The notes beneath the pieces were generated by a model. It saw nothing but the letters and a program-made list of their open reading frames with translations, was not told the origin of the DNA and made no database searches. A DNA stretch of 64,000 nucleotides. Source: Leucoraja ocellata. Taxonomy: Eukaryota. Position 1 is the first letter of the stretch. Each line of letters begins with the position of its first letter. Of this stretch, positions 1 to 64,000 are shown in pieces. The translations under genes were made by a program, and so were the position numbers. The stretch lies in assembly GCA_036785375.1 (NCBI GenBank), contig JAWMAR010000533.1, forward strand, positions 682,001 through 746,000. The letters run 5' to 3'.

Positions 1-406
1 ACTTTGCTTCTTCGGTATATGACTTGACCATATGGGCCTAAAGGAATGCAAACTATAACTCAGCATGTGATGGACTGGTACATATTGATGTACGGTAAAT
101 TCACCCTACATTTATGATAGAGGTTGTGAAGGAACAGATAGCTATGGTTTTATTACTGTTGAATGGGACATGGAGATGTTGCAACATTAGCCAGAGGGCT
201 ACAGATCTCCGCTTCAGGAGCTCTTGTGGAGCTGAGCCAACTTATTCGTAACCTTCATTGTTGGAGAATGCAGCTCTGAGGACTCAACGAAGCAGGGCGT
301 ATGCAGAAAATTTCATTTTACCATTCAGTTATTAGCTGCTTTTGAAGTTAGTATGCAGTGCAAAGGTCCTCTTAGTTTTTGCTGGCATTGTATGCATTTG
401 TACTGT

Positions 407-584
407 ATTTAAGAGGGAGTTAGATGTGGCCCTTGTGGCTAAAGGGAACAGGGGGTATGGAGAAAAGACAGGTACGGGATACTGAGTTGGATGATCAGCC
501 ATGATCATGTTGAATGGCGGTGCAGGCTCGAAGGGCTGAATGGCCTACTCCTGCACCTAATTTCTATGTTTTTATGTTTCTATG
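407..584 (+). mobile_element. CR1-clade LINE 3' end
   Basis: GAGTTAGATGTGGCCCTTGTGGCTAAAGGG...GATCAGCCATGATCAT.TTGAATGGCGGTGCAGGCTCGAAGGGCTGAATGGCCTACTCCTGC plus (TTTCTATG)n. Confidence 0.85.
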
Positions 585-602
585 TACTATATTAAATTGC
601 AA

Positions 603-730
603 GTAGACAAAAATGCTGGAGAAACTCAGCGGGTGAGGCAGCATCTATGGAGCGAAGGAAATAGGCAGCGTTTCGGGTCGAGACCCTTCTTCAGACGCAG
701 CGAAGGAAATAGACACCATTTCGGGTCTGG
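603..730 (-). mobile_element. Penelope-derived terminal repeat fragment with hammerhead-like motif
   Basis: Minus strand 696->664 reads GT CTGAAGA A GGGTC TC GACCC GAAA CGCT GCC, followed by TATTTCCTTCGCTCCATAGATGCTGCC..GCTGAGTTTCTCCAGCATTTTTGTCTAC. Confidence 0.75.
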
Positions 731-896
731 AATATTAAATTGCAAGGTTGTGTATACATTTGGTCTCCGGACTTTAAAAAAAGGAATGTACTTATTGAGG
801 GAGTCTATTTGGATCATGTGTGAATAATTTGAGTACACCAAGCTTCTATTCTCCAGAAATTAGAAGAATGAGAGATGGTCCTATTTAGTATAATTT

Positions 897-1315
897 AGTT
901 CAAGGTTTCAAGGTCAGTTTATTGTATCAATTAAGGTACAGTGAAACTCGAATTACCATACAGCCATACTAAAAGAATGCATCCGCGTCGGGGCGATCGA
1001 AGTTCCTCTGGCTTGGAGTTCCTGAAGTCGGTCTCTGACCAGAGACTGCAAGCTCCACGATGTTAAAGTCCGCAGGCTCCTGCGGTAGAGCTCATAGGTC
1101 AATCCCTGGCAAAGGGATCGCTGACTCCGTGATGTTAGGTCCGCAGGCACCCGCGGTGGAGCTCTCGGTCGGTCTCCAGCAAAGGTCGCCAACTCCTCGA
1201 TGTTAAGCCGCAGTGCGGATGGAGATACGATACATAAAACTAGCTAAAGAACACCAAAAACATAATTTAACACATACAAACAAACAACAAAAGAAGGAAG
1301 GGACAGACAGACTGT
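897..1315 (-). mobile_element. Non-autonomous retroposon with GC-rich internal repeats (same family as 33184-33910)
   Basis: Shares CAAGGT..CAGTTTATTG..CAATTAAGGTACAGTGAAA..TTACCATACAGCCATAC and the repeated CGATGTTAA/AG..CCGCAG units with 33184-33910. Confidence 0.8.
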
Positions 1316-1615
1316 TTGGAGATACAGCATGGAAACAAACCCTTCGGCCCACTGAATCCACGCCGACTGGTGATCTCCCCATACACTAGCACTATCCTAC
1401 ACACTAGGAACTATTTACAATTTTTACCAAAATCAATTAAGCTACAGACCTGTCTGCCTTTGGAGTGTGGGAGGAAACAGGTACACCCGGAGAAAACCCC
1501 CACGGTCATGGGGAGAATGCACACACTACGTACAGACAACACTAATAGTCAGGATCAAATCCGGGTCTCTGGCGCTGTAAGCATCTGTCTGTACTGCTGC
1601 ACCACCATACCACCC
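1315..1615 (-). mobile_element. V-SINE (HE1-like tRNA-derived SINE)
   Basis: tRNA-like head, V-domain (GTACGTAG..TTCTCCCCATGACCGTGGGGGTTTTCTCCGGGTG..CTCCCACACTCCAAAG) and CR1-like tail GGGCCGAAGGG..TTTCCATGCTGTATCTC. Confidence 0.85.
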
Positions 1616-1669
1616 TGACATTAACATATACAAAGCTCTTCCAGAGCTCAACAACATATGTAGATAAGA

Positions 1670-1990
1670 AGATAATGTTTCCCCTGTCTACAGCGTCTAG
1701 AATTAGAGGTTACAATTTCAAATTACATGGTGGAAGATTTAGGACTCAGATGAAGAGTAACTCCTTCACCAGGAAGGTGGCGAATCTTTGGAATTCTCTA
1801 CGACAGAAAGCTGTGGAGTCTCCATCACTGATTGCAATCAAAGGAGAGGGCGATAGATTTCTGGATGTTACATAAATCCAGGGAAATGGATATGGTGTAA
1901 GAAAATAGTATTAGACTTAAAAGATCAACCATGATTCTGTTCGATGAGCAAGTTTGAGGGGCAAATGGCCTGCTCCTACTTCCTTTCCTT
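1670..1990 (+). mobile_element. CR1 3' end (older)
   Basis: ORF MFPL..SRIRGYNFKL.GGRFRT..FTRKVANLWNSL, the CR1 ORF2 C-terminus, plus 3' UTR. Confidence 0.82.
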
Positions 1991-3031
1991 GCACTTTTAT
2001 GCGAACCTGAGTTTACTAACGTTTGGCTTGCCATTCACAATCTGTGCAATGCCTGATCTTTAGTTCAAATCATAGAGCTCCATTGAAGGATCATTCCTTC
2101 TCAAAGTCCCACCCCACCTCATTTTTCATTCCTCTATCTGAACCTCGTCTGAAACTCCTTTAATCAAGAACCTTATCCACAGGTTCTGTTACTTATTCAG
2201 CCATGGTTCCATAATTACCATAACATTGTTCTTCCAGAGAGACACAAACAACTGCAATTGCTGGAGTCTTGAGCAAATCATCAAGCAGGGTCTTGACCCA
2301 AAATGTCATCCATTCCTTCTCTCCAGAGATGCTGCCTGTCCCGCTGAGTTACTCCAGCATTTTGTTTCTATCTTCAGGGCTGGATGTTTGAATAAATTAA
2401 TTATATTGTGCCATAACCTCTCTCAATAAACCACAGTTATCTTCAGTGTAAACCAGCAACTGCAGTTCCTTCCTACCATTCTAGAGTAACTCAGTGGGAC
2501 AGGCAGCATCTGCAGAGAGAATGATTAGCTAACATTTTGGGCCAGGACCTGCTTCAAACGTGTTCATCAATGCTCTCATCACATCTGCCCTCTTTTCACT
2601 GTGCCCATTGAATTTAAGTATTGACCATTAAGCAATCTTTCTTTACAGATGTTCCCTGACCTACTGCTGGTAACAGACTGCTCTTTTAATTTCAGATTTC
2701 AGGTTACTTCAGCAACTGCTGGGTTCTGCATTTGACAGTTCTATCATGGACTGTTATTCCCTTTCTCTCTCTAACTGCTAGAACTCAGGGTAATTGTTAC
2801 CTGGAGAACTTTATTCTACATCTATCAAATACATTGCCTTTGTGCTCTCAGCATTCCCTTCACTGCAGCAGAAAGCACATTTGTTCTCTCATCTTTTGCT
2901 TCTGATACAGGGCTATTGTCCTGAATTGTTCACTGCTTCTCTCTCCGCACTTCCTGCATGGTCTGCTTTTAACACTTTTGGTTCCAGTTTCAGATTCCCA
3001 GCATTTACAGTATTTTGCTTTAGATTTGGAA

Positions 3032-3328
3032 GGGCGGCACATTGGGTTAACGGTAGAGTTGCTGCCTTACAGCGCCAGGGATGCATGCTTGATTCTGACC
3101 ACGGGCGCTGTCTGTAAGGAGTTTGCACGTTCTCACTGTGACCGCATGGGTTTCTCCGGGTGCTCTGGTTTTCACCCTCAGACATGCAGGTTTGCAGGAT
3201 AATTGGCCTCTGCAAATTGTCCCTACTGTGTAGGATAGAACAAGTGTTCAGGTGATCATTGGTCGGTATGGACTCGGTAGGCCGAAAGACCTAATTCCAA
3301 GCTTAATCTCTAAACTAAACTAAACTAA
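3032..3328 (+). mobile_element. V-SINE (HE1-like)
   Basis: GGCGGCAC..GGTAGAGTTGCTGCCTTACAGCGCCAG head, V-domain GAGTTTGCACGTTCTC..TGGGTTTCTCCGGGTGCTC, (TAAAC)n tail. Confidence 0.88.
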
Positions 3329-4052
3329 TTTCCTAATTTTTCATTTCTTAATTTTTGCCTTCTCTGCCTTTCCAATTCTTGTAATTTTTTTTACCCATCA
3401 TTTCCAGTTCTATTTCTTTCAAACTTCATTGAGCTCCTCATCCACCTGTCTACCCAACACAGCATGTCCAGTAAATACACTCACAATGGCACTGTTTCTG
3501 ACCTTGTTGTGGTGTAACTCATGTGGCCCATACAGATCGCACCATCACTGGAAGAAATCACTTTGTTCCAGGAATCTGAAGCCATCCCTCCGGCATAGTT
3601 ACAGGATGAAGGTTTGGCCCTTTACATCCAAGCTGAGAAGAAACTATAGTTTATGCAAAGATTTGCTAAACTTTGCAAGGTTTTTTTTTACATAAGGCTT
3701 TTTTTTTACATTTTGGACCAAAGGAATAAGCAAATATGGAATTAAGGTGGCAAATAAATGACATGCGTAGTTGACTAACTCTAGTGTCTGCACAAATTAT
3801 TATTTCTTCTGGTGTCTGTTCATCCCATTATGCTTTCACTCAGCAGCATGGTGGCGCAGTGGTAGAGTTGCTGCCTTGCAGCGCCAGAGACCCGGGTTCG
3901 ATCCTCGATCCAAACTAGAATCCTAGCACAGCCCCACTGTTGGTAATGCAGAGAGCCAGGATGCTGGACTGATTGCAAACTGCTGGTAGTGGTGAGGAAT
4001 GAACAGGATATCATGGAACAATGGCACTGCTGATATTGCATCTGACTATACA

Positions 4053-4365
4053 TAGAGGGATCACAGTTTAAGAATAAGGGGTAGGCCATTTGGGACTGAG
4101 ATGAGGAAAAATGTTTTCACTTAGAGGGTTGTGAGTCTGTGGAATTCTCTGCCACAGAAGGCAGTGGGGGCCAATTCACTGGATGTTTTCAAGAGAGAGT
4201 TAGATTTAGCTCTTAGGGCTAACGGAATCAAGGGATTTGGGGAGTAAGCAGGAACGGGGTACTAATTTGGGATAGTCAGTCATGATCATATTTAATGGCA
4301 GTGCTGGCTCTAAAGGCCAACTGGCCTACTCCTGGACCTATTTCCTATTTTTCTATGTTTCTATG
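4053..4365 (+). mobile_element. CR1 3' end
   Basis: RGHSLRIRGRPF.TEMRKN.F..RVV.LWNSLP-type sequence plus UTR and (TTTCTATG) tail. Confidence 0.87.
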
Positions 4366-4879
4366 ATGCTTTATTGACCTCTTTCAGCTCTAATTCCATT
4401 GGCCCTCTCATTCCTGAGAACTTCTTATGCATTAACAAGGACCCAGTGAATAACCTTCCAATCCACTATTCAAATCAAATCACTCATCACTGGCTCCTTA
4501 TCTCTGAATCCTTTCACAAGTCAAACGACACTTTGGACTTCGATCTTGGTCGACCAATCAAAAATATTTAAGCATTCGGTTGAGCTTATTTAATTGAAAC
4601 TCTAAATTCCCTTTAACTACTAATGATTGGTATTATATTGCTTCTTCCATATTGCACTTTGATTAATTATGTCTTTTAATTGTCTTCAAGCACCATCAGT
4701 TAACTTTCAAACTATCTCTTAAATGATCAGCAAGCATTAATGATGATTTAGATGCAGACTATTTTATAGCAAGTTATTGAAAATGAATTCACAACAGAGG
4801 AATTTTATTGGTGTGGAAACAAATTAATTATTACTCAATTATCAATGCATTTAACAACTCCATTCCTAGGTTCCCATCT

Positions 4880-5490
4880 GCTTTAAGCCGACCACTATTG
4901 CCGCGGTGCCAAAGGAAAGCTGGGTGGGATGCCTTAATGACTAGTATCCAGTGGCTCTGACATTCACTCTCATGAAGTGCATCGAAAAGCTAGTCTGGAG
5001 CATAATAACCCCAGCCTCCCAGGCAGCCTTGATCCACTGCATTTTACCTACCATTATAACAGGTCCACAGCAGATGCCAGCTTCCTGGCCCTATACTCAT
5101 TACTGGAACATTTAGATAACAAAGACACCTACATTAGATTCCTATTTATTGACTGTAGTGTGGAAGCTGCAGCATGATAAAGGTTAGGATAGCTGTACAG
5201 CGTTTTGGCATTCATTGATGCACATCAATGTTCCTGATCGGTATTCATTGACATATCCCAAAGTTTTCTGCGTTCTGACCGTTGTGATTAGAATTTCAGT
5301 AACGGACTGTGCTGCTCTCCTTGTGTACAAGTAAACAAAGTGTGCCTGGAAAATGAATGGAAGTTTGTCAGAGTCCAGTTGATCGGCGATGACAATAACG
5401 CCATCTTTATCAAGATAATCCCAAGTAACCTCATCACCAAACTCCCTCGCAGCAACTGGATCCTTGACTTCCTTACCCATTGAGCACAGA
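4880..5490 (+). mobile_element. Old Rex1-type RT fragment with an unrelated insert of about 245 bp
   Basis: SLDPLHFTY..NRSTADA..LEHLDNKDTYIRFLFID (4977..5177). It resumes near 5410 with ...ATAATCCCAAGTAACCTCATCACCAAACTC...TGGATCCTTGACTTCCTTACC (WILDFLT). Confidence 0.75.
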
Positions 5491-6212
5491 TGATATATCT
5501 ATCCATGCACTGTATACTTGTATTTATATTTATGCATTTTAAATATGTATGTTATATTTTATACTTTGGCAACATAACGATGTATTTTATCATGCCAATA
5601 ATTTTTTTTTAATTGAAAATTGAATTAAATTGATAAAACATCCTCCACAATAATGGAGGCCCTCTTCTCTCCCAGCTAACTTCAGCCTTTGTGCCCCGAG
5701 GTTGCCTCCGGCAGTCGAACATGAAGGCATATATTTTGAGAGGTTAAAAACCTTTTTAAGTCAATCCTGCTCCCAAGAGTGACAGTACACAAAGAATGAA
5801 TCAAAGCCAAATACTATGAAGGAAGTCATTAGATCCTGCAATCTCCCACAGAGGCAATCTCATTAATCCCATTCCAGTCTCATTCTCATTCTCCAAAGAA
5901 ACCGCATAGATTTTTGAAAGTTATGTTTTTCAAAAGTCGTCCACCCAGTCAATGAATTGGACGTTAATTAAATTACTTACGACGTGTGATAAATTCATTA
6001 TCATCTGTCATAATCAAATCACTCAAGCAAATCCTGCAACACAGGAATAATGAAAAAATATGGTATTGTGTTGGTTAAAGGAGATTCAGCTTGGCGATAT
6101 GGCATTTATTTGGACAAGAATAGAAGTGAAAAAGATCTTCAAGTGCAGCACGGTTGTGCAGCCTTACAGCGCTAGGGACCCGGGTTCAATTTTAACATCG
6201 GGTGCTGTCTGT

Positions 6213-6572
6213 TACATAGCTTCGGCAGCTTCAACCACCCCGGGCCGAGGAGTTGAACCGGCCCGTTCGCGGTGCTTGGATTCAGCCGCGGGACTGACAG
6301 TACTTACCATCGCCCGGCGGGGTCACAACATCTGAAGCCTGGATCGCCTCGGCGCAGAGGGAGAATAAGAAGGGATGAGACAAAGACTTAAAACTTTTGC
6401 CTTCCATCGCAGTGAGGAGGTGCCTGGTGAACTCACTGTGGTGGATGTTAATTTGTGTTTATTGTGTGTTTTTGTCATTTTTACTATATGTGGGACTGCA
6501 AGGCAACAAAATTTCGTTCAGACCGCAAGGTCTGAATGACAATAAAGGCTGCTTTGACTTTGACTTTGACTT
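6213..6572 (+). mobile_element. Related non-autonomous retroposon inserted in a V-SINE
   Basis: GC-rich 5' part, the motif CCTTCCATCGCAGTGAGGAGG..CACTGTGGTGGATGTTAATTTGTG, and tail TTCAGACCGCAAGGTCTGAATGACAATAAA plus (CTTTGA)3. A 3' fragment of the same family lies at 34712-34878 and a minus copy at 52890-53065. Confidence 0.8.
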
Positions 6573-6701
6573 TGTACATTCTTCCCGTGACCTGTGTGGG
6601 TTTTCTCTGGTTTCCTCACACACTCTAAAGACGTACATGTTTGTGGACTAATTGGCCTGGTATAATTGTAAATTGCCCAGAGTGTATATAGGAGAGTGTT
6701 A

Positions 6702-7020
6702 AACCCCTGTCCCATGATACGAGTTCATTCCAAGAGTTCTCCCGAGTTTGCCCTGATTCGAACTCGGAGATTTACGGTAATGGCCACTCGTCGGTACTCA
6801 GCGCTCTCGTCGACATTTTTCATCATGTTGAAAAATCATCACGTGTCTTCCCGTGCTTACCTGCCGTTAGCGAATCTTCCCGAGTACCTGCCGTTAGCGT
6901 TAAGAGACGTCCCCGAGCTCTGACGTAACCGCTACGTTCATTCTCCGTGCTTACCATGAATTTGATTTTTTTTAACTCGGGAGAGCTCTTGGAATAAACT
7001 CGTACTGTGGGACAGGGCAT
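6702..7020. mobile_element. PIF/Harbinger-type MITE nested in a V-SINE
   Basis: Imperfect TIRs of about 45 bp (CCCTGTCCCA..TACGAGTT.ATTCCAAGAG.TCTCCCGAGTT). TTA on both sides (6699-6701, 7021-7023), and the host SINE resumes seamlessly. Confidence 0.9.
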
Positions 7021-7799
7021 TTAGTGTGCGGGGATCGATGGTCAGTGCGGACCCGGTGGGCTGAAGGACCTGTTTCTGTGCAGTATCTCTGAACTAAACT
7101 AAACTAAACTAAACTAAACTAATCTGGGACATTTTTAAGTGAAATTTACACCCACTCTTCTGATAAAAAAATGTATGGTTGTATCTGTGCATGTTTGTAC
7201 AGACACATTCACATACATATACTGTATCAACATTCACATTGAGTGTGGGACTGGATTGTGCTTGATCAAGTATTTTCAAGCATGCTATTCCTGCTGCCTC
7301 AGTTTTTGCAGTTGTTCGGGTCCCATTAATCTTCAAGCCTCGGTGAGCAATCTCCCCACATAGTGGAGTGATTAGCAAGTGACAAGGAGGCGGCAGATCC
7401 TGGGGTCCTGATTTAGACCACTCCATTGCTCTTTTGCAGCTTATACTTTCAACAAAGGCGTTTTTTAACTGTTTCTATTTGCTTCCGATGGTCAGGTTTA
7501 AATAACTAAAGAAATGAAAATCATTACTAAATCAGTTAAAAGATAAAGTTACATTGAAATGTAATTATCAGATGTAAATCAATCATGAGCTTTAATTAAG
7601 AAAGGAATAGAAAAGAAACACACTGTTTACCTTCATTTACTTATTAATCCAAGTCTGTGACTACCTTCAAATGAGTGGGGGCATGTGGGAAGCAAAAGCT
7701 GAGAGGCCAGGTACAAGTTGTATTCAGTCGTATTCATTTAGGTTTAATACTGGTTGAATCGGTACTTATTTTCTTCACCAGTGGGAAGGAGGGAACATA

Positions 7800-8186
7800 C
7801 AGATCCACCACTGATTTTCCAGCAACTGGTGGTCCGGCACCTTTTTTAATCCATACAAAACTACGAGAGCTTGAAATGCCCCCCAGAAGTGTCCCAGAAA
7901 ATCGAACACCTAGGCCGGGTGAGGCAGCTGATTTCAACCTTGTTGGGAGTTCTGCAGCGATCGCTGGGTTGAATTTGCCCCCTGCGGCTGGAGCTCTGAA
8001 ACTCCGGCCCGGGCGGAGCCAGTAGATCCGTTCCCATAGCAATAGCCAACTTCCAATGTTGACTGGGCGAAGCATTCCAGTACCGTTGGATTCCTCTTGG
8101 AGGCCATGACCTCTGTTGGTCCAGCAAAACAGATAAACTCAAAAGGCTCTAGAACCAAGGGTGCTGGAAAATCAGTGGTGGACATA
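7800..8186. mobile_element. Tc1/mariner-superfamily (pogo/Tigger-like) MITE
   Basis: TIR core TCCACCACTGATTTTCCAGCA at both ends. The element begins CAG and is flanked by TA (7798-7799, 8187-8188). Confidence 0.85.
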
Positions 8187-8395
8187 TACTTACGAAATTA
8201 GGGGATGATTATTTAAAACTGGGGTGTTTTGGTGGGATATGTGGAAATCTATACCTTGGATATTTGAGGAGACTAGATCACGGGGAATATTTAAAGAGGA
8301 TGAGGATCATTTTAGAATGATCAAGCTAATGAGTTGCTATGGTGAACTGGCACAGAAGAGGAGACGAGGTTTGGAGCTTCCCTGTCATAATCATA

Positions 8396-8655
8396 TCAGA
8401 AAGGAACTGCAAATGCTGGTGTATACCGAAAGTGCTGGAGAAAAAACATGGGTGATGTTTCAGGTCGGGACCTCCTTCAGCCCATAATGGTCCATTGTTT
8501 GCTGCGGAAGATGTGATAATGAAAGGATACATGGATGCAAACAGTAGAACTAGTAGGAAGTCCATGGTGGAGAAGGGAGGAGCGATTGAATACAAGGGTT
8601 TCAAGAAATTAGAGAAATTAACCATTGGGTGGTAAGTTGCCCAAGCGAAATGTGA
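8396..8655 (-). mobile_element. Penelope-like 3' end (minus strand)
   Basis: Minus strand reads TTTCGCTTGGGCAACTTA...TTTCTCTAATTTC (FRLG.L..FSNF), with a degenerate hammerhead at about 8450-8482. Confidence 0.65.
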
Positions 8656-8931
8656 TCATATCAATGATGGGGCAAGCTTGAGTTACCAAAATGCCTACTC
8701 CTGCTCCTATTTTCTTAATGTTCTTATGTGATCTCTATCATTTGGCCAAGCTTGGAGGAAGATGTCAGATGCACTGGCATCTGATCTCTATTGGGTTTGA
8801 TATTTCTGCGCTGCAATTTGCAAGCATGCCAGAACACAATTGACTGACTCGTAAGGTGAACCGTGTCAGTGGTTCCTTTCCAAGCCATATGCAAAAGTTG
8901 ATGATATTGAAGAAGAATGCATGTGCACAAT

Positions 8932-8956
8932 TATATATATATATATATATATATAT
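8932..8956. repeat. (TA)n microsatellite
   Basis: Direct reading. Confidence 0.95.
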
Positions 8957-9313
8957 TTAGATATTTAGGTGTAGTTAATTTTGATAGCATTCATGATGCA
9001 AACAAATGTATGCATTGACAGCACAAAATACTTTAAAAGAGATTATTAGTATTTGCTGTGACTCTAAATGAATTCTGAACAGTGCATTCATCTTTAACTT
9101 TCTTTTAACATCCAGGGAAATTATCAATTAAGTTCTATAAAATAAATTGAAACCTGAATGATTATTAAATTGGGCTCTTTGGTTCTAAAACATTGACTTT
9201 ATCTTATTTAGGTTTTATTCTATTTGGTCTTTTTGTTTAAACCTCTGGCTTTTGGGAATTAGTAAAGCTGCAATTGTGGTATAAATCAGATAATTAGGAG
9301 CTGAAGATCCTTA

Positions 9314-10506
9314 TGGGGCATTCTCACGAGGCGCCTTGACGCAAGATGTAACCAGAGTGAAGTGGTCGTGGTCTAGCACGATATCACACGATATAATGGG
9401 GGGTAGATAAAGAGTTCCCACGGGTACTCGGCATTCCTGTTATTTGTGCGAGTGACTTGTCCGTCTCCCGAGCTTTCCCGTTAAATCTTGAATGAACATT
9501 GTGAACTGTGAAGTGTTGTTAAATCATCACGTGGCACAAATGATGTCACTTTTTTTTCGCACACTATAAATATCCTCCCTTGGTTGACTCCCTTTTATTG
9601 CCTGAGTTTAGGCTTGTTGCGGAGGTTAATGAATAGAATCTGTTTAAAAAAATCATTTGTTGATTTTCATGTTTGCGAAGCCCTTTTTTAGACAAATGTT
9701 GTTTGGTGTGATGCACCTTCTCTCAATATGTGCAAGGTCGTCTTTTTATATTGTCAAATAGGAATAAAGACTTTGTCTCACATTGACCGTGATGATTGTC
9801 TTATTTTATTATCTACTGAGAGGTGAAACTTTCAAACGTTTAAATAGCTCAGCAATTGAGGGACCTGAACACTCAAAAATGAAAAAGAACGAAAATGTGA
9901 TTATATCACCTCCCTTCAACTATTTTGTGTTTCAGCATAAGAGGGATTATAACATTAGAGACATTCATCTTGTAGTGATGTGTTAATGAAGAATTGCAGA
10001 CATCAATCTGATAGCAAAAAATATATTTATTTAACAATGAGGTAAACAAGCACTGACAATCAAACTGCTGAGTTAAAAGCTTTATCACACTTCAGGCTAT
10101 AATAAAATGTGGAGCCTCCAACCGAAAGTAATGCCCAAGGGGAAAAAACACACATTAACATACATTGAGACCACCTTTTTTACTCACCTTCTGTCCCCTC
10201 TGTCCAGCTTCCGGGTTCACCGTTCGCAGGAGTTCCCACGGTAAACGCAAGAGTTATTACGGATATCGCAATGGCCACTACGTCCATATAATGTTTCAAT
10301 GTTCAACCACAAGTGTACAAGTCACTCTTGGAGAAATTCAAGCTTGCTTGAATTTTCTCCCGAGTCAACAAGTTACACGAGTACCTGCCGTTAGCGCCAC
10401 GGTGGTCCACGGTGGTCCACGAATGCCGTACGGTTATCGTACAAGGTTCCCACGATGTTCAACTCTGGTTACCTCTTGCGTCAAGTCGCCCCGTGAGAAA
10501 GCCTCT
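9314..10506. mobile_element. PIF/Harbinger-type non-autonomous DNA transposon (about 1.2 kb)
   Basis: TIRs GGC(A/T)TTCTCACG.GGCG.CTTGACGCAAGA.GTAACCAGAGT at both ends, TTA/TAA flanks. Subterminal GAGTACCTGCCGTTAGCG is shared with the 6702 MITE. Confidence 0.88.
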
Positions 10507-12261
10507 TAAGAGTTGTTGAAAAATTAGCTTGAAGTTGAGGAAAGTGACCTACAGAAGAAAGGTGGGGCTTTGTGTTTGTTATTTTTTGTGCAACATTGCA
10601 CACAATAAATTATATCAATGGAAGTAGTTGGCTCTGATGGTGGCTGCTGCTCCACTACCTCACTTCATTGTAAAGTGAGCAACATAACTTAAGTATTCAG
10701 TTACCAGTACAACCCCAAAGATTTGAATGAATTTCCTTGCACGTAGTTCTTTTCTTTGCTGCGGTTTTATCTATCTGTCTGTGTAAACGACTCGTGCGCA
10801 TGTTAAATTTCTTACCTTTTCTCATATTTCCTCATGAAATAGGAGACCATTTGGTCCATCGGATTTATGCCAACACAGAGCAATCAAATTCTCCTATTTA
10901 TTTTCCTGCCATCTACTCTCTGTCATCAACCCATTTATATGCCCATCCATCAAGGGCAATTTAAGGCACCCAACTAACACACCAACCAGCTTAGCTTTAG
11001 CATGTGAGAAGAATCCAGAGTCCCATGGGAACTCTATGCAGACAAAGGGAATATGTGAAAATTATTTCATTCTGTGTGATGTAGGTTCACATGGTACTTA
11101 GTTTTTAGCCTTAAGAGAGAGTCCCAGAGTTTATTTCAATGAGTAACAATACTTTATTGTCACATGTACGTGGGTACAGTGAAATGCTATGGTATATACT
11201 TGCTCCAAAACTACTGGAGCTATCTGCCAATGCACTACACTTGGTCACAAGGATAGTTTGGGTAAAATGATCTGTTGGGCCAGGTGGAGGAATGAACAGC
11301 AAACTTTGAAGAAGTTATTTGACAAAACTACCAGAACTTAAAATCTCCATGGTCAGGGAGGAGAAAGTGACTAGGATGTGAAAGTTGCTGAAAACTGTCA
11401 TCACACTGTGATTTAGTCAACCATCCTCTGGGGCTCAGGCAGTTGTTTGTAAATCTGTTGGAGATGGTTCATCTTGAGCTGCACGATAGAAGCATTACTC
11501 CCTGAGAGCTGGTGTCCATCTGCCCGTATTCTCCATGCTGCATCCCTAATGCATCAGCAAATAGTCATATCGCTAGTGGTCTGGAAATGTTAGAGTCGTT
11601 ACATTAACACTTTATGTCTTGTTAATGACTGACTTCGTTAATGACCTTGAACAACTTTGACTTCACATTAAAGTTAATATTTGGCATATAAGATGGAGGG
11701 CGAAGCCCAAAATAATTTTGAAGGAGAGTGGAAAGAGACACCCTTGTTTAAGGTTAATCACTTTACTTCAATTCAGTACCATACTGTGACATTGTAATGC
11801 CACTAGATTAAAGTGTAGCTACCATTAGTACGAAGCAGATCTAAAGTTGATTCAATATTTATATATTCTTGTCTAATTACAATGTTAAGAAACGGCAGCA
11901 GCTGCACCAATTCATAAACTAGTGCATGCTAACATATCACATTTGTTTTGAATCATTTTAAATTAAATTGGGTCTGCATTAGATATGATCAATCATACCA
12001 AAACAATGATAACGCAACAGAAACACGATTTCCTCCCTATATTCTTAAAAGTTTCATACCATATCAGATTATTTCTAGCATAAGCTATTCAATCAAATTT
12101 ATTAGACAATAAAACATTCATCGTAATTAACTTTTCTGGCATCCTTTAATTGGAAACAGATCATGCCAACCTCAAATCTACATGAAAGTTGACAGGGGAA
12201 ACCTATCAATCCTTAGTATAAATAAAAGTGTGTCACATTTGTTTTGCAATTGACAAGTACC

Positions 12262-12602
12262 TGGTGGCGCAGCGGTAGATTTGCTGCCTTACAGCATCAG
12301 ATCCCAGATTGGTGCAGCAGTAGAGTTGCTGCCTTACAGCGCCAGAGACCTGGGTTCGAACCCGACTGTGGGTCCTTGTCTGCACAGAGTTTGTACATTC
12401 TCCCACTGACAGTGGATTTTCCCCGAGATCGGTTTCCCCCCCACACGCCAAATACGTACAGGTTTGTTGTTAATTGGCTTGGTTTAAATGTAAATTGTCC
12501 CTAGTATGTGTTAATGTGCGGGGATTGCTGGTCGGCGAGGACTCAGTGGGCCGAAGGGTCTGTTTCCACACTATATCTCTAAGCCAAACTAAATTAAACT
12601 AA
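12262..12602 (+). mobile_element. V-SINE with duplicated tRNA head
   Basis: Two tandem heads (near 12262 and 12310), B box GGTTCGAACCC, V-domain and tail. Confidence 0.87.
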
Positions 12603-12614
12603 TGAACGTTAAAC

Positions 12615-12746
12615 TTATGAATGGTGATTTCTCTAATTTCATAATAGCCCTTGCTTTCTTCCCCTTCAACCCCCACCCCCCCTTCCCAGTTCTCCTTCTA
12701 GTCCCACTGTCTCCACCTACTTTCAATCTTTTTCCTGCACCCCCCC

Positions 12747-12782
<36 letters not shown>

Positions 12783-12883
12783 CATCAGTCTGAAAAAGGG
12801 TTTTGACCAGAATCGTGACCCAATCCTTTCCTCCATAGATGCTGCCTCACCTGTTAAGTTACTCCAGCATTTTGTGTCTATCT
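12615..12883 (+). mobile_element. Penelope-like element 3' end (end of GIY-YIG ORF plus terminal repeat)
   Basis: ATGAATGGTGATTTCTCTAATTTC (MN.DFSNF, typical Penelope C-terminus), a pyrimidine-rich UTR, then a degenerate hammerhead at about 12788-12820. Confidence 0.7.
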
Positions 12884-13512
12884 TAAACTAAACTAATTAC
12901 TGTTTCAATTGTGGAAATAAATAATTTTCATGGAAGCAGAGTTCCTCCGTGTTCAAATTGCTAATGAGCTTCCATATGGCAACTGTTTCTATGTGAGAGA
13001 GATTTAACCATCTTGTCATGTTCAATATATGATGTTTACATATTTAGAAACAGCTTGAAGTAAGGTCCTTAATGCCAATGGCTATAACGTGATTAATTAA
13101 CGTGAAATTAGTTAGGTGAAATGTTAATTTTACAATCTTCAGTCAGTAATTATGCTAATCGCATTGAAAAGGTCACTGCATCCAGCTGGCATTCCCAATT
13201 TCTTTGCTTATCCCACACTATTTCAAAATTGTTTTTTTCTTTACCCAAATCTCCTGTGTGTTTTGTTGTAGCGGAGTTTAAAGCAAGGAGAGAAAAAAAA
13301 TGTAAAAAGGTTTTCATGAGGTTAGAAACCAAAAGAAAATTACAGATGCTGGAAAATCTGAAACAAAAATATTGAAAACCATAGGGACAATTTTAGCAAA
13401 ACAAATGGACTGCATTGTCAAAGAAGCTGGTTACTGTGTGCTACTATGCTTCAACCTGGAACATTGGCGGTAGTACTCAGAGCAGATGTGTTGATAATTG
13501 AAAAAGATAGAC

Positions 13513-13854
13513 AGTAACACTTGCATTCCCTCTCTCAATGCCCTTCCCCCACCATCATCGGCCTCCTAGTTTCGCTGTTTGCATCCATGTATCCCTTCGT
13601 TATTACCCTTTCCGCAGCCAACAATGGAACATTGTGGGCTCCACCTTTCCTTTCCTTTCGGTGCTAGCTCTGTTTTGTTCAGACCCTTTTCATACCTCTA
13701 GTTTCTCCATCCCCTGACCCTTCTGAAAAAGAGTCTCGACCCAAAACGTCACCTATTCCTGTTCTCCAGAGATGTTGCCCGACCCGTTGAGTTACTCCAG
13801 CATTTTGTGTCTATCTTCGGTGCAAACCAGCATCAGCAGTTCCTTCCTACACAT
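13513..13854 (+). mobile_element. Penelope-like 3' UTR/terminal repeat
   Basis: Pyrimidine-rich UTR, then CTGAAAAAGAGTCTCGACCCAAAACGTCACC (13723-13753) and the conserved GAGTTACTCCAGCATTTTGTGTC...GCAGTTCCTTCCTACACA end. Confidence 0.72.
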
Positions 13855-14129
13855 CTTGATCATTGAAACGTTGACTCTTATTTCCTGAGACAGAACCCCT
13901 ATTCTCCTGCCTTCTCCCCATAACCCCTGACACCCATACTAAACAAGAATCTGTCAATCTCCGTCTTACAATTATCCACAGACTGGGCCTCCACAGCCGT
14001 CTGTGGCAATGACTTCAACAGAATGGAATTAGTGTTTGGGGAAAGGATGAGCTGACAGGTTGTAGTCTGGCCTCTGAGGACTGTGCTTATCATACCATGA
14101 GTAGGCAGGCACCTTCTGTTTGATTCCAA

Positions 14130-14300
14130 CGATAATAAGGATCACCACTCCACTCTCAGCCCTCCAAGGAACTCGGCCTTATCTTTCTCTCTCGGGGATG
14201 ATTCACCACGATTAGATCTGGCAGATTTAAATGTCAGCTGGCTCTGGGACTCGAACCTGAGAGTTCTGAATGGTGATATGAAATCTCAGCCACCGAGCTC
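14130..14300 (-). mobile_element. Unclassified old tRNA-headed SINE-like sequence
   Basis: Minus strand AGCTCGGTGGC (A-box-like)...CAGGTTCGAGTCCC (B box). The body does not match the V-SINEs in this window. Confidence 0.4.
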
Positions 14301-14712
14301 TTCAGGCTGGTTTGGATCACAGCTGAGGAGCTCCTGCCAAAAGAACATGGGTAAAGCATGCCACGGTTTTCCTTTGATGTTTAAAAATTATGTTGATTTT
14401 CCCCAGACTTACCAAATTAAATTGACAGTAATTTGAAGATTTTCTCAGGTACCCAGGAGCTTTCCTTTAAATGTTAGGGCTGTTTAATAGTAAGATTAAA
14501 TGAGAACTTACCAGTTTGAAATTTGATCTGTATTTTATGAGGAGTTATGATGAGGGATTACGTGAAGAACCCGCTCAACACGCATGCGCGGCATACTTCA
14601 AAGCAGCGGTATGGAACCACAGATAGACACAGTTATTGAAGTAAACATAGTAAAGATAAGGAGACATCAGTTTATGAATTTGACCCATATTATTGACGGT
14701 GGGAGCCGAGGG

Positions 14713-14825
14713 CACGTAATCCCTCATCGTAACTCCTCATAAAATACAGATCAAACTTCAAACTGGTAAGTTCTCGTTTAATCTTACTATTTTACTTCGG
14801 AGTCACGTGAGTGATTCCGTGAAGA
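14713..14825. repeat. DIRS internal complementary region (ICR)
   Basis: 14713-14791 is the reverse complement of the left terminus 14486-14564. 14793-14825 is the reverse complement of the right terminus 19322-19354. Confidence 0.93.
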
Positions 14826-14905
14826 TTTCAAAGCTCTGTGATTTCAAACCGTGTAACAGTTATTACTACATCACTGCCGAAGTCTTTGAGGGAGGAAGTG
14901 TGTTA

Positions 14906-15972
14906 TCATACCAACCAATTAATCTGTTTGTAGAAAACACAATGGTATTTTTTAACAATAACAGCAATTAAATTAAATTGCTCCCCTGGGCTTAAATTAA
15001 ATATTTGCAGTCTGTAGAAGCTTTCCTGCAAATAAAACAGGTTTTGCCAACGGCTTATTATAAAATTTCTGAACGGTCTTTCCCCCCACCATCCTGCTGT
15101 AGCCAGGATGTGGTTTATAGGCACGTCCATTCTTTTAGCCGTCGACGTGGATGCTGCCCTGGTGGAATGAAATTTGTACATGTTAGTTTTTATCCCAGCA
15201 GCTTTTAGCACCTGCTTGAGCCATCTCGAAATGGCTCGTCACCCGACCATAAGGTTTTTTATGACTGACCCACAAGGCTTTTCATCTCCCTCGAGTATTT
15301 TGGTTGTGTCTATGTAGTATAGTAGGGTCATGGCACATAACCGTGTTTCTGACGGGTAAGCCCGGAATTCCACGACTGGATTAGGTGTTCCTGGTCTGCT
15401 CTGTTTGATCATTCCCTGGATAACGACAGAGATCTGGTCTGGAACTGTGAGCATGCTGTCCAGTCGCAATAGGTGTAGTGACTGGACCCTCTGTGCAGAT
15501 ACAAGTGCCATCAACATGAGTGTTTTGAGCATAGATGGTTCCAGGTTGAGGGATCTGGATGGTGGCCATCCCCTGAGGTATGTCAGGACCACACTGACAT
15601 CCCATATATGGGTGTACCTTGGTCTAAGGGGTTAGAGTTGTAAATACCCTTCATTAGTTTGACCACCAGCTGGTGGGACCCCATGGCCTGTTGTCCTGGA
15701 GCTGGTTTTAAATAGACAGGCAGGGCAATTCTAGCTGTGTTGATGGCTCTGTAGCTGAGTCCTTCATAGTGGTGAAGGTTCACCAGGAATTCCAGTACGT
15801 TGGTAACTGTAGCGGTTGAGTAGGTGGTCCCTGTATCCAAGCAGTACTTCTCCCATTTTTTGATGCTGGACAAGTGTTGTTTTTTAGTGGATGTTCGGAG
15901 GGATGCTGACATGGTGTCGACGGTTTGTTGTGATATTCCCAGTCCCAGAAGTGGTTTGTGCAGAATATGCAA
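14906..15972 (-). pseudogene. DIRS tyrosine recombinase (three frameshifted pieces)
   Basis: ORF 15583..15972 (SLRTSTKKQH..KWEKYC, NTARIAL, LMKGIYNSNP), ORF 15239..15592 (LKTLMLMALVSAQRVQSL, catalytic R) and ORF 14906..15211 (FHSTRAAST HxxR motif, ILATAGW). Confidence 0.9.
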
Positions 15973-15990
15973 CCCAGGAGTTTGATTTTT

Positions 15991-16530
15991 TCATGGCACA
16001 GGTGGCTTGTGCCCGACACTGGGCATTAATAACTCTGGGTCACTGGGGAATACCATCGGAGTTTCAACAACCATGTCATGGAGTATTGGGAACCATGGCT
16101 GCGTAGGCCAGTCGGGTACTATCAAAATACCTGAAGCAGAGTCCATTTGTACTGTGCGTAGTCCCCGACTGATGAGGCAGAAGGGAGGAAACGCGTACAA
16201 GAAGAATTTCCCCAATCCAGCGCGAACGCATCTACCGCTGCTGCCTCAGGGTCTGGTTCCCAAGCGACATACATAGGTACCTGGTGATTTAGCCTTGATG
16301 CAAATAAATCGATATCTGGCGTGCCATATTGCTTGATAACTTTTGTGAAAATTTTTGGGGGTTTTTAACATCCATTCGATGTTGTCATTAAATTTACATG
16401 ACCTGGTGTCTGCCACTGTATTTAGCTTACCTGGCAGGTAAGTTACTGATAGCCAAATGTGTCTTTGGACACACCATTGCCAAATTGTGTTGACCAACTT
16501 GTCACATGATACCGATTTTATGCCGCCCAT
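15991..16530 (-). pseudogene. DIRS RNase H C-terminus plus N6-adenine-methyltransferase-like (MT) domain
   Basis: WQWCVQRHIWLSVTYLPGKLNTVAD (RNase H end), then PDIDLFASRLN at about 16288-16320 and YAFPPF...ILIVPDWPTQPWFP (ORF 15991..16215). These motifs are typical of the DIRS1 MT domain. Confidence 0.85.
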
Positions 16531-16689
16531 ATAGTTAATGTAGTATTATTTATTTATAACCGTACATGCAAGTGATGCATATTTACGCATATGCTTTTAA
16601 ACCATAAAAGTCACCCAACATCTCTAGATAATTAATGCCCAGTGTAAGTGGTAACGATGATTCTGGGTTAGTCCATCTACTACTTGTGC

Positions 16690-17670
16690 TGGATATAGAG
16701 TTAGTTGCTCCCCAGCCTTGAGCACTGGCATCTGTTTGGATAACTGACGTAGGGTTAGAGATGATAATAGGCTGAAACTATGTCAAACGTTTTTTTCCCA
16801 CCACTGTAGTTCTGATATTACTTCAGTGGGTAACTTCATGAAACGATCATAGTGACCTGTATGTCGTTTTTGGTACAAAGGTCCGAATTATGTAGCTGGA
16901 AATGCTGCTACCATTTTCCCAACTACTCTGTTACTTGTCGAGTAGTTGGTAGTTTGTTGACCATTAAATTGTTGCACGATTGTGCCAATTCAACTAATTT
17001 GTCTCTTGGCAATGTTACAGTCACGTAGACTGAATTAATTGTGAAGCCCAAGCAGTCCATGATAGTGGATGGCTTCAACTTAGATTTATCTGGATGTAAG
17101 ACAACCCCAGGGTTTCGAATAACTGTTTGGTAGCTGAACAGCTAACATGGTCAATTTCATGGTCTTGCCTACCATTTAGGATATCATCAAGATATGCCAT
17201 GACAATATGTTTTTATCTTCTGAATATTGCCAGAGCTGGTTTTAGTGTCTTGGTGACACTCTTGGCTGATGTGAACCCATTGGGTAACGCTTTAAACTGC
17301 TATAGCTGCCCCATCCAGGTAAATTTCAGATATCTGCGATGATCCTTGTGAATGGTACTAAATAGAAAACACCTTTAAGATAAATGCTTGCCATGAAGTA
17401 TCCTTTGGAATTTAGGTGTTTGGCAGTAACAACCGGTTCCATTTTGAAATGTATATACTTAACAAACATATTTAGTGAAGTTAAGTCAATGATGATGCGA
17501 CATCCACCATCTTTTTTGGGTTTAGTTAATATATTTGATACGAATTGCAAGGGTTCAGGTTTTCCCATGATACCCTTTGTAATTATTCTCACCAGTTCAG
17601 CTTGTCCCTCTTGTTTCTTTAATGGAGAGGGGAAAAATACCCTCTGGGGCGAATGTTGACCTGGTGGCAA
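16690..17670 (-). pseudogene. DIRS reverse transcriptase / RNase H N-terminal part (disrupted)
   Basis: ORF 17326..17670 contains FVSNILTKPKKDGGCRIIIDLTSLN...HFKME. YLDD reads on the minus strand at 17183-17194. RNase H motif IQTDASAQGWGA lies at about 16706-16742. Several frameshifts. Confidence 0.9.
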
Positions 17671-18570
17671 TTTTTTGAGTATGAATTGTATTTGTATTCA
17701 CTAATGCCATTAAGTATATACTGATCACTCGTGATAGACTCCCATGTGTTAGTATTACTCTATATACTGGTAGGAACCAGACCCACATCCTCCATGGTTA
17801 TGGGTATTCTTCTGTTTCCTGCCGGTCCAACGGATGTTGCACGTCGCCTGACGTAGCGGAGACGTGGGGGGTGGCACATTTTCCATGGGGTCCGCTCTGG
17901 GCCCTGGTCTAAAGAAGACTTTCGGTGATAGAATGCGGACCCCGAGCTTTCATCAGTCCGATATGGTAGACTTTGACTGATGGACGCGATGGGGTGCTGC
18001 TGCGTAGGAATTACTGTTTTTGGTTTGCTTGTCCCGGCCCTGCCCTCATGAGCTGAAAGTTTTGTAAACCTCTTGCATGTCCTTCATATGCTTTGTGAGG
18101 TTTTTGCCAAATAGCAGTGGGTCTGACTCAGTTGCTGGGGTATGCACAATCCTGCAATGTAGGATTTATGGCAGGTCTTATGACTTGTTTACGAAGGTTG
18201 TGGTCATCTCCGTATTTGTCCATGGAACGAGGAGAAATGTGATGGCTGTCGTCAGGCTTTTAACGCCTCCTGCACATGGGGTTTCCCTGTAGCTGTCCAC
18301 CACACCTAGCAGCTCTTCCTGTTCCTGCACTCCTTGCATACTCCCGAGATCTTCAGCCATTGCCCCTGTTCTTGACCAGCCCAGTCCTGGTCACCAAAGC
18401 TATCCTCTGGAAAGGAGGAAGCAATGGACAGTGCACAAGGCACTGTGGAGGGAGTGCCTGACCCCCTCTGCGAGAGCACCCCTCCTGGGGTGCACCTCGC
18501 TGGAGCTCCTGCTCCAAGAGCCGCTCCATGCGGCTCAGGCAGCTGCCTCTCCCCCGCCTGGGTGGAGAGA

Positions 18571-19160
18571 CGTCCCCGTCCGATAAGTCGGAGCCACCGG
18601 CCGGACGCCTCTTCCATGGCTTTACATCCAGACCCCTGCTCAGGCGCTAGCGGGCTCGGGTCGCCGCGGTGTCGGGGTATAGCGGACCGCCTGGTAAGCG
18701 GTCCTACCGCCTTGTTGCTGCCCCCGCGAGATGGAACGCTCCTCCGTGGAGTCGAGCGGGGTAGGTCTGTTCAGGCGGCTGTCTTTCCTCCCGTGCGGGT
18801 GGAAAGAAGTCCCGTCCGATAAGTCGGAGCCACCGGCTGGATGCCTCTTCCGTGGCGGTACTTCCAGCCCGTTGCTCAGGCGTAGCGGGGCTGGGCTCGG
18901 CACGGTGTCGGGATAGCGGAGCGCCGGGTAAGTGATCCTACCGCCTTGTTGCTGCCCCCCCCCCCCCCCAGATGGAACACTCCTCCGTGGAGTCGAGCGG
19001 GGACAGGTCTATTCTGTTGCTGCCGCCCCCCCCCCCCCCCCCCCCCCAGATGGAACGCTCCTCCGTGGAGTCGAGCGGGGACAGGTCTATTCTGTTGCTG
19101 CCCCCCCCCCAGATAGAACGCTCCTCCGTGGAGTCGAGCGGGGGACAGGTTTGTTGCAGA
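18571..19160. repeat. GC/CpG-rich tandem duplications in the DIRS 5' (gag-like) region
   Basis: A unit of about 240 bp is duplicated (starts near 18571 and 18809). The core CCCAGATGGAACGCTCCTCCGTGGAGTCGAGCGGG recurs about 4 times (near 18725, 18966, 19045, 19107), separated by poly-C of variable length. Confidence 0.85.
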
Positions 19161-19637
19161 GCCTTTCTTCTCTGCCGGACAGCAGAAGGCTCCCTGTGAA
19201 GGAAACCGACGTCAGCTTACCTGACGGTCTGTTCTTTCACCTCCATAGCGGGAGCACCTGACTCCCGCTGTGCCGCTGTTGCTCTGCTGGACGTTATGCC
19301 GCGCATGCGTGCTGAGCGGGTTCTTCACGGAATCACTCACGTGACTCCGAAGTATAATCACTGGTGTGCTTTCATGTTTATATGTCATCAAAATCTTTCA
19401 TTGATTCTCAGTTGCATCCAGGTAAATTGCAACTCCAAAGTTTTGCTGTTCAGCCCATCATTCATACATCGGCTCTTTGGAAGCATTATCCAGTTAGGAA
19501 CATCCTGTACTCTATTCCCAAAGTGCTGCAACATTTAATATTCCTGAATACGGTTCAAATGATATTGAAAAGTTGAGATACAAAGATCTGCAGATAATGG
19601 AATCTTGAGCAAAACAGAAAGTGATGGAGGTAGTAAG

Positions 19638-19946
19638 TGGCTCAGTGGTAGAGCTGCTGCATTACAGCGCCAGAGACCCAGGTTCGATCCTGACTATGGG
19701 TGCTGTCAGTATGGAGTTTGTCCATTCTCTCTGTGACCACGTAGGTTTCCTCTGGGTGCTCCGGTTTCCTCCCTCACACCAAAGATGTGCAGGTTTGTAG
19801 ATTAATTGGCCTCTGTAAATTGCCCCTAGTATGTAGGATGCAAAAATTGGATAACATGGAACTAGTGTGAACAGGTGATCGATGGTCGGCGTGGACTCTG
19901 TGGGGCCTGTTTCCACGATGTATCTCCAAACTAACCTAAGCTAAAC
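19638..19946 (+). mobile_element. V-SINE
   Basis: TGGCTCAGTGG A box, GGTTCGATCC B box, V-domain and tail. Confidence 0.88.
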
Positions 19947-20352
19947 TCACCGTGTCCAGCAATAACTGTAGAGGGAATGGAATGATGATTCTTTGGGTTG
20001 GGACCCATTTTCAGACTCAAAGTGGGGAGAAAAAGATCTCAAAACTCTTGTTGGCGAGAGAAGAAGAACGTCTTCAAAGTAGGCATACATTGAGGAGATT
20101 TCATAATGAAGCAGTAAAATTGAGACACATGTAACTGAAGATGTTAGAAACTTTAGCAAAACACAAAGTGCTGGAGGGACACAACGGGTCAGGTAGCATC
20201 TCTAGAGGCCTGAGGAAGGGTCACAATCTGAAACTTAGAAACATAGAAAATAGGAGCAGTAATAGATCAATGCTGATCATCTAAAATCAGTACCCCCTTC
20301 CTGCTTTTTACCCATATCCCATGATTCTGTTAGCCCTAAGAGCTAAATCTAA

Positions 20353-21096
20353 AATGGCTTTTCAGCGACTGTCTTCGACCTTCAAGCTCGAGGGCACTCG
20401 CCTGAAAAACCTCGAACTGGATCGACCGTCAGCAATGAAACTGCGAGNNNNNNNNNNNNNNNNNNNNNNNNNNNNNNNNNNNNNNNNNNNNNNNNNNNNN
20501 NNNNNNNNNNNNNNNNNNNNNNNNNNNNNNNNNNNNNNNNNNNNNNNNNNNNNNNNNNNNNNNNNNNNNNNNNNNNNNNNNNNNNNNNNNNNNNNNNNNN
20601 NNNNNNNNNNNNNNNNNNNNNNNNNNNNNNNNNNCAAAGGCGGGGGCCAGGGAAAGCGGGGGAGCGATGTCTGAAATTCACACCCACGATGAACAGGAAG
20701 GTAAAAGACGGCTGGCACAGTTACAGTAAGTCCTTTAGAGAGCGTGTGGGGGGGGGGTTAAATGCCCACTAAAGCTTTACCTTCGACTACCTTTGATTAC
20801 CTTTGATTACCTATGAATAACATGCCGACCTACCACTACCTACCTCGATTAAACCTACAAATAAAAAAATAGCGATTTTTTCCATGGCGAGCCTTTTTTC
20901 ACTCGCGGGCATTTTTCAACATGTTGAAAAATATACCGCAACCTAGCTGAGTCCTCGAGTACGCGGGGACTACTCTCAAGCATGAAGGAGAGTTACAAAG
21001 ACCTCCTAGGACCTCGAGTCGACCATGCTGCGAGTATGAGTCAAGGGCAAACTCTTCTAAACTCACCAATTAGGTCGTCGCAGTGGGACAGGCCCT
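20353..21096. mobile_element. Harbinger-type MITE (contains an N-gap, left TIR missing) inserted in a CR1 3' end
   Basis: Right TIR AGTGGGACAGGCCCT. The host CR1 sequence GCTAAATC-TAA|...|TAA-CTCTCTCTTG is split at a TAA duplication. Confidence 0.8.
20448..20634. other. Assembly gap (187 N)
   Basis: Run of N. Confidence 1.
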
Positions 21097-21720
21097 TAAC
21101 TCTCTCTTGAAAAAACTCTAGCAGCAAATATTGAGGATGCCATATTGTCTAGGTTTTACTGTGCTTTGTGGTTAAGCATATGAACTACGTATACAGCGGG
21201 AAGGCCATGAGAAGATAATTGTCTTCCACCGGGTAATCATAGTCCAACATCTGTTGTTCTCTTGAACACTTTGCCGTACCTGTTAACAATAATTGAAATT
21301 ATGTTGGTATTAATACCAGTTTGTTTCAGAACTGTTTAAGACTATTTTATTTTATTGTCTTACCACTGTGACTATCTTAACAATCTGTAGTTCTGCTTGC
21401 TGGAGGCACTTTCTCAAGTTTTCTGTGCTTTCTGCTCTATCAGTTCTGCATACGAATCAGTAGGTCTGTGCAGGATAATTCAAACCACCAAACCCTTGAG
21501 GCAGTGCAGAAGGAAGTGACAAGGCTGCAATGTGGAATGACTGCAATAAGGTCTTCCAATGTAGCTTCTCCCTCAGACTTTGTTGCTCTCCAAGCTACCT
21601 TAAATTGGCCAAAAGAATGCTTCACAATGAATTGATGGAAATATGGAACACTGCTAAAATCCCGTGTGCTTCGAAGTGTTCTGGACAAAATGAACTCATG
21701 TGCAACTTATAAAGGAGAGA

Positions 21721-21990
21721 CGTTATCAGGTTCATCCTACCAACAACTAGAGAGCAGTCCTGAGCTACTATCTATCTCATTGGAGGCAGTCGCACTATCG
21801 TTGATCGGACTTTACTGGACTTTATCTTGCACTGAACGTTATTCACATGGTTCCTGTTATCCTGTATCTGTACAGTGTGGATGGCTCGATTGTAATCATG
21901 TATTGTCCTTCTGCTGACTGGTTAGCATGGAACAAAAGCTTTTCTTATTGTCATGTGTACCCCGGTACACATGACAATAAACTAAACTCA
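21721..21990 (+). mobile_element. LINE (Rex1-like) 3'-UTR repeat, copy 1
   Basis: Same sequence as 24235-24498, 37535-37720 and 32895-33075 (minus). Ends TGACAATAAACTAAACT. Confidence 0.75.
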
Positions 21991-23577
21991 TACACTCATG
22001 AGGGTAATCAAAATCAGATCACTGATTATGATCATGGAAGGGTGGCAACAATCAAATGCTGGAATTTCAGAAGAAGCTGGATCCTTCTATGTGGAAGAAT
22101 GAGGAAAAATAATTGTATGTAGGAGGTGAGGTGTAATCTTCTTCTGAATGCTATCTGGTTGATGGGAAATGCCCATTCTCAAAGGCTCACCACAAAATAC
22201 GGGCTATCTGAGCTATACAGACTACAAGGCCAACATTTCAATCCCTAGTCTGAATCTTGAATTGAATTGATTGAATACTTTATTGTGACATGTCACAAGT
22301 CACAGTGAAATTCTTTGCTGGAATACCCAAGGTTTGCAAATAGTTGCCACGTAAAGGGCGCTGACAAAGTTACAACGTATCCCGTGCCAGGTCCTCCTTT
22401 GTTCTCCCCCCCCCCCCCCCCCCCCCACCCCACTCACAGTGGTTCCCCTTTGCTTTAGGTCCACCTTTGTTCACCTCCCCCCCCCCCCACCTCACGGCGG
22501 GCCATCCATTGTTCTACCCCCTTTGCAATTCTTTGCCATAGAAGGCTGTGGAGGCCGTCAAATGATATTTTTAAAGGCAGAGATAGATAGGACAATTGGA
22601 CATTTCTTCCAGTGATATAATAATAACTCTATTGATCAACTGACCCAGTTAGGAATGAAAACATTTGTTTTTATGTTCCATCTGTGTATTAATTAACAGC
22701 TGTATATAATCTCAAACATGTCAATAAATGTGCAAAATTACACACTCTTAGCTGATGCTTCTCAAAGTCAACTTTCATGGTCAAACAAATCGAGCAATTT
22801 AGAAACTTCAATGAGATATTGCTGCATCGTGCAACCCAGGGTGTGAAATTGTCATCGACAATGCATGAGATGAGGTTTAAATTGGTGGTAATTCTCCTCA
22901 TGGTACTCAACCCCAACAGTCATAGTCTCTGATCAATGCTAACAAGAGAATTGAAGAGGTCCTGCCTTGCACACCTTATGAAGAGATTGGAGGCAGCAAC
23001 ATTCACACATGACAGATAGAATTGCTGATTTAGTTTGAAGTAAAACCGAAATGTAATGTTATATTGATATAAACTAATTTCATTGTAAGGCTTGAATGAA
23101 GCTGCTTGAGAGCTTTAATTTTGTACTGACCACTTGTAATTGCAAATCCACAAATAGACAGATCATTTTTGGGAAACGATGAGATCAGCTTGTTGAAGTG
23201 GTTATTTATCAGATGAGTGCCTCATTAGGCTGGCAGCACAGCGTAGCAAAGCCAGCCTGGGTCAGGATGCTGGGAAGTGTTATAAATCGGAGAATGTTTC
23301 CAGTTAAGTGCATTGTGCTGTTCAGATGGGAGTTAAAGATTCACATCACTCTTAGGATGCCGAAATTTATATTTAAAAAAAAAGAATGTACTGGAAACAT
23401 TCAGTCGGTCAGACAGCACTTTAAGAAGAGAGAAACAGGTTTAACATTTCAGACCAATAACCCTTCAATAACCAACGGTCAATAGTCAATCGTGCTCTTA
23501 TTGTCACATATGTTAATTGTTAATTCAGTGAAATTAACTTTCTCAGAATTAGTCCAGAAGACTATCACCATACCCCA

Positions 23578-23752
23578 GGTGATGTATTCAAAAGCGAGTT
23601 GGATATAGCAATGGAATCAAGGGATATGGGGAAAAAGAAGTAATGGAGCTACTGGTTTTGGATGATCAGCCATGATCATATTGAATGGTGGTGCTGGCTT
23701 GAAGGGCCGAATGACCTACTGCACCTATTTTTGATGTTTCTATGTTTCTATG
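23578..23752 (+). mobile_element. CR1 3' end
   Basis: Same UTR and tail as 407-584. Confidence 0.83.
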
Positions 23753-24234
23753 TCCCCAATTAGCAAGTGCACAGGAATAATCTACTGAGTTGCTTGCAGG
23801 AAACGCCATCTTTTGGGACCATGTTCAAAGTCCACGCTCTTGTTCTTATATGCGGTGCCTAAATCAGGCAAGTCCCAGCCTGTTGTGGGCCTCTGGCTAC
23901 CTCCTTCCTTGGACGCTACGTCCCACATCGTCAGAAATTGCCATTCCTTGACATTCCTTTACCTGTAATGTTACCTTTGTTTCCCTCACATTGCAAAATC
24001 TTAATTTGTGTGTACACAAAAATGCTGGAGAAACTCAGTGGGTGCAGCAGCATCTATGGAGCGAAGGAGATAGGCAACGTTTCGGGCTGAAACCCTTCTT
24101 CTTAATTTGTGTGTATTGAGATAATTCTTTGTTTGCCTGCCTTGGGTTGCTTGACAGCAGGTGACTAGCTGGAGAGATCTGGAGGAGTAAAATAAAGATG
24201 GCCATACCCAGACAAACAGCACACGTCTCCATTG

Positions 24235-24498
24235 ATGTTATCAGGCAACTGAACCATCGTGCCAACAACTAGAGTTCAGTTCTGAACTACTATCTACCTC
24301 ATTGGAGACCCTCGGACTATCTTTGACTGGACTCCACTGGCTTTATCGTGCACTAAATGTTATTCTCAATATTCCCTTTGTCATGTATCTGTACACCGTG
24401 GATGGCTCAAATGCGGTCATGTGTTGTCTTTCCGCTGACTAGTTAGCATGCAACAAAAGGCTTTTCACTGTACCTCTGTGCACGTGACAATAAACTAA
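24235..24498 (+). mobile_element. LINE (Rex1-like) 3'-UTR repeat, copy 2
   Basis: GTTATCAGGCAACTGAACCATC...GCTTTTCACTGTACC..GTGACAATAAACTAA. Confidence 0.75.
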
Positions 24499-24874
24499 TG
24501 ACATACATTCTCCCTGGCTTTCAACTTTTACACCTAAGAGCATTGTGAGAATGAAAGCTCAGAAGGGTCCTGATATGCAACATCGCCTATCCATTTTCAC
24601 CAGAGATGTTGCCTGACCTTGCTGAGTTACTCCAGCTCTGAACTTTTTTTGGGAAACCATCATCTGCAGTTCCTTTTGTACATGTATCCTTAATGGTCAA
24701 TTCCATTAAAACATATACATAGAGTTGCAATACAATTATGAAAATGCAATATAGCTTTCGAAACACTAAAAAGTGTAAATTCGAATCATGGCTTGTATTA
24801 AACATTCTCAGGTAAATGAGGGCTAGTTTGTGTAAATATATTCCATTATGGTTGGAAGTAAGGTCAGATTGATT

Positions 24875-24966
24875 GTCTGAAGAAGGGTTTCGACCCGAAA
24901 TGCCACCTATTCCTTTTCTCCAGAGACGCTGACTGACCCACTGAGTTACTCCAGCATTTTGTGTCT
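24875..24966 (+). mobile_element. Penelope-derived repeat starting with a hammerhead-like motif
   Basis: GT CTGAAGA A GGGTTTCGACCC GAAA TGCC ACC, then TATTCCTTTTCTCCAGAGACGCTG...GAGTTACTCCAGCATTTTGTGTCT. Confidence 0.75.
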
Positions 24967-25789
24967 CGGTCAGTTTCATTCTTGTTTTGGCATAAGCCTT
25001 CCCTTTATGGTTTACTCTGAGAGTATTCTCCTTCACATGAAGCCCATGAGCTCATGCAGAAAGTTGACTTGCGCATTTGCTGGTAATGACTAAGATAAAG
25101 CATAATACTGATGCACCAAGACTTATCCTCCCTGTCACAGGCTCGCACAGTGAGCACAAAACATGCAAACTGCTTGGAAAAGGATGTTTTCAAAGCAAAT
25201 CCGGGAATTATGTGCTGATATCATCAGTTATATTCTTGGGCTTTGTTCTTCGCAGCAGATAGCACAAACGAGATGCATAGGAAAAGACATCATATTAACA
25301 ATGACAACAAAATGGATTTTATATTATGCTGCTCTACACAAGCATCCCTGTGGCATTGTGACATTCATGATTTCTTGCAGCATTATGATAATACATTTCT
25401 TATCCTTTTCTTGGAATTTCTCTAATCTCTTTCTCATTCTGCCTGTAATTTCTCTCCCTTATCCTTTCTATCTATAAGACATCAGTCTTTTTCCCGCCAA
25501 TTATCCCTGTAATTTGAAGAAATAATGGATTGAGATGTTTTCAATTAGGCAGAGACGAGCTTTCAGTGATGCCCAAACAAGATGCCCCAAATTTCTAACA
25601 TAGAGTGTCAACAGTTAAGAATTAATTAGGCTTTGGAAGAAAAGAGGAATAAAGAAAGACATGGCATGTGATTACACCTACCACCAGTAGCAGTTACATG
25701 TATTAATGTCATTTATTTCTATTCTAACAGCATTAATTCTAGTTACATTACTTCGGGTTACATTACTTGTCAAACTGACACTTCAATGC

Positions 25790-25955
25790 CACACTGAAAG
25801 AATGGTATGCTCAGAAGGATGCCACATCTCAGATTGGATATTAAACTAGGAGTCCATATATTCTCACCATTTACTTTAAACGGTCCCACTTCACCATTTC
25901 AAAGACGTTATTCCTGGCAGCCTGAATAATATTCATCTTGCCATCAACAGCATCA
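25790..25955 (+). mobile_element. Ancient Deu-domain SINE remnant (SacSINE1/AmnSINE1-like)
   Basis: GATGCCACATCTCAGATTGGATATTAAACTAGG..GGTCCCAC..CCATTTCAAAGA..CCTGAATAATATTCATC..CAACAGCATCA resembles the Deu-domain order as I recall it. Similar pieces lie at 27830-28070 (+) and 34880-34950 (-). Confidence 0.55.
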
Positions 25956-26339
25956 TTGCAGTGCACACAGTTTTGGTCCACCCCCCCCCCCCCCCCCCCC
26001 GCCTTAAAAGAGGAAAGAGAGGCATTGGAGGCAGTTAATTCATGAGATGAGAAAGTTGATCTTCAAAGGGGTTTAAATAGTTTGGATCCACATTTCTTGG
26101 TGTTTAGAAGAATGCGCGGTGACTTTATTCAAACATATAAGATCCTAAGCAGCTTTATAGAGTCAATATTGCAATAATTTTACCTGTGGGAGAGTCATGA
26201 AAATGGGGATAGAATTACAAAATAAGGGCATAGTCACTTGAAACTGAAGTGCAAAGATATATCTTCTCTCAAATGGTAGTGAATCATAAGTGATAGGCTA
26301 TTTGGCCCATCAAGTCTACTCCGCCATTCACTCATGCTG

Positions 26340-26579
26340 ACCAGCGATCACCATACACTAGCACCATTCTATACACTAAGGACAATTTACAATTTTTCCC
26401 AAAGCCAATTAACCTACGAACCTGTATGCCTTTGGAATGTTGGATGAAACCAGAACACCCGGGGAAAACCCACATGGGGGAACGTACAAATTCCCGTACA
26501 GACAGCTCCCGTAGTCAGGATCGAACCCGGGTCTCTGGCGCTGTAAGGCAGCAACTCTACTGCTGCGCCACTGTGCTGT
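26340..26579 (-). mobile_element. V-SINE
   Basis: Reverse-complement head ...GGATCGAACCCGGGTCTCTGGCGCTGTAAGGCAGCAACTCTACTGCTGCGCCACTGTG. Confidence 0.87.
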
Positions 26580-27189
26580 CCCAGCTTCCATCAGCTGCGG
26601 CTGCCATCTTGAAAGGAAATGTGATTTTGAGACATTTTTATATTTAATTTCTTCTACTTGAAATCAAATGATCAAGGTATCATTGAAGTAGATCTTTTAA
26701 CAGCTGGGGTCTGTTTTGCATGCTGTTACCGTGTGAGCTTCTCTGTTCTTCTTTCAGAAGGGTTTAATAAGGTCTTTCTCTTCTTATGCCCAGATGGGTT
26801 CAGACAGAATTCAGAAATTAAATACCTGTCGTATTTAAGACTACAGGTATTTAAGAAACTACATTCAAAAACGACTAGTGCCCTGACCTCACCACCACTG
26901 CTCTGAAACTGGATGGTGCATTTAAACGATAGAATTATATCTCCTTCCCCTTGGAGTCTTTGCAACCTGAAAGACACACAGGGAAGTATCAATAATGGAG
27001 GCAATATCATCAAGGACCCACACCAACCTGGCTGCACCATTATAATATTCCATCCCACTCTCTGACCTGGCCTCTACAAAGTTCAAAAGAAGGTCAATGT
27101 CAATTCAAGAAACAGCAACTCAACTTACCTCGGGCGATATTACTGTAGTTGATCTCAATTTTTCCAAACTCAACAATTTCAGAGAGTAA

Positions 27190-27428
27190 AGGACCTGTCC
27201 CACTTTCACAACCTAATTCACAACCTCTGCCGAGCTTTCCCCTTTACTCATACTCGCAGCATGGTCATCACTTGGTCATAGGAGGTCGTAGGTAGGTCGT
27301 GGCAGGTCGTGATGCTAGTCGTAGGTACTCGTGGCATCAAGTAGGTCGGGGCATTTTTTCTAGCATGATGAAAAATGTCCACAAGTAAAAAAGGTTGTGA
27401 ATTAGGTCTTGAAAGTGGGACAGGCCCT
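27190..27428. mobile_element. Harbinger-type MITE
   Basis: TIRs AGG(A/G)CCTGTCCCACTTTCA..ACCTAATTCACAACCT with TAA TSD (27187-27189, 27429-27431). Confidence 0.92.
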
Positions 27429-28793
27429 TAACTTTACCCACCTTGGAGTGAATAAATACTACATCTTTAAGATGAATTGTTACATCTTAAATATTTGGCT
27501 CCGTTTTTCTTTGTTTTGATAGTCTGGCCTGCTGGGCATGTCCCAGAGCATTACCATTATCAACATATTACACAGATAAAGAAACTTAATCCGATCTTAA
27601 CTGCTCCTTAACTGCCACATTAGGTCATTTGGTCTCACCCCATCAGAGATATTCTCCTTGATCCATCCATTTTCTGCCCTTTCCCTCTCTGCTACCTAGA
27701 CTAACTTGTTTACTCTCTTTCCCAATACTGATGAAGGGCTCAGACCTAAGCCATTAACTATTTCTATTTCCCTGTTTTATCTCAGATTTTTGATAATTGC
27801 AATTTTACTGTTAAAACTAGGTCTTGGACGCTAAGATCCCACTACAAAGTTTCAAAGAGAATCACGGGGATGGCGTTCCTATCTCCTGATAAAGATTTAT
27901 CCAACATCAACATTACCGAAGTAAAGGAACTGACAATGTATCCTATCAATCTCTGTGGAATGTGCTGTATGCGAGTCCTTTCTCTCTATGGTGACCCAAT
28001 TACAAAGTCATTTGCTGTAGAACACATTTAATTGTCTCAATATTGTGTTTGGCATTCTTAATAAATACAGATATGTTTGCATTCTTTTCAAATGGTACAG
28101 CATTGTTCTTTTGATAGCCAGACCCATGGAACATAATTAAATTTAGTTAAGATCATTATGATCAATTGCTTCTGGAATAAAACTAGCCTGGCTTTACAAA
28201 ATTATAACGTGCGTTTGAAGGCAGCATTCATCTTTTTCATTGTTAAAGTGTCTCAGAAGGGAGTATCATAAAACAGATGATAAGAGTATATTCAATATCC
28301 CATTGAATTATGATGTTTTGGTATGTTTATTCATTAACAATTTTATTTCCTCAGTGATTAATATTAAACATAGGGCACAGTTTGTTTGATATTCATTGCA
28401 ATGAAATTATTGAAATATGTTGAATGTCAAAATTGGGAATAATTGAAGTCTCTTTTATTAATTTATTTCCTAGGTTTGTTATCTCACCAAAAAATACATT
28501 TGTATTGGCTGCTTGCTTGCGCAAGGTTTACAATAATCCAACAGAAGGAAAGAATTCAAAGAATTGTTGCACAGTTTTGAATATATTAATGGCTAGCTGA
28601 TTGGATTTGATGGAGTCTGGTTAATGGAAATAGTATGTTGTGGTCCTGGAGATCAGTGCTGATTGAATGCCGGTGCTGCAAAAATGGACATCATTACATT
28701 CATTGGGGCAGAGGAACAAACAGCATGTTCAAAGGAAAACAGTGGGGACCAGGTAAATGAAACCTCTTGCAGTCATGAAGGACACTGGACAAT

Positions 28794-29062
28794 TTTTAGT
28801 TTAGTTTAGTTTAGAGACACAGCGTGGAAATAGGCCCTTCGGCCACTGACTCCGCACCGAACAGCGATTTCCGTACATTAACACTATCCTGCACACACTA
28901 GGGAGAATTTACAATTATACCAAGCCATAGGCCTACAGACCTGTACATCTTTGGAATGTGTGGGAGGAAACCAAAGCTCCCGGAGAAAACCAGAATTAGG
29001 ATCGATCCCGGGTCTCTGGCGCTGTAACGCAGCAACTTTACCGCTGTGCTACCGTGCTGCCC
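28794..29062 (-). mobile_element. V-SINE (internal deletion)
   Basis: (GTTTA)n tail on the left and tRNA head on the right. Confidence 0.86.
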
Positions 29063-29552
29063 TGTTGTAGTATTAGATGAGGATAGAAGGAAATTACCTA
29101 GAGGAGGAAAATAGAGATGAGGTCAGACGTAATAGCTTCTGTGGGGCTATAACAGGCTGAAATACTGGGTATATCAAGGCAGGGAAGAGGTTGCATTGTG
29201 CAGCCCATCCATGAGAAACAGGCCACTCAGCCCAGCGCGTCCATGCTGTCCAGTAAGCACCCATCTACTTTAATTGCTTCTACCAGCACTTCCAGCGTAT
29301 TCTTTTATATCTGGACTATTGAAGTGCTCATCAAAGGTTTTCTTAAATGCTGTCAGTACAATGCAAGCACTGCAAAACTGGACAAAAAGAATTGCTTTCC
29401 GTTTTCCCATTTTAACATTTGCCAGCCATGCATTTACCTCTTTTACCCACTTGTCAGTTCTTATGACGTTTGCTGTCATTCTTATCATTGATTATGACAT
29501 TTTTAAGATACATTTGCATATGTTTTCCTGGAAAAGTGAGGTGAGGTGGGTT

Positions 29553-29856
29553 AGTCTAGGATCATAGCCTCAGAATAAAAGGACGTACCTTTGGAAAGGA
29601 GATGAGGAGGAATTTATTAAGTCAGTGGGTGGAGCATCTGTGGAATTCATTACCACAGAAGGCAGGGAAGGGCAAGTCAATGGACATTTTTAAGGTGGAC
29701 ATTGGTAGCTTCTTGATTTGTATGGGTGTCAGGGGTTATGGGAAGAAGGCAGGAGAATAGGGTTGAAAGAGAAAGATAGATCAGCTATGACATTGGCGGA
29801 GTAGACTAGAAGGGCTGAATGGCCTAATTCTGCTTGTATAACATACGAATTTATGA
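29553..29856 (+). mobile_element. CR1 3' end
   Basis: CATAGCCTCAGAATAAAAGGACGTACCTTT..GAGATGAGGAGGAATT..TGTGGAATTCATT plus UTR. Confidence 0.85.
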
Positions 29857-30401
29857 AATGAATAAATCACTCCTTTCTTTTTCCATAAGTAATCCGTGGT
29901 ACAGATCAAGCCGGAGATTATTTGTCTTACATCCTGACTGGTAGAAAACTATAAATTACCAGGTTGAAAAGACTAGATTATTATATTCATGCAAGATTGT
30001 ATTTCAATAATCAGAACTGTACCGGTGCTCTTTTCAATCCATAATAATTATGCGACTGAACAGTCTTTCATTATCTTTGCTTTCATCAGTGGCTCTTTGT
30101 GGTTGGATCACCATCAAATCGCAAAATTAAAATGAGATTTGATAAAATTGTGAAACATTTATTCTGCATGAAGTTACCTGTTTCGTAATGCCCCTGTAAT
30201 TTATTGACTTAATGTACAAGGCTTACTTAAGCCATGGTAGGGTGTCTGGCCCATCAGCTGATCTCCTCATAGTTGCAGTCACATCTCTCAGCATCATAGG
30301 GTTGTAGATTGATGCAGCACAAGGATAGTTATCAGCTGAACCTACCTGAGCTACTTCTTTTGATAGAGCTATCCAATTAGTTCTACACCAATGTTCTTCC
30401 C

Positions 30402-30705
30402 TTTAGTTTAGTTTAGAGATACATTGTGGTAACAGGCCCCTCGGCCCCCACCAAGTCCGCGATGACCAGCAATCATCCATATACTAGTTCTACCCAACAC
30501 AATGGGGACATTTTATTACAGAAACCAATTAACCTATAAACCTGCACGTCTTTGGAATGTGGGAGAAAACTGGAGCACAAGGAGAAAACCCACGCAGTCA
30601 CAGGGAGAACATGCAAACTCTGAATAGACAGCACCTGTAGTAAGGATCGAACCCGGGTCCCTGGCGCTGTAAGCTGCAACTCTACTGTTCCGCCACTGTG
30701 CCGCT
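30402..30705 (-). mobile_element. V-SINE
   Basis: Complete head, V-domain and tail on the minus strand. Confidence 0.88.
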
Positions 30706-31651
30706 CCCCCCTTGATACTTTATTTCTCCTCCTTGAAACATTTGTGCAATTATCTATTCAATGTTGTTATTAAATCTCTTTCCCACCAACCACCCTTTCA
30801 ACCAGTACATTGTATATATTGCAGGAACTTGTTCAGTAAGTAAATATTTCCTTTTGCCACTTCTGCTTCTTTCATCTTAAATCAATGATCGTCTACCCTC
30901 TGCCACAGATGAATTTCTTGGCATTCATCTATTCTTAATTGCCTCTTCCCCAGGGAGAACAACAACACATTCCAATTCCTTACCCATTGCACCATCCTCC
31001 CAGATCATTCCTGCACACTTTCTAAAGAGTCAATGTCCCTTCCAAATATTGTTGTTTAGTATTTAATATAATACTCAAGTTCAGGCCCAACAAAGTCTGG
31101 GATAACTCTCTAGCCTCTGCACCTTACTCCTCAACTAAGAAAACAAAGGCCACGTACATCTCAACTTATCCCAATACCCTCAGCATACACCTACAGGTCT
31201 CACTGGTCCTTTACCAATGATCCACCGATGTTTCCTCTTGTACGAGAATCTGAAAATATGGATTACTGTATCGCAATATTCGCTTATATATATATATACT
31301 GATTTTTTTGCATTATATTATTTACAGAGCACTATTTTTACATATTCCGTTGTGCTGTTGCAAGTAAAAAATTAATTGTTCTGTCTGGGACATATGACAA
31401 TAAAACACTCTTGAATCTTGACTCTTGAATTTCAGCCAACTTGAATTTCTGTACATTTTATATACTGCTGTAAAATTCAAGGTTATGGCACAGCCTCATC
31501 CTCCTGGCTGTTTGTTTTAACACCTTTGTAGAAGTAAATTAGTATTAATGCCAAGGAGATGGAAGAGGCCACAATAAAAGTTTAACGTCTCCTTGATGCA
31601 TCCCTACAATTGGAAAATTGGAGATACCTGAGCTAAATCTACTAAGAGAGT

Positions 31652-31941
31652 TCAGCGGTAGATTTGCTGCCTTACAGCGCCAGAGATCTGAGTTCGATCC
31701 TGACTACGGGTGTTGTCTGTATGGAGTTTGTACATTCTCCCCGTGACCTGCGTGGGTTTTCTCCGGGATCAACGGTTTCCTCTACAGGTTTGTAGGCTAA
31801 TTGGCTTTGTATATTTGTTAAATTGTCCCCAATGTGTGTAGGATAGCGTTAGTGTGTGGGGATCGCTGGTTGGCATGGACTCGGTGAGCTGAAGGGCCTG
31901 TTTCTGCACTGTATCTCTGAATTAAACTAAACTAAACTAAA
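31652..31941 (+). mobile_element. V-SINE
   Basis: Head, GTTCGATCC B box, V-domain and (AAACT)n tail. Confidence 0.88.
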
Positions 31942-33183
31942 AAAGTGATGAGAAGTTGACTGTCAGACCAGTTACTGAGCACGTTGACTTATAACTGGCG
32001 GGAAGGCATGATACATTTTTCCTTGCTACTGGTGCAAAATAATAACTTAGAAATAACCTATGTAGAAAGAAATTCCCCTAAGCATAGCTAAAAATGTCAC
32101 TTGAAATATGGAAGGGTGACACAGCCTCTGACTCACAATGAATCACCAACCAGAAGGCAAAGAAAGTGCAAATAAAAAAAAGAGAAAGCACTACTTCCAC
32201 AAAGTTTGCTATGGACTTAGGCAGCAAAGAATGTCATCTAAGCTTCTGCAGTTGATGAATGTCATAGCTTCATCAAACAAATGGGATGATCGCGGAATCT
32301 CATCTATCATTGAACCATCGGTGTGGATATAATAATGCGCTTCACGCATTGCTTTGCTATAAAGGGCTGTGGTTTGCAAGCTCTTCACAAGTGATGAAAT
32401 GCTGACTCATTCTAAGGGCGAAAGGTCAACAGTGATTACTTAGCCAACACTAAATAAAAGTGAAGCATGGGGATTCTGTCTGTGATGGGTTCAGATTTAC
32501 ACCTAGACTGTTGATAGAGCTTCAGGAACATGTTGGAGACAGGAGACCTTTCGGCATCCCTCTGCTAGCCCTTCTGCTTACTTCATGGCTGAATAGTTCA
32601 ATCAGCAGCATAACCCTACTGAACATTGGGCAGCAGGTACAGAAGCCTGAAGTCCCACACCACTGGGTTCCCACCTCACTAGTGAGTCCCACCTCACTAT
32701 GGTGCTGTCTGTATGGAGTTTGTATGTTCTCCCTGTGACTGTATCGGTTTTCTCTGGGTGCTCCGGTTTCCACCCACACTCCAAAGACATACAAGTTTGT
32801 AAATTTTCGTTAGTGTCTAGTATAGATATGGGGATCACTGGCCTACTAATGTAGAATCCGTCAATCTCCATCTTAAAAATATCCATAGACCTGCTTTTTG
32901 GTCGTGTGTTAACCAGTCAGCGAAAAGGCTATACATGATTACAATCAAGCTATCTTGTGTATAGTGTACAGATACATGATACAAGGGAATAATGTTTACT
33001 GTAAGATAAAGCCCAGTAAAACATGATTATAAATAGTCCAAGTGCCTCCAATGAGGTGGAGAGTAGCTCTCTCGTTGAAGTTCTTCAACAGCTATGTCTT
33101 TCCATTGAAATAAATGAGTCTGTTCAATAGTCAAGGTTTCACAGCATAAATGCTGAGAAAAATCTATAGATATTGGCACTTAT

Positions 33184-33910
33184 TCAAGGTTCCAAAGTCA
33201 GTTTATTGTCACATGTACCAATTAAGGTACAGTGAAATTTGAGTTACCATACAGCCATACAAAGTGAAAAGCAACAAGTTACACACCCACATAAAATAAA
33301 AGTTGACAGAAACATCCATCCACATTCCTCACTGTGATGGAAGACAATCAAGTTCAATCTTCTTCCACTTGTCCTCTCACAGTTGGGGCAGTCAAACCGT
33401 CCGCAGTCGGGGCGATCAAAGCCCCCGCTGCTGATGATCGAAGTCCCGTCAGGGTGATTGAAACTCCCGTGTCGGGGCTGTTGAAACTCTCTCCACAGGT
33501 TGGAGCTCCCGAGTTAACCTCTTCTTACCAGAGAACGCGGGTTTCACGATGTTAACGTCTACAGGCCCCGTGGTTGGAGCTTCGATCCCCGGCAAAGGGA
33601 TCGCAAGATCCGCGATGTTAAAGTCCCGCAGACTCCTGCGGCTTGGAGCGCAGGAAAGACCGCCCACTCCACGATGTTAGGCCGCAGTGGGGACGGAGAT
33701 ACAATACGGAAATGAATCGTATATCCTTCAAGGTAAGAGATTGGAAAAAAAAATTCCCCCAACCCCACTCCCACCCCCACCCCCACCCCCCTCATAAAAC
33801 AAACCAAGGAACACTGAAACATACTTTTAACATATACTTAAAATAACAAAAACAAAAGAAAGGACAGTTAGACTGTTGGCGAGGCAGCCACTGCTGGTGG
33901 TGCCACCTGG
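33184..33910 (-). mobile_element. Apparently near full-length non-autonomous retroposon with GC-rich tandem units and a LINE-type 3' tail
   Basis: Minus-strand 3' end ATTTCACTGTACC..GTACATGTGACAATAAA. Three CGATGTTA units of about 60 bp at 33545-33700. No coding capacity. Confidence 0.75.
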
Positions 33911-34711
33911 TTCTCTCCCTGAATCCAGTTCCAGAATATAGTCATCTCAAGATAAGTGATCAGAGGAAGTTTGGGAGCTCTGCCTTGACATATGGAAACC
34001 TCCAACCAGTTATACACGTGGCCATTCCATCTGGCCGTTGTCTCTTTTAGGGGAAGTTTATAGAATTTTTCTGGCCGCGAAAAAATAAATTACCTTCATC
34101 CACCTGCAACCATTTAACTTGTCCATCAATGTCCTGCTATTTGCTGTGTCTGCAATAGCTACTGTGTGAATATTTCAGATGGGCGACTGCATTTCAAAGG
34201 ATGTGAGGACATGTGCAGTGATTTGGGACTGAGATTTGATCTTTCTGTTTTAGTTAACGGTCCTTTGAGTCTTTTTGAATAGGATAATAATAAACACAAA
34301 TTTAATTATTCAGCATCAATAATGAATCTGAATATTCATAACCAAGTAAGGATATATTCTTGTCGCCAATTTATTTAGATGAGCCTTTGTTTTTATCTAA
34401 TTGCATGCAACTAATTATTTTGTCAGTTTAAAATCTTGAAGTTAGCACTGGTATTGCATCAGGAGAATTGAATGGAACTGAACTTTATTTTATCAATCCA
34501 AAGTCCATCTGGTAATGGTCCATTTTAAGTGGTTTGATGAAAGTTAAATGGAAGATGGTTTACTTTGCATCTTTCTTGACCTTAGGGGCATTCTCAAATG
34601 TTTTGTATCTTCTAAACTACAACTATTTGAGTAATTTATGAAGCTTACCAAGCTGACTGCGTACAGTGAAGTTCCTGAAGTTGCAATTGGATAAACAACT
34701 AGAGAGTCTGT

Positions 34712-34878
34712 GGATTTTTGCCTCCGCCACAGTGAGGAGGTGCTTGGAGGATACACTGTGGTGGATGTTAATTTGTGTTTAGTGTTGTTTATTATTGTAT
34801 GATTGTATGTATGACTGCAGGCACGAAATTTCGTTCAGACCGTAAGGTCTGAATGACAATAAAGGAATTCAATTCAAT
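34712..34878 (+). mobile_element. 3' fragment of the same retroposon family
   Basis: CACAGTGAGGAGGTGC..CACTGTGGTGGATGTTAATTTGTG..TTCAGACCGTAAGGTCTGAATGACAATAAA plus (AATTC)n. Confidence 0.78.
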
Positions 34879-35284
34879 TAATGTTGTTAGCTGAGAGATA
34901 AATATTGGTTGCAAAAACTTTCTTGCTTCCCTTTGAAATAAAGTCATTAAATCATAGCATCATAGAGCATGGAAATAGGCCTTAGGCCCAATTGCCTATG
35001 ATGAACAAGATGCCCCATCTACACAAGTCCTACCTGCCTTCATTTGGCCCATATCCCTCTAAACCTTTCCTATCAATGTGCCCGTCCAATTGTTACTATG
35101 GTATCTATCTCAACCACCTCCTCCAACAGCTTGTTCAATATACCCACCACCCTTCGTGTGAAATAGTTTAGTTTCGAGACACAGCATGGAACCTGGCCCT
35201 TTGGTCCACCAAGTCCATACCAACCAACAATCATAGTACACTAGTTCTATGTTATCACATTTTCTATGTTACCACACACTATGT

Positions 35285-35401
35285 TACCTATGCGGTCTCA
35301 GGGAGAATACCACGTGCAACCTCTGGGAACCGCACGGAAACCGCACGGAAACCTTGGGTGGGGCACAAAGTCTCCAGAGGTTTCCGTTCAGGTTTCCTAA
35401 G
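35285..35401. mobile_element. Probable internal/subterminal fragment of a Harbinger-type MITE
   Basis: GC-rich AACCGCACGGAAACCGCACGGAAACC..GGTTTCCGTTCAGGTTTCCTAAG. It ends in CCTAAG like the subterminal sequence at 59391-59397, but the terminal GGGACAGGCC is absent. Confidence 0.5.
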
Positions 35402-36648
35402 AAAAGCCTATCTTCAGTTAGAATAAAGAAACACAATTGAACAGATCAATCAGAAAATCCATACGTTTATATTTTTATATATATTGCGAATCAATGTGTA
35501 TCTCGGAATCTGTTCAATCAAATAATTATTTTATTAAAGAATTATGAAGACAAATATCTTCATCCATTCCACCCGATCAATGTCAATGGAAGAAAAAGCC
35601 TGTGAACAAGGACTATGATAAGGGGATTGTTGAAAAGGATCTCTCACGATGATGAGTATTGGGATCTTTACAAGTTGCCTGAAGATTACAGTAGGATCAA
35701 TATCCAATCTCTGGGCAACAGTTTGGCTCTTGTGTGGGTTGGATACCAGCAAGTTATTTGTTTTCTGGAGGCATGTTATCTATTAGGTGTATTTTAGACA
35801 TTGTCATTAATGGCTAAAGTGGAGAGATTTGTATCCTTATGAGTTGAGGCCAGTATTTAGTGGGCAATGCTGATCTGAAGCCATTAATTCCACTTTTCAG
35901 TTCCAAAGTCCAACACAATTGAACTCAGTGAATGGAATAAAGGAAAGAGAAATCTCACATACACTATTTACCTATTGAAGTACTTTAGATTACTTTCTGC
36001 ATAATTGTGAATCCAGTTGTATCTGCCATTACACAGCTTCCTGTAGTTGGCCCCCACATTTAGCTATTTTTCAATATTTTACAACATTGATTCCGTTCAT
36101 AATGGATTGCCATCCTATCTTACAGCTGCAAAACACTATTCCTTTAAGAAGTGTGGTCTGTCTTTAAATGGTGCAAACCACGAGATTTAGGTCCCTTTGA
36201 TATTGAGTGAGTCAGTGAACAGCTTTCAGTTATGTGTGTCCCAGACCGAGCGATAAACCTGTCCTGTCATTGCCATGCCCGTTTTCAGGGGTTAACCTGA
36301 TTAATATTTTGGATCCTTCTGGCCCCACAGAACTACAATGGGTTGCTGACAGCTGTCCTTTCCCCTCTTTAAAGGCCCATCGCCGCTGAAAATACCACAG
36401 TCAGTCTGAAACCAAAGTGCTGGGAATGGGGGAACTACCAATGATATCTGCAATAGTTTGTCCATTTGACCTAAGATCCAATTTCAGATGATTCATTGCG
36501 TTTTGTCATTTAGTTGTAATTGCGCCAACCATTCTAAACCTGTTCAAATGTAAAAGTTTCGATGTCATGTCTGCTGAAAACATTGGCCATTTATGACCAA
36601 AACCTCCGCAGAACAAATAAAAACAGAATAATTCAGACGTGTAATAGT

Positions 36649-36872
36649 GTGTAAAAAGGATCTGCAGATGCTGGTTTACATTGAAGCTAGACACAAAATG
36701 CTGGAGTAACTCAGCAGTTCAGGCAGCATCTCTGGAGAAAAGGGATGGGTGAAGTATTGGGTCAAGACCGAGACACTTCATCTGAAGCCGGAATGTAACC
36801 TATTCCTTCTCTCCAGAGATGCTGCCAGTTCCGCTAAGTTACTCCAGCATTTTATGTCTATCTTCGGTGTAA
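36649..36872. repeat. Head-to-head inverted pair of Penelope terminal repeats (hairpin)
   Basis: 36676-36752 is the imperfect reverse complement of 36797-36872. Confidence 0.8.
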
Positions 36873-37843
36873 TAGGAAGTCTCAGCTTCACTCAATATTG
36901 AGCTAAGATGATTTATTAGTAAGTCCATTTCCTATATATTAGTAATTAGATTGGCAGAACTTAAAAGGAAGTTGAATTCAAAGCAACATAAGGAAATTCT
37001 GGTTTACTTCCCTTGGGACCTTGCAAAGCTGAAGGCAGTAACTTCATACATTTCTCACCCGACTCACATGAGAGAAAATGATAAGCTTTGTTATTTTTTG
37101 ACAGCTTGACGTCTAATTAGTTTATGTCTTGATGAGAATCTAATTCTCAGAGCAGTTCTGCACATCATCATATACATCAAACTGGCCATTTGGACTCCCA
37201 ACACCAAATAGCTTATAAATTTGTAAAATATAATTTTTTTGTCGCGAGGAAAGGTGTTGCAAATGGTTAGTATTAAACAGTTGAGAAAGATTCTGGAAAC
37301 TCAGTCAAGTTTGAAGAAATAAATTTGCAGATTAAGCCCGCTTTAAGGTTTTTCTGCTTTTAATATTGTCTTATTTGTATGTGTGGCTCTGTGGTTTATG
37401 CAGTGGGCAGCAAAGACTTGTGTGGCACAATGGCAGAGTTGTTGCCTGACAGCACCAGAGGCCTGGGTTCAATCCTGATGCTGTTTATGAAGAGGTTACA
37501 AGTTCTCCCTGTCTCTGCATGGGTTTTCTTTGAACTGTCTTAATCGGAATTTATTGGACTTCAATTTCAATATCTTGCACTAAATGCTGTACCCTTTAAT
37601 CTTTATCTGTGCACCGTGGATAACTTGATTGTATTCATGTGTAGTCTTTTCTTTGACTGCATGCAAACAAAAGCTTTTCACTCTACCTCAGTACATATGA
37701 CACCAATAAACTAATCTAAATTAAAGAGAAGTTAAATATGAAGCCAGATAGAGAGATATAGGTTATACAAGGACAGGGGGTGGGTATGGAGCTTTTTGCA
37801 ATGCATAGCCTTAAATGTATACAGTTCAATTGTAAATAGAAAA

Positions 37844-37976
37844 TGTGTAGGAAGGAACTGCAGATGTTGTTTACACCAAAGATAGATACAGAATGCTGGA
37901 GTAACTCAGCAGGTCAGGCAGCACCTCTGGAGAGAAGGAATAGGTGACATTTCAAATCGAGACCTTTCATCAGACA
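37844..37976 (-). mobile_element. Penelope-derived repeat with canonical CUGAUGA core
   Basis: Minus strand reads GT CTGATGA AAGGTCTCGATTT GAAA TGTC ACC. Confidence 0.7.
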
Positions 37977-38852
37977 AAGGGTCTGGTATAAATAAAAAAA
38001 GTTGGAGATGAATTCAGGAACAGCAGAATCTGCACTACACATGGAGATCTTCTGTTCATGAACTCATTAATAATTGTAGACCATAGAAATACTAACAGAT
38101 ACATTACCTGAGGCAATTTTCCAGAGCATAATATTTGCAATGTTGTTATGGTATTATTTGATTGACATTAGTAGTCATTTTATATTCCAGAACAATGACA
38201 ATAAAATGTGTAATACACATGGGTTGTTGTAAAAATGCCTCTCATTGTTTGTGAAGCTGTTGAAAGCCCAAGAGGATGAAGGTCTGTAAAATAAATGAAA
38301 TGTTGCGCAGTGCAGATAGCCTGGTAATGAGTTTAATATTCTTTCACTTGATGGAAAGATGCTAATCTTACTGGAAGCCATTGCGTAACAGTACTGCCAC
38401 TTTGTATTCAGATCCAACAAACTTGCGATGTTATTCAAAATTAGGGAAGAATTAATTGATCTTGATCAATCTGACAGCATGTTATTTATGCCTAAAGTGG
38501 CACGCGGAGGAAATTCACTGGAACAACTCCGATTGTGAATTAAACGTCAGTGGCCAATGTTCTAATGCAAAACGCAGGGCTTGGTTTTTATGCTGAGCAC
38601 CACAGCACATCTATTCTACTCCGTAAGAACAAAAGCAGCTGCAGTTGAAAAAAAAATCATTATTTTAACTCTCAGTTTAGAAAGAATAATACTCTTTCCA
38701 ATACAAATAAATTTACACCAATTTAACTGTTTGATTTTATGTTCTGACCCTTGTTTGCAATCAGCAAGTTGAGTAATGTTGTAAAATCATGGTTTGCCAC
38801 TTACCCAATTATCATTGACAAGAGTGAGAAAATCCAAGGCAACGTTGACAAC

Positions 38853-39200
38853 CTAAATAGAGTGGATGTGGAAAGGATGCTTCCACTAGTGAGAGAATCT
38901 AGGACCAGAGGGCGTAGCCTCAGAATTAAAGGACGTTCCTTTAGGAAGGAGATGGGGAGGAATTTCTTCAGTCAGAGGATGGTGAATGTGTGGAATTCAT
39001 TGCTACAGAAGGCTGTTGAGGCCGTCAATGGATATTTTTAAGGCAGAGATAGATAGATTATTGATTAGTACGAGCGTCAGGGGTTATGGGGAGAAGGCAG
39101 GAGAAGGGGTTAGGGCGGTAGAGATAGATCAGCCATGAGTGAACAGTGGAGTCGACTTGATGGGCCAAATGGCCTAATTCTGCTCTTATCACTTATGAAC
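38853..39200 (+). mobile_element. CR1 3' end
   Basis: RVDVERMLPLVRESRTRGRSLRIKGRSFRKEMGRNFFSQRMVNVWNSL plus UTR. Confidence 0.9.
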
Positions 39201-39769
39201 GTGAACAAGCATGCGATGGTGAATGTAAGATTGGTAGAGCATAAGAAAGAAGGATCTTTGACCTGAAATGTTAACTCTATTTTGTTCTCCACCAATGTTG
39301 GGATGACTGTAATAGGTCTGTGGTCAGCCATGCCATTCCTTTCTCTTTCCTTTAGCAAATGACAGCACATGAGCACCCTTCTAATTTTCTGGCACTACAG
39401 AGGATTAGAAAATATTGGAGCTTGCTCTATTCATAATAATAATAATAATAATAATATATTTTATTGTCATTGCACATAAGTACAGCGAGATTTGGTATGC
39501 AGCTTCCATCCGGTGTCCTGATCTTGCTTGCTTATAAATCTGGAATACATTTTAAACCCAGCAGAATAATTAGTACTTTACGAAAAATGCCAGAAACCTT
39601 AACAAGTCTTCCTTGTCTCCGGTTTACAACCTCTCTAACTTCAATCATTCAGACCGTTCTGAATTCCCAACCTAGATGTCACCGTCTTTCTTCCCACCTT
39701 GAAGCCCCTCTATAAAACTATTTCATTTACCCTTTTAATCTCTCCTTTTTAAAAAAAAATAATTGTATA

Positions 39770-39972
39770 TGTTTCTATAAAATGCCCCCTCATCCTTCTA
39801 AACTCCCTTGAATACAAGCCTAGCCTTTTGCCACGCATCTGCCCACTCACTCAACGTGTCCAGGTCATCCTGCAACCTCCTAACATTCTCTTCACAGTTC
39901 ACACTGCCACCCAGCTTTGTGCCATCCATAAACTTGCTAGTGTTGCTTAATTCTCTCTTCCAAATCATTAAA
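39770..39972 (-). mobile_element. CR1 RT fragment (internally deleted)
   Basis: SKFMDGTKLGGSVNCEENVRRLQDDLDTLSEWADAWQ, a degenerate KFADDTKLGG motif. Confidence 0.85.
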
Positions 39973-40268
39973 TCCCTTTGTTTTCTGATGTTGCCTATGA
40001 TTACATTTCTTATTAATGTAAATATGTATCTGTTATAGAATAGAATAGAATAGAATAGTTTCTTTATTGTCATTGTAACATGAACCATGTACAACAAAAT
40101 TTAAAAATGTCAGCCAGTCAGTGCACCATTCAAACATTTCTAAAAGCTAACGATACATACAAGGTAAAATATTAAAAGATAAACAACTAAAATAAATATC
40201 ACAAAAATATCACGCATTAACACCCAACCCTCCATCCTTCTGTCGATTTCACAGTGTACCACAGTCCC

Positions 40269-41423
40269 TTAGTATGTCTCGCCCCTGCGTTCCTTGGCAG
40301 CTACATTTAGTGCTTTTATAGCAGTGGGGTAAAAACTGTTTTTTAGTCTGTTCGTCCTTGTCCTTGTAGATCTGTACCGTCTGCCTGACGGCAACAGTTC
40401 AAACAGGGAGTGTCCGGGGTGGGAAATGTCCTTTATGATACTCTGGGATTTTTTGGTGCAGCGGGAACTGTGTAAGTCCTCCAAGGTAAGGAGAGGGCAG
40501 CCGACAATCCTCTGGGCGTTGTCAATGGCCCTCTGGAGCGCTTTCCTCTGAGCCGCTGTGCAGCTGGTGTACCACACGCATACACAGTATGTTAGTATGC
40601 TCTCAATGGAGCACCGATAAAAGGGCAGCAGCAGTCTCTGAGTGATGTTGTTCTTCCTGAGCACCCTCAGGAAGTGCAGTCTCTGCTGAACCTTTTTCAG
40701 CAGCGCAGTGGTGTTCACGCCCCACGTCAGGTCCTCCTCAATATGGATTCCCAGGAAGCGAAAATCCGCCACCCTCTCTACACAGTCCCCTCTGATAGTC
40801 AATGGTACCATGTCCGTTTTATTCTTCCTCAAGTCTATTATTACTTCCTTTGTCTTTAAGGTGTTGAGGAGCAGGTTATTTTCTTCACACCACACCGTCA
40901 GCTGCTCCACCTCATCCCGGTAGGCGTACTCGTCCCCCCCGGAGATGAGTCCCACCACCGTAGTGTCATCCGCAAATTTGACAATGGTGTTGCTGTGGTG
41001 GGCGGGGGTGCAGTCATGTGTGTAGATGGTGTAGAGCAGGGGGCTCAGTACGCAGCCCTGTGGAGAGCCGGTACTGAGGCTGAGGGCCGTGGATGTATGA
41101 TGGCCCACTCTGACTCTCTGGTTGCGACCCGGCAGGAAGCTATTTATCCACGTACAGTCGGAGTGTGGAAGTCCCAAGTCCCCCAGTTTGTCCACCAGTT
41201 TGTGGGGAAGGATGGTATTAAAAGCAGAGCTGTAGTCCACAAAGAGCATCCGCACGTAGCTCCCCCGCTGCTCCAGGTGAGACAGTGCAGCATGGAGAGC
41301 TGTGGCTACAGCGTCCTCTGTAGATCTATTTGCTCTGTACGCAAACTGGTGGGGGTCAAAGCTTCGGGGCAGAAGTGATGTGATATGACCCCGGACCAGT
41401 TTTTCAAAACACTTCATCACCAC
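40269..41423 (-). CDS. Rex1-type reverse transcriptase, uninterrupted 384-aa C-terminal part of ORF2
   Basis: The open frame covers the RT core (FADD) to the typical end [22 protein letters not shown]. The upstream part (41505..42077) is separated from it by frameshifts. Confidence 0.85.
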
Positions 41424-42077
41424 TGGTGTGAGTGCGACTGGCTGGTAGTCGTTGAGGCTGGAGATGTTGGTTTTTTTTGGGCAAGGGGACTATGGTGGAG
41501 GACTTCAGACAGGGTGGAACAGTGGACTGTGCCAGCGACTGGTTAAAACTCCAGCCAGCTGGTCTGCGCAGTCCTTCAACACGCGTCCAGAGACGCCGTC
41601 AGGTCCAGTAGCCTTCCTTGGATTGATGGCCCGCAGCGTGCGCCTCACCTCATGCTCCTCTATCTTGAGGGTTAGGCTGCTGTGGACCAAGTGCTGTGAT
41701 GTGGCTGTCTTGGGTGGCTCCACTTCAAAGCGAGCAAAGAAGTGGTTCAGCTCCTCTGCCAGCGAGGCGTCACCTTCAACAGCTCCAAGGTTGGTCTTAT
41801 AGTTGGTGAGATACTGGATCCCCTGCCACACCTGCCTGCTGTTATTACTGTCCAGGTGGTCCTCTATCTTCCTCCTGTAGTTTGATTTGGCCTCTCTGAT
41901 GCCTCTCTTCAGGTTAGCTCGGGCCGTGCTGTATAAAGCCCTATCGCCAGACCTAAAAGCGGTGTTCCTCTCTTTCAACAGCTGCTGGACATCCGGGTCA
42001 TCCAGGGTTGGGGTAGACCCGGATGCGTTTGTCCACTGTGACCGTGTCCATGCAGTTTTTAATGTAACACAGTACAC
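41424..42077 (-). pseudogene. Upstream frameshifted part of the same Rex1 ORF2
   Basis: RNTAFRSGD..YSTARANLKRGIREAK..., NPRKATGPDGVSGRVLKDCADQLAGV. A small deletion near 41545 and an A-run frameshift near 41475 break the frame. Confidence 0.85.
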
Positions 42078-42302
42078 TGTCTGTGAACACCTCCAGGTGA
42101 TATGATGAGCTACAAAGTAATATCAATGTTAGTAGCATAAGTTGGTGGGGGGGGGGGGGGGGGACAAGTAGGGAAGGTGGTGGCTAGGTAAAGAGGACAC
42201 CGAAGATCTTGGAGAAAACCCACACTGTTATGGAGAGAACGTACATCCTCCATATAGACAGTACCCTTAGTCAGGATCAAACCCGGATCTCTGGCACTGT
42301 AA

Positions 42303-42540
42303 AAGAATTGTCCCACTTGGGTGACATTTTAGGCGACAGCCTGAAAAGAGGTTGTCGCGTCGTGGTCGGGTCGTGACGCGGCATGGCGTGCGTGTGATGC
42401 GTGGTAATGCATGCGGTGTCTCCCTGACACCCCAGGATTTTGGAATGTTCAAAATCCAGGGACGACATCTGGGTGTCTCATCATATCGTGTGCCCTCTAA
42501 CACGATGACGTATGCTGACCTGTGGGTGATGCCCGGTTAG
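42303..42540. mobile_element. Partial Harbinger-type MITE related to 44308-44552
   Basis: TGTCCCACTTGGG..., with CCCCAGGATTTTGG(A/G)AT.T.CAAAA shared with 44474-44499. Right TIR not seen. Confidence 0.7.
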
Positions 42541-42755
42541 GGTTAGGGACCACAGAAGGGCTGTAAAATAATCTTCCTTCAATGCATGTATCTCAAACAT
42601 TAATATATTAAAATTAATACAGTAAAATCCATTGTGCAAATGAAAAGATGTCTGAGTCGTTCAGTTTTATTTACAGATGTATTGGTCCGCTTCCAGATCC
42701 AATCACCATCTCTAACCTTTCACTGGAATGGATTCAGTGAGTGTAGACTGAACAC

Positions 42756-42998
42756 CCCTCTCCCCTCCAACCCCCTCTTCCCCCCTCCTGCCCCCATCCC
42801 TCCTTCTCCACTACCCCTACCCTTCTCCCTTCCCCTCTCCCCCCCTTCTTCCCTTCCCCCCTCTTCCTCCCTTCTCCCCGCTCCACTCTTCTCCCCCTTC
42901 ACCACTCCCCGCCCCTCCCCTCATATCCCCTTCTCCCCCTCTCCCTCCCTTCTCCCATACTCCAAACCCCCTCTTCCCACTTTCTCCAATGCCCCCCA
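42756..42998. repeat. Polypyrimidine (C/T-rich) low-complexity tract
   Basis: About 240 bp of CCCT/CCCCT-type runs. Confidence 0.9.
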
Positions 42999-44307
42999 TT
43001 TGTGGGCCCAGCCTGTGACAGCTAGATCCCACTAAGAGTAGAGCAAAAAGGCCACATCATCTGTTTTAGTAACATTGACTATGGGATAAATACAGAGTTT
43101 GGGAACATCACCCCCCCCCCCCCCCCCCCCCCCACTTCCCCCGCCTCCTCGCCTTGCTTCAAAATTACTCTAGCATTGTGTGCCTAGCCACACTTGCAGA
43201 GATGCATACAGTATGTGATAAGCAAGTCATGCATACAAAGTATGCAGAAGCAGCTGGATGCATTCAGGAACTAGCACCAAGCACCCAGTTAGTTTTAACA
43301 ATAAGATGTATACAACCATATTATGCAGCGCACATAAGTGGCAGACTACATCATTGAATTTGCACTAAATAGTCTCGTTAAATTGCCCTTGTGGATATCG
43401 TTCAGAATTCTCAGATTGTGCTACCATTTTGGCCACCATTTATTCAGGGTCTCTGGAGCAAAGACCTTCACTGGGAAGTTCACAGCAAAAGGATTACTTG
43501 TGACTAAGCCGTTCTTAATACGTGACGTGGAGTCAATTTAATACTGTGGAAACCCTACTTGTCATTTGACCGCAAGCCAAATAGATTGGTTAGCAAATGG
43601 AAAAATATAATTGAGGCAGACATCAAAATACGACATTAGAAAATTTACACTCAATATTTCTCAGAATATGGTTCAGAATGTTATTCTGGAGAAAATAATA
43701 ATCTCCATTTCCATCTGTCACTGTTTTACATAAATATTCATAAATGTGCATTGATTTTTATGTTTGTTGCTTATATTTGATAATGCAATTTTGTTCGTTT
43801 GCAATTGGAATGCAGTGTTGAAAATGTACTTAGAGAGCTCTACATGATATTGATCTTGCCTGGAATGGCAAGAGCAAATGATAATTAGCTCTGCTAAGAT
43901 TATATTTTGTGCTGAGCCCGATGTATGAATTACCTTTAATCTCATCCCGAATCCCTCAGTGTTTTGGAGGTTGTACGGCAAATCTGTATGCATTGTGCAG
44001 TTTAAACTGAAAAGAGGAAAATGCATAATTAGAAATAGAAAATGGGACTGTCACATCAGACCAAACTGCATGTGTGTCTGCAAACACCTGATTAGAAGCA
44101 AACTTTTATGGAGTGAATACATTATAGAGGATGTTATAGCCAAAGAAACAATGTTGAATTGAATCCCATTTATAAGTTTGGAATGCCGGATATTTAGTTT
44201 TAATTTTGTTTTGTTTCATTTAGAGATACAGCGTGGAAACGTCCCTCGGCCCACTGAGTCCACGCTGACAGGCGATCCCCGTACGCTAGCACTTTTCTAC
44301 ACACTAA

Positions 44308-44552
44308 AGGGCCTGTCCCAATTGAGCGTTATTTGCGTGTCATTTACGCGACATAATTTACGCGTCACGACGCACGACACGCGGGTCGTGGCGCGTGCAT
44401 GGCGTGCATTACGCGAGCATGGTGCGTGGTGAGACGTGGTGGATTAGGTAGTGACAAGCGGTAGCGCACGGCGCCCCAGGATTTTGGGATTCTCAAAACA
44501 CCCGCGCACCACCTGCGTGACATGCAAATGACGCCCAAGTGGGACAGGCCCT
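44308..44552. mobile_element. Harbinger-type MITE, CpG-rich
   Basis: AGGGCCTGTCCCAATTG...CAAGTGGGACAGGCCCT, with TAA on the left. It truncates a V-SINE fragment. Confidence 0.88.
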
Positions 44553-45227
44553 TGGTGGTCAGAGAAAGGAGATTGTGTCTAATTCATGCTCAATGGAGGT
44601 AAGTAATCAGCATTACAAGATTGTTCCGTTTTCATATACTGTTTATATACATATACTAATTTTTAATGATCATATACTGCAATCCAAACAAACTACTACT
44701 TTCTCTGATTCGTAATAATCTTAGCTTGATTTAACATTTTGCTTTGGATCGGTACATTGCATGAAGGAAGGACTTTGAGCCTCAGAATGTTTCGAGTGGA
44801 TAAGTAGAAGTACATGCAATAAAATATTAAATCCTGGTAGAGATGTATAAATTACTGTAGATGCTAAATTGTACACTAAATCCCCTGTACCTATAGGGAG
44901 GTAGATCAAGTGAGGAGTCCATGCTGATAATAGCGCCTGTCTCATTATAAAAGGAGTAGTGAGTGTTTAGGAATGATTTAAAAGAATGGTAACATAACTA
45001 GCTGGTTGTAACTGAGAATGCTGAGCAGGCTGGGGTATCTTTCTTGTGATCAGCTAATGAATGTCTTCATTGGAATATCCAGTAAAGAAACAGGGGAAAT
45101 GAAAAAGCGTTTGGAATATGGAATTTACTACTACATGGACTGGATGGGGAGGCATACATTTAATACATTTAAAGGGAAAGGGAAATAAATGATAAGGGAA
45201 AAATGAAGGTGAAAGATATTGAGTGCA

Positions 45228-45365
45228 GAAACAAGGAACTGAAGATGCTGATTACACAAAAGAACACAAAGTACTGGAATAACTCAGCAAGTCAGGCAGC
45301 ATCCCTGGGGTTCCATGTTCTCCAGAGATGCTGCCTGCCTTGCTGAGTTACTTCAGTACTTTGTG
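45228..45365. repeat. Head-to-head inverted pair of Penelope terminal repeats (hairpin)
   Basis: CACAAAGTACTGGAATAACTCAGCAAG.CAGGCAGCATC (45265-45303) pairs with GATGCTGCCTG.CTTGCTGAGTTACTTCAGTACTTTGTG (45327-45365). Confidence 0.8.
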
Positions 45366-45574
45366 GCATTTAAACTGAAGGATAGGAACTGCATAAAGTA
45401 GGAGGAAGATATGTTTACAACAAGTACCAGCACGAACAAGTTAGTCAAATACACAACTTCAGTGCTGTGAGTTTGGAGGCAAATTTCATTGCAGGTTTCA
45501 AAGCAAGACAATTTAATTGACTTTAGTTCGAGCTTTGCACACGGCTTTGTGACCATGCTTGGCAACAAGAAGGT

Positions 45575-46218
45575 TTAGTTTAAGCTCAGTATAGTTATAC
45601 AGCACGGAAACAGGCCCTTTGCCCACCAAGTCCGCACCGACCTGCACATTAACACTATCCTACACACACTAGGGATTTTTTTTTACATTTATACTAAGCC
45701 AATTAAACTACAACCTGAATGTCTTTGGAGTGTGGGAGGAAACCGAAGATCTCGGAGAAAACCCAAGTGATCACGGGGAGGACGCAAAAAGACGCACCCG
45801 TAATGGATGGGATTTATATAGTACCTTTATAGATACTCAAGGCGCTTTACATCGCATTATTCATTCACTCCTCAGTCACACTCGGTGGTGGTGAGCTGCT
45901 TCTGTAGCCACAGCTGCCCTGGGGCAGACTGACGGAAGCGTGGCTGCTAATCTGCGCCTACGGCCCCTCTGACCACCACCAATCACTCACACACATTCAC
46001 ACGCAGGCAAAGGTGGGTGAAGTGTCTTGCCCAAGGACACAACGACAGTATGCACTCCAAACGGGATTCGAACCGACTACCTTCCGGTCGCCAGCCGAAC
46101 ACTTAGCCCATTGTGCCATCTGTCGTCCACGCACCCGTAGTCAGGATCGAACCTGGGTCTCCGTTGCTGCAAGCGCTATAAAGCGCTATAAAGTAGCAAC
46201 TCTACCACTGTGACACCT
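45575..46218 (-). mobile_element. V-SINE hosting the CORE-SINE insertion
   Basis: Tail 45575-45802 and head 46129-46218. Confidence 0.85.
45803..46128 (-). mobile_element. tRNA-derived CORE-SINE (AFC-like) with L2-type tail, nested in a V-SINE
   Basis: Perfect 11-bp TSD ACGCACCCGTA (45792-45802, 46129-46139). Minus strand shows A box TGGCACAATGG, B box GGTTCGAATCC, CORE GTGTCCTTGGGCAAGACACTTCACCC and tail TGTAAAGCGCCTTGAG...CTATATAAAT. Confidence 0.92.
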
Positions 46219-46889
46219 TGTGGTGCTAGTGGCGCTAGGTGGTACTATTTCCAATGTAACTCTTGCAGGCACAGGCTTGCTCATCTTCTGACACCTGACA
46301 TCTCAGTGTCTGCTGTAGCTTAAGCAGCCACAAGCCAAAAATCTGTAGGGTGTTGTGGAAGTTTAGACTTCTAGCCAGCAAATCCTGCTTTGTGGCTCTA
46401 AATCCCAGTGTTCAAGGGCTTCATACAAATCATTTCATTCCAATAGTTTGGCATCAAATAGGTTGCAAGAAATGTCTGAGATTCTGTCCTAAGGGAACAG
46501 CAATGGGAATTTATGTTTGGCCTCACTGTGACTCACTAATGGAGGAGGCCCAGGACAGAAAGGTCAGTATGGGAATGGGAAGGGGAGTTAAAATATTTGT
46601 CATTCGGGAGATTGTATCGGACAAGGTGAACTGAGCATAAGTATAATGTGAACCATATCTCTTGTTGACATCATTTGCAGTACCTATCTAAATTGTATTA
46701 TTGCTCATCTGTCTCATATGGTTCAATAAACAGCATTTATTTTATTGAATCATGCTGATTATTTGATCTATGGCTGGGAATGAAACGAGCCAGAATCTGA
46801 TTTGAATGGATCAAAAGCAAATATTTCCACCATCAAGAATTATTAAAACTGTTTGACATATTGGGTTCAACATTCACTTTATAACAACA

Positions 46890-47190
46890 TGTAGAAAACA
46901 AAGAAACAAAGAAAATATGTGCAGGGGTAGGCCATTCAGCCCTTCCAGGCAGCACTGCCATTCAATATGATCATGGCTGATCATGCAAAATCAGTACCCC
47001 GTTCCTGCTTTTTCCTTGTATCCCTTGATTCCGCTAGCCCCAGGAACTAAATCTAACTCTCTCTTCAAGACATTTGGACAGTTACATGGAAAGGAAATGT
47101 TTAGAGGGATTAATGCAGGCAGGTGGGGTGAGCAAAGATGTGACATCTTGACTGGCTAATGGTAGGTTAGGCTGAAGGGCCTGTTCCAGG
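46890..47190. mobile_element. Two CR1 3' ends in opposite orientations
   Basis: Minus copy at about 46890-47072 (AGGCCATTCAGCCCTT..TCAATATGATCATGGCTGATC) abuts a plus copy at about 47073-47200. Confidence 0.75.
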
Positions 47191-47543
47191 TATTATGACT
47201 ATCTGTGTTCATCATCTCCCTTGGAAGTTGGAGACAAAACATTACTAATTCATTGCATCCAGGGACCAAAATACCAAAATCACTTGATAATCTTCATCCA
47301 AATAAACCTCATTTAAATATACTTCAGGAGAAAGTAGATTTTGAAACTTTCGGAAAATACCTTACATATTTCTTGCCATCCTATATGAGTGTGTCTGTAA
47401 TATGTAACTGATAATCCTACAAGGGTTCTTCTGAAATCTCATAAAATACTGTGCATAAACCATCAGCATATTAGTGGACGGCATCGTTTCTGGAAAAGCC
47501 TTATTTCCGCATGACACAAATGCAAAAGAATATCAGTCAGATC

Positions 47544-47577
47544 GGTCTGAGGAAGGGTCTCGACCCGAAAAGTCACC
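47544..47577 (+). ncRNA. Minimal type-I hammerhead ribozyme-like motif (degenerate core)
   Basis: GGT CTGAGGA A GGGTCTCGACCC GAAA A GTC ACC. Stem I is GGT/ACC, stem II is GGGTC/GACCC, and GUC is the putative cleavage triplet. Confidence 0.65.
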
Positions 47578-47744
47578 CATTCCTCCAGAGATGCTGCCTG
47601 TCCTGATGAGTTACTACAGCATTTTGTATCTATCTGCATAAAAATATGTTAGGTTGCTGACTTTCTTTAATTTAATTTTTTTATGTTGGATTATAAATAT
47701 TGATGTATAGTTCCCACAAATCATTGTACAAGATCAGGGACACC

Positions 47745-48660
47745 ACTGACAATGCCACCGCGGTTGGATGAATTATAGTTGACGATGAGTCAGATTTAAT
47801 GAGGGGGATCGATCGACTGACCAAATGGTGCCAGAACAACAACCTAGCTCTCAACGTCAGTAAAACCAAGGAAATGATGGTTGACTTTGGAAGAGGAAGG
47901 TCGAGGATCTACAAACCTGTATTCATCAATGGGACTGTGGTGGAGAGTGGAAAAACTTCAAATTCCTGGGCATGCATAGCTCTCAAGATCTGTCCTGAAC
48001 CCAGCACATTGATGCAATCAAACAGAAAGTCCATCAATGCTCGGCTTCCTAACTAGATTGAGGAGATCCGGTATTACAAATACGGAATTACGAATACGGT
48101 ATTATGAATAGAGTCTGAAGAAGGGTCTCAACCCGAAACGCTACCCATTCCTTATATCCGGAGGTGCTGCCTGTCCCTCTGAGTTACTCCAGCATTTTGT
48201 GTCTATCTTCAGTTTAAACCAGCAACTGTATTTCCTACCTACACATTACAAATACTCTCTTGAACTTCTACGGGTGCACAGTACAGAACATATTGACAGG
48301 TTCCATCACAGCCTGGTTCGGCTACTCGAATGACCAAGGATGAAGAAGATTGCAAAAAGTGGTGGACACTGCGCAGTTCATTGTGGGTACTGACCTCCCC
48401 GCCATCGCAAACATCTACACGAGTCCCTGCCTCACGAAATGTAGTCAGCATCATCAGAGACCCACACCACCCTGGCCACACTCTCTGTTACCTCCTGCCA
48501 ACACGAAGAAGGCATAAGAGCCTGAAAACTGTAACGTCCAGGTTCAAGAGCAGCTTCTTCCCTACAACCAGAGGGCTATTAAACAATACAACGTCTAAAT
48601 TTGCTCCATAGACCTGGGAGTATTGTTTTTTGTATTTGTACTATTATTTTTGTGTTTTGT
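47745..48660 (+). mobile_element. Degenerate Rex1-type LINE fragment interrupted by a Penelope-derived insert
   Basis: LTKWCQNNNLALNVSKTKEMMVDF (47799..48056) and IIRDPHHPGHTL..LLPTRRR..SRFKSSFFP (48330..48611). Confidence 0.85.
48112..48244 (+). mobile_element. Penelope-derived repeat with hammerhead-like motif, inserted in Rex1
   Basis: AGT CTGAAGA A GGGTCTCAACCC GAAA CGCT ACC...TTCCTACCTACACA, flanked by the direct repeat ATTACAAATAC (48073-48083, 48245-48255). Confidence 0.78.
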
Positions 48661-48679
48661 TTTACACAGACACACACAC

Positions 48680-49482
48680 ATATAATTAAAAGTCTCATCT
48701 TGACCACTTCCTGTTTGCACTGTGCTTTGACTTTAGAAAAAACGCTACCACATTTGGCTGTGATTTTTTGGCCATCTTACTCAGAGTTCTCCTCCGCTGC
48801 GCTGGCCCCGAGGATTTTTCCCATCGATGAAAAGTAAAAGACTTATTAGTGTTTGAAACATCTTGAGATTCTCTCTCCTGTCAATCACCGCCATGAAGGC
48901 CACGCACCTTCTGGTGGGAGGGGGAGGGACTATAAAACCCGGAACTGTGGGAGTGGCTCAGTCTGTCTGCAAGATGGTGAGGGAGAGGTCACAACTCTCT
49001 GTCTGAGCTGGCAAACTACAGAACACTGTGAGTATGCAATGTATTTGAATAAATGATTTGTTAGCCCTTAATGACTTGTTAGCCCTTAGTGAAAATGTAA
49101 TCAGCTGATTGGCTTGAGCCTGCCCTGTACTTGAAAGTGCAATGGCAATGGAAATGAAGTGAAAATGCAATCAGCTGTTTGGCTTGGCCTGCCCTGTGCT
49201 TGAAACTGCAATGGCAATGAAAGTGAAATGAAAATGCAATGAGCTATTCGGCCTGCCCTGTGCTTGAAACTGAAATGCTGTAGGAAATGAAATGAAATGA
49301 GTTGTTTGGCCTGACTGAAACCACTAATTTCGGCCCACAAGGTCCCTATTAGCCGTGAATTCAGTCCCTTTTGCCCAAAATTCCCATAGGAGGAGCATTT
49401 TGGCCCAAAAGGCCCGTGCCAGGCCAGGACAAGTCCAGAAAAAGTGCCTTTCACTGAGATTTCACTCAGATTTTTTTTTAAA
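48680..49482 (+). mobile_element. Non-autonomous repeat (Helitron/Helentron-like, uncertain) with internal tandem repeats of about 70 bp
   Basis: Abrupt compositional junction after the Rex1 3' UTR. Three to four copies of ATCAGCTG.TTGGC...GCCTGCCCTGT(A/G)CTTGAAA.TGCAATGGCAATG..AAATG at 49098-49320. No TIR or TSD recognised. Confidence 0.55.
48898..48983 (+). promoter_or_regulatory. Candidate RNA polymerase II core promoter inside the repeat
   Basis: GC-box-like GGGAGGGGGAGGG, TATAAAA at 48931-48937, ETS-like CCGGAA, Inr-like TCAGTC with A at 48960 (29 nt after the first T of TATA), and YY1-like CAAGATGG at 48970-48977. Confidence 0.5.
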
Positions 49483-49489
49483 GAGTGGT

Positions 49490-52289
49490 CATTTGATCTA
49501 TTCTTGTTTCTCATCTAGTTCCTAATAAATGTTAGCATTTTGTATCCTGCTGACGACCTCAGCTGTCTTGCCTATAATTCCCTGTGAGGGGTGAATTTGC
49601 AGTGGTTAGAAGGAGACTAAAGGCAGCCCTGTAACTGGTAGGTGGAAATAAACTTGGAGCAGGAAGGGTCCAACATTTCCGTGAAGGGTGCAGATAGACA
49701 ATCTCTCCCTACAAGAAAAATACACAAGGTTAAAAAAAAATAAACTTGTTTTTCTCCAGCCTTTCACTCATCCCTATATGTTTACATGAAGGTGTTAGTG
49801 GAAGTTATTTTTGTTTGGGGTAGAAAAGGGTGGGAAACCAATGGGTTAATCTGTTGCTCCATTTTATTTATCGCTGTGTTAAAATTTGCACAACTCTTTT
49901 ATATAAATTAAAATTTCTATCACTTAAGTTTAGTTAGAGGGATTTACTTCACGCAGCAAGACCGAACATTTTTAGGGCATGTATTTTATCAACCATTTGC
50001 TCTCAAAAACATAATTATGTAATATCTGAGGATGCTACAGGGAACAGTAGCTCACAAAATGGATCAGATGCATTGGAAAAGACTGAATACAAGGTGCAGG
50101 GTGAAGGATAAAGAGGAAATAATAGGGAGCTAAAAATAAAAGCTGGTTTAAAAAGAGAGCAGAGGTAGTGAGAGGCATATTCAAACATAAGCTTCAATCA
50201 ATTCACCTAATAAGATGAATAAATAATCTAATTTTATACAGATAGAGAACATAAAGAATTACAGGGGGGGGGGGGGAATTAACATTGGGACCACAATAAG
50301 GTGTAACAATTAAACTTGAATATCTGCACCTGACTCAATATTAACTAAATATGACCATAAGCAGTAATTGCATGGAATTACTACATGGAATCTCTTTTCA
50401 AAAATAAGTGGGTCTTCCGAAGTGCCAAAGCACAATAAAAGCTGAGTACCACATCAAATGACAGTGGAGGCCAATTCACTGGATGTTTTCAAGATAGTTA
50501 GATTTAGTTCTTAATGCTGAATCAAGGGATATGGTGAAAAAGCTGGAACGGGGTACTGATTTTGGATGTTCAGCCATGACCATATTGAATAGTGATACTG
50601 GCTCAAAAGGCTGAATGGCCTACTCCTGCACCTATTTTCTATGTTTCTATATTTCCATGAATAGGCTCTATGGCCCACAATGTTTGTGCTGAACATAATG
50701 CCAAGTTGCACTGATCTCATCTGCCTGATCCATATGATATGATCCATATCCCTCCATTTCCTCCACTTCCATGTGCCTTTCTAGAAGCCTCTTAAACGCC
50801 ACTATCATATTTGCCTCCACCACCACCTCTGGCAGCTTAGCAACCCTAATATGTACTGAAATTTCACTACTCCCATTTTTCCCCTTTTCATATTTAGCCA
50901 CAGAATAGTCTTAGTTTAATATATATTGATTCATCCACATTCTTGGTTTCCAAATTGACCTTTATGATTGTAACATAATAAGTGAAAATGTTAATTAATT
51001 TAATTCCCTTCAAAGTCATCATCATAATAATATTCTTAATTGATGGTATTATTGTGTTTTGGCACTGCTTGCTTTTGAAAATAAATCCACAGACAGCAAT
51101 TCCATTCAACCTGTGCTAAAAGTTATGTGTTTAGAGTTAAGTGTAAATATTCAGTAATATTTAGTTGTGACACCTAATTGTGGTCCCTATGTTGATTTTT
51201 ATTCTGTTGTTCGTCTTGTTAGATGAATGTATTGATTGAATCTGATGTTTGAATATGCATTTCACTAACTATGCTCTCTTTTTAAACCAGCTTTTAATGT
51301 AGGTTTGCTATTATCTATATTTGGTCTTTATCTTTCCCCTGTGCCTTGTATCTCACTGTCTTTTCAACTGCATCTAGTCCTGCATGTGAGCTACTGTTCC
51401 CTGTAGAATACTTGGATAATACTTAATTATGTTTATTGACAGTAAATGGGTGATTAAATATATACCTTAAAGATGTCCTCTCTTGTGGTTCTGAGTAAAT
51501 CTATTTAACTAACGTTAAGTCACAGAAAGTTTAATTTATGTAAAACAGTGGTGCAAATTTGACACAGCAATAGAATGAAGCAGAAGATTCATCCATTGGT
51601 TTCCTGCCCCTTTCCACCTTTCATCAAAAATAACTTTCACTAAATCTTCCATGAAGAGGTATAGGGATTAGAGAAAGCCTAACGGGAGACATATTTCTTT
51701 TTTGACATTATTATATTTTACTTGCAAAGGCAGGAATGCCAATCTGAGCTCTACAAGGAAACGTGGGACCCCAAGTGGCGGAGTAACTCAGTGGCTCAGA
51801 CAGCATTTCTGGAGAACATGGCAAGGTGACGTTTGGTTTCGGGAGAAGGGTCCTGAGATGATGTTTGACCCGCTGAGTTACTCCAACTTGTTGTATCTTG
51901 CTCCAGAGCTGCTGCCTGACCCACTGAGTTACTCTAGCAATTTGTGTCCTTTTATGTAAACCAGTCCCTTGTCCCGAGTTTACTTCCCATTACCAGGTAC
52001 AGGGTTGTCTTCAATCTCCTTCTAACCAATGCAAATGCATCCCTCGCAGCGAAATATACAACAAATTGTTAGATATAGCTCTTAGGACCAACGGAATTAA
52101 GGGATATGGGAATAAAGCAGGAACGAGGTACTGATTTTGGATGATCAGCCATGATCATATTGACTGGCTCAAAGGGCCGAATGGTCTACTCCTGCACCTG
52201 TTTTCTATGTTTCTATGTTTCTAATATCAGCAGGATAAAGAACGCAACAAATAATTAAGACGGAAATGAGGAACAGAATAGATTAAATG
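49490..52289. repeat. Long diverged inverted repeat (arms about 49490-50458 and 51030-52289), interrupted by younger TE insertions
   Basis: Perfect complementary anchors 50035-50056/51385-51406 (22 nt), 50137-50161/51272-51296 (25 nt) and 49603-49616/52015-52028 (14 nt), with collinear similarity between them. Confidence 0.92.
50461..50840. mobile_element. Two CR1 3' fragments inserted in the spacer of the long inverted repeat
   Basis: Plus copy 50461-50650 ends TTTTCTATGTTTCTA. Minus copy at about 50668-50840 (LPEVVVEA..AFKRLLERHM). Confidence 0.8.
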
Positions 52290-54271
52290 CCCAATCAAGC
52301 TGCTCCTTAATTCAAAGAGATGGAAATATAGTTATCAGGCATTTGGAAAATAATAATGTCCTTGAAAATAGTCAGTGATTGACAAAGGAGGGTGGATGAT
52401 AAACAATGGTTGGCTTCGAAGGATATTCTCACCAAAAAAACCATTGAGAAGTAAAAACTCACTAAGAAGGATGATCCATCCTTGCCCAACTGAAGATTGT
52501 GTCAAACTGAAAAGAAAAAGAAAAGGCATATGAAGTTGTGGGTTAATTGAAAGGTTAGAGGATTGGATAAAATGTACAAACCAGCTGAGGTTAACAAAAT
52601 CTCACAAAGAGAAAATCAAATTTGAAAATAATTTATGAAAATATATAAAAACACAAAAGAATTTACACAGGTGCTCAATAATGTCGAAGAGACCAAAAAT
52701 AAATATTAGTCTCTTAGGGGATGAGTCTCGAGCATCGATAATGGGAAAATAAGGAAATGGCAAAGAATTCGAACAAGGTTTTGGTTTTGCATTCCCAGAT
52801 GGGGAAGACACCAAAAGCCTCTCAATAACATTTGAAAACCAGAAGATGAAAAGATAAAACAAAAATTCTGGGCAGACAATACAATACTGTTTATTGTCAT
52901 TTGACCCTCAAATGAAGTTCAAACAAAATTTGGTTTCTGCAGTCATACATAAGAAAAAAAACCCAAGACACACAATTAACACAAACATCCATCACAGTGA
53001 ATCTCCTCCTCACTGTAATGGAAGACAAAGTCATTGTCTCTCCTCTGTTTTCCATTCTCCTCCCAACTAATGAGGATAAATGCTGACAAGTCTGCCAGAT
53101 ATGGTAACCTGCATCAGAGAACCTTAAAACAGTGGCAGCAGAGAGAGTGCTTGCATTGCTTTGGATTGCAAATTTCCCCACTCACCCAGCAGATTGGAAA
53201 ATTGCAAATATAATGCTCCCACTCAATAAAGCTGGAAGACAGAATGTAGGAAACTTTGGCCAGATAAACCATGCTCTAACATTGAGAAAACATCCCGATT
53301 CATTATTGAAGAAGTAGTGAAAAGACATTTAAAAAGTCAAAGCATGATCAAGCTGATCAAGGGAGGGGAAGGAGCATAAGCGAGCAGCTGGGAATGGTGA
53401 ATTATAACTGGGAAATGGAAAAATACTGGTTGGACCCCATTAGACAGTCAGCGACATGAAGTGAAGGGTGAAGATGGGGTTGCAGGAAATTGGGTAAAAC
53501 TTTGCTTCTGAAAATAGAGGATTGCCATCTGCAGTGTTCAGGCTGGCAGGTCAATGACAGGTAGTAATGATCTTATCTCTGGGATGGCAAAGGGAAGGTG
53601 AGAATGGTGTGGTGTGCAGGGCAAAGGATCAGTACACTTTAAATTGTTCCTCGTGTGAAGATGAGTGGTAGGATGGGAGGGGTGGGGGGGAAGAACATGG
53701 GTTAGGGTAGAGTTAATGTAAGAATGGCTGCTTGGTGGTCAGGGTGCACCCAGATGACCAAAGGACCTGCTTCTGTAGATTTATAACAAGAGCCTCATGT
53801 ATATTTGTGGCTAATACAGACATTGTCTAGCAGAGCAAATGTTCCACAATTTATTGGATAAGAAGTAAATGTTTGATAAACATTCACATAACTGCTGTTT
53901 GTCTCTTTTAACGTGTTATTTTAATTTATTGTTCTTTAAAGTTGTATTCCTGTCTTAATATGTGTTCCATTAGCTCAATATTAATCAGTAGAAAGATGCA
54001 GCATCAGAATGTTAATTCTGTGTAGGAAGGAACTGCAGATGGTGGTTTGAACTGAAGGTAGTCACAAAGAGCTAGAGTAACTCAGCAGGTCAGGCAGCAT
54101 CTCTGGAGAAAAGGAATAGGTGAGCACTTGTTCACATATCAGAAATGTCAACAGTGGTATGAGCTGTAAAGAACGGCCAGATCTCTTTCCAAGCAGATCC
54201 CAATCATGGAAAACAATGGAACCATTTATTGAGAAAGTGATAACAAGACACTTGGAAAATGATTGATTGAT

Positions 54272-54522
54272 TGATTGCTTGAAAGATACAGGGTGGAAGG
54301 AGGCCCAGTGTCACATCCACTCTCTACACACTCAGGGTTAATTTACAGAAGCCACTTAACCTGCAGCCACTTACATCTCTGTGACGTGAGAGGAAACCAG
54401 ATTGCCCAGAGGAAAACCCACACATGTAAACTCCACACAGACAGCACCCGAGGTCATGATCGAACCTGGGTCTCTGGCACTGTGAGGGAGCAGCTCTATC
54501 AGCTGTGTCACTGTGCTGCCCA
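54272..54522 (-). mobile_element. Older V-SINE
   Basis: AAACTCCACACAGACAGCACCCGAGGTC.GATCGAACCTGGGTCTCTGGC, with (GATT)n tail. Confidence 0.8.
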
Positions 54523-56234
54523 GGTACCAGTAATATGATTCATTGAAGATAAATTATATTTAACAAATCAGTCAGAATATTTTGAGATTGTCACTAGCAG
54601 AAAAGTATGGGTGATAGTACGGGTATCAGTGGTTCACAAAAAAGCTGGAGAAACTCAGCGGGTGCAGCAGCATCTATGGAGCAAAGGAAATAGGCAACGT
54701 TTCGGGGTATCAGGGGTTATTGGGAGGAGGCAGGAGAATGGGATAAGGAGGGAGAGATAGATCAGCCATGATAGAATGGCAGAGTAGACTGGATGGGCCT
54801 AATGACCTAAATTCTGCTCCTATCACTTAGGAACTTATGAACTTATGAAAAATTATTAATTCATTGATCTGGTTTATTTTAGGTCTGAAGGCCTTCAAGA
54901 ATATGCCAACAGAGACTATTCAGCAAAAGTAGAGCACATGATTTTGAAGGTCACGTACTACATGGTTTGAAAGTTGGTTAAAAGGGAACTGTGATGCAAG
55001 CAGTTAGATGTCTGTAATATGGGGTGCTGCAGTGCCGGGGTCCAAGCCACCTGCAAACTGTATCAGTCCTTTGGATGAGTGTGTCGTGCAATATATGAAA
55101 ATCAAATCAAATACTGCAGATGCTGAAAATCTAAAATGGGAGTAATATACCCAAGTTTGTGTAGAAAGGAACTGCAGATGCTGCTTTATATCGAAGATAG
55201 ACACAAAGTGCTGGCTAATATAACCAAGTTGCTTGTTATATAACAGCTGGCTGGCAGCATGAGCATTGAGGAGGGTTCACGGAGTCCTCAGGGGGATAGA
55301 GATCAGTTGTGGCAAGAACACGGCAGATGGAATAAATTGTGGAAAAAATGTTCTATCATCTACTGTCTTGGTTAAATAAGGAAGGAAGAGTACTGTTGTT
55401 TTAAATGATGAGAGGTTGGAAACAGATGGTATTCAGAATGCCTTGCCTTTCCCTGGATATATGTTGTGCTTAAGGCAAGTAATAAGGTAATTTTTAGATT
55501 CAAGTAACTGCAGAGGCTGGAATCTGGTGCTTAACACAAAGTGCTGCAGGAATTCAGTGGGTCTGGGGAAGGAATGGATAGGTGACTTTTCGGGTAGTCA
55601 TCTTACTTCATATTGATTGTAGAAGGAGGGAGAAAGTTGGAAAAGATAGGTAGGGTTGGGACAAAGCCTGGCAAGTGATAGATGGATGCAGGTGAGGGGA
55701 AATGTTTGGCAGATGGGTTGAGTAAGTGTCAAATGCTAGGGTTACAATAAACAATAGACAATTGGTGCAGGAGTAGGTCATTCGGCCCTTGACTCTGCTA
55801 TCTTTAAGAGCTCTATCTAACTCTCTCTTGAGAGTTAGTTGAAATGAAGAGATAAATTGAGAAATGGAGGAGTGAAATATAAAGCCAGTGGGATGGGCTA
55901 TACAGTGTACAGTGGCCTTTATTGTGTGATGATTTGTGTGCTAAACAAGAGATGTTTTGTTCCAATTATATAGGGCTCTGGTAAGACTGCATCCAGCATA
56001 TTGTATACAGATCTAGGGAAGGACATGCTTGCAATAAAGAGGATACAGCCATGTTTCCTCAGATTAATTCCTGAGATTGTGGCCTTGCTATTTTTTGAGG
56101 ATAAATTATAACCTGTACTGTCTTGCTATACTCGACTGCATTTAGCACTGAGATGAAATAATTTTCTTCATCAACAGGGCCATGCATCTTTGAAATTCAC
56201 TGTCTAAAAGGGCTGTGGAGCCAACTCAGTCATT

Positions 56235-56961
56235 ATATAGGCAGACCACAGGAGGCAGTCATACCCCCATCCATATAAACGGGACTGAGGTGGAGCGCGT
56301 CTCCAGCTATAAATTCCTCAGAGTACATATCTCGGAGGATTTGTCCTGGTCCCTCAACACCTCCAAGCTGATCAAAAAGGCACAGCAGCGCCTTTACTTC
56401 CTGAGGAGGCTCAAGAAAGCCCACCTGTCCCCCCGGATCCTGACCAACTTTTACCGCTGTACCATAGAGAGTATCCTGACCACCTGCTTCACGGTATGGT
56501 ACAGCAGCTGCACTGCTGCGGACAGGAAGGCACTGCAACGGGTGGTGAAAACCACGCAGCACATCATCGGTGCCCCGCTCCCTGCCATGGATGCCCTCCA
56601 CCGAAAACGGTGTCTGAGACGGGCTGGGAAGATCATCAAAGACCCCTCACACCCCAACCATGGACTGTTTGCCCTCCTCCCATCAGGGAGGCGGTACAGG
56701 AGCCTCAGGTCACGTACTAGTAGGATGAGGAACAGCTTCTACAACAATACAATCACATTGCTGAACTCGGAGTCCCGCCGATAGATTTCTCCGGTCCCTC
56801 CATCCCCATTGTTTAATTATTCTGTATTTTATGATTATTCTGTATCTTCTCTCTTTCTATTTTTTTTATTTCTTTATGCACAACTACTACGGACTGACGC
56901 AAAACTGCATTTCGTTGTACTCATACTTGTATTTGTGCGATGACATTAAAGTTGAATTGAA
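56235..56961 (+). mobile_element. Rex1-type LINE 3' fragment with 3' UTR
   Basis: ORF 56215..56784 ([50 protein letters not shown]). Tail ATTTCGTTGTAC...TGACATTAAA GTTGAATTGAA. Confidence 0.9.
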
Positions 56962-58335
56962 TATATTCACAACAGAGATCTATAAATGATAAATATTTTG
57001 GAAATCAAAAGATGTGTGGATAGAGCGGTTAATGGTGCTGGGGTAAAAGATCAGCAATGAACTTATTAAATGGTGGAGAAGGTAACAAGGGACTGATAAG
57101 CTTTCTACTGCCTCTACTTAATGTAATTTTTTGTCCTTAATTCCAGAAAGGAAAATCAAAAGTTATTTCTCAGTGAAGGGAAAGATATTGTTCCCAGTTT
57201 TTAAAAACCCCCCACCGTAGAATAAGAACATTTAAAACGCTCTGTTGGATTACAAGTTATGAAACATTTTCAACTAATGGCTTGAGGTGATTCATGTGAG
57301 AGCTATCACCACATACCATGAGCACTCTTCATGTATTAAATGCTTCTCTAATTTATTGGCCCTGTTAATAAATTCTAATCTGTCAGATACTGAGCAGTTT
57401 ACGTTCCATGCTGAGCAGTTGTTTGATCACCATTATAGATTGGCATGACCACCTTGTACCCATCATGAGCTAAGAAATATCACCCAAGAATTCATGCTTA
57501 CCTTCAATCACATGCATCTGCAAAAATACCAACAACTTACTTAAAATGATCCAGACCTACAATTGAAAATGTCTGACTAATTGACTTGTAAGAGAGATGT
57601 TGGTGCTTTGCATGCATCCGTTTTCACCTTTCCCCAATCAGCAGCAATGATCAGCAATGCTTTAGACTGTCAAAGACCTTAGCATGGAAATTCTCTGCCA
57701 TCGTCTCTCCAACTGGAGATCTGAAGGATGATTTTCACACAGAGGATGGAGGCTATCTTGAATGAGCTGCCAGAGGAGATAGTGGTGGAAGGCACAATTA
57801 CGATGTCTGAAAGGTGAAATGCCGGCTAATGGGATTAGTGTCAAGAGGCATCACAGTTGGCAAAGACAAGCTGGTCCATTTCCTTGCTGAATGATTCTGA
57901 TTCTATGATACCACACTCTCTTCCTTAATGTGCTGGAGCTATAGAGTTATACAGCACAGAAACAGGCCCCTTGACCCAATTTGTCTATGCTGATGAAGTT
58001 GCTTTCCTGGTCCCATTTGCCTGCATTTGGCCCAAATGCCTCTAAACATTTTCTATTTAATTATTTTAATCAGGGTTTATACTGTATCTAAACCTGTCCA
58101 AATATATTTAAAACATATTTAAACATTACTATTTAAAACCTAACCATATGATCCCATGTTAGTGCATGTGTCCTAATTTTGTATCATGGCTCAGAGTGCA
58201 ATTCTGTTTGATAACTGTTTCTGAGAAGAAGCTCAGATTATGAGGAAACAAAGAACTGCAGATGCTGGTTAATACACTAAATGACACAAAGTGCTGGAGT
58301 AACTTAGCAGGTAGACAAAAAATGTTGGAGAAACA

Positions 58336-58411
58336 GCGGATGCAATAGATGAGGTTGGAGGAAGTGCAGGTGAACCTCTGCCGCACCTGGAAAGACTGCT
58401 TGGGTCCTTGG
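58336..58411 (-). pseudogene. Penelope GIY-YIG endonuclease fragment
   Basis: QGPKQSFQVRQRFTCTSSNLIYCIRC (CxSxNxIYxIxC, the start of the Penelope GIY-YIG domain), joined to the same terminal repeat (58243-58335). Confidence 0.8.
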
Positions 58412-58520
58412 CCATGCACTCAGTTCACTCCTGCCATTGGGAAGAAGATGTAGGAGCCTGAGAACTGTAATGCCCAAGTTCAGGAACAGCTTCTTCCCAT
58501 CAGCCATCAGGCTATTAAAC
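58405..58520 (+). mobile_element. Short Rex1-type 3' ORF fragment
   Basis: LLPLGRRCRSLRTVMPKFRNSFFPSAIRLLN. Confidence 0.75.
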
Positions 58521-58526
58521 ACAAAA

Positions 58527-59410
58527 CTTAGGCGATTTTTGAGGCGTCTGCNNNNNNNNNNNNNNNNNNNNNNNNNNNNNNNNNNNNNNNNNNNNNNNNN
58601 NNNNNNNNNNNNNNNNNNNNNNNNNNNNNNNNNNNNNNNNNNNNNNNNNNNNNNNNNNNNNNNNNNNNNNNNNNNNNNNNNNNNNNNNNNNNNNNNNNNN
58701 NNNNNNNNNNNNNNNNNNNNNNNNNNNNNNNNNNNNNNNNNNNNNNNCAGGACAAGCGGGGGGAGCGCTGTATGAAATTCACACGGTGCAAAACCAAGGT
58801 GATACAGTCTCACACCGCGATGAACAGGAAGGTTGGCACTGTAATTAAGACGGCTAAAGCACAGTGTAGGGTAAGTCCTTTAAAAGAGGGAAGGGAGGGG
58901 GAGAAGGAGGGAGAAGGAGGGAGAATGAGGGAGAAGGAGGGAGAAGGAGTGGAGTCAACTGTTAAGAAGCCAGACAACATTTAAGAAGCCAGAGATACAC
59001 AGCTGTGAAATTCGGCAGACATTAACATTACCGGTCGGTTATCCTTGGTTCTGAAAACTACTGCTTATGTTTTTTTTTATCCCCAATGAGCCAATGATAT
59101 TCACAATGATATCCTTGTGACAGCTCCTAACATTTGTCAGCACCGGCTCCAACCTACCAGAACCTAAGAGAACCTTCGACCTCCTGGCAACCCATTAGGA
59201 CCTCCTTGCGACCCACCTTAGGCTCGAGAATTCTCGCTACTCTCCATGGTGGCTTAATTCTCGGTGACCATAATGAGGCCGTGACTAGTTCCAGAATGTG
59301 GGAACTCCTCACGACCATGAAGGTGACTCCCCGGCAACCACCCACGAACATGTGGCGACTGCAAAGTCTTATGCAGACACCTAAAAAGTCGCCTAAGTGG
59401 GACAGGCCCA
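58527..59410. mobile_element. Harbinger-type MITE containing an N-gap
   Basis: Left CTTAGGCGATTTTTGAGGCGTCTGC is inverted against right GCAGACACCTAAAAAGTCGCCTAAG-TGGGACAGGCCC. Confidence 0.85.
58552..58747. other. Assembly gap (196 N)
   Basis: Run of N. Confidence 1.
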
Positions 59411-61034
59411 TGATGGAGCCTCAGCATTACATCCTTGTTTTTGTATACAAGCCTTCGCGACATAAATGCTCGCATTGTGTTTGATTTCTTTACTATCGAT
59501 TCGACTTGGAGATTAACTTATTTGGGAATCCTGCACCAGCACTCCCAAGTCCCATATGACAATAAAACACTCTTGACTCTTACATTCAGGGGCGATGCAC
59601 AACCTGACATGCTTTGCCTCAATCCATTGTGAATGGCTGTCTCCCAATGTCAGGAAAGTTTCTCCCTACGGTTCATATAAATGTGCTGGAATGGTTTCCT
59701 GCATCACTTCCACATTTGGGAGGAGTATTCAGAAGTAGTTTGAATGAAGAGTTGTTTAGACACTGCTGACCCTTCACTTGAAGGAATAGATAGCTACGAG
59801 GTGCAGTTGCATGTTAATATGCACAAATGCCACAGTAGAGCTTCTTCCCTTACTCTGCCTTATATTTCCTTGTGACAGATCATAACGTTTGTGATGTAGA
59901 CGATTTATATTCTCATCCAAACATGTATCTGCAAACGTACAGCCACAGAAAATATATTCACATATTTGTTTTAGTACTTGGGCATCAATCACATCCTTTC
60001 CACTGATGTTGTATGAAATTCTGACGGCTGTGCGGTGAATATTTCATTTTCTGTGTTTCTTTTGGTGTTTTCATAATGGAAATACTGCAGTATTCTGAAT
60101 GGATTTTCAACACTCAATTTTGTAATCATGTTAGGAGAACAGAACGGTACATTATTGAGACTGGCATCAGAGGATTGGGCCGAAGACTGACCAACAGAGA
60201 TTTAAGGCCTGTGTCCAACATGAATGGTTAATGTGACAAAGATTGAATGAGAATTGTGATTCCAAACATGGTTGCCAATGCACACTTCCACCTCCGAATA
60301 TAATTCTTCTTATGCTTCTTTAGTGGGCATATAACCATATAACCATATAACAATTACAGCACGTAAACAGGCCATCTCGGCCCTTCTAGTCCGTGCCGAA
60401 CACTTATTCTCCCCTAGTCCCATCTACCTGCACTCAGACCAAAACCCTCCATTCCTTTCCCGTCCAAATAACTATTCAATTTTTTAACTTTTTAATTTTT
60501 TTTTGATGAAGGGGAATGACTTTTCCCTCCCGATTGTCCACAATTTGCTCTCACAGTCTTGGCTCCATGCCTAGAGGCACCACAAGAAAACCTCTTGGCA
60601 CTATTGCTTACATAGTGGACTGGCTGAGACGCCTCCTGCCATGATCACACACCTTCTTTCCTCATGGTTTGTTCTTCAACAGTTATTGCATTAGCATCAG
60701 GAGTAAAGCTGAGCAGCCAAGCCTGCCTGCAGCAAAAAGCATCTCCTGATCGTGTTTCACTCTGTACAACTCTTTCTCCGTTTGAGCCTTTACACATAAG
60801 GTACCTGATTAGCCTGCAGAAATATAGCTTGACATTCAACCTTGTGCAATGGATGCCTTTAACAGGTCCACATGCTAATCTAAAAGTTTAACTAGATGCG
60901 GTTACAAATTGTTCATGTTAAACACATCCTTCCAGTGCACCTTTGAGCTATTCTTTCCACAACAGAGCTGGTTGTGCCTGACATCGGCCAATATAATCTG
61001 TAATATCACTTCACCTTAATAAGATTGTACATAT

Positions 61035-61330
61035 GGCAGTACAGTGGCAGCAATAGAGGTGCTGATTTACAGCGCCAGAAAAACTAGGTTTGATCCTGAT
61101 TACGGGTGCTGCTGTATGGAGTTTATACCTACTCCCCGTGACTGCATGGGATTTCTCTGGATGCTCCAGTTAACTCCAACACTCCAAAGATGTACAAGTT
61201 TATAGGTTTACTAGCTTTGGTAAAATTGTAAATTATCCCTAGTGTGTTGGATAGTGTTAATGCATGGGGATTGCCTGTCGGCACTGACAGTGGACTGAAG
61301 GGCCAGCATATCTGAATCTCTAAAACTAAA
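61035..61330 (+). mobile_element. V-SINE
   Basis: Degenerate head, V-domain and tail. Confidence 0.83.
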
Positions 61331-61531
61331 TGTCATATTTCATGATTTCACCAGGATACGTCCCTGGATGCTGGGTGCGTCATGCCAATGTAATTTTGCT
61401 AAACCTCCTGAAGCCCATATCTCTGCAAATAATTAAGTAATCAACAGGCATGTAGGCACTCATATCAATACACGTTAAATCTCATTTTAAATTTACTGAA
61501 ATGTCAATTATTTGCACTTTATGCTATTTAC

Positions 61532-61985
61532 TCAAGTTCAAGTTCAAGTTCAAGTAAGTTTATTCTCACGTGTCCCTGTATAGGACAATGGAATTCTTGC
61601 TTTGCTTAAGCACACAGAAAATAGATCAATATACCATGATATAAATATATACACACATGAATAAATAAACTGATAAAGTGCAAATAGCAGAAAGTGGTTA
61701 TTAATAATCAGAGTTTTGGCCGAGCCAGGTTTAATAGCCTGATGGCTGTGGGGAAGTAGCTATTCCTGAACCTGGTTGTTGCAATCTTCAGGCTCCTGTA
61801 CCTTCTACCTGAAGATAGCAGGGAGATGAGTGTGTGACCAGGATGGTGTGGGTCTTTGATGATACTGCCAGCCTTTTTGAGGCAGCGACTGCGATAAATC
61901 CCCTCAATGGAAGGAAGGTCAGAGCCGATGATGGACTGGGCAGTGTTTATTACTTTTTGTAGTCTTTTCCTCTTCAGGGCGCTCA
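61532..61985 (-). mobile_element. Rex1-type LINE 3' end
   Basis: RLQKVINTAQSIIG..IIKDPHHPGHTLISLLSSGRRYRS..RFRNSYFP, followed by a (TTGAAC)n tail at about 61532-61553. Confidence 0.88.
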
Positions 61986-64000
61986 ACTGAACATTCTTCA
62001 GATTAGTCATCAACTATAAGGTTAAGCAAGAATCTCTTTTACATCTTTCTGTTATCAGCTACTCTCTTACCCTGAGAACCTACTTGGCCAACATCATCTG
62101 GCTTGGCTTCCTGGATTATTCTTCCTTTGTACAAGTATTTTATTACTTTGATGGGTGATCCCTCTTACATTGGCAGCTGTTCTTCTTACGTGCCTCAGTT
62201 TTCAAATTCAGCACTTAACTCTTGTTGTTGGGGTTGCCACCACTTTTGATGCAGTTGTATGACAATATACCTCAACAAGAACGGCAAGAACAATAGCGCT
62301 GCTGCCTCACAGTGCCAGAGACTTGGGTTCGATCCTGACCTCGGCTGCTGTCTGTGCAGAGTTTGTACATTCTCCAAGAGAGCTTAATTAAACTAATTCT
62401 GCAATCTTTCTATTGCCATGTCAAGTAAAACTTTTATAGAGCTGGGTGTGCTGCTGATGTTACATGTGCAACTGGCTCTGCTTCCATTTATAAGTATTCG
62501 TGCTTGTATTCTCATGAATGGGTGCCATGTTCCCTTACACTTAACATTGTGGAAAGTATCCCCATCTATTCAATATAAGAACTGAGGGGTTCGTAGCTGG
62601 ATTGCTGGAGCTTTGAGGAGCAGTGTTAACTCTGCCTCCCTAATTAATGGTGTTTGAGTGTTCTCCCATCTTGTCTGAACATCATGAAGACTTGATCAAC
62701 GAGCAATATCCTGTGACTGTAAATCATGTCGAAGTTCCATGAAATAATATCTTCCGTACTTATAGACCTCAGAATAAAATTAAATAAGCATTATAATTCT
62801 GGTTGTGTTGCTACTTTACATTTATAACTGTGGTCATTTTGCTAATTGTTGTATTTGTTAATGTTGATACAGTTACTTATTATTGCCTGTGTCTTTAATC
62901 CATGCAGATGTCCTGCTAAATAATGCCAACTTCAACCCACAGGTTCAGAGTCCAATCTCTGATGAATGAAATGTAACCAGTCCCGAGTTGCCATTCTTAT
63001 ACCTACTGTGTAGGGAACCAAAATGATGAATAGAACAAAGCATAAAAAATATATATAATTAAAAATATTGCCAGACCTGGTCACAGATGACCTGGTTCTT
63101 TTCTTCTGGCAAATTACGAGCAAGTGATTTTCTGCAGCAAACTATCACCCACCAAAGCACTTTGATGAGTAACAAGGAACTGAATTTCAATTTGAAAGGT
63201 ACACTGAAGAATAGATGTTCTGTCACGTAATCCAGATCTGCCATGTAACCTTCTGATGGATGAAGTGTCTCAATTTTTTCCTATGTATTACTATTAATTA
63301 ATTCAGAAAGGTGCTGTTTGTAAATGAATTTATTAAAACTAATACAAGGAACTAACTCAAGAATTCCCTTATTGGATTCTGGAAACATGTGCCCCTTTGT
63401 AAGGAATATAAATCACCACAAGCTTTTCTTTTAATTCACAGCTTATTTGAGTGAGCGTAACCTTTTGAGAGGTCAGTTTATTTCAAAGAATGTTTACTTT
63501 TAGGCAGCATATTTGTGCATAAAGTTGGCTTATCGTCCTTGAATCGGCTTTCAATTTCCTTGGTTGGCAAATCCCATTGCTTTGATTATTTTATTACCTT
63601 CAGCACAGCTTATTATTAATCTTACTGTGAAATACCAAGGCTTATTTTTTTCTTTGAGGAATATATTATAGCTTCAAAAAGCATTTGCAGCTGTCAGTTT
63701 TATTATTTTTCTTTAAAACATAGTAACGTCAGGAAAATTATTTTAAAGAATGTTGACGCTCACAACATTATAAAATTATTTAAGCAAGAAACAACTTTTT
63801 GTTTTCTGTTCTGCCCGAAAATTTGTTCACAACTTTACGAAGAGACTTTGAACTTGCACAATTGGAAAAAAACAATCACATGTTAACAAGGGGACCAGTC
63901 AATTTTGCTTTCAATTATATTTTCACAAAAGGCCATAACTTGAGGAGTGAAGATGTTAATCCTGGCTAAATTGGACCAGTCAGGACTTCAAAATGGGGTT

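Follow-up and report, generated by a model that had tools for sequence, protein, structure and literature searches.

Minimal hammerhead ribozymes are known from the repeats of metazoan Penelope-like elements (PLEs). The motifs described by Cervera and De la Pena (2014, PMC4209133) share with the repeat analyzed here the CUGANGA and GAAA boxes, an extra nucleotide before stem II, a G10.1-C11.1 pair, a palindromic 15.2-16.2 and the lack of stem III, and that paper, in print since 2014, describes most of them as scattered single copies "probably related to truncated PLEs". Cleavage as dimers is credited to Lunse, Weinberg and Breaker in a review (PMC6765202). The EN+ PLEs of the Neptune clade, as presented by Craig et al. 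(2021, PMC8557442), resemble the element described below in having an RT, a Cx2-5CxxC linker (given there as common to Neptune and Nematis) plus a GIY-YIG domain at the C terminus, and also in forming partial tandems and inverted copies that are truncated at the 5' end, in an optional tail of 30-40 bp and in strong 5' truncation. In Poseidon of Anolis carolinensis (PAc; Frangieh et al. 2024, PMC11167929), as here, two 3' ends bracket a tail at the junction of the pseudo-LTR (pLTR) and the ORF, and templates appear to be uncleaved by the hammerhead. The PAc ORF starts inside the hammerhead and priming takes place 111-118 nt into the ORF, whereas here the core, CUGAAGA, contains no AUG, an in-frame ATG first occurs at +164 and both 3' ends are upstream of that ATG. 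A type-I hammerhead, PLE ancestry and short non-coding copies are likewise features of animal non-LTR retrozymes (Cervera and De la Pena 2020, PMC7229834; Li et al. bioRxiv 2026). These are reported as units of 150-450 bp in tandem, whose hammerheads are mostly canonical and which are processed to circular RNAs, whereas the copies here lie dispersed, either singly or in head-to-head pairs, and their minimal motif sits right at the 5' edge.

The window analyzed is a stretch of 64,000 nucleotides from Leucoraja ocellata, in which an earlier note had described short Penelope-derived repeats as a retrozyme- or SINE-like family bounded by its ribozyme. Comparison with an intact element showed that the short repeat is the pLTR of an autonomous Neptune-type PLE, confirming the Penelope origin. 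This intact copy (L071; G000:C175, minus strand) lies elsewhere in the genome, outside the window, and has identical pLTRs (-26 to +94) spaced 3,973 bp apart. The frame between them, 1,254 aa from stop to stop and 1,230 aa when counted from its ATG at +164, gives matches to RVT_1 (E 1.9e-6) and to GIY-YIG (E 0.013) that both fall below Pfam's cut-offs, and contains visible YIDD and IYIGET..R..EH motifs and a Cx4Cx2C zinc-knuckle linker (CGRRRCNTC) between RT and EN. As judged from sequence, L071 has the single ORF with RT and C-terminal GIY-YIG of an EN+ PLE, and the Neptune-type placement rests on the Cx2-5CxxC linker motif. Unlike the Neptune PLEs of PMC8557442, the parent element has an N-terminal region that is long and rich in proline, in a protein of 1,230 aa from first ATG. 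A second copy, L072, is a partial tandem, so that L071 and L072 together show the pseudo-LTR and partial-tandem organization of EN+ PLEs. Inverted 5'-truncated copies are also present (37 of 144 anchored arms were inverted, a count in which both arms of a pair may figure), as are 57 head-to-head neighbours in the sampled pLTR matches. The pLTR family in this genome belongs to the already published kind of minimal hammerheads in PLE repeats. No cartilaginous-fish motifs were found in PMC4209133, although its supplements or those of the 2026 preprint may list some; a literature search on hammerhead and Penelope in sharks returned nothing relevant, and the family may already be catalogued in Repbase, Dfam or subscription journals, which were outside its scope.

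Remnants of the coding part accompany several pLTRs of the window. At 8401..8655 (minus strand; profile and sequence comparison) a PLE ORF end and 3' UTR (8484-8655) lead into a degenerate hammerhead head and tail with an internal deletion, the profile hit being 8435-8480(-). At 12616..12890 (plus; profile) a 5'-truncated PLE consists of ORF end, pyrimidine-rich UTR and, from 12788, a pLTR with broken core and short 3' end. In both places the repeat does follow Penelope ORF-end sequence, as had been noted. The copy at 13722 is not solo, since the 3'-UTR-like sequence in front of it is the one that also precedes the 8.4 kb copy; it belongs to an older-subfamily 5'-truncated PLE with UTR and long-tailed pLTR (13530..13853, plus; profile). 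At 58250..58410 (minus) a zinc-knuckle/GIY-YIG fragment (58333-58410), 92% identical over 26 aa to the corresponding start in L071, is joined directly to pLTR 3'-end pieces and tail; the reported contact between repeat and GIY-YIG fragment is real, but at 58250-58334 just the 3' half of the repeat remains, and the hammerhead is missing. Another C-terminal GIY-YIG fragment of the PLE ORF (46508..46679, minus; profile/sequence comparison) has no adjoining pLTR. The composite at 19943..20234 (minus; profile) is likely an internally deleted old element, with an inverted hammerhead stub (20207-20234, plus), a pLTR 3' half, tail, an ORF start with ATG (20056-20099) and a second degenerate pLTR (19943-20016).

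The profile search (E<=0.01) found 29 pLTR fragments in the window and 295 matches in 699,600 bases outside it, compared with 0 in the reversed control. By extrapolation the genome holds approximately 1.45 million copies (95% bootstrap 1.16-1.76 million), in agreement with the high copy number proposed before, and pLTR copies make up about 3.8% of the sampled DNA. The load is perhaps inflated by duplicated haplotypes in the assembly. The perfect 31-nt hammerhead core has 15,546 exact copies genome-wide, a count of one variant, against the roughly 4,000-9,000 motifs that PMC4209133 gives for coelacanth and Xenopus. The profile recovered nearly all of the copy positions listed earlier. The exceptions are 20209, which is pLTR-related but only a 28-bp inverted stub without cleavage triplet, joined to a minus-strand copy, and 27727, which is marginal (E 0.17 in one search) and absent from the E<=0.01 result. 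Two CTGA.GA...GAAA matches, at 16169 and 17956(-), were dropped as their stem II was unpaired by eye. An Rfam scan of the window (E<=5) gave no hammerhead family match, as expected for a motif without stem III, and only weak miRNA-type hairpins, all below gathering score.

In 106 copies CUGAAGA, GAAA, ACGU and GUC/GUU were the commonest letters of their columns. These counts and the 15,546 exact cores bear out the boxes and the minimal type-I hammerhead of the earlier note, and by its letters the repeat carries a full minimal core (CUGANGA, GAAA, NUH and palindromic 15.2-16.2). Both proposed stems, on the other hand, had to be shortened. Stem II, described as a perfect GGGUC/GACCC helix, has 4 bp (GGGU/ACCC) with a CUCG/UUCG tetraloop, because adding a fifth pair would close a loop of 2 nt, which is impossible; the S. 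mansoni families of PMC4209133 have 7-8 bp. Stem I, described as GGU/ACC, has 2 bp (GU/AC), as PMC4209133 reports for D. virilis, with an A.C mismatch at the third position in 66 of 106 copies, GGU being private to the 47545 copy. Stem changes are one-sided only, from U-A to U.G (18 and 30 of 106 copies), with no two-sided covariation, and frequent non-CpG variants sit at tolerant positions. A search for covariation in an older variant (CUGAUGA/GUYGAC, stem I longer) gave two matches of the same sequence and was uninformative. None of the 8 window copies passing the anchoring filter has an intact core, and about 17% of anchored copies (21/124) keep both core and stem II. The predicted fold pairs the core with a downstream pyrimidine run, and the hammerhead fold is predicted at -3.9 kcal/mol against a minimum of -10.1 for the monomer and at -6.1 against -23.9 for the dimer. 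Activity of the hammerhead probably depends on a dimer or on protein within the parent RNA, and most solo copies are probably inert.

Cleavage by a type-I hammerhead falls after GUC, at 28 nt downstream of C3, and copies defined by cleavage would therefore lack the CUGA...GAAA core. About 45% of young copies stop at most 4 nt upstream of CUGA, whereas the cleavage site lies approximately 30 nt downstream of this hot spot and only 2 of 263 copies start there. The 5' ends are thus non-random, as predicted, but are not set by ribozyme cleavage, and the genomic evidence speaks against cleaved RNA as the template of the copies. Genome-wide exact counts were 15,546 for the core, 11,534 with GT and 6,695 with CAGT; 43% of cores were kept over 4 nt upstream, compared with 71-84% for internal 4-mers (54-64/76). 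No description of such a concentration of 5' truncation at one 4-nt hot spot was found in PMC8557442. In the 39 upstream-extended copies the 5' ends are scattered between -28 and positions beyond -700.

The five short starts reported earlier (24875, 47544, 48112, 696 and 37976) were as described. By profile, solo pLTRs lie at 24875..24966 (plus; start -2, short 3' end), 47545..47637 (plus; short 3' end), 48112..48245 (plus; profile match from 48113, start A(-3), long tail) and 37844..37975 (minus; long tail, CUGAUGA variant); the copy at 587..696 (minus) starts 2 nt upstream of CUGA, and a short stretch in front of it (703-728) directly duplicates its head. The solo pLTR at 24010..24101 (minus; profile match 24012-24101), found in the search for target-site duplications (TSDs), has a 15-bp TSD and a 5' junction 3 nt inside the CUGA box. 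The remaining copies also come from the profile. A head-to-head inverted pair at 36648..36872 is centred at the hammerhead's 5' edge; head-to-head pLTR 3' halves without hammerhead occupy 45233..45368, the source of the spurious Rfam miRNA-hairpin matches; 51767..51964 holds inverted and tandem fragments with no whole hammerhead; and 2283..2558 is a degenerate tail-to-tail pair (2283-2376 plus, tail piece 2437-2475 plus, 2478-2558 minus). A copy at 54019..54123 (minus; long tail) begins near the cleavage site (profile column 29), a fragment at 54627..54706 (minus) begins inside stem II, and 55158..55214 (minus) retains the 3' end and tail only. Old or degenerate copies lie at 23389..23466 (minus; E 4e-4), 24561..24675 (plus; with tail) and 55503..55610 (minus; pyrimidine-rich upstream sequence).

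The 3' ends fall near +94 and +130 from C3, the longer form continuing with the sequence that follows the 5' pLTR toward the ORF. Among 149 copies scoring at least 60, 74 ended in profile columns 86-108, 5 in 109-122, 69 in 123-134 and 1 earlier, a bimodal pattern corresponding to the optional 30-40 bp tail from the pLTR-ORF junction of EN+ PLEs. In L071 the tail continues only from the 5'-type pLTR. A tail was counted in 21 of 60 solo, 12 of 37 inverted and 13 of 39 extended copies, proportions that a single priming step would predict. TSDs of 10-19 bp flanked 23 of 314 copies, compared with 2 of 626 shuffled control pairs, in a search that covered -10..+3 only and included 60 loci chosen for an AGT prefix; 2 of the 23 look element-derived, 14 of the copies end at +86..+95 and 5 at +128..+134. 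On a poorly resolved tree of 91 columns solo, inverted and extended copies intermix (22 changes of the solo label, 23.0 when shuffled), and one extended copy has the very same sequence as two of the solo ones. By these comparisons the short copies form no lineage of their own.

We therefore consider it likely that the 95-135 bp copies of this pLTR are products of internally primed RT that ran off a predicted RNA start with the hammerhead uncleaved. As in Anolis Poseidon (PMC11167929), the GIY-YIG domain would nick DNA and RT would prime at two internal sites. The RNA would begin at the A of the conserved TCAGT, an initiator-like word just upstream of the hammerhead and probably the transcription start site, and RT would reach the RNA end after about 100-135 nt. 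There it could join the target, giving a solo copy, fold back, giving a head-to-head copy, or continue upstream on a read-through template or by a jump to the 3' pLTR, giving an ORF-linked copy. L071's own 5' pLTR begins at -26, upstream of the proposed start. None of the datasets listed as containing the repeat is recorded as RNA. Three raw RNA-seq runs, chosen because they are labelled as the species of the best-matching datasets, and one contig set were searched; these are not 5'-end libraries and are blind to caps and 5'-OH ends, and the three runs showed no pile-ups of read ends, beginning or ending, in the pLTR. Between 52 and 97% of aligned raw reads continue into unlike sequence, indicating that the repeat is mostly inside other transcripts. 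A cap-G excess that looked strong by eye (7/8 among 100 rows) shrank genome-wide to 837 GAGT against 723 AAGT, a ratio of 1.16 over a background of 0.94, and lends weak support.

With the same parent and priming, the hot spot could instead mark where RT on a read-through RNA stalls or releases, at a GAAGAAGGG/CCUUCU helix, a bound protein or an upstream C-rich tract, and joins the target through AG microhomology. The spread of ends over -4..+3 rather than at a single nucleotide, the five TSDs ending in AG or AGT common with the element, the predicted pairing of the core with the pyrimidine run, the small cap-G excess and the lack of an RNA end in the non-5'-end libraries agree with such stalling. 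We nevertheless regard it as unlikely, since TCAGT, each position of which is kept in 34-37 of 39 extended copies, is conserved from exactly the hot spot across subfamilies whose sequence farther upstream differs, and at many junctions the first 10-30 nt recur as short repeats or fold-backs, the result to be expected of an RT that has exhausted its template. D. virilis Penelope has a 75-nt intron whose end coincides with the hammerhead's 5' edge, where helix I begins, and transcription starts 46 nt upstream of that intron (PMC2377424, PMC4209133), so that the conserved YAG could be a splice acceptor, not a start, and the hot spot a product of splicing-related template processing. Extended copies do have a Y-rich tract and CTGAC/CTAAC, with CAG immediately preceding T(-1), but splicing would join an upstream exon, whereas the 60 solo copies have no common upstream sequence and A(-3) and G(-2), intronic under this reading, are still present in many solo copies; none of the joints listed from RNA data is a GT..AG joint ending at the hot spot, and splicing is a very improbable source of these ends. 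The proposed independent SINE-like retrozyme family, excised by its hammerhead and mobilised in trans, is the least credible reading and already largely refuted: the roughly 1.45 million mostly ORF-less copies, the TSD-flanked short insertions, the 21/124 intact motifs and the PLE-derived retrozymes reported for one chondrichthyan genome (bioRxiv 10.64898/2026.07.22.740005) speak for it, but cleavage would strip the core from copy 5' ends and 2/263 start at the site, where units of animal non-LTR retrozymes end, the copies consist wholly of the pLTR and tail of a protein-coding parent, with no tRNA call by ARAGORN, no poly-A tail and neither the Pol III RNA-derived head nor the master-copy lineage of a SINE, the low-resolution tree has no solo lineage, the hammerhead fold is predicted far above minimum energy in monomer and dimer, and the whole-hammerhead tandem repeats that define animal retrozymes were not found in 0.7 Mb (7 isolated same-strand pairs among 295 matches). 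One array of a 66-nt unit (L081) lacks the CUGA half; rare whole-unit arrays may occur beyond the 0.7 Mb sampled.

Run-off at a predicted start thus remains our preferred explanation. A more specific and only tentative form of it is strong-stop cDNA as in retroviruses, in which RT would prime about 95-130 nt from the 5' end of a capped mRNA, run off at an initiator overlapping stem I and jump to the 3' pLTR for the ORF. A literature search on Penelope-like strong-stop, template switch and pseudo-LTR found nothing. The load of about 1.45 million copies gives modest value to an otherwise ordinary family. If strong-stop synthesis took place, about one million TSD-type stubs and fold-backs, some 4% of the genome, would be fossils of failed jumps, and the formation of pLTRs and partial tandems would be explained. 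The sharp 5' hot spot and a natural intact copy make the origin of PLE pLTRs and partial tandems, and the role of the ribozyme in mobilisation, open to test.

To search for the repeat, seven long natural copies were combined into a profile. Positions are numbered from C3, the C of CUGA (position 0), which places the predicted hammerhead cleavage between +27 and +28. The profile (E<=0.01) detected 29 repeat fragments in the window, a list similar to that obtained with an earlier profile. A genome sample of 70 stretches of 10 kb (699,600 bases in total, at round-number positions of contigs C1-C280) contained 295 matches, compared to 0 on reversed sequences. Scaled up, the repeat would number about 1.45 million copies genome-wide (bootstrap range 1.16-1.76 million) and make up 3.8% of the DNA, a load perhaps inflated by duplicated haplotypes in the assembly. 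Three same-contig pairs of loci (L003/L004, L011/L012 and L026/L027) showed 97-99% identity over 3 kb and represent segmental duplicates or retained haplotypes, and for this reason the copy counts may be too high. The exact 31-nt core occurred 15,546 times in the genome, with 0 control matches. The very high abundance claimed in the earlier note was borne out by the window and genome counts.

The motif was analyzed by column counts over 106 in-register copies. These gave a CUGAAGA, GAAA and CGU(C/U) core; stem II is formed by GGGU/ACCC and closed by a CUCG or UUCG loop. Only GU/AC pairs in stem I, because 66 of the 106 copies have an A.C mismatch at -3/+30. Subfamily changes within the stems were one-sided (U11.G16 in 18/106, U-1.G28 in 30/106), and the remaining subfamily variation affected loop positions, H17 or sequence beyond the motif; judged from sequence, this pattern is compatible with constraint, yet is not covariation. 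The core proposed in the earlier note was confirmed by these counts. Core and stem II were intact together in 21 of 124 anchored copies and in none of the eight anchored copies of the window, and an Rfam scan returned no hammerhead match. In folding predictions a natural 48-nt copy reached -3.9 kcal/mol in the hammerhead shape versus a minimum of -10.1, and a double hammerhead -6.1 versus -23.9 kcal/mol, the core being paired with a downstream pyrimidine run in the predicted minimum fold. According to two reports, minimal hammerheads of Penelope-like elements (PLEs) cleaved weakly as dimers (PMC4209133) and one PLE hammerhead cleaved only with the element's own protein (PMC11167929). Ribozyme activity is plausible in the parent RNA and unlikely in isolated genomic copies.

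Many of 30 perfect-core loci, belonging to several subfamilies, had a pyrimidine-rich UTR and a GIY-YIG frame upstream; others were joined head to head to an inverted copy, with the centre at GT|CUGA, and further ones ended within 15 nt. A protein search with one GIY-YIG frame gave 150 scored matches among 195,075 candidates, and ten with long open frames were examined. One locus, L071, was complete, with a 1,254-aa stop-to-stop frame (1,230 aa from the first in-frame ATG, at +164) between two pseudo-LTRs (pLTRs) that lie 3,973 bp apart and are identical from -26 to +94. Its Pfam matches, RVT_1 (E 1.9e-6) and GIY-YIG (E 0.013), each fell under the respective Pfam cut-off, and its linker CGRRRCNTC matches the Cx2-5CxxC knuckle pattern, a feature of Neptune and Nematis according to Craig et al. 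(PMC8557442). The 3' pLTR of L071 ends at +94, and the 5' pLTR runs on into the longer end of the short copies. Within the window, fragments of the PLE frame were found on the reverse strand at 58333-58410 (residues 1139-1164, 92% match), at 46539-46679 (endonuclease end, matching the L071 frame) and at 20056-20099 (ORF start, matching the same frame). The intact L071, the shared longer end and these fragments indicate that the repeat is very probably the pLTR of an autonomous PLE. The proposed identification as a PLE hammerhead was correct. A second locus, the partial tandem L072 (G000:C1146:1-8000), holds another near-intact copy that runs off the contig start; its protein is nearly identical to that of L071, suggesting that the subfamily was recently active.

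The 5' ends of the copies were not randomly distributed, as had been suspected. Exact genome counts fell from 15,546 for the core to 11,534 for the core preceded by GT and 6,695 for the core preceded by CAGT, a retention of 43% over four bases, compared to 54-64 of 76 perfect-core copies for internal 4-mers. The 5' ends of about 45% of young copies thus fall within four bases upstream of the core, and this is a minimum estimate, since a perfect fold-back restores CAGT. Copies passing the hot spot ended anywhere from -28 to beyond -700. The templated letter at -1 to -5 was present in 45, 35, 30, 21 and 25 of 60 solo copies (short pLTR copies alone), and in 35, 37, 35, 34 and 36 of 39 extended copies, which continue upstream in shared sequence. 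The hot spot does not coincide with the ribozyme cut, because the 3' product of a type-I hammerhead would begin at +28, without the core, yet only 2 of 263 copies with a 3' anchor start at the cleavage site (columns 29-33; eight tandem units of locus L081 left out). This scarcity agrees with Frangieh et al. (PMC11167929), in whose work mutating the hammerhead left insertion normal and RNA-seq ends were absent from the cut.

Among 149 copies scoring >=60, a filter that favours long copies, the 3' ends were bimodal: 74 lay at profile columns 86-108, five at 109-122, 69 at 123-134 and one earlier. The bimodal end corresponds to the PLE tail, for which Frangieh et al. found the origin in two sites where RT begins internally (PMC11167929). 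A predicted AGAUGCUG/CAGCAUCU stem joins pLTR +43..+51 to tail +105..+113 at loci L011, L023, L025, L028, L029 and L071; it needs the tail in the RNA, appears in predicted folds of 5 of 6 long copies and, with the +94 end inside it and the +130 end after it, is a candidate RT-recognition stem-loop.

Target-site duplications were sought with the end of the upstream copy limited to -10..+3 and were present in 23 of 314 candidates (including 60 loci picked for an AGT prefix) versus 2 of 626 mismatched pairs. They were 10-19 bp long, and 2 of the 23 look element-derived. The 5' junction lay at -4..+3 in 18 of the 23, and 3' junctions at +86..+95 in 14 and at +128..+134 in five; one such copy, with a 15-bp duplication, lies in the window at 24010-24101 on the reverse strand. 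At least some short copies are thus primary insertions and not remnants. The 144 sampled copies anchored at C3 comprised 39 extended copies, 37 inversion arms, 60 solo copies and 8 ambiguous ones, and the tail was present in 13/39 extended, 12/37 inverted and 21/60 solo copies. On a weakly resolved tree of 78 anchored copies (score >=75, 91 columns) the labels clustered no more than when shuffled, and two solo copies were identical to one extended copy.

The pentamer TCAGT at the hot spot is conserved across subfamilies with divergent upstream sequence, and stem I needs only its last two bases. TCAGT matches the initiator consensus TCA(+1)GT. PLE promoters are located within the pLTR, according to two reports (PMC2377424, PMC3846280). 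With an mRNA start at A(-3) of TCAGT, RT priming inside the RNA at +94 or +130 would yield a cDNA of 100-135 nt running out of template, and this run-out could generate the solo copies, the fold-backs and short head duplicates; short duplicates of the repeat head were found at many junctions. GAGT was more frequent than AAGT (837 versus 723, a ratio of 1.16 versus 0.94 in background trinucleotides, p 6e-5), and untemplated bases ending in G preceded A(-3) in 3 of the 23 duplication-mapped copies, which may lend weak support, from copied caps, to a start at A(-3). Discrete ends were absent from RNA-seq data that could not be expected to show them. RT stalling is a rival source of the hot spot, as is a 3' splice site comparable to the one in D. 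virilis. An RNA start site is somewhat favoured as its cause. ORF-linked copies may have been copied from tandem RNA made by read-through, or RT may have jumped to the 3' pLTR.

Other repeats were also observed. At L081 (391-662 and 1447-1711) a tandem array has a 66-nt unit that runs from the pLTR GAAAC onward without the CUGA half, and matching unit junctions are present in RNA run X24; this array is a satellite born from the pLTR, not a working retrozyme. In the window, 15239-18800 (-) holds a broken retrotransposon, presumably DIRS-like, with frames resembling a tyrosine recombinase (weak Phage_int_SAM_1, E 0.013) and RT. LINE fragments at 40269-42122 (-) and 56194-56784 (+) include a 406-aa RVT_1 frame (E 1.5e-28) and an ALKBH8_N-matching C-terminal piece. 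An abundant SINE family with a tRNA-like head and a LINE-type 3' end, of a kind typical of sharks and rays, occurs at 3043, 3852, 12310, 19638, 31648, 37423, 62283 and 46052-46126 (repeat families D5, D7 and D12-D18; one tRNA-Ala call). Inverted repeat I24 at 14486-14791 (79 bp, 96% complementary, arms 148 nt apart) is a possible MITE.

A retrozyme identity was rejected on failed tandem-array tests in the 0.7 Mb sampled and failed cleavage-end tests, following PMC7229834 and bioRxiv 10.64898/2026.07.22.740005, and a SINE identity on failed SINE tests. The new ribozyme-bounded retroelement class once suggested was abandoned: 2 of 263 copies start at the cleavage site, and the repeat is a PLE pLTR. 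Its parent works like, and on the tested features is, a PLE with a GIY-YIG endonuclease and a minimal hammerhead motif. Most such motifs occur singly and dispersed, according to Cervera and De la Pena, who consider a relation to truncated PLEs probable (PMC4209133). A literature search, with Repbase and subscription journals outside its scope, uncovered no publication describing this family or a strong-stop PLE model, in which RT primes near the capped mRNA 5' end, runs off and must then jump to the 3' pLTR. The interest of the family lies in its 5' hot spot and intact parent, which jointly make PLE replication directly testable.

Follow-up and report, generated by a model that had tools for sequence, protein, structure and literature searches.

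Foldback (long-TIR) non-autonomous DNA transposons, such as FB and Galileo of Drosophila, have a short non-coding centre framed by long inverted arms. Pairs of dispersed repeats in opposite orientation, such as inverted Alu copies, are ADAR substrates and form double-stranded RNA if read through within an intron. The hpRNA endo-siRNA loci of Drosophila are long imperfect inverted repeats, which a local duplication could generate and which fold into a long stem; they are described as transcribed, diced, complementary to target genes and evolutionarily young (PMC10317233), while long miRNA hairpins are reported to be lacking in vertebrates (PMC12553114). In fold-back inverted duplications, a sequence and its inverted copy lie side by side, separated by a single-copy spacer; those described in PMC3907307 are recent and large, with deletions or translocations.

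Within the window, by which we mean the whole 64,000-base stretch of DNA that was analysed, the inverted repeat at 49483-52296 is genuine, and it shares features with each of these systems. Like an inverted Alu pair, it holds two opposite copies, about 80% alike, within 2 kb, but its arms are not high-copy and the window yielded no host gene. The long inverted arms and short non-coding centre are those of an FB- or Galileo-type foldback, but dispersed copies are absent at 80% likeness and in the window, the arms lack tandem sub-repeats of their own, and there is no transposase remnant. As in fold-back duplications, an inverted copy stands beside the original around a single-copy spacer; here, however, the copies are 1 kb long, interstitial, fixed and 21% diverged, and the spacer edge has no detectable short inverted repeat. 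Unlike the hpRNAs described in PMC10317233, the stem is old and broken by insertions. The reading of the locus that we judge best, with about even confidence, is a local inverted duplication of ancient date that is at present in neutral decay. A literature search outside subscription papers and repeat databases found no published description of the locus or element.

Structure of the Palindrome

The arms, the spacer and the surrounding repeats are as follows, with the evidence for each in brackets.

48680..49482, no strand assigned: multi-copy repeat that abuts and masks the left arm's outer end (read depth; left boundary by eye)
49483..50438, +: left arm (alignment; single spanning contig per species, background depth)
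50035..50056, +, partner 51385-51406: 22-nt perfect block (alignment; length within chance)
50137..50161, +, partner 51272-51296: 25-nt perfect block (alignment; length within chance)
50462..50655, +: LINE 3' tail, CR1-like, in the spacer (several ~80% copies in the window; depth 1e6-7e6)
50660..50840, start and end approximate, -: another LINE 3' tail within the spacer (depth ~1.7-2e5; matches the 4149 tail in translation, E=0.007)
50841..51048, together with 50439-50461, no strand assigned: rest of the original spacer, ~231 bp (background depth; no internal symmetry)
51049..51771, -: right arm, inner part (blastn, alignment, read depth)
51772..51968, no strand assigned: hairpin-shaped multi-copy repeat, Penelope-like, in the right arm (many window copies; internal inverted repeat; depth 2e5-2e6 in DNA runs)
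51969..52059, -: right arm, middle part (81% to 49573-49657 by blastn)
52060..52226, +: LINE 3' tail, CR1-like, in the right arm (multi-copy by blastn and depth; alignment)
52227..52296, -: right arm, outer part (74.6% to 49483-49553, E=1e-5, by blastn)
52297..53330, +: right flank, probably decayed LINE ORF2 debris adjoining the right arm's outer end (motifs, a weak lead)

An earlier note on this DNA had read the arms as inverted copies of about 1 kb lying under younger insertions, and alignment supports it. With the insertions at 51772-51968 and 52060-52226 excised from the right arm, local alignment of 49483-50438 with 52296-51049 gives 677 identical columns out of 856 (79.1%) and a score of 763, against 31+-3 in 30 shuffles. 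The inverted similarity was also recovered by a self-repeat search of the sequence, and blastn finds the core, 49666-50222 against 51771-51207, at 74.8% identity including gaps (E=2e-97). In the local alignment, the stretch 50010-50222 is slightly more alike at 82-83%. The outer ends reach a few bases farther than they had been placed, to 49483 and 52296. The alignment also contains the 22- and 25-nt perfect blocks at the positions given for them in the note; at the measured identity their lengths are within chance, with P(max>=25)=0.23 and P(25 and 22)=0.07 in 20,000 shuffles of mismatch positions.

Subtracting the two inserted elements leaves an original spacer of ~231 bp, close to the loop of about 200 bp that had been claimed. 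Within it there is no palindromy beyond chance, and the arms do not extend inward into it. A search for a short inverted repeat at the spacer edge gave nothing above chance, at a boundary that is old and carries an insertion. In the right arm, ~18 bp of arm sequence are missing where the tail at 52060-52226 inserted. From their general appearance, we take the inserted repeats to be of the CR1 and Penelope kinds, and the DNA to be that of a cartilaginous fish.

Both outer ends are abutted by other repeats. On the left, depth reaches 18,000-72,000 over 49300-49581 in three of three DNA runs, where mapping began at 49300, and the multi-copy repeat at 48680-49482 includes a tandem array at 49088-49313, with units of ~69 bp. 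On the right, 52297-53330 carries what we presume to be LINE ORF2 motifs; its nearest family is RVT_1 at a score of 0.88, which is a weak lead, and five other searches gave no match to confirm a LINE. The palindrome does not continue outward, as the flanks do not match each other. Because other repeats abut both ends and there is no outward match, the original length and any target-site duplication are unreadable.

The right flank, and possibly the left, differs in the most distant of three related species mapped (organisms B, C and F). In organism F, 48 letters of the left-arm contig ahead of 49477 stay unaligned, which suggests that its left flank differs, perhaps for want of the abutting repeat. 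The multi-copy repeat at 52870-53066 is missing from the spanning contig of organism F, which also lacks 52549-52607; the former was therefore inserted after the split from F, or lost there.

Copy Number in Related Species

DNA runs of organisms B, C and F, and a poly(A) RNA run of organism B, were mapped at 80% likeness onto 49300-53500; these are 4 of 24 sequencing runs listed by a run search, which gave 20 matching runs under seven organism labels, none of them RNA, a lack that is not evidence. Depth over the 12 arm and spacer bins is 16-59 in all three DNA runs, and that over seven non-repeat flank bins is 16-64, whereas repeat bins in the same runs reach 1e4-7e6; depth here is not a copy number, and the contrast between arms and repeats is the evidence. 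Both arms are present in all three species, B, C and F, and in each of them every main piece of an arm is spanned by a single long contig. With a single main contig per arm at background depth in three species, the arms are therefore not a young common repeat. The possibility that they are two independent copies of a common dispersed repeat is thus ruled out for a young, high-copy family.

A repeat family as old as the arms probably escapes this test. Such a family would likely be missed because the right flank, itself probably LINE-derived, is also at background depth, and even the two arms share just 79% identity, below the 80% mapping floor. This bears on a second reading, in which the palindrome is fossil mobile DNA, either a non-autonomous foldback (long-TIR) element or an ancient low-copy repeat inserted twice in opposite orientations; a transposase acting in trans would have moved it, and decay would have followed. 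We regard this as possible, at a rather low probability. Its shape, ~1-kb inverted arms around a ~230-bp centre, is that of a foldback, copies much below 80% likeness would be invisible to depth, and it lies in a repeat-dense window, where self-hits cover 15,225 of the 64,000 bases. TTAA also occurs within ~10 bases of both outer ends and recalls TTAA-target elements, a weak sign in AT-rich DNA. Against these points, the 12 arm and spacer bins show no excess depth or contig pile in the three runs, and there is neither a readable target-site duplication nor an outward match between flanks. Searches of the arms with Pfam and against proteins found no transposase remnant, although a non-autonomous element need not carry one. 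Self-search found no further arm copy within the 64-kb window, as had been claimed. Exact matches to the 22- and 25-nt blocks were absent from metagenome contigs, as were matches to the 22-nt block from viral contigs, collections in which fish DNA is not expected.

Age and Rate of Change

The arms stand 0.245 substitutions per site apart, and 0.066 separates the window from organism F, which makes the duplication at least ~4 times older than the split from F, given steady rates and no conversion. The positions at which contigs of B and F enter the spacer tails, the right-arm tail and the hairpin-shaped repeat are those of the window (C and F have no contig across 51972-52046), and the insertions therefore predate the species splits. 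The palindrome is older than the insertions in it, as the earlier note had proposed.

We compared change in the arms with change in the right flank from contig pieces. Organism B differs at 30/2033 positions in the arms and 28/1204 in the flank (p=0.10), organism C at 43/1970 and 31/1202 (p=0.47), and organism F, the farthest, at 106/1670 (6.3%) and 53/905 (5.9%; p=0.67), the three comparisons sharing the window's own branch. The contigs extend ~30 bases into repeats at their ends, those of the right arm in B and C take in spacer, and the counts leave out a 198-base piece of B (5 differences) and a spacer piece of F (17/270). Among the 40 of 462 rows listed for organism B, the arms have 25/1840 differences and the flank 13/1042 (p=0.87). 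In organism F, 38 bp are also deleted from the right arm, and the left-arm contig shows 29 gap letters. In none of the three species are the arms slower than the flank. Because the arms change at the rate of the surrounding DNA, the palindrome is most likely a fossil duplication.

Origin and Persistence

Two inverted copies flanking a single-copy spacer is the architecture of a fold-back duplication. We propose that a non-coding stretch of ~1 kb or more gave rise to an inverted copy beside itself, leaving the ~230-bp single-copy spacer, most likely through a fold-back or template switch during replication or break repair, and that the duplication was then presumably fixed by drift. The arms have diverged to ~0.25 substitutions per site, and would have done so independently. 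Four retroelement fragments would have inserted later, before the sampled species split, as is seen for the three whose junctions are reached by contigs. The palindrome would thus be left with no detectable present-day role. Of the three origins offered earlier, the local inverted duplication fits best, the foldback element is neither shown nor excluded, and the hairpin locus mostly fails.

The survival of a long, close-spaced palindrome had been called notable, but yeast data suggest that it requires no special explanation at the present divergence. As reported in PMC10164571, a spacer of 100-200 bp lowers the instability of inverted repeats 20- to 300-fold in yeast, and ~75% homology abolishes instability in double-stranded DNA, although divergent repeats may still pair in long single-stranded regions. 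By analogy with yeast, divergence may have ended the tendency of the arms to pair or recombine.

Strand Bias of the Mismatches

If each strand were folded on itself, transition mismatches between the arms would give 56 G:U pairs on the + strand and 33 on the - strand (p=0.019). The excess has p=0.017-0.089 across seven alignment settings and stands at 41:16 in the blast core (p=0.001); methods for strand bias are treated in PMC1391917. Window-wide mutation bias does not explain the 56:33 ratio, because strand bias is absent from the window's repeats, of which 140 overlapping inverted pairs give G:U counts of 906:932. Purine-purine mismatches also outnumber pyrimidine-pyrimidine mismatches, by 57:33, a bias equal in strength to that of the G:U pairs. 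At 42-49 kb, DNA outside repeats carries an excess of G on the + strand (912:806, p=0.011), in the same direction, which LINE debris could also cause.

Taken together, the purine-purine excess and the local skew in G favour strand-biased mutation over pairing. An excess of A>G and C>T on one strand of transcribed DNA is described as a neutral process, which yields G:U pairs, while the mammalian coding-strand G>T bias in the same source is opposite to the excess of G:A over C:T here (PMC2839347). On the reading of a neutral duplication, the bias would reflect a local strand-asymmetric mutation regime, or chance. As a fossil, the palindrome is of little import, yet it is a built-in gauge of local strand-biased mutation; its mismatches record such mutation because the arms begin with zero strand skew.

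A G:U excess would also be expected of a long + strand hairpin RNA, an intronic ADAR substrate or endo-siRNA precursor that is or was functional, in which weak selection keeps the stem paired, tolerates G:U and steers changes to unpaired sites. We think this unlikely. The + strand duplex energy is the lower in five of five segments, a measure that is not independent of the G:U count, and the inner palindrome forms the predicted fold (z=-5.2), which is true of inverted repeats in general. In organism B, the partner positions 49596 and 52035 have both changed, from T:A to C:G, a double change with a chance of ~0.06-0.07 and the single one among the 21 aligned arm differences listed. The earlier note had named G:U bias and compensatory change as marks to look for in the arms; the G:U bias and the one double change are weak signs of them, but the equally strong purine-purine excess counts against selection for pairing, because wobble tolerance does not predict it.

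The distribution of recent changes is similarly faint as a hint of pairing. Of the 25 arm differences listed for organism B, 4 fall in unaligned columns and 6 are not polarisable, leaving 15 usable; among these, 8 are at already mismatched columns, where 21% would be expected (p=0.006 under equal rates), a signal that fades to p=0.05-0.16 with uneven site rates (gamma shape 2-1). The p-values for the double change and for these 8 of 15 changes are only suggestive, because the tests were chosen after seeing the data. The right arm of the supposed stem is also broken by two insertions, and the arms, as noted above, change no more slowly than the flank. We rejected ADAR hyper-editing as a source of the G:U pairs, since the G of these pairs shows no neighbour preference of the ADAR type. 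A more specific form of the hairpin reading, a kilobase-stem vertebrate hairpin RNA that arose by local inverted duplication and was long kept loosely paired on the + strand despite its insertions, is in our estimate improbable. If a hairpin reading were true, the locus would be a source of endo-siRNA or an ADAR substrate in cartilaginous fishes, and an old long-hairpin RNA in a vertebrate, of a class mostly described from flies.

Some of the same observations, among them the double change and the 8 of 15 changes at mismatched columns, would fit a neutral duplication with occasional arm-to-arm copying, by gene conversion or template switching, which could produce both the perfect blocks and the double change. 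Three recent changes, among those listed, restore an arm-arm match, and the slightly raised identity at 50010-50222 would agree with such copying. Conversion at 79% identity is, however, expected to be rare, block lengths are within chance and the double change stands alone among the listed differences; we consider this reading very improbable.

Coding, RNA-Family and Transcription Searches

The arms had been described as having no recognisable ORF, and this agrees with our searches. Pfam gives nothing below E=0.07 in 12 arm frames, and one left-arm frame of the 12 had no match among 1.84 billion proteins. A coding remnant was considered from exon-like splice motifs seen by eye at ~49600-49640 and 50041-50164, and was set aside as there is no codon periodicity and there are no matches. 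Rfam finds nothing at gathering score in the window, with a best E=0.3 in the palindrome region; a hammerhead or other Rfam RNA at the palindrome was rejected on this basis, and no miRNA family match was found there. The lack of an Rfam match is also a point against a hairpin RNA.

In the RNA run of organism B, a single oligo-dT (poly(A)) library of which 5% was read, with the tissue not given, depth is 0 in 19 of 19 non-repeat bins. With one such library read to this extent, the result weighs only against a polyadenylated transcript that is abundant there, and the arms of hpRNAs can show poor RNA-seq coverage (PMC10317233). For a functional hairpin, then, perfect blocks within chance, change at the flank's rate and the absence of poly(A) reads weigh against three weak hints of pairing.

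A host gene was also sought across the window. Pfam on 403 of 403 stop-free frames (at least 45 aa, mostly outside self-repeats, so that shorter exons would escape) placed only two LINE frames above curated cut-offs, and a host gene was rejected. A candidate glutamate-receptor exon at 59777-60043 (-) has a weak match to SBP_bac_3 (E=0.003), below the cut-off, and was put down to chance; in the PDB it matches two bacterial proteins only (E=0.025) and no glutamate receptor.

Other Features of the Window

Two assembly gaps, at ~20450-20640 and ~58550-58745 (383 N in total), are both distant from the palindrome. Broken frames at ~14900-19200 (-), accompanied by GC-rich tandem units at 18535-19155, presumably belong to a DIRS-type element, as they resemble pieces of a reverse transcriptase and a tyrosine recombinase; these pieces match nothing in Pfam at E<=0.01. 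A short MITE-like element with apparent terminal inverted repeats was seen by eye at ~44309-44553, with partial matches near 59345-59416. At 40272-42122 (-) lies a LINE with a fairly intact reverse transcriptase frame of 406 aa (RVT_1, E=1.5e-28), plus ALKBH8_N, and with another frame upstream of it (41505-42122); LINE 3' fragments like it lie at 47740-48600, 56194-56784 and 61708-62013.
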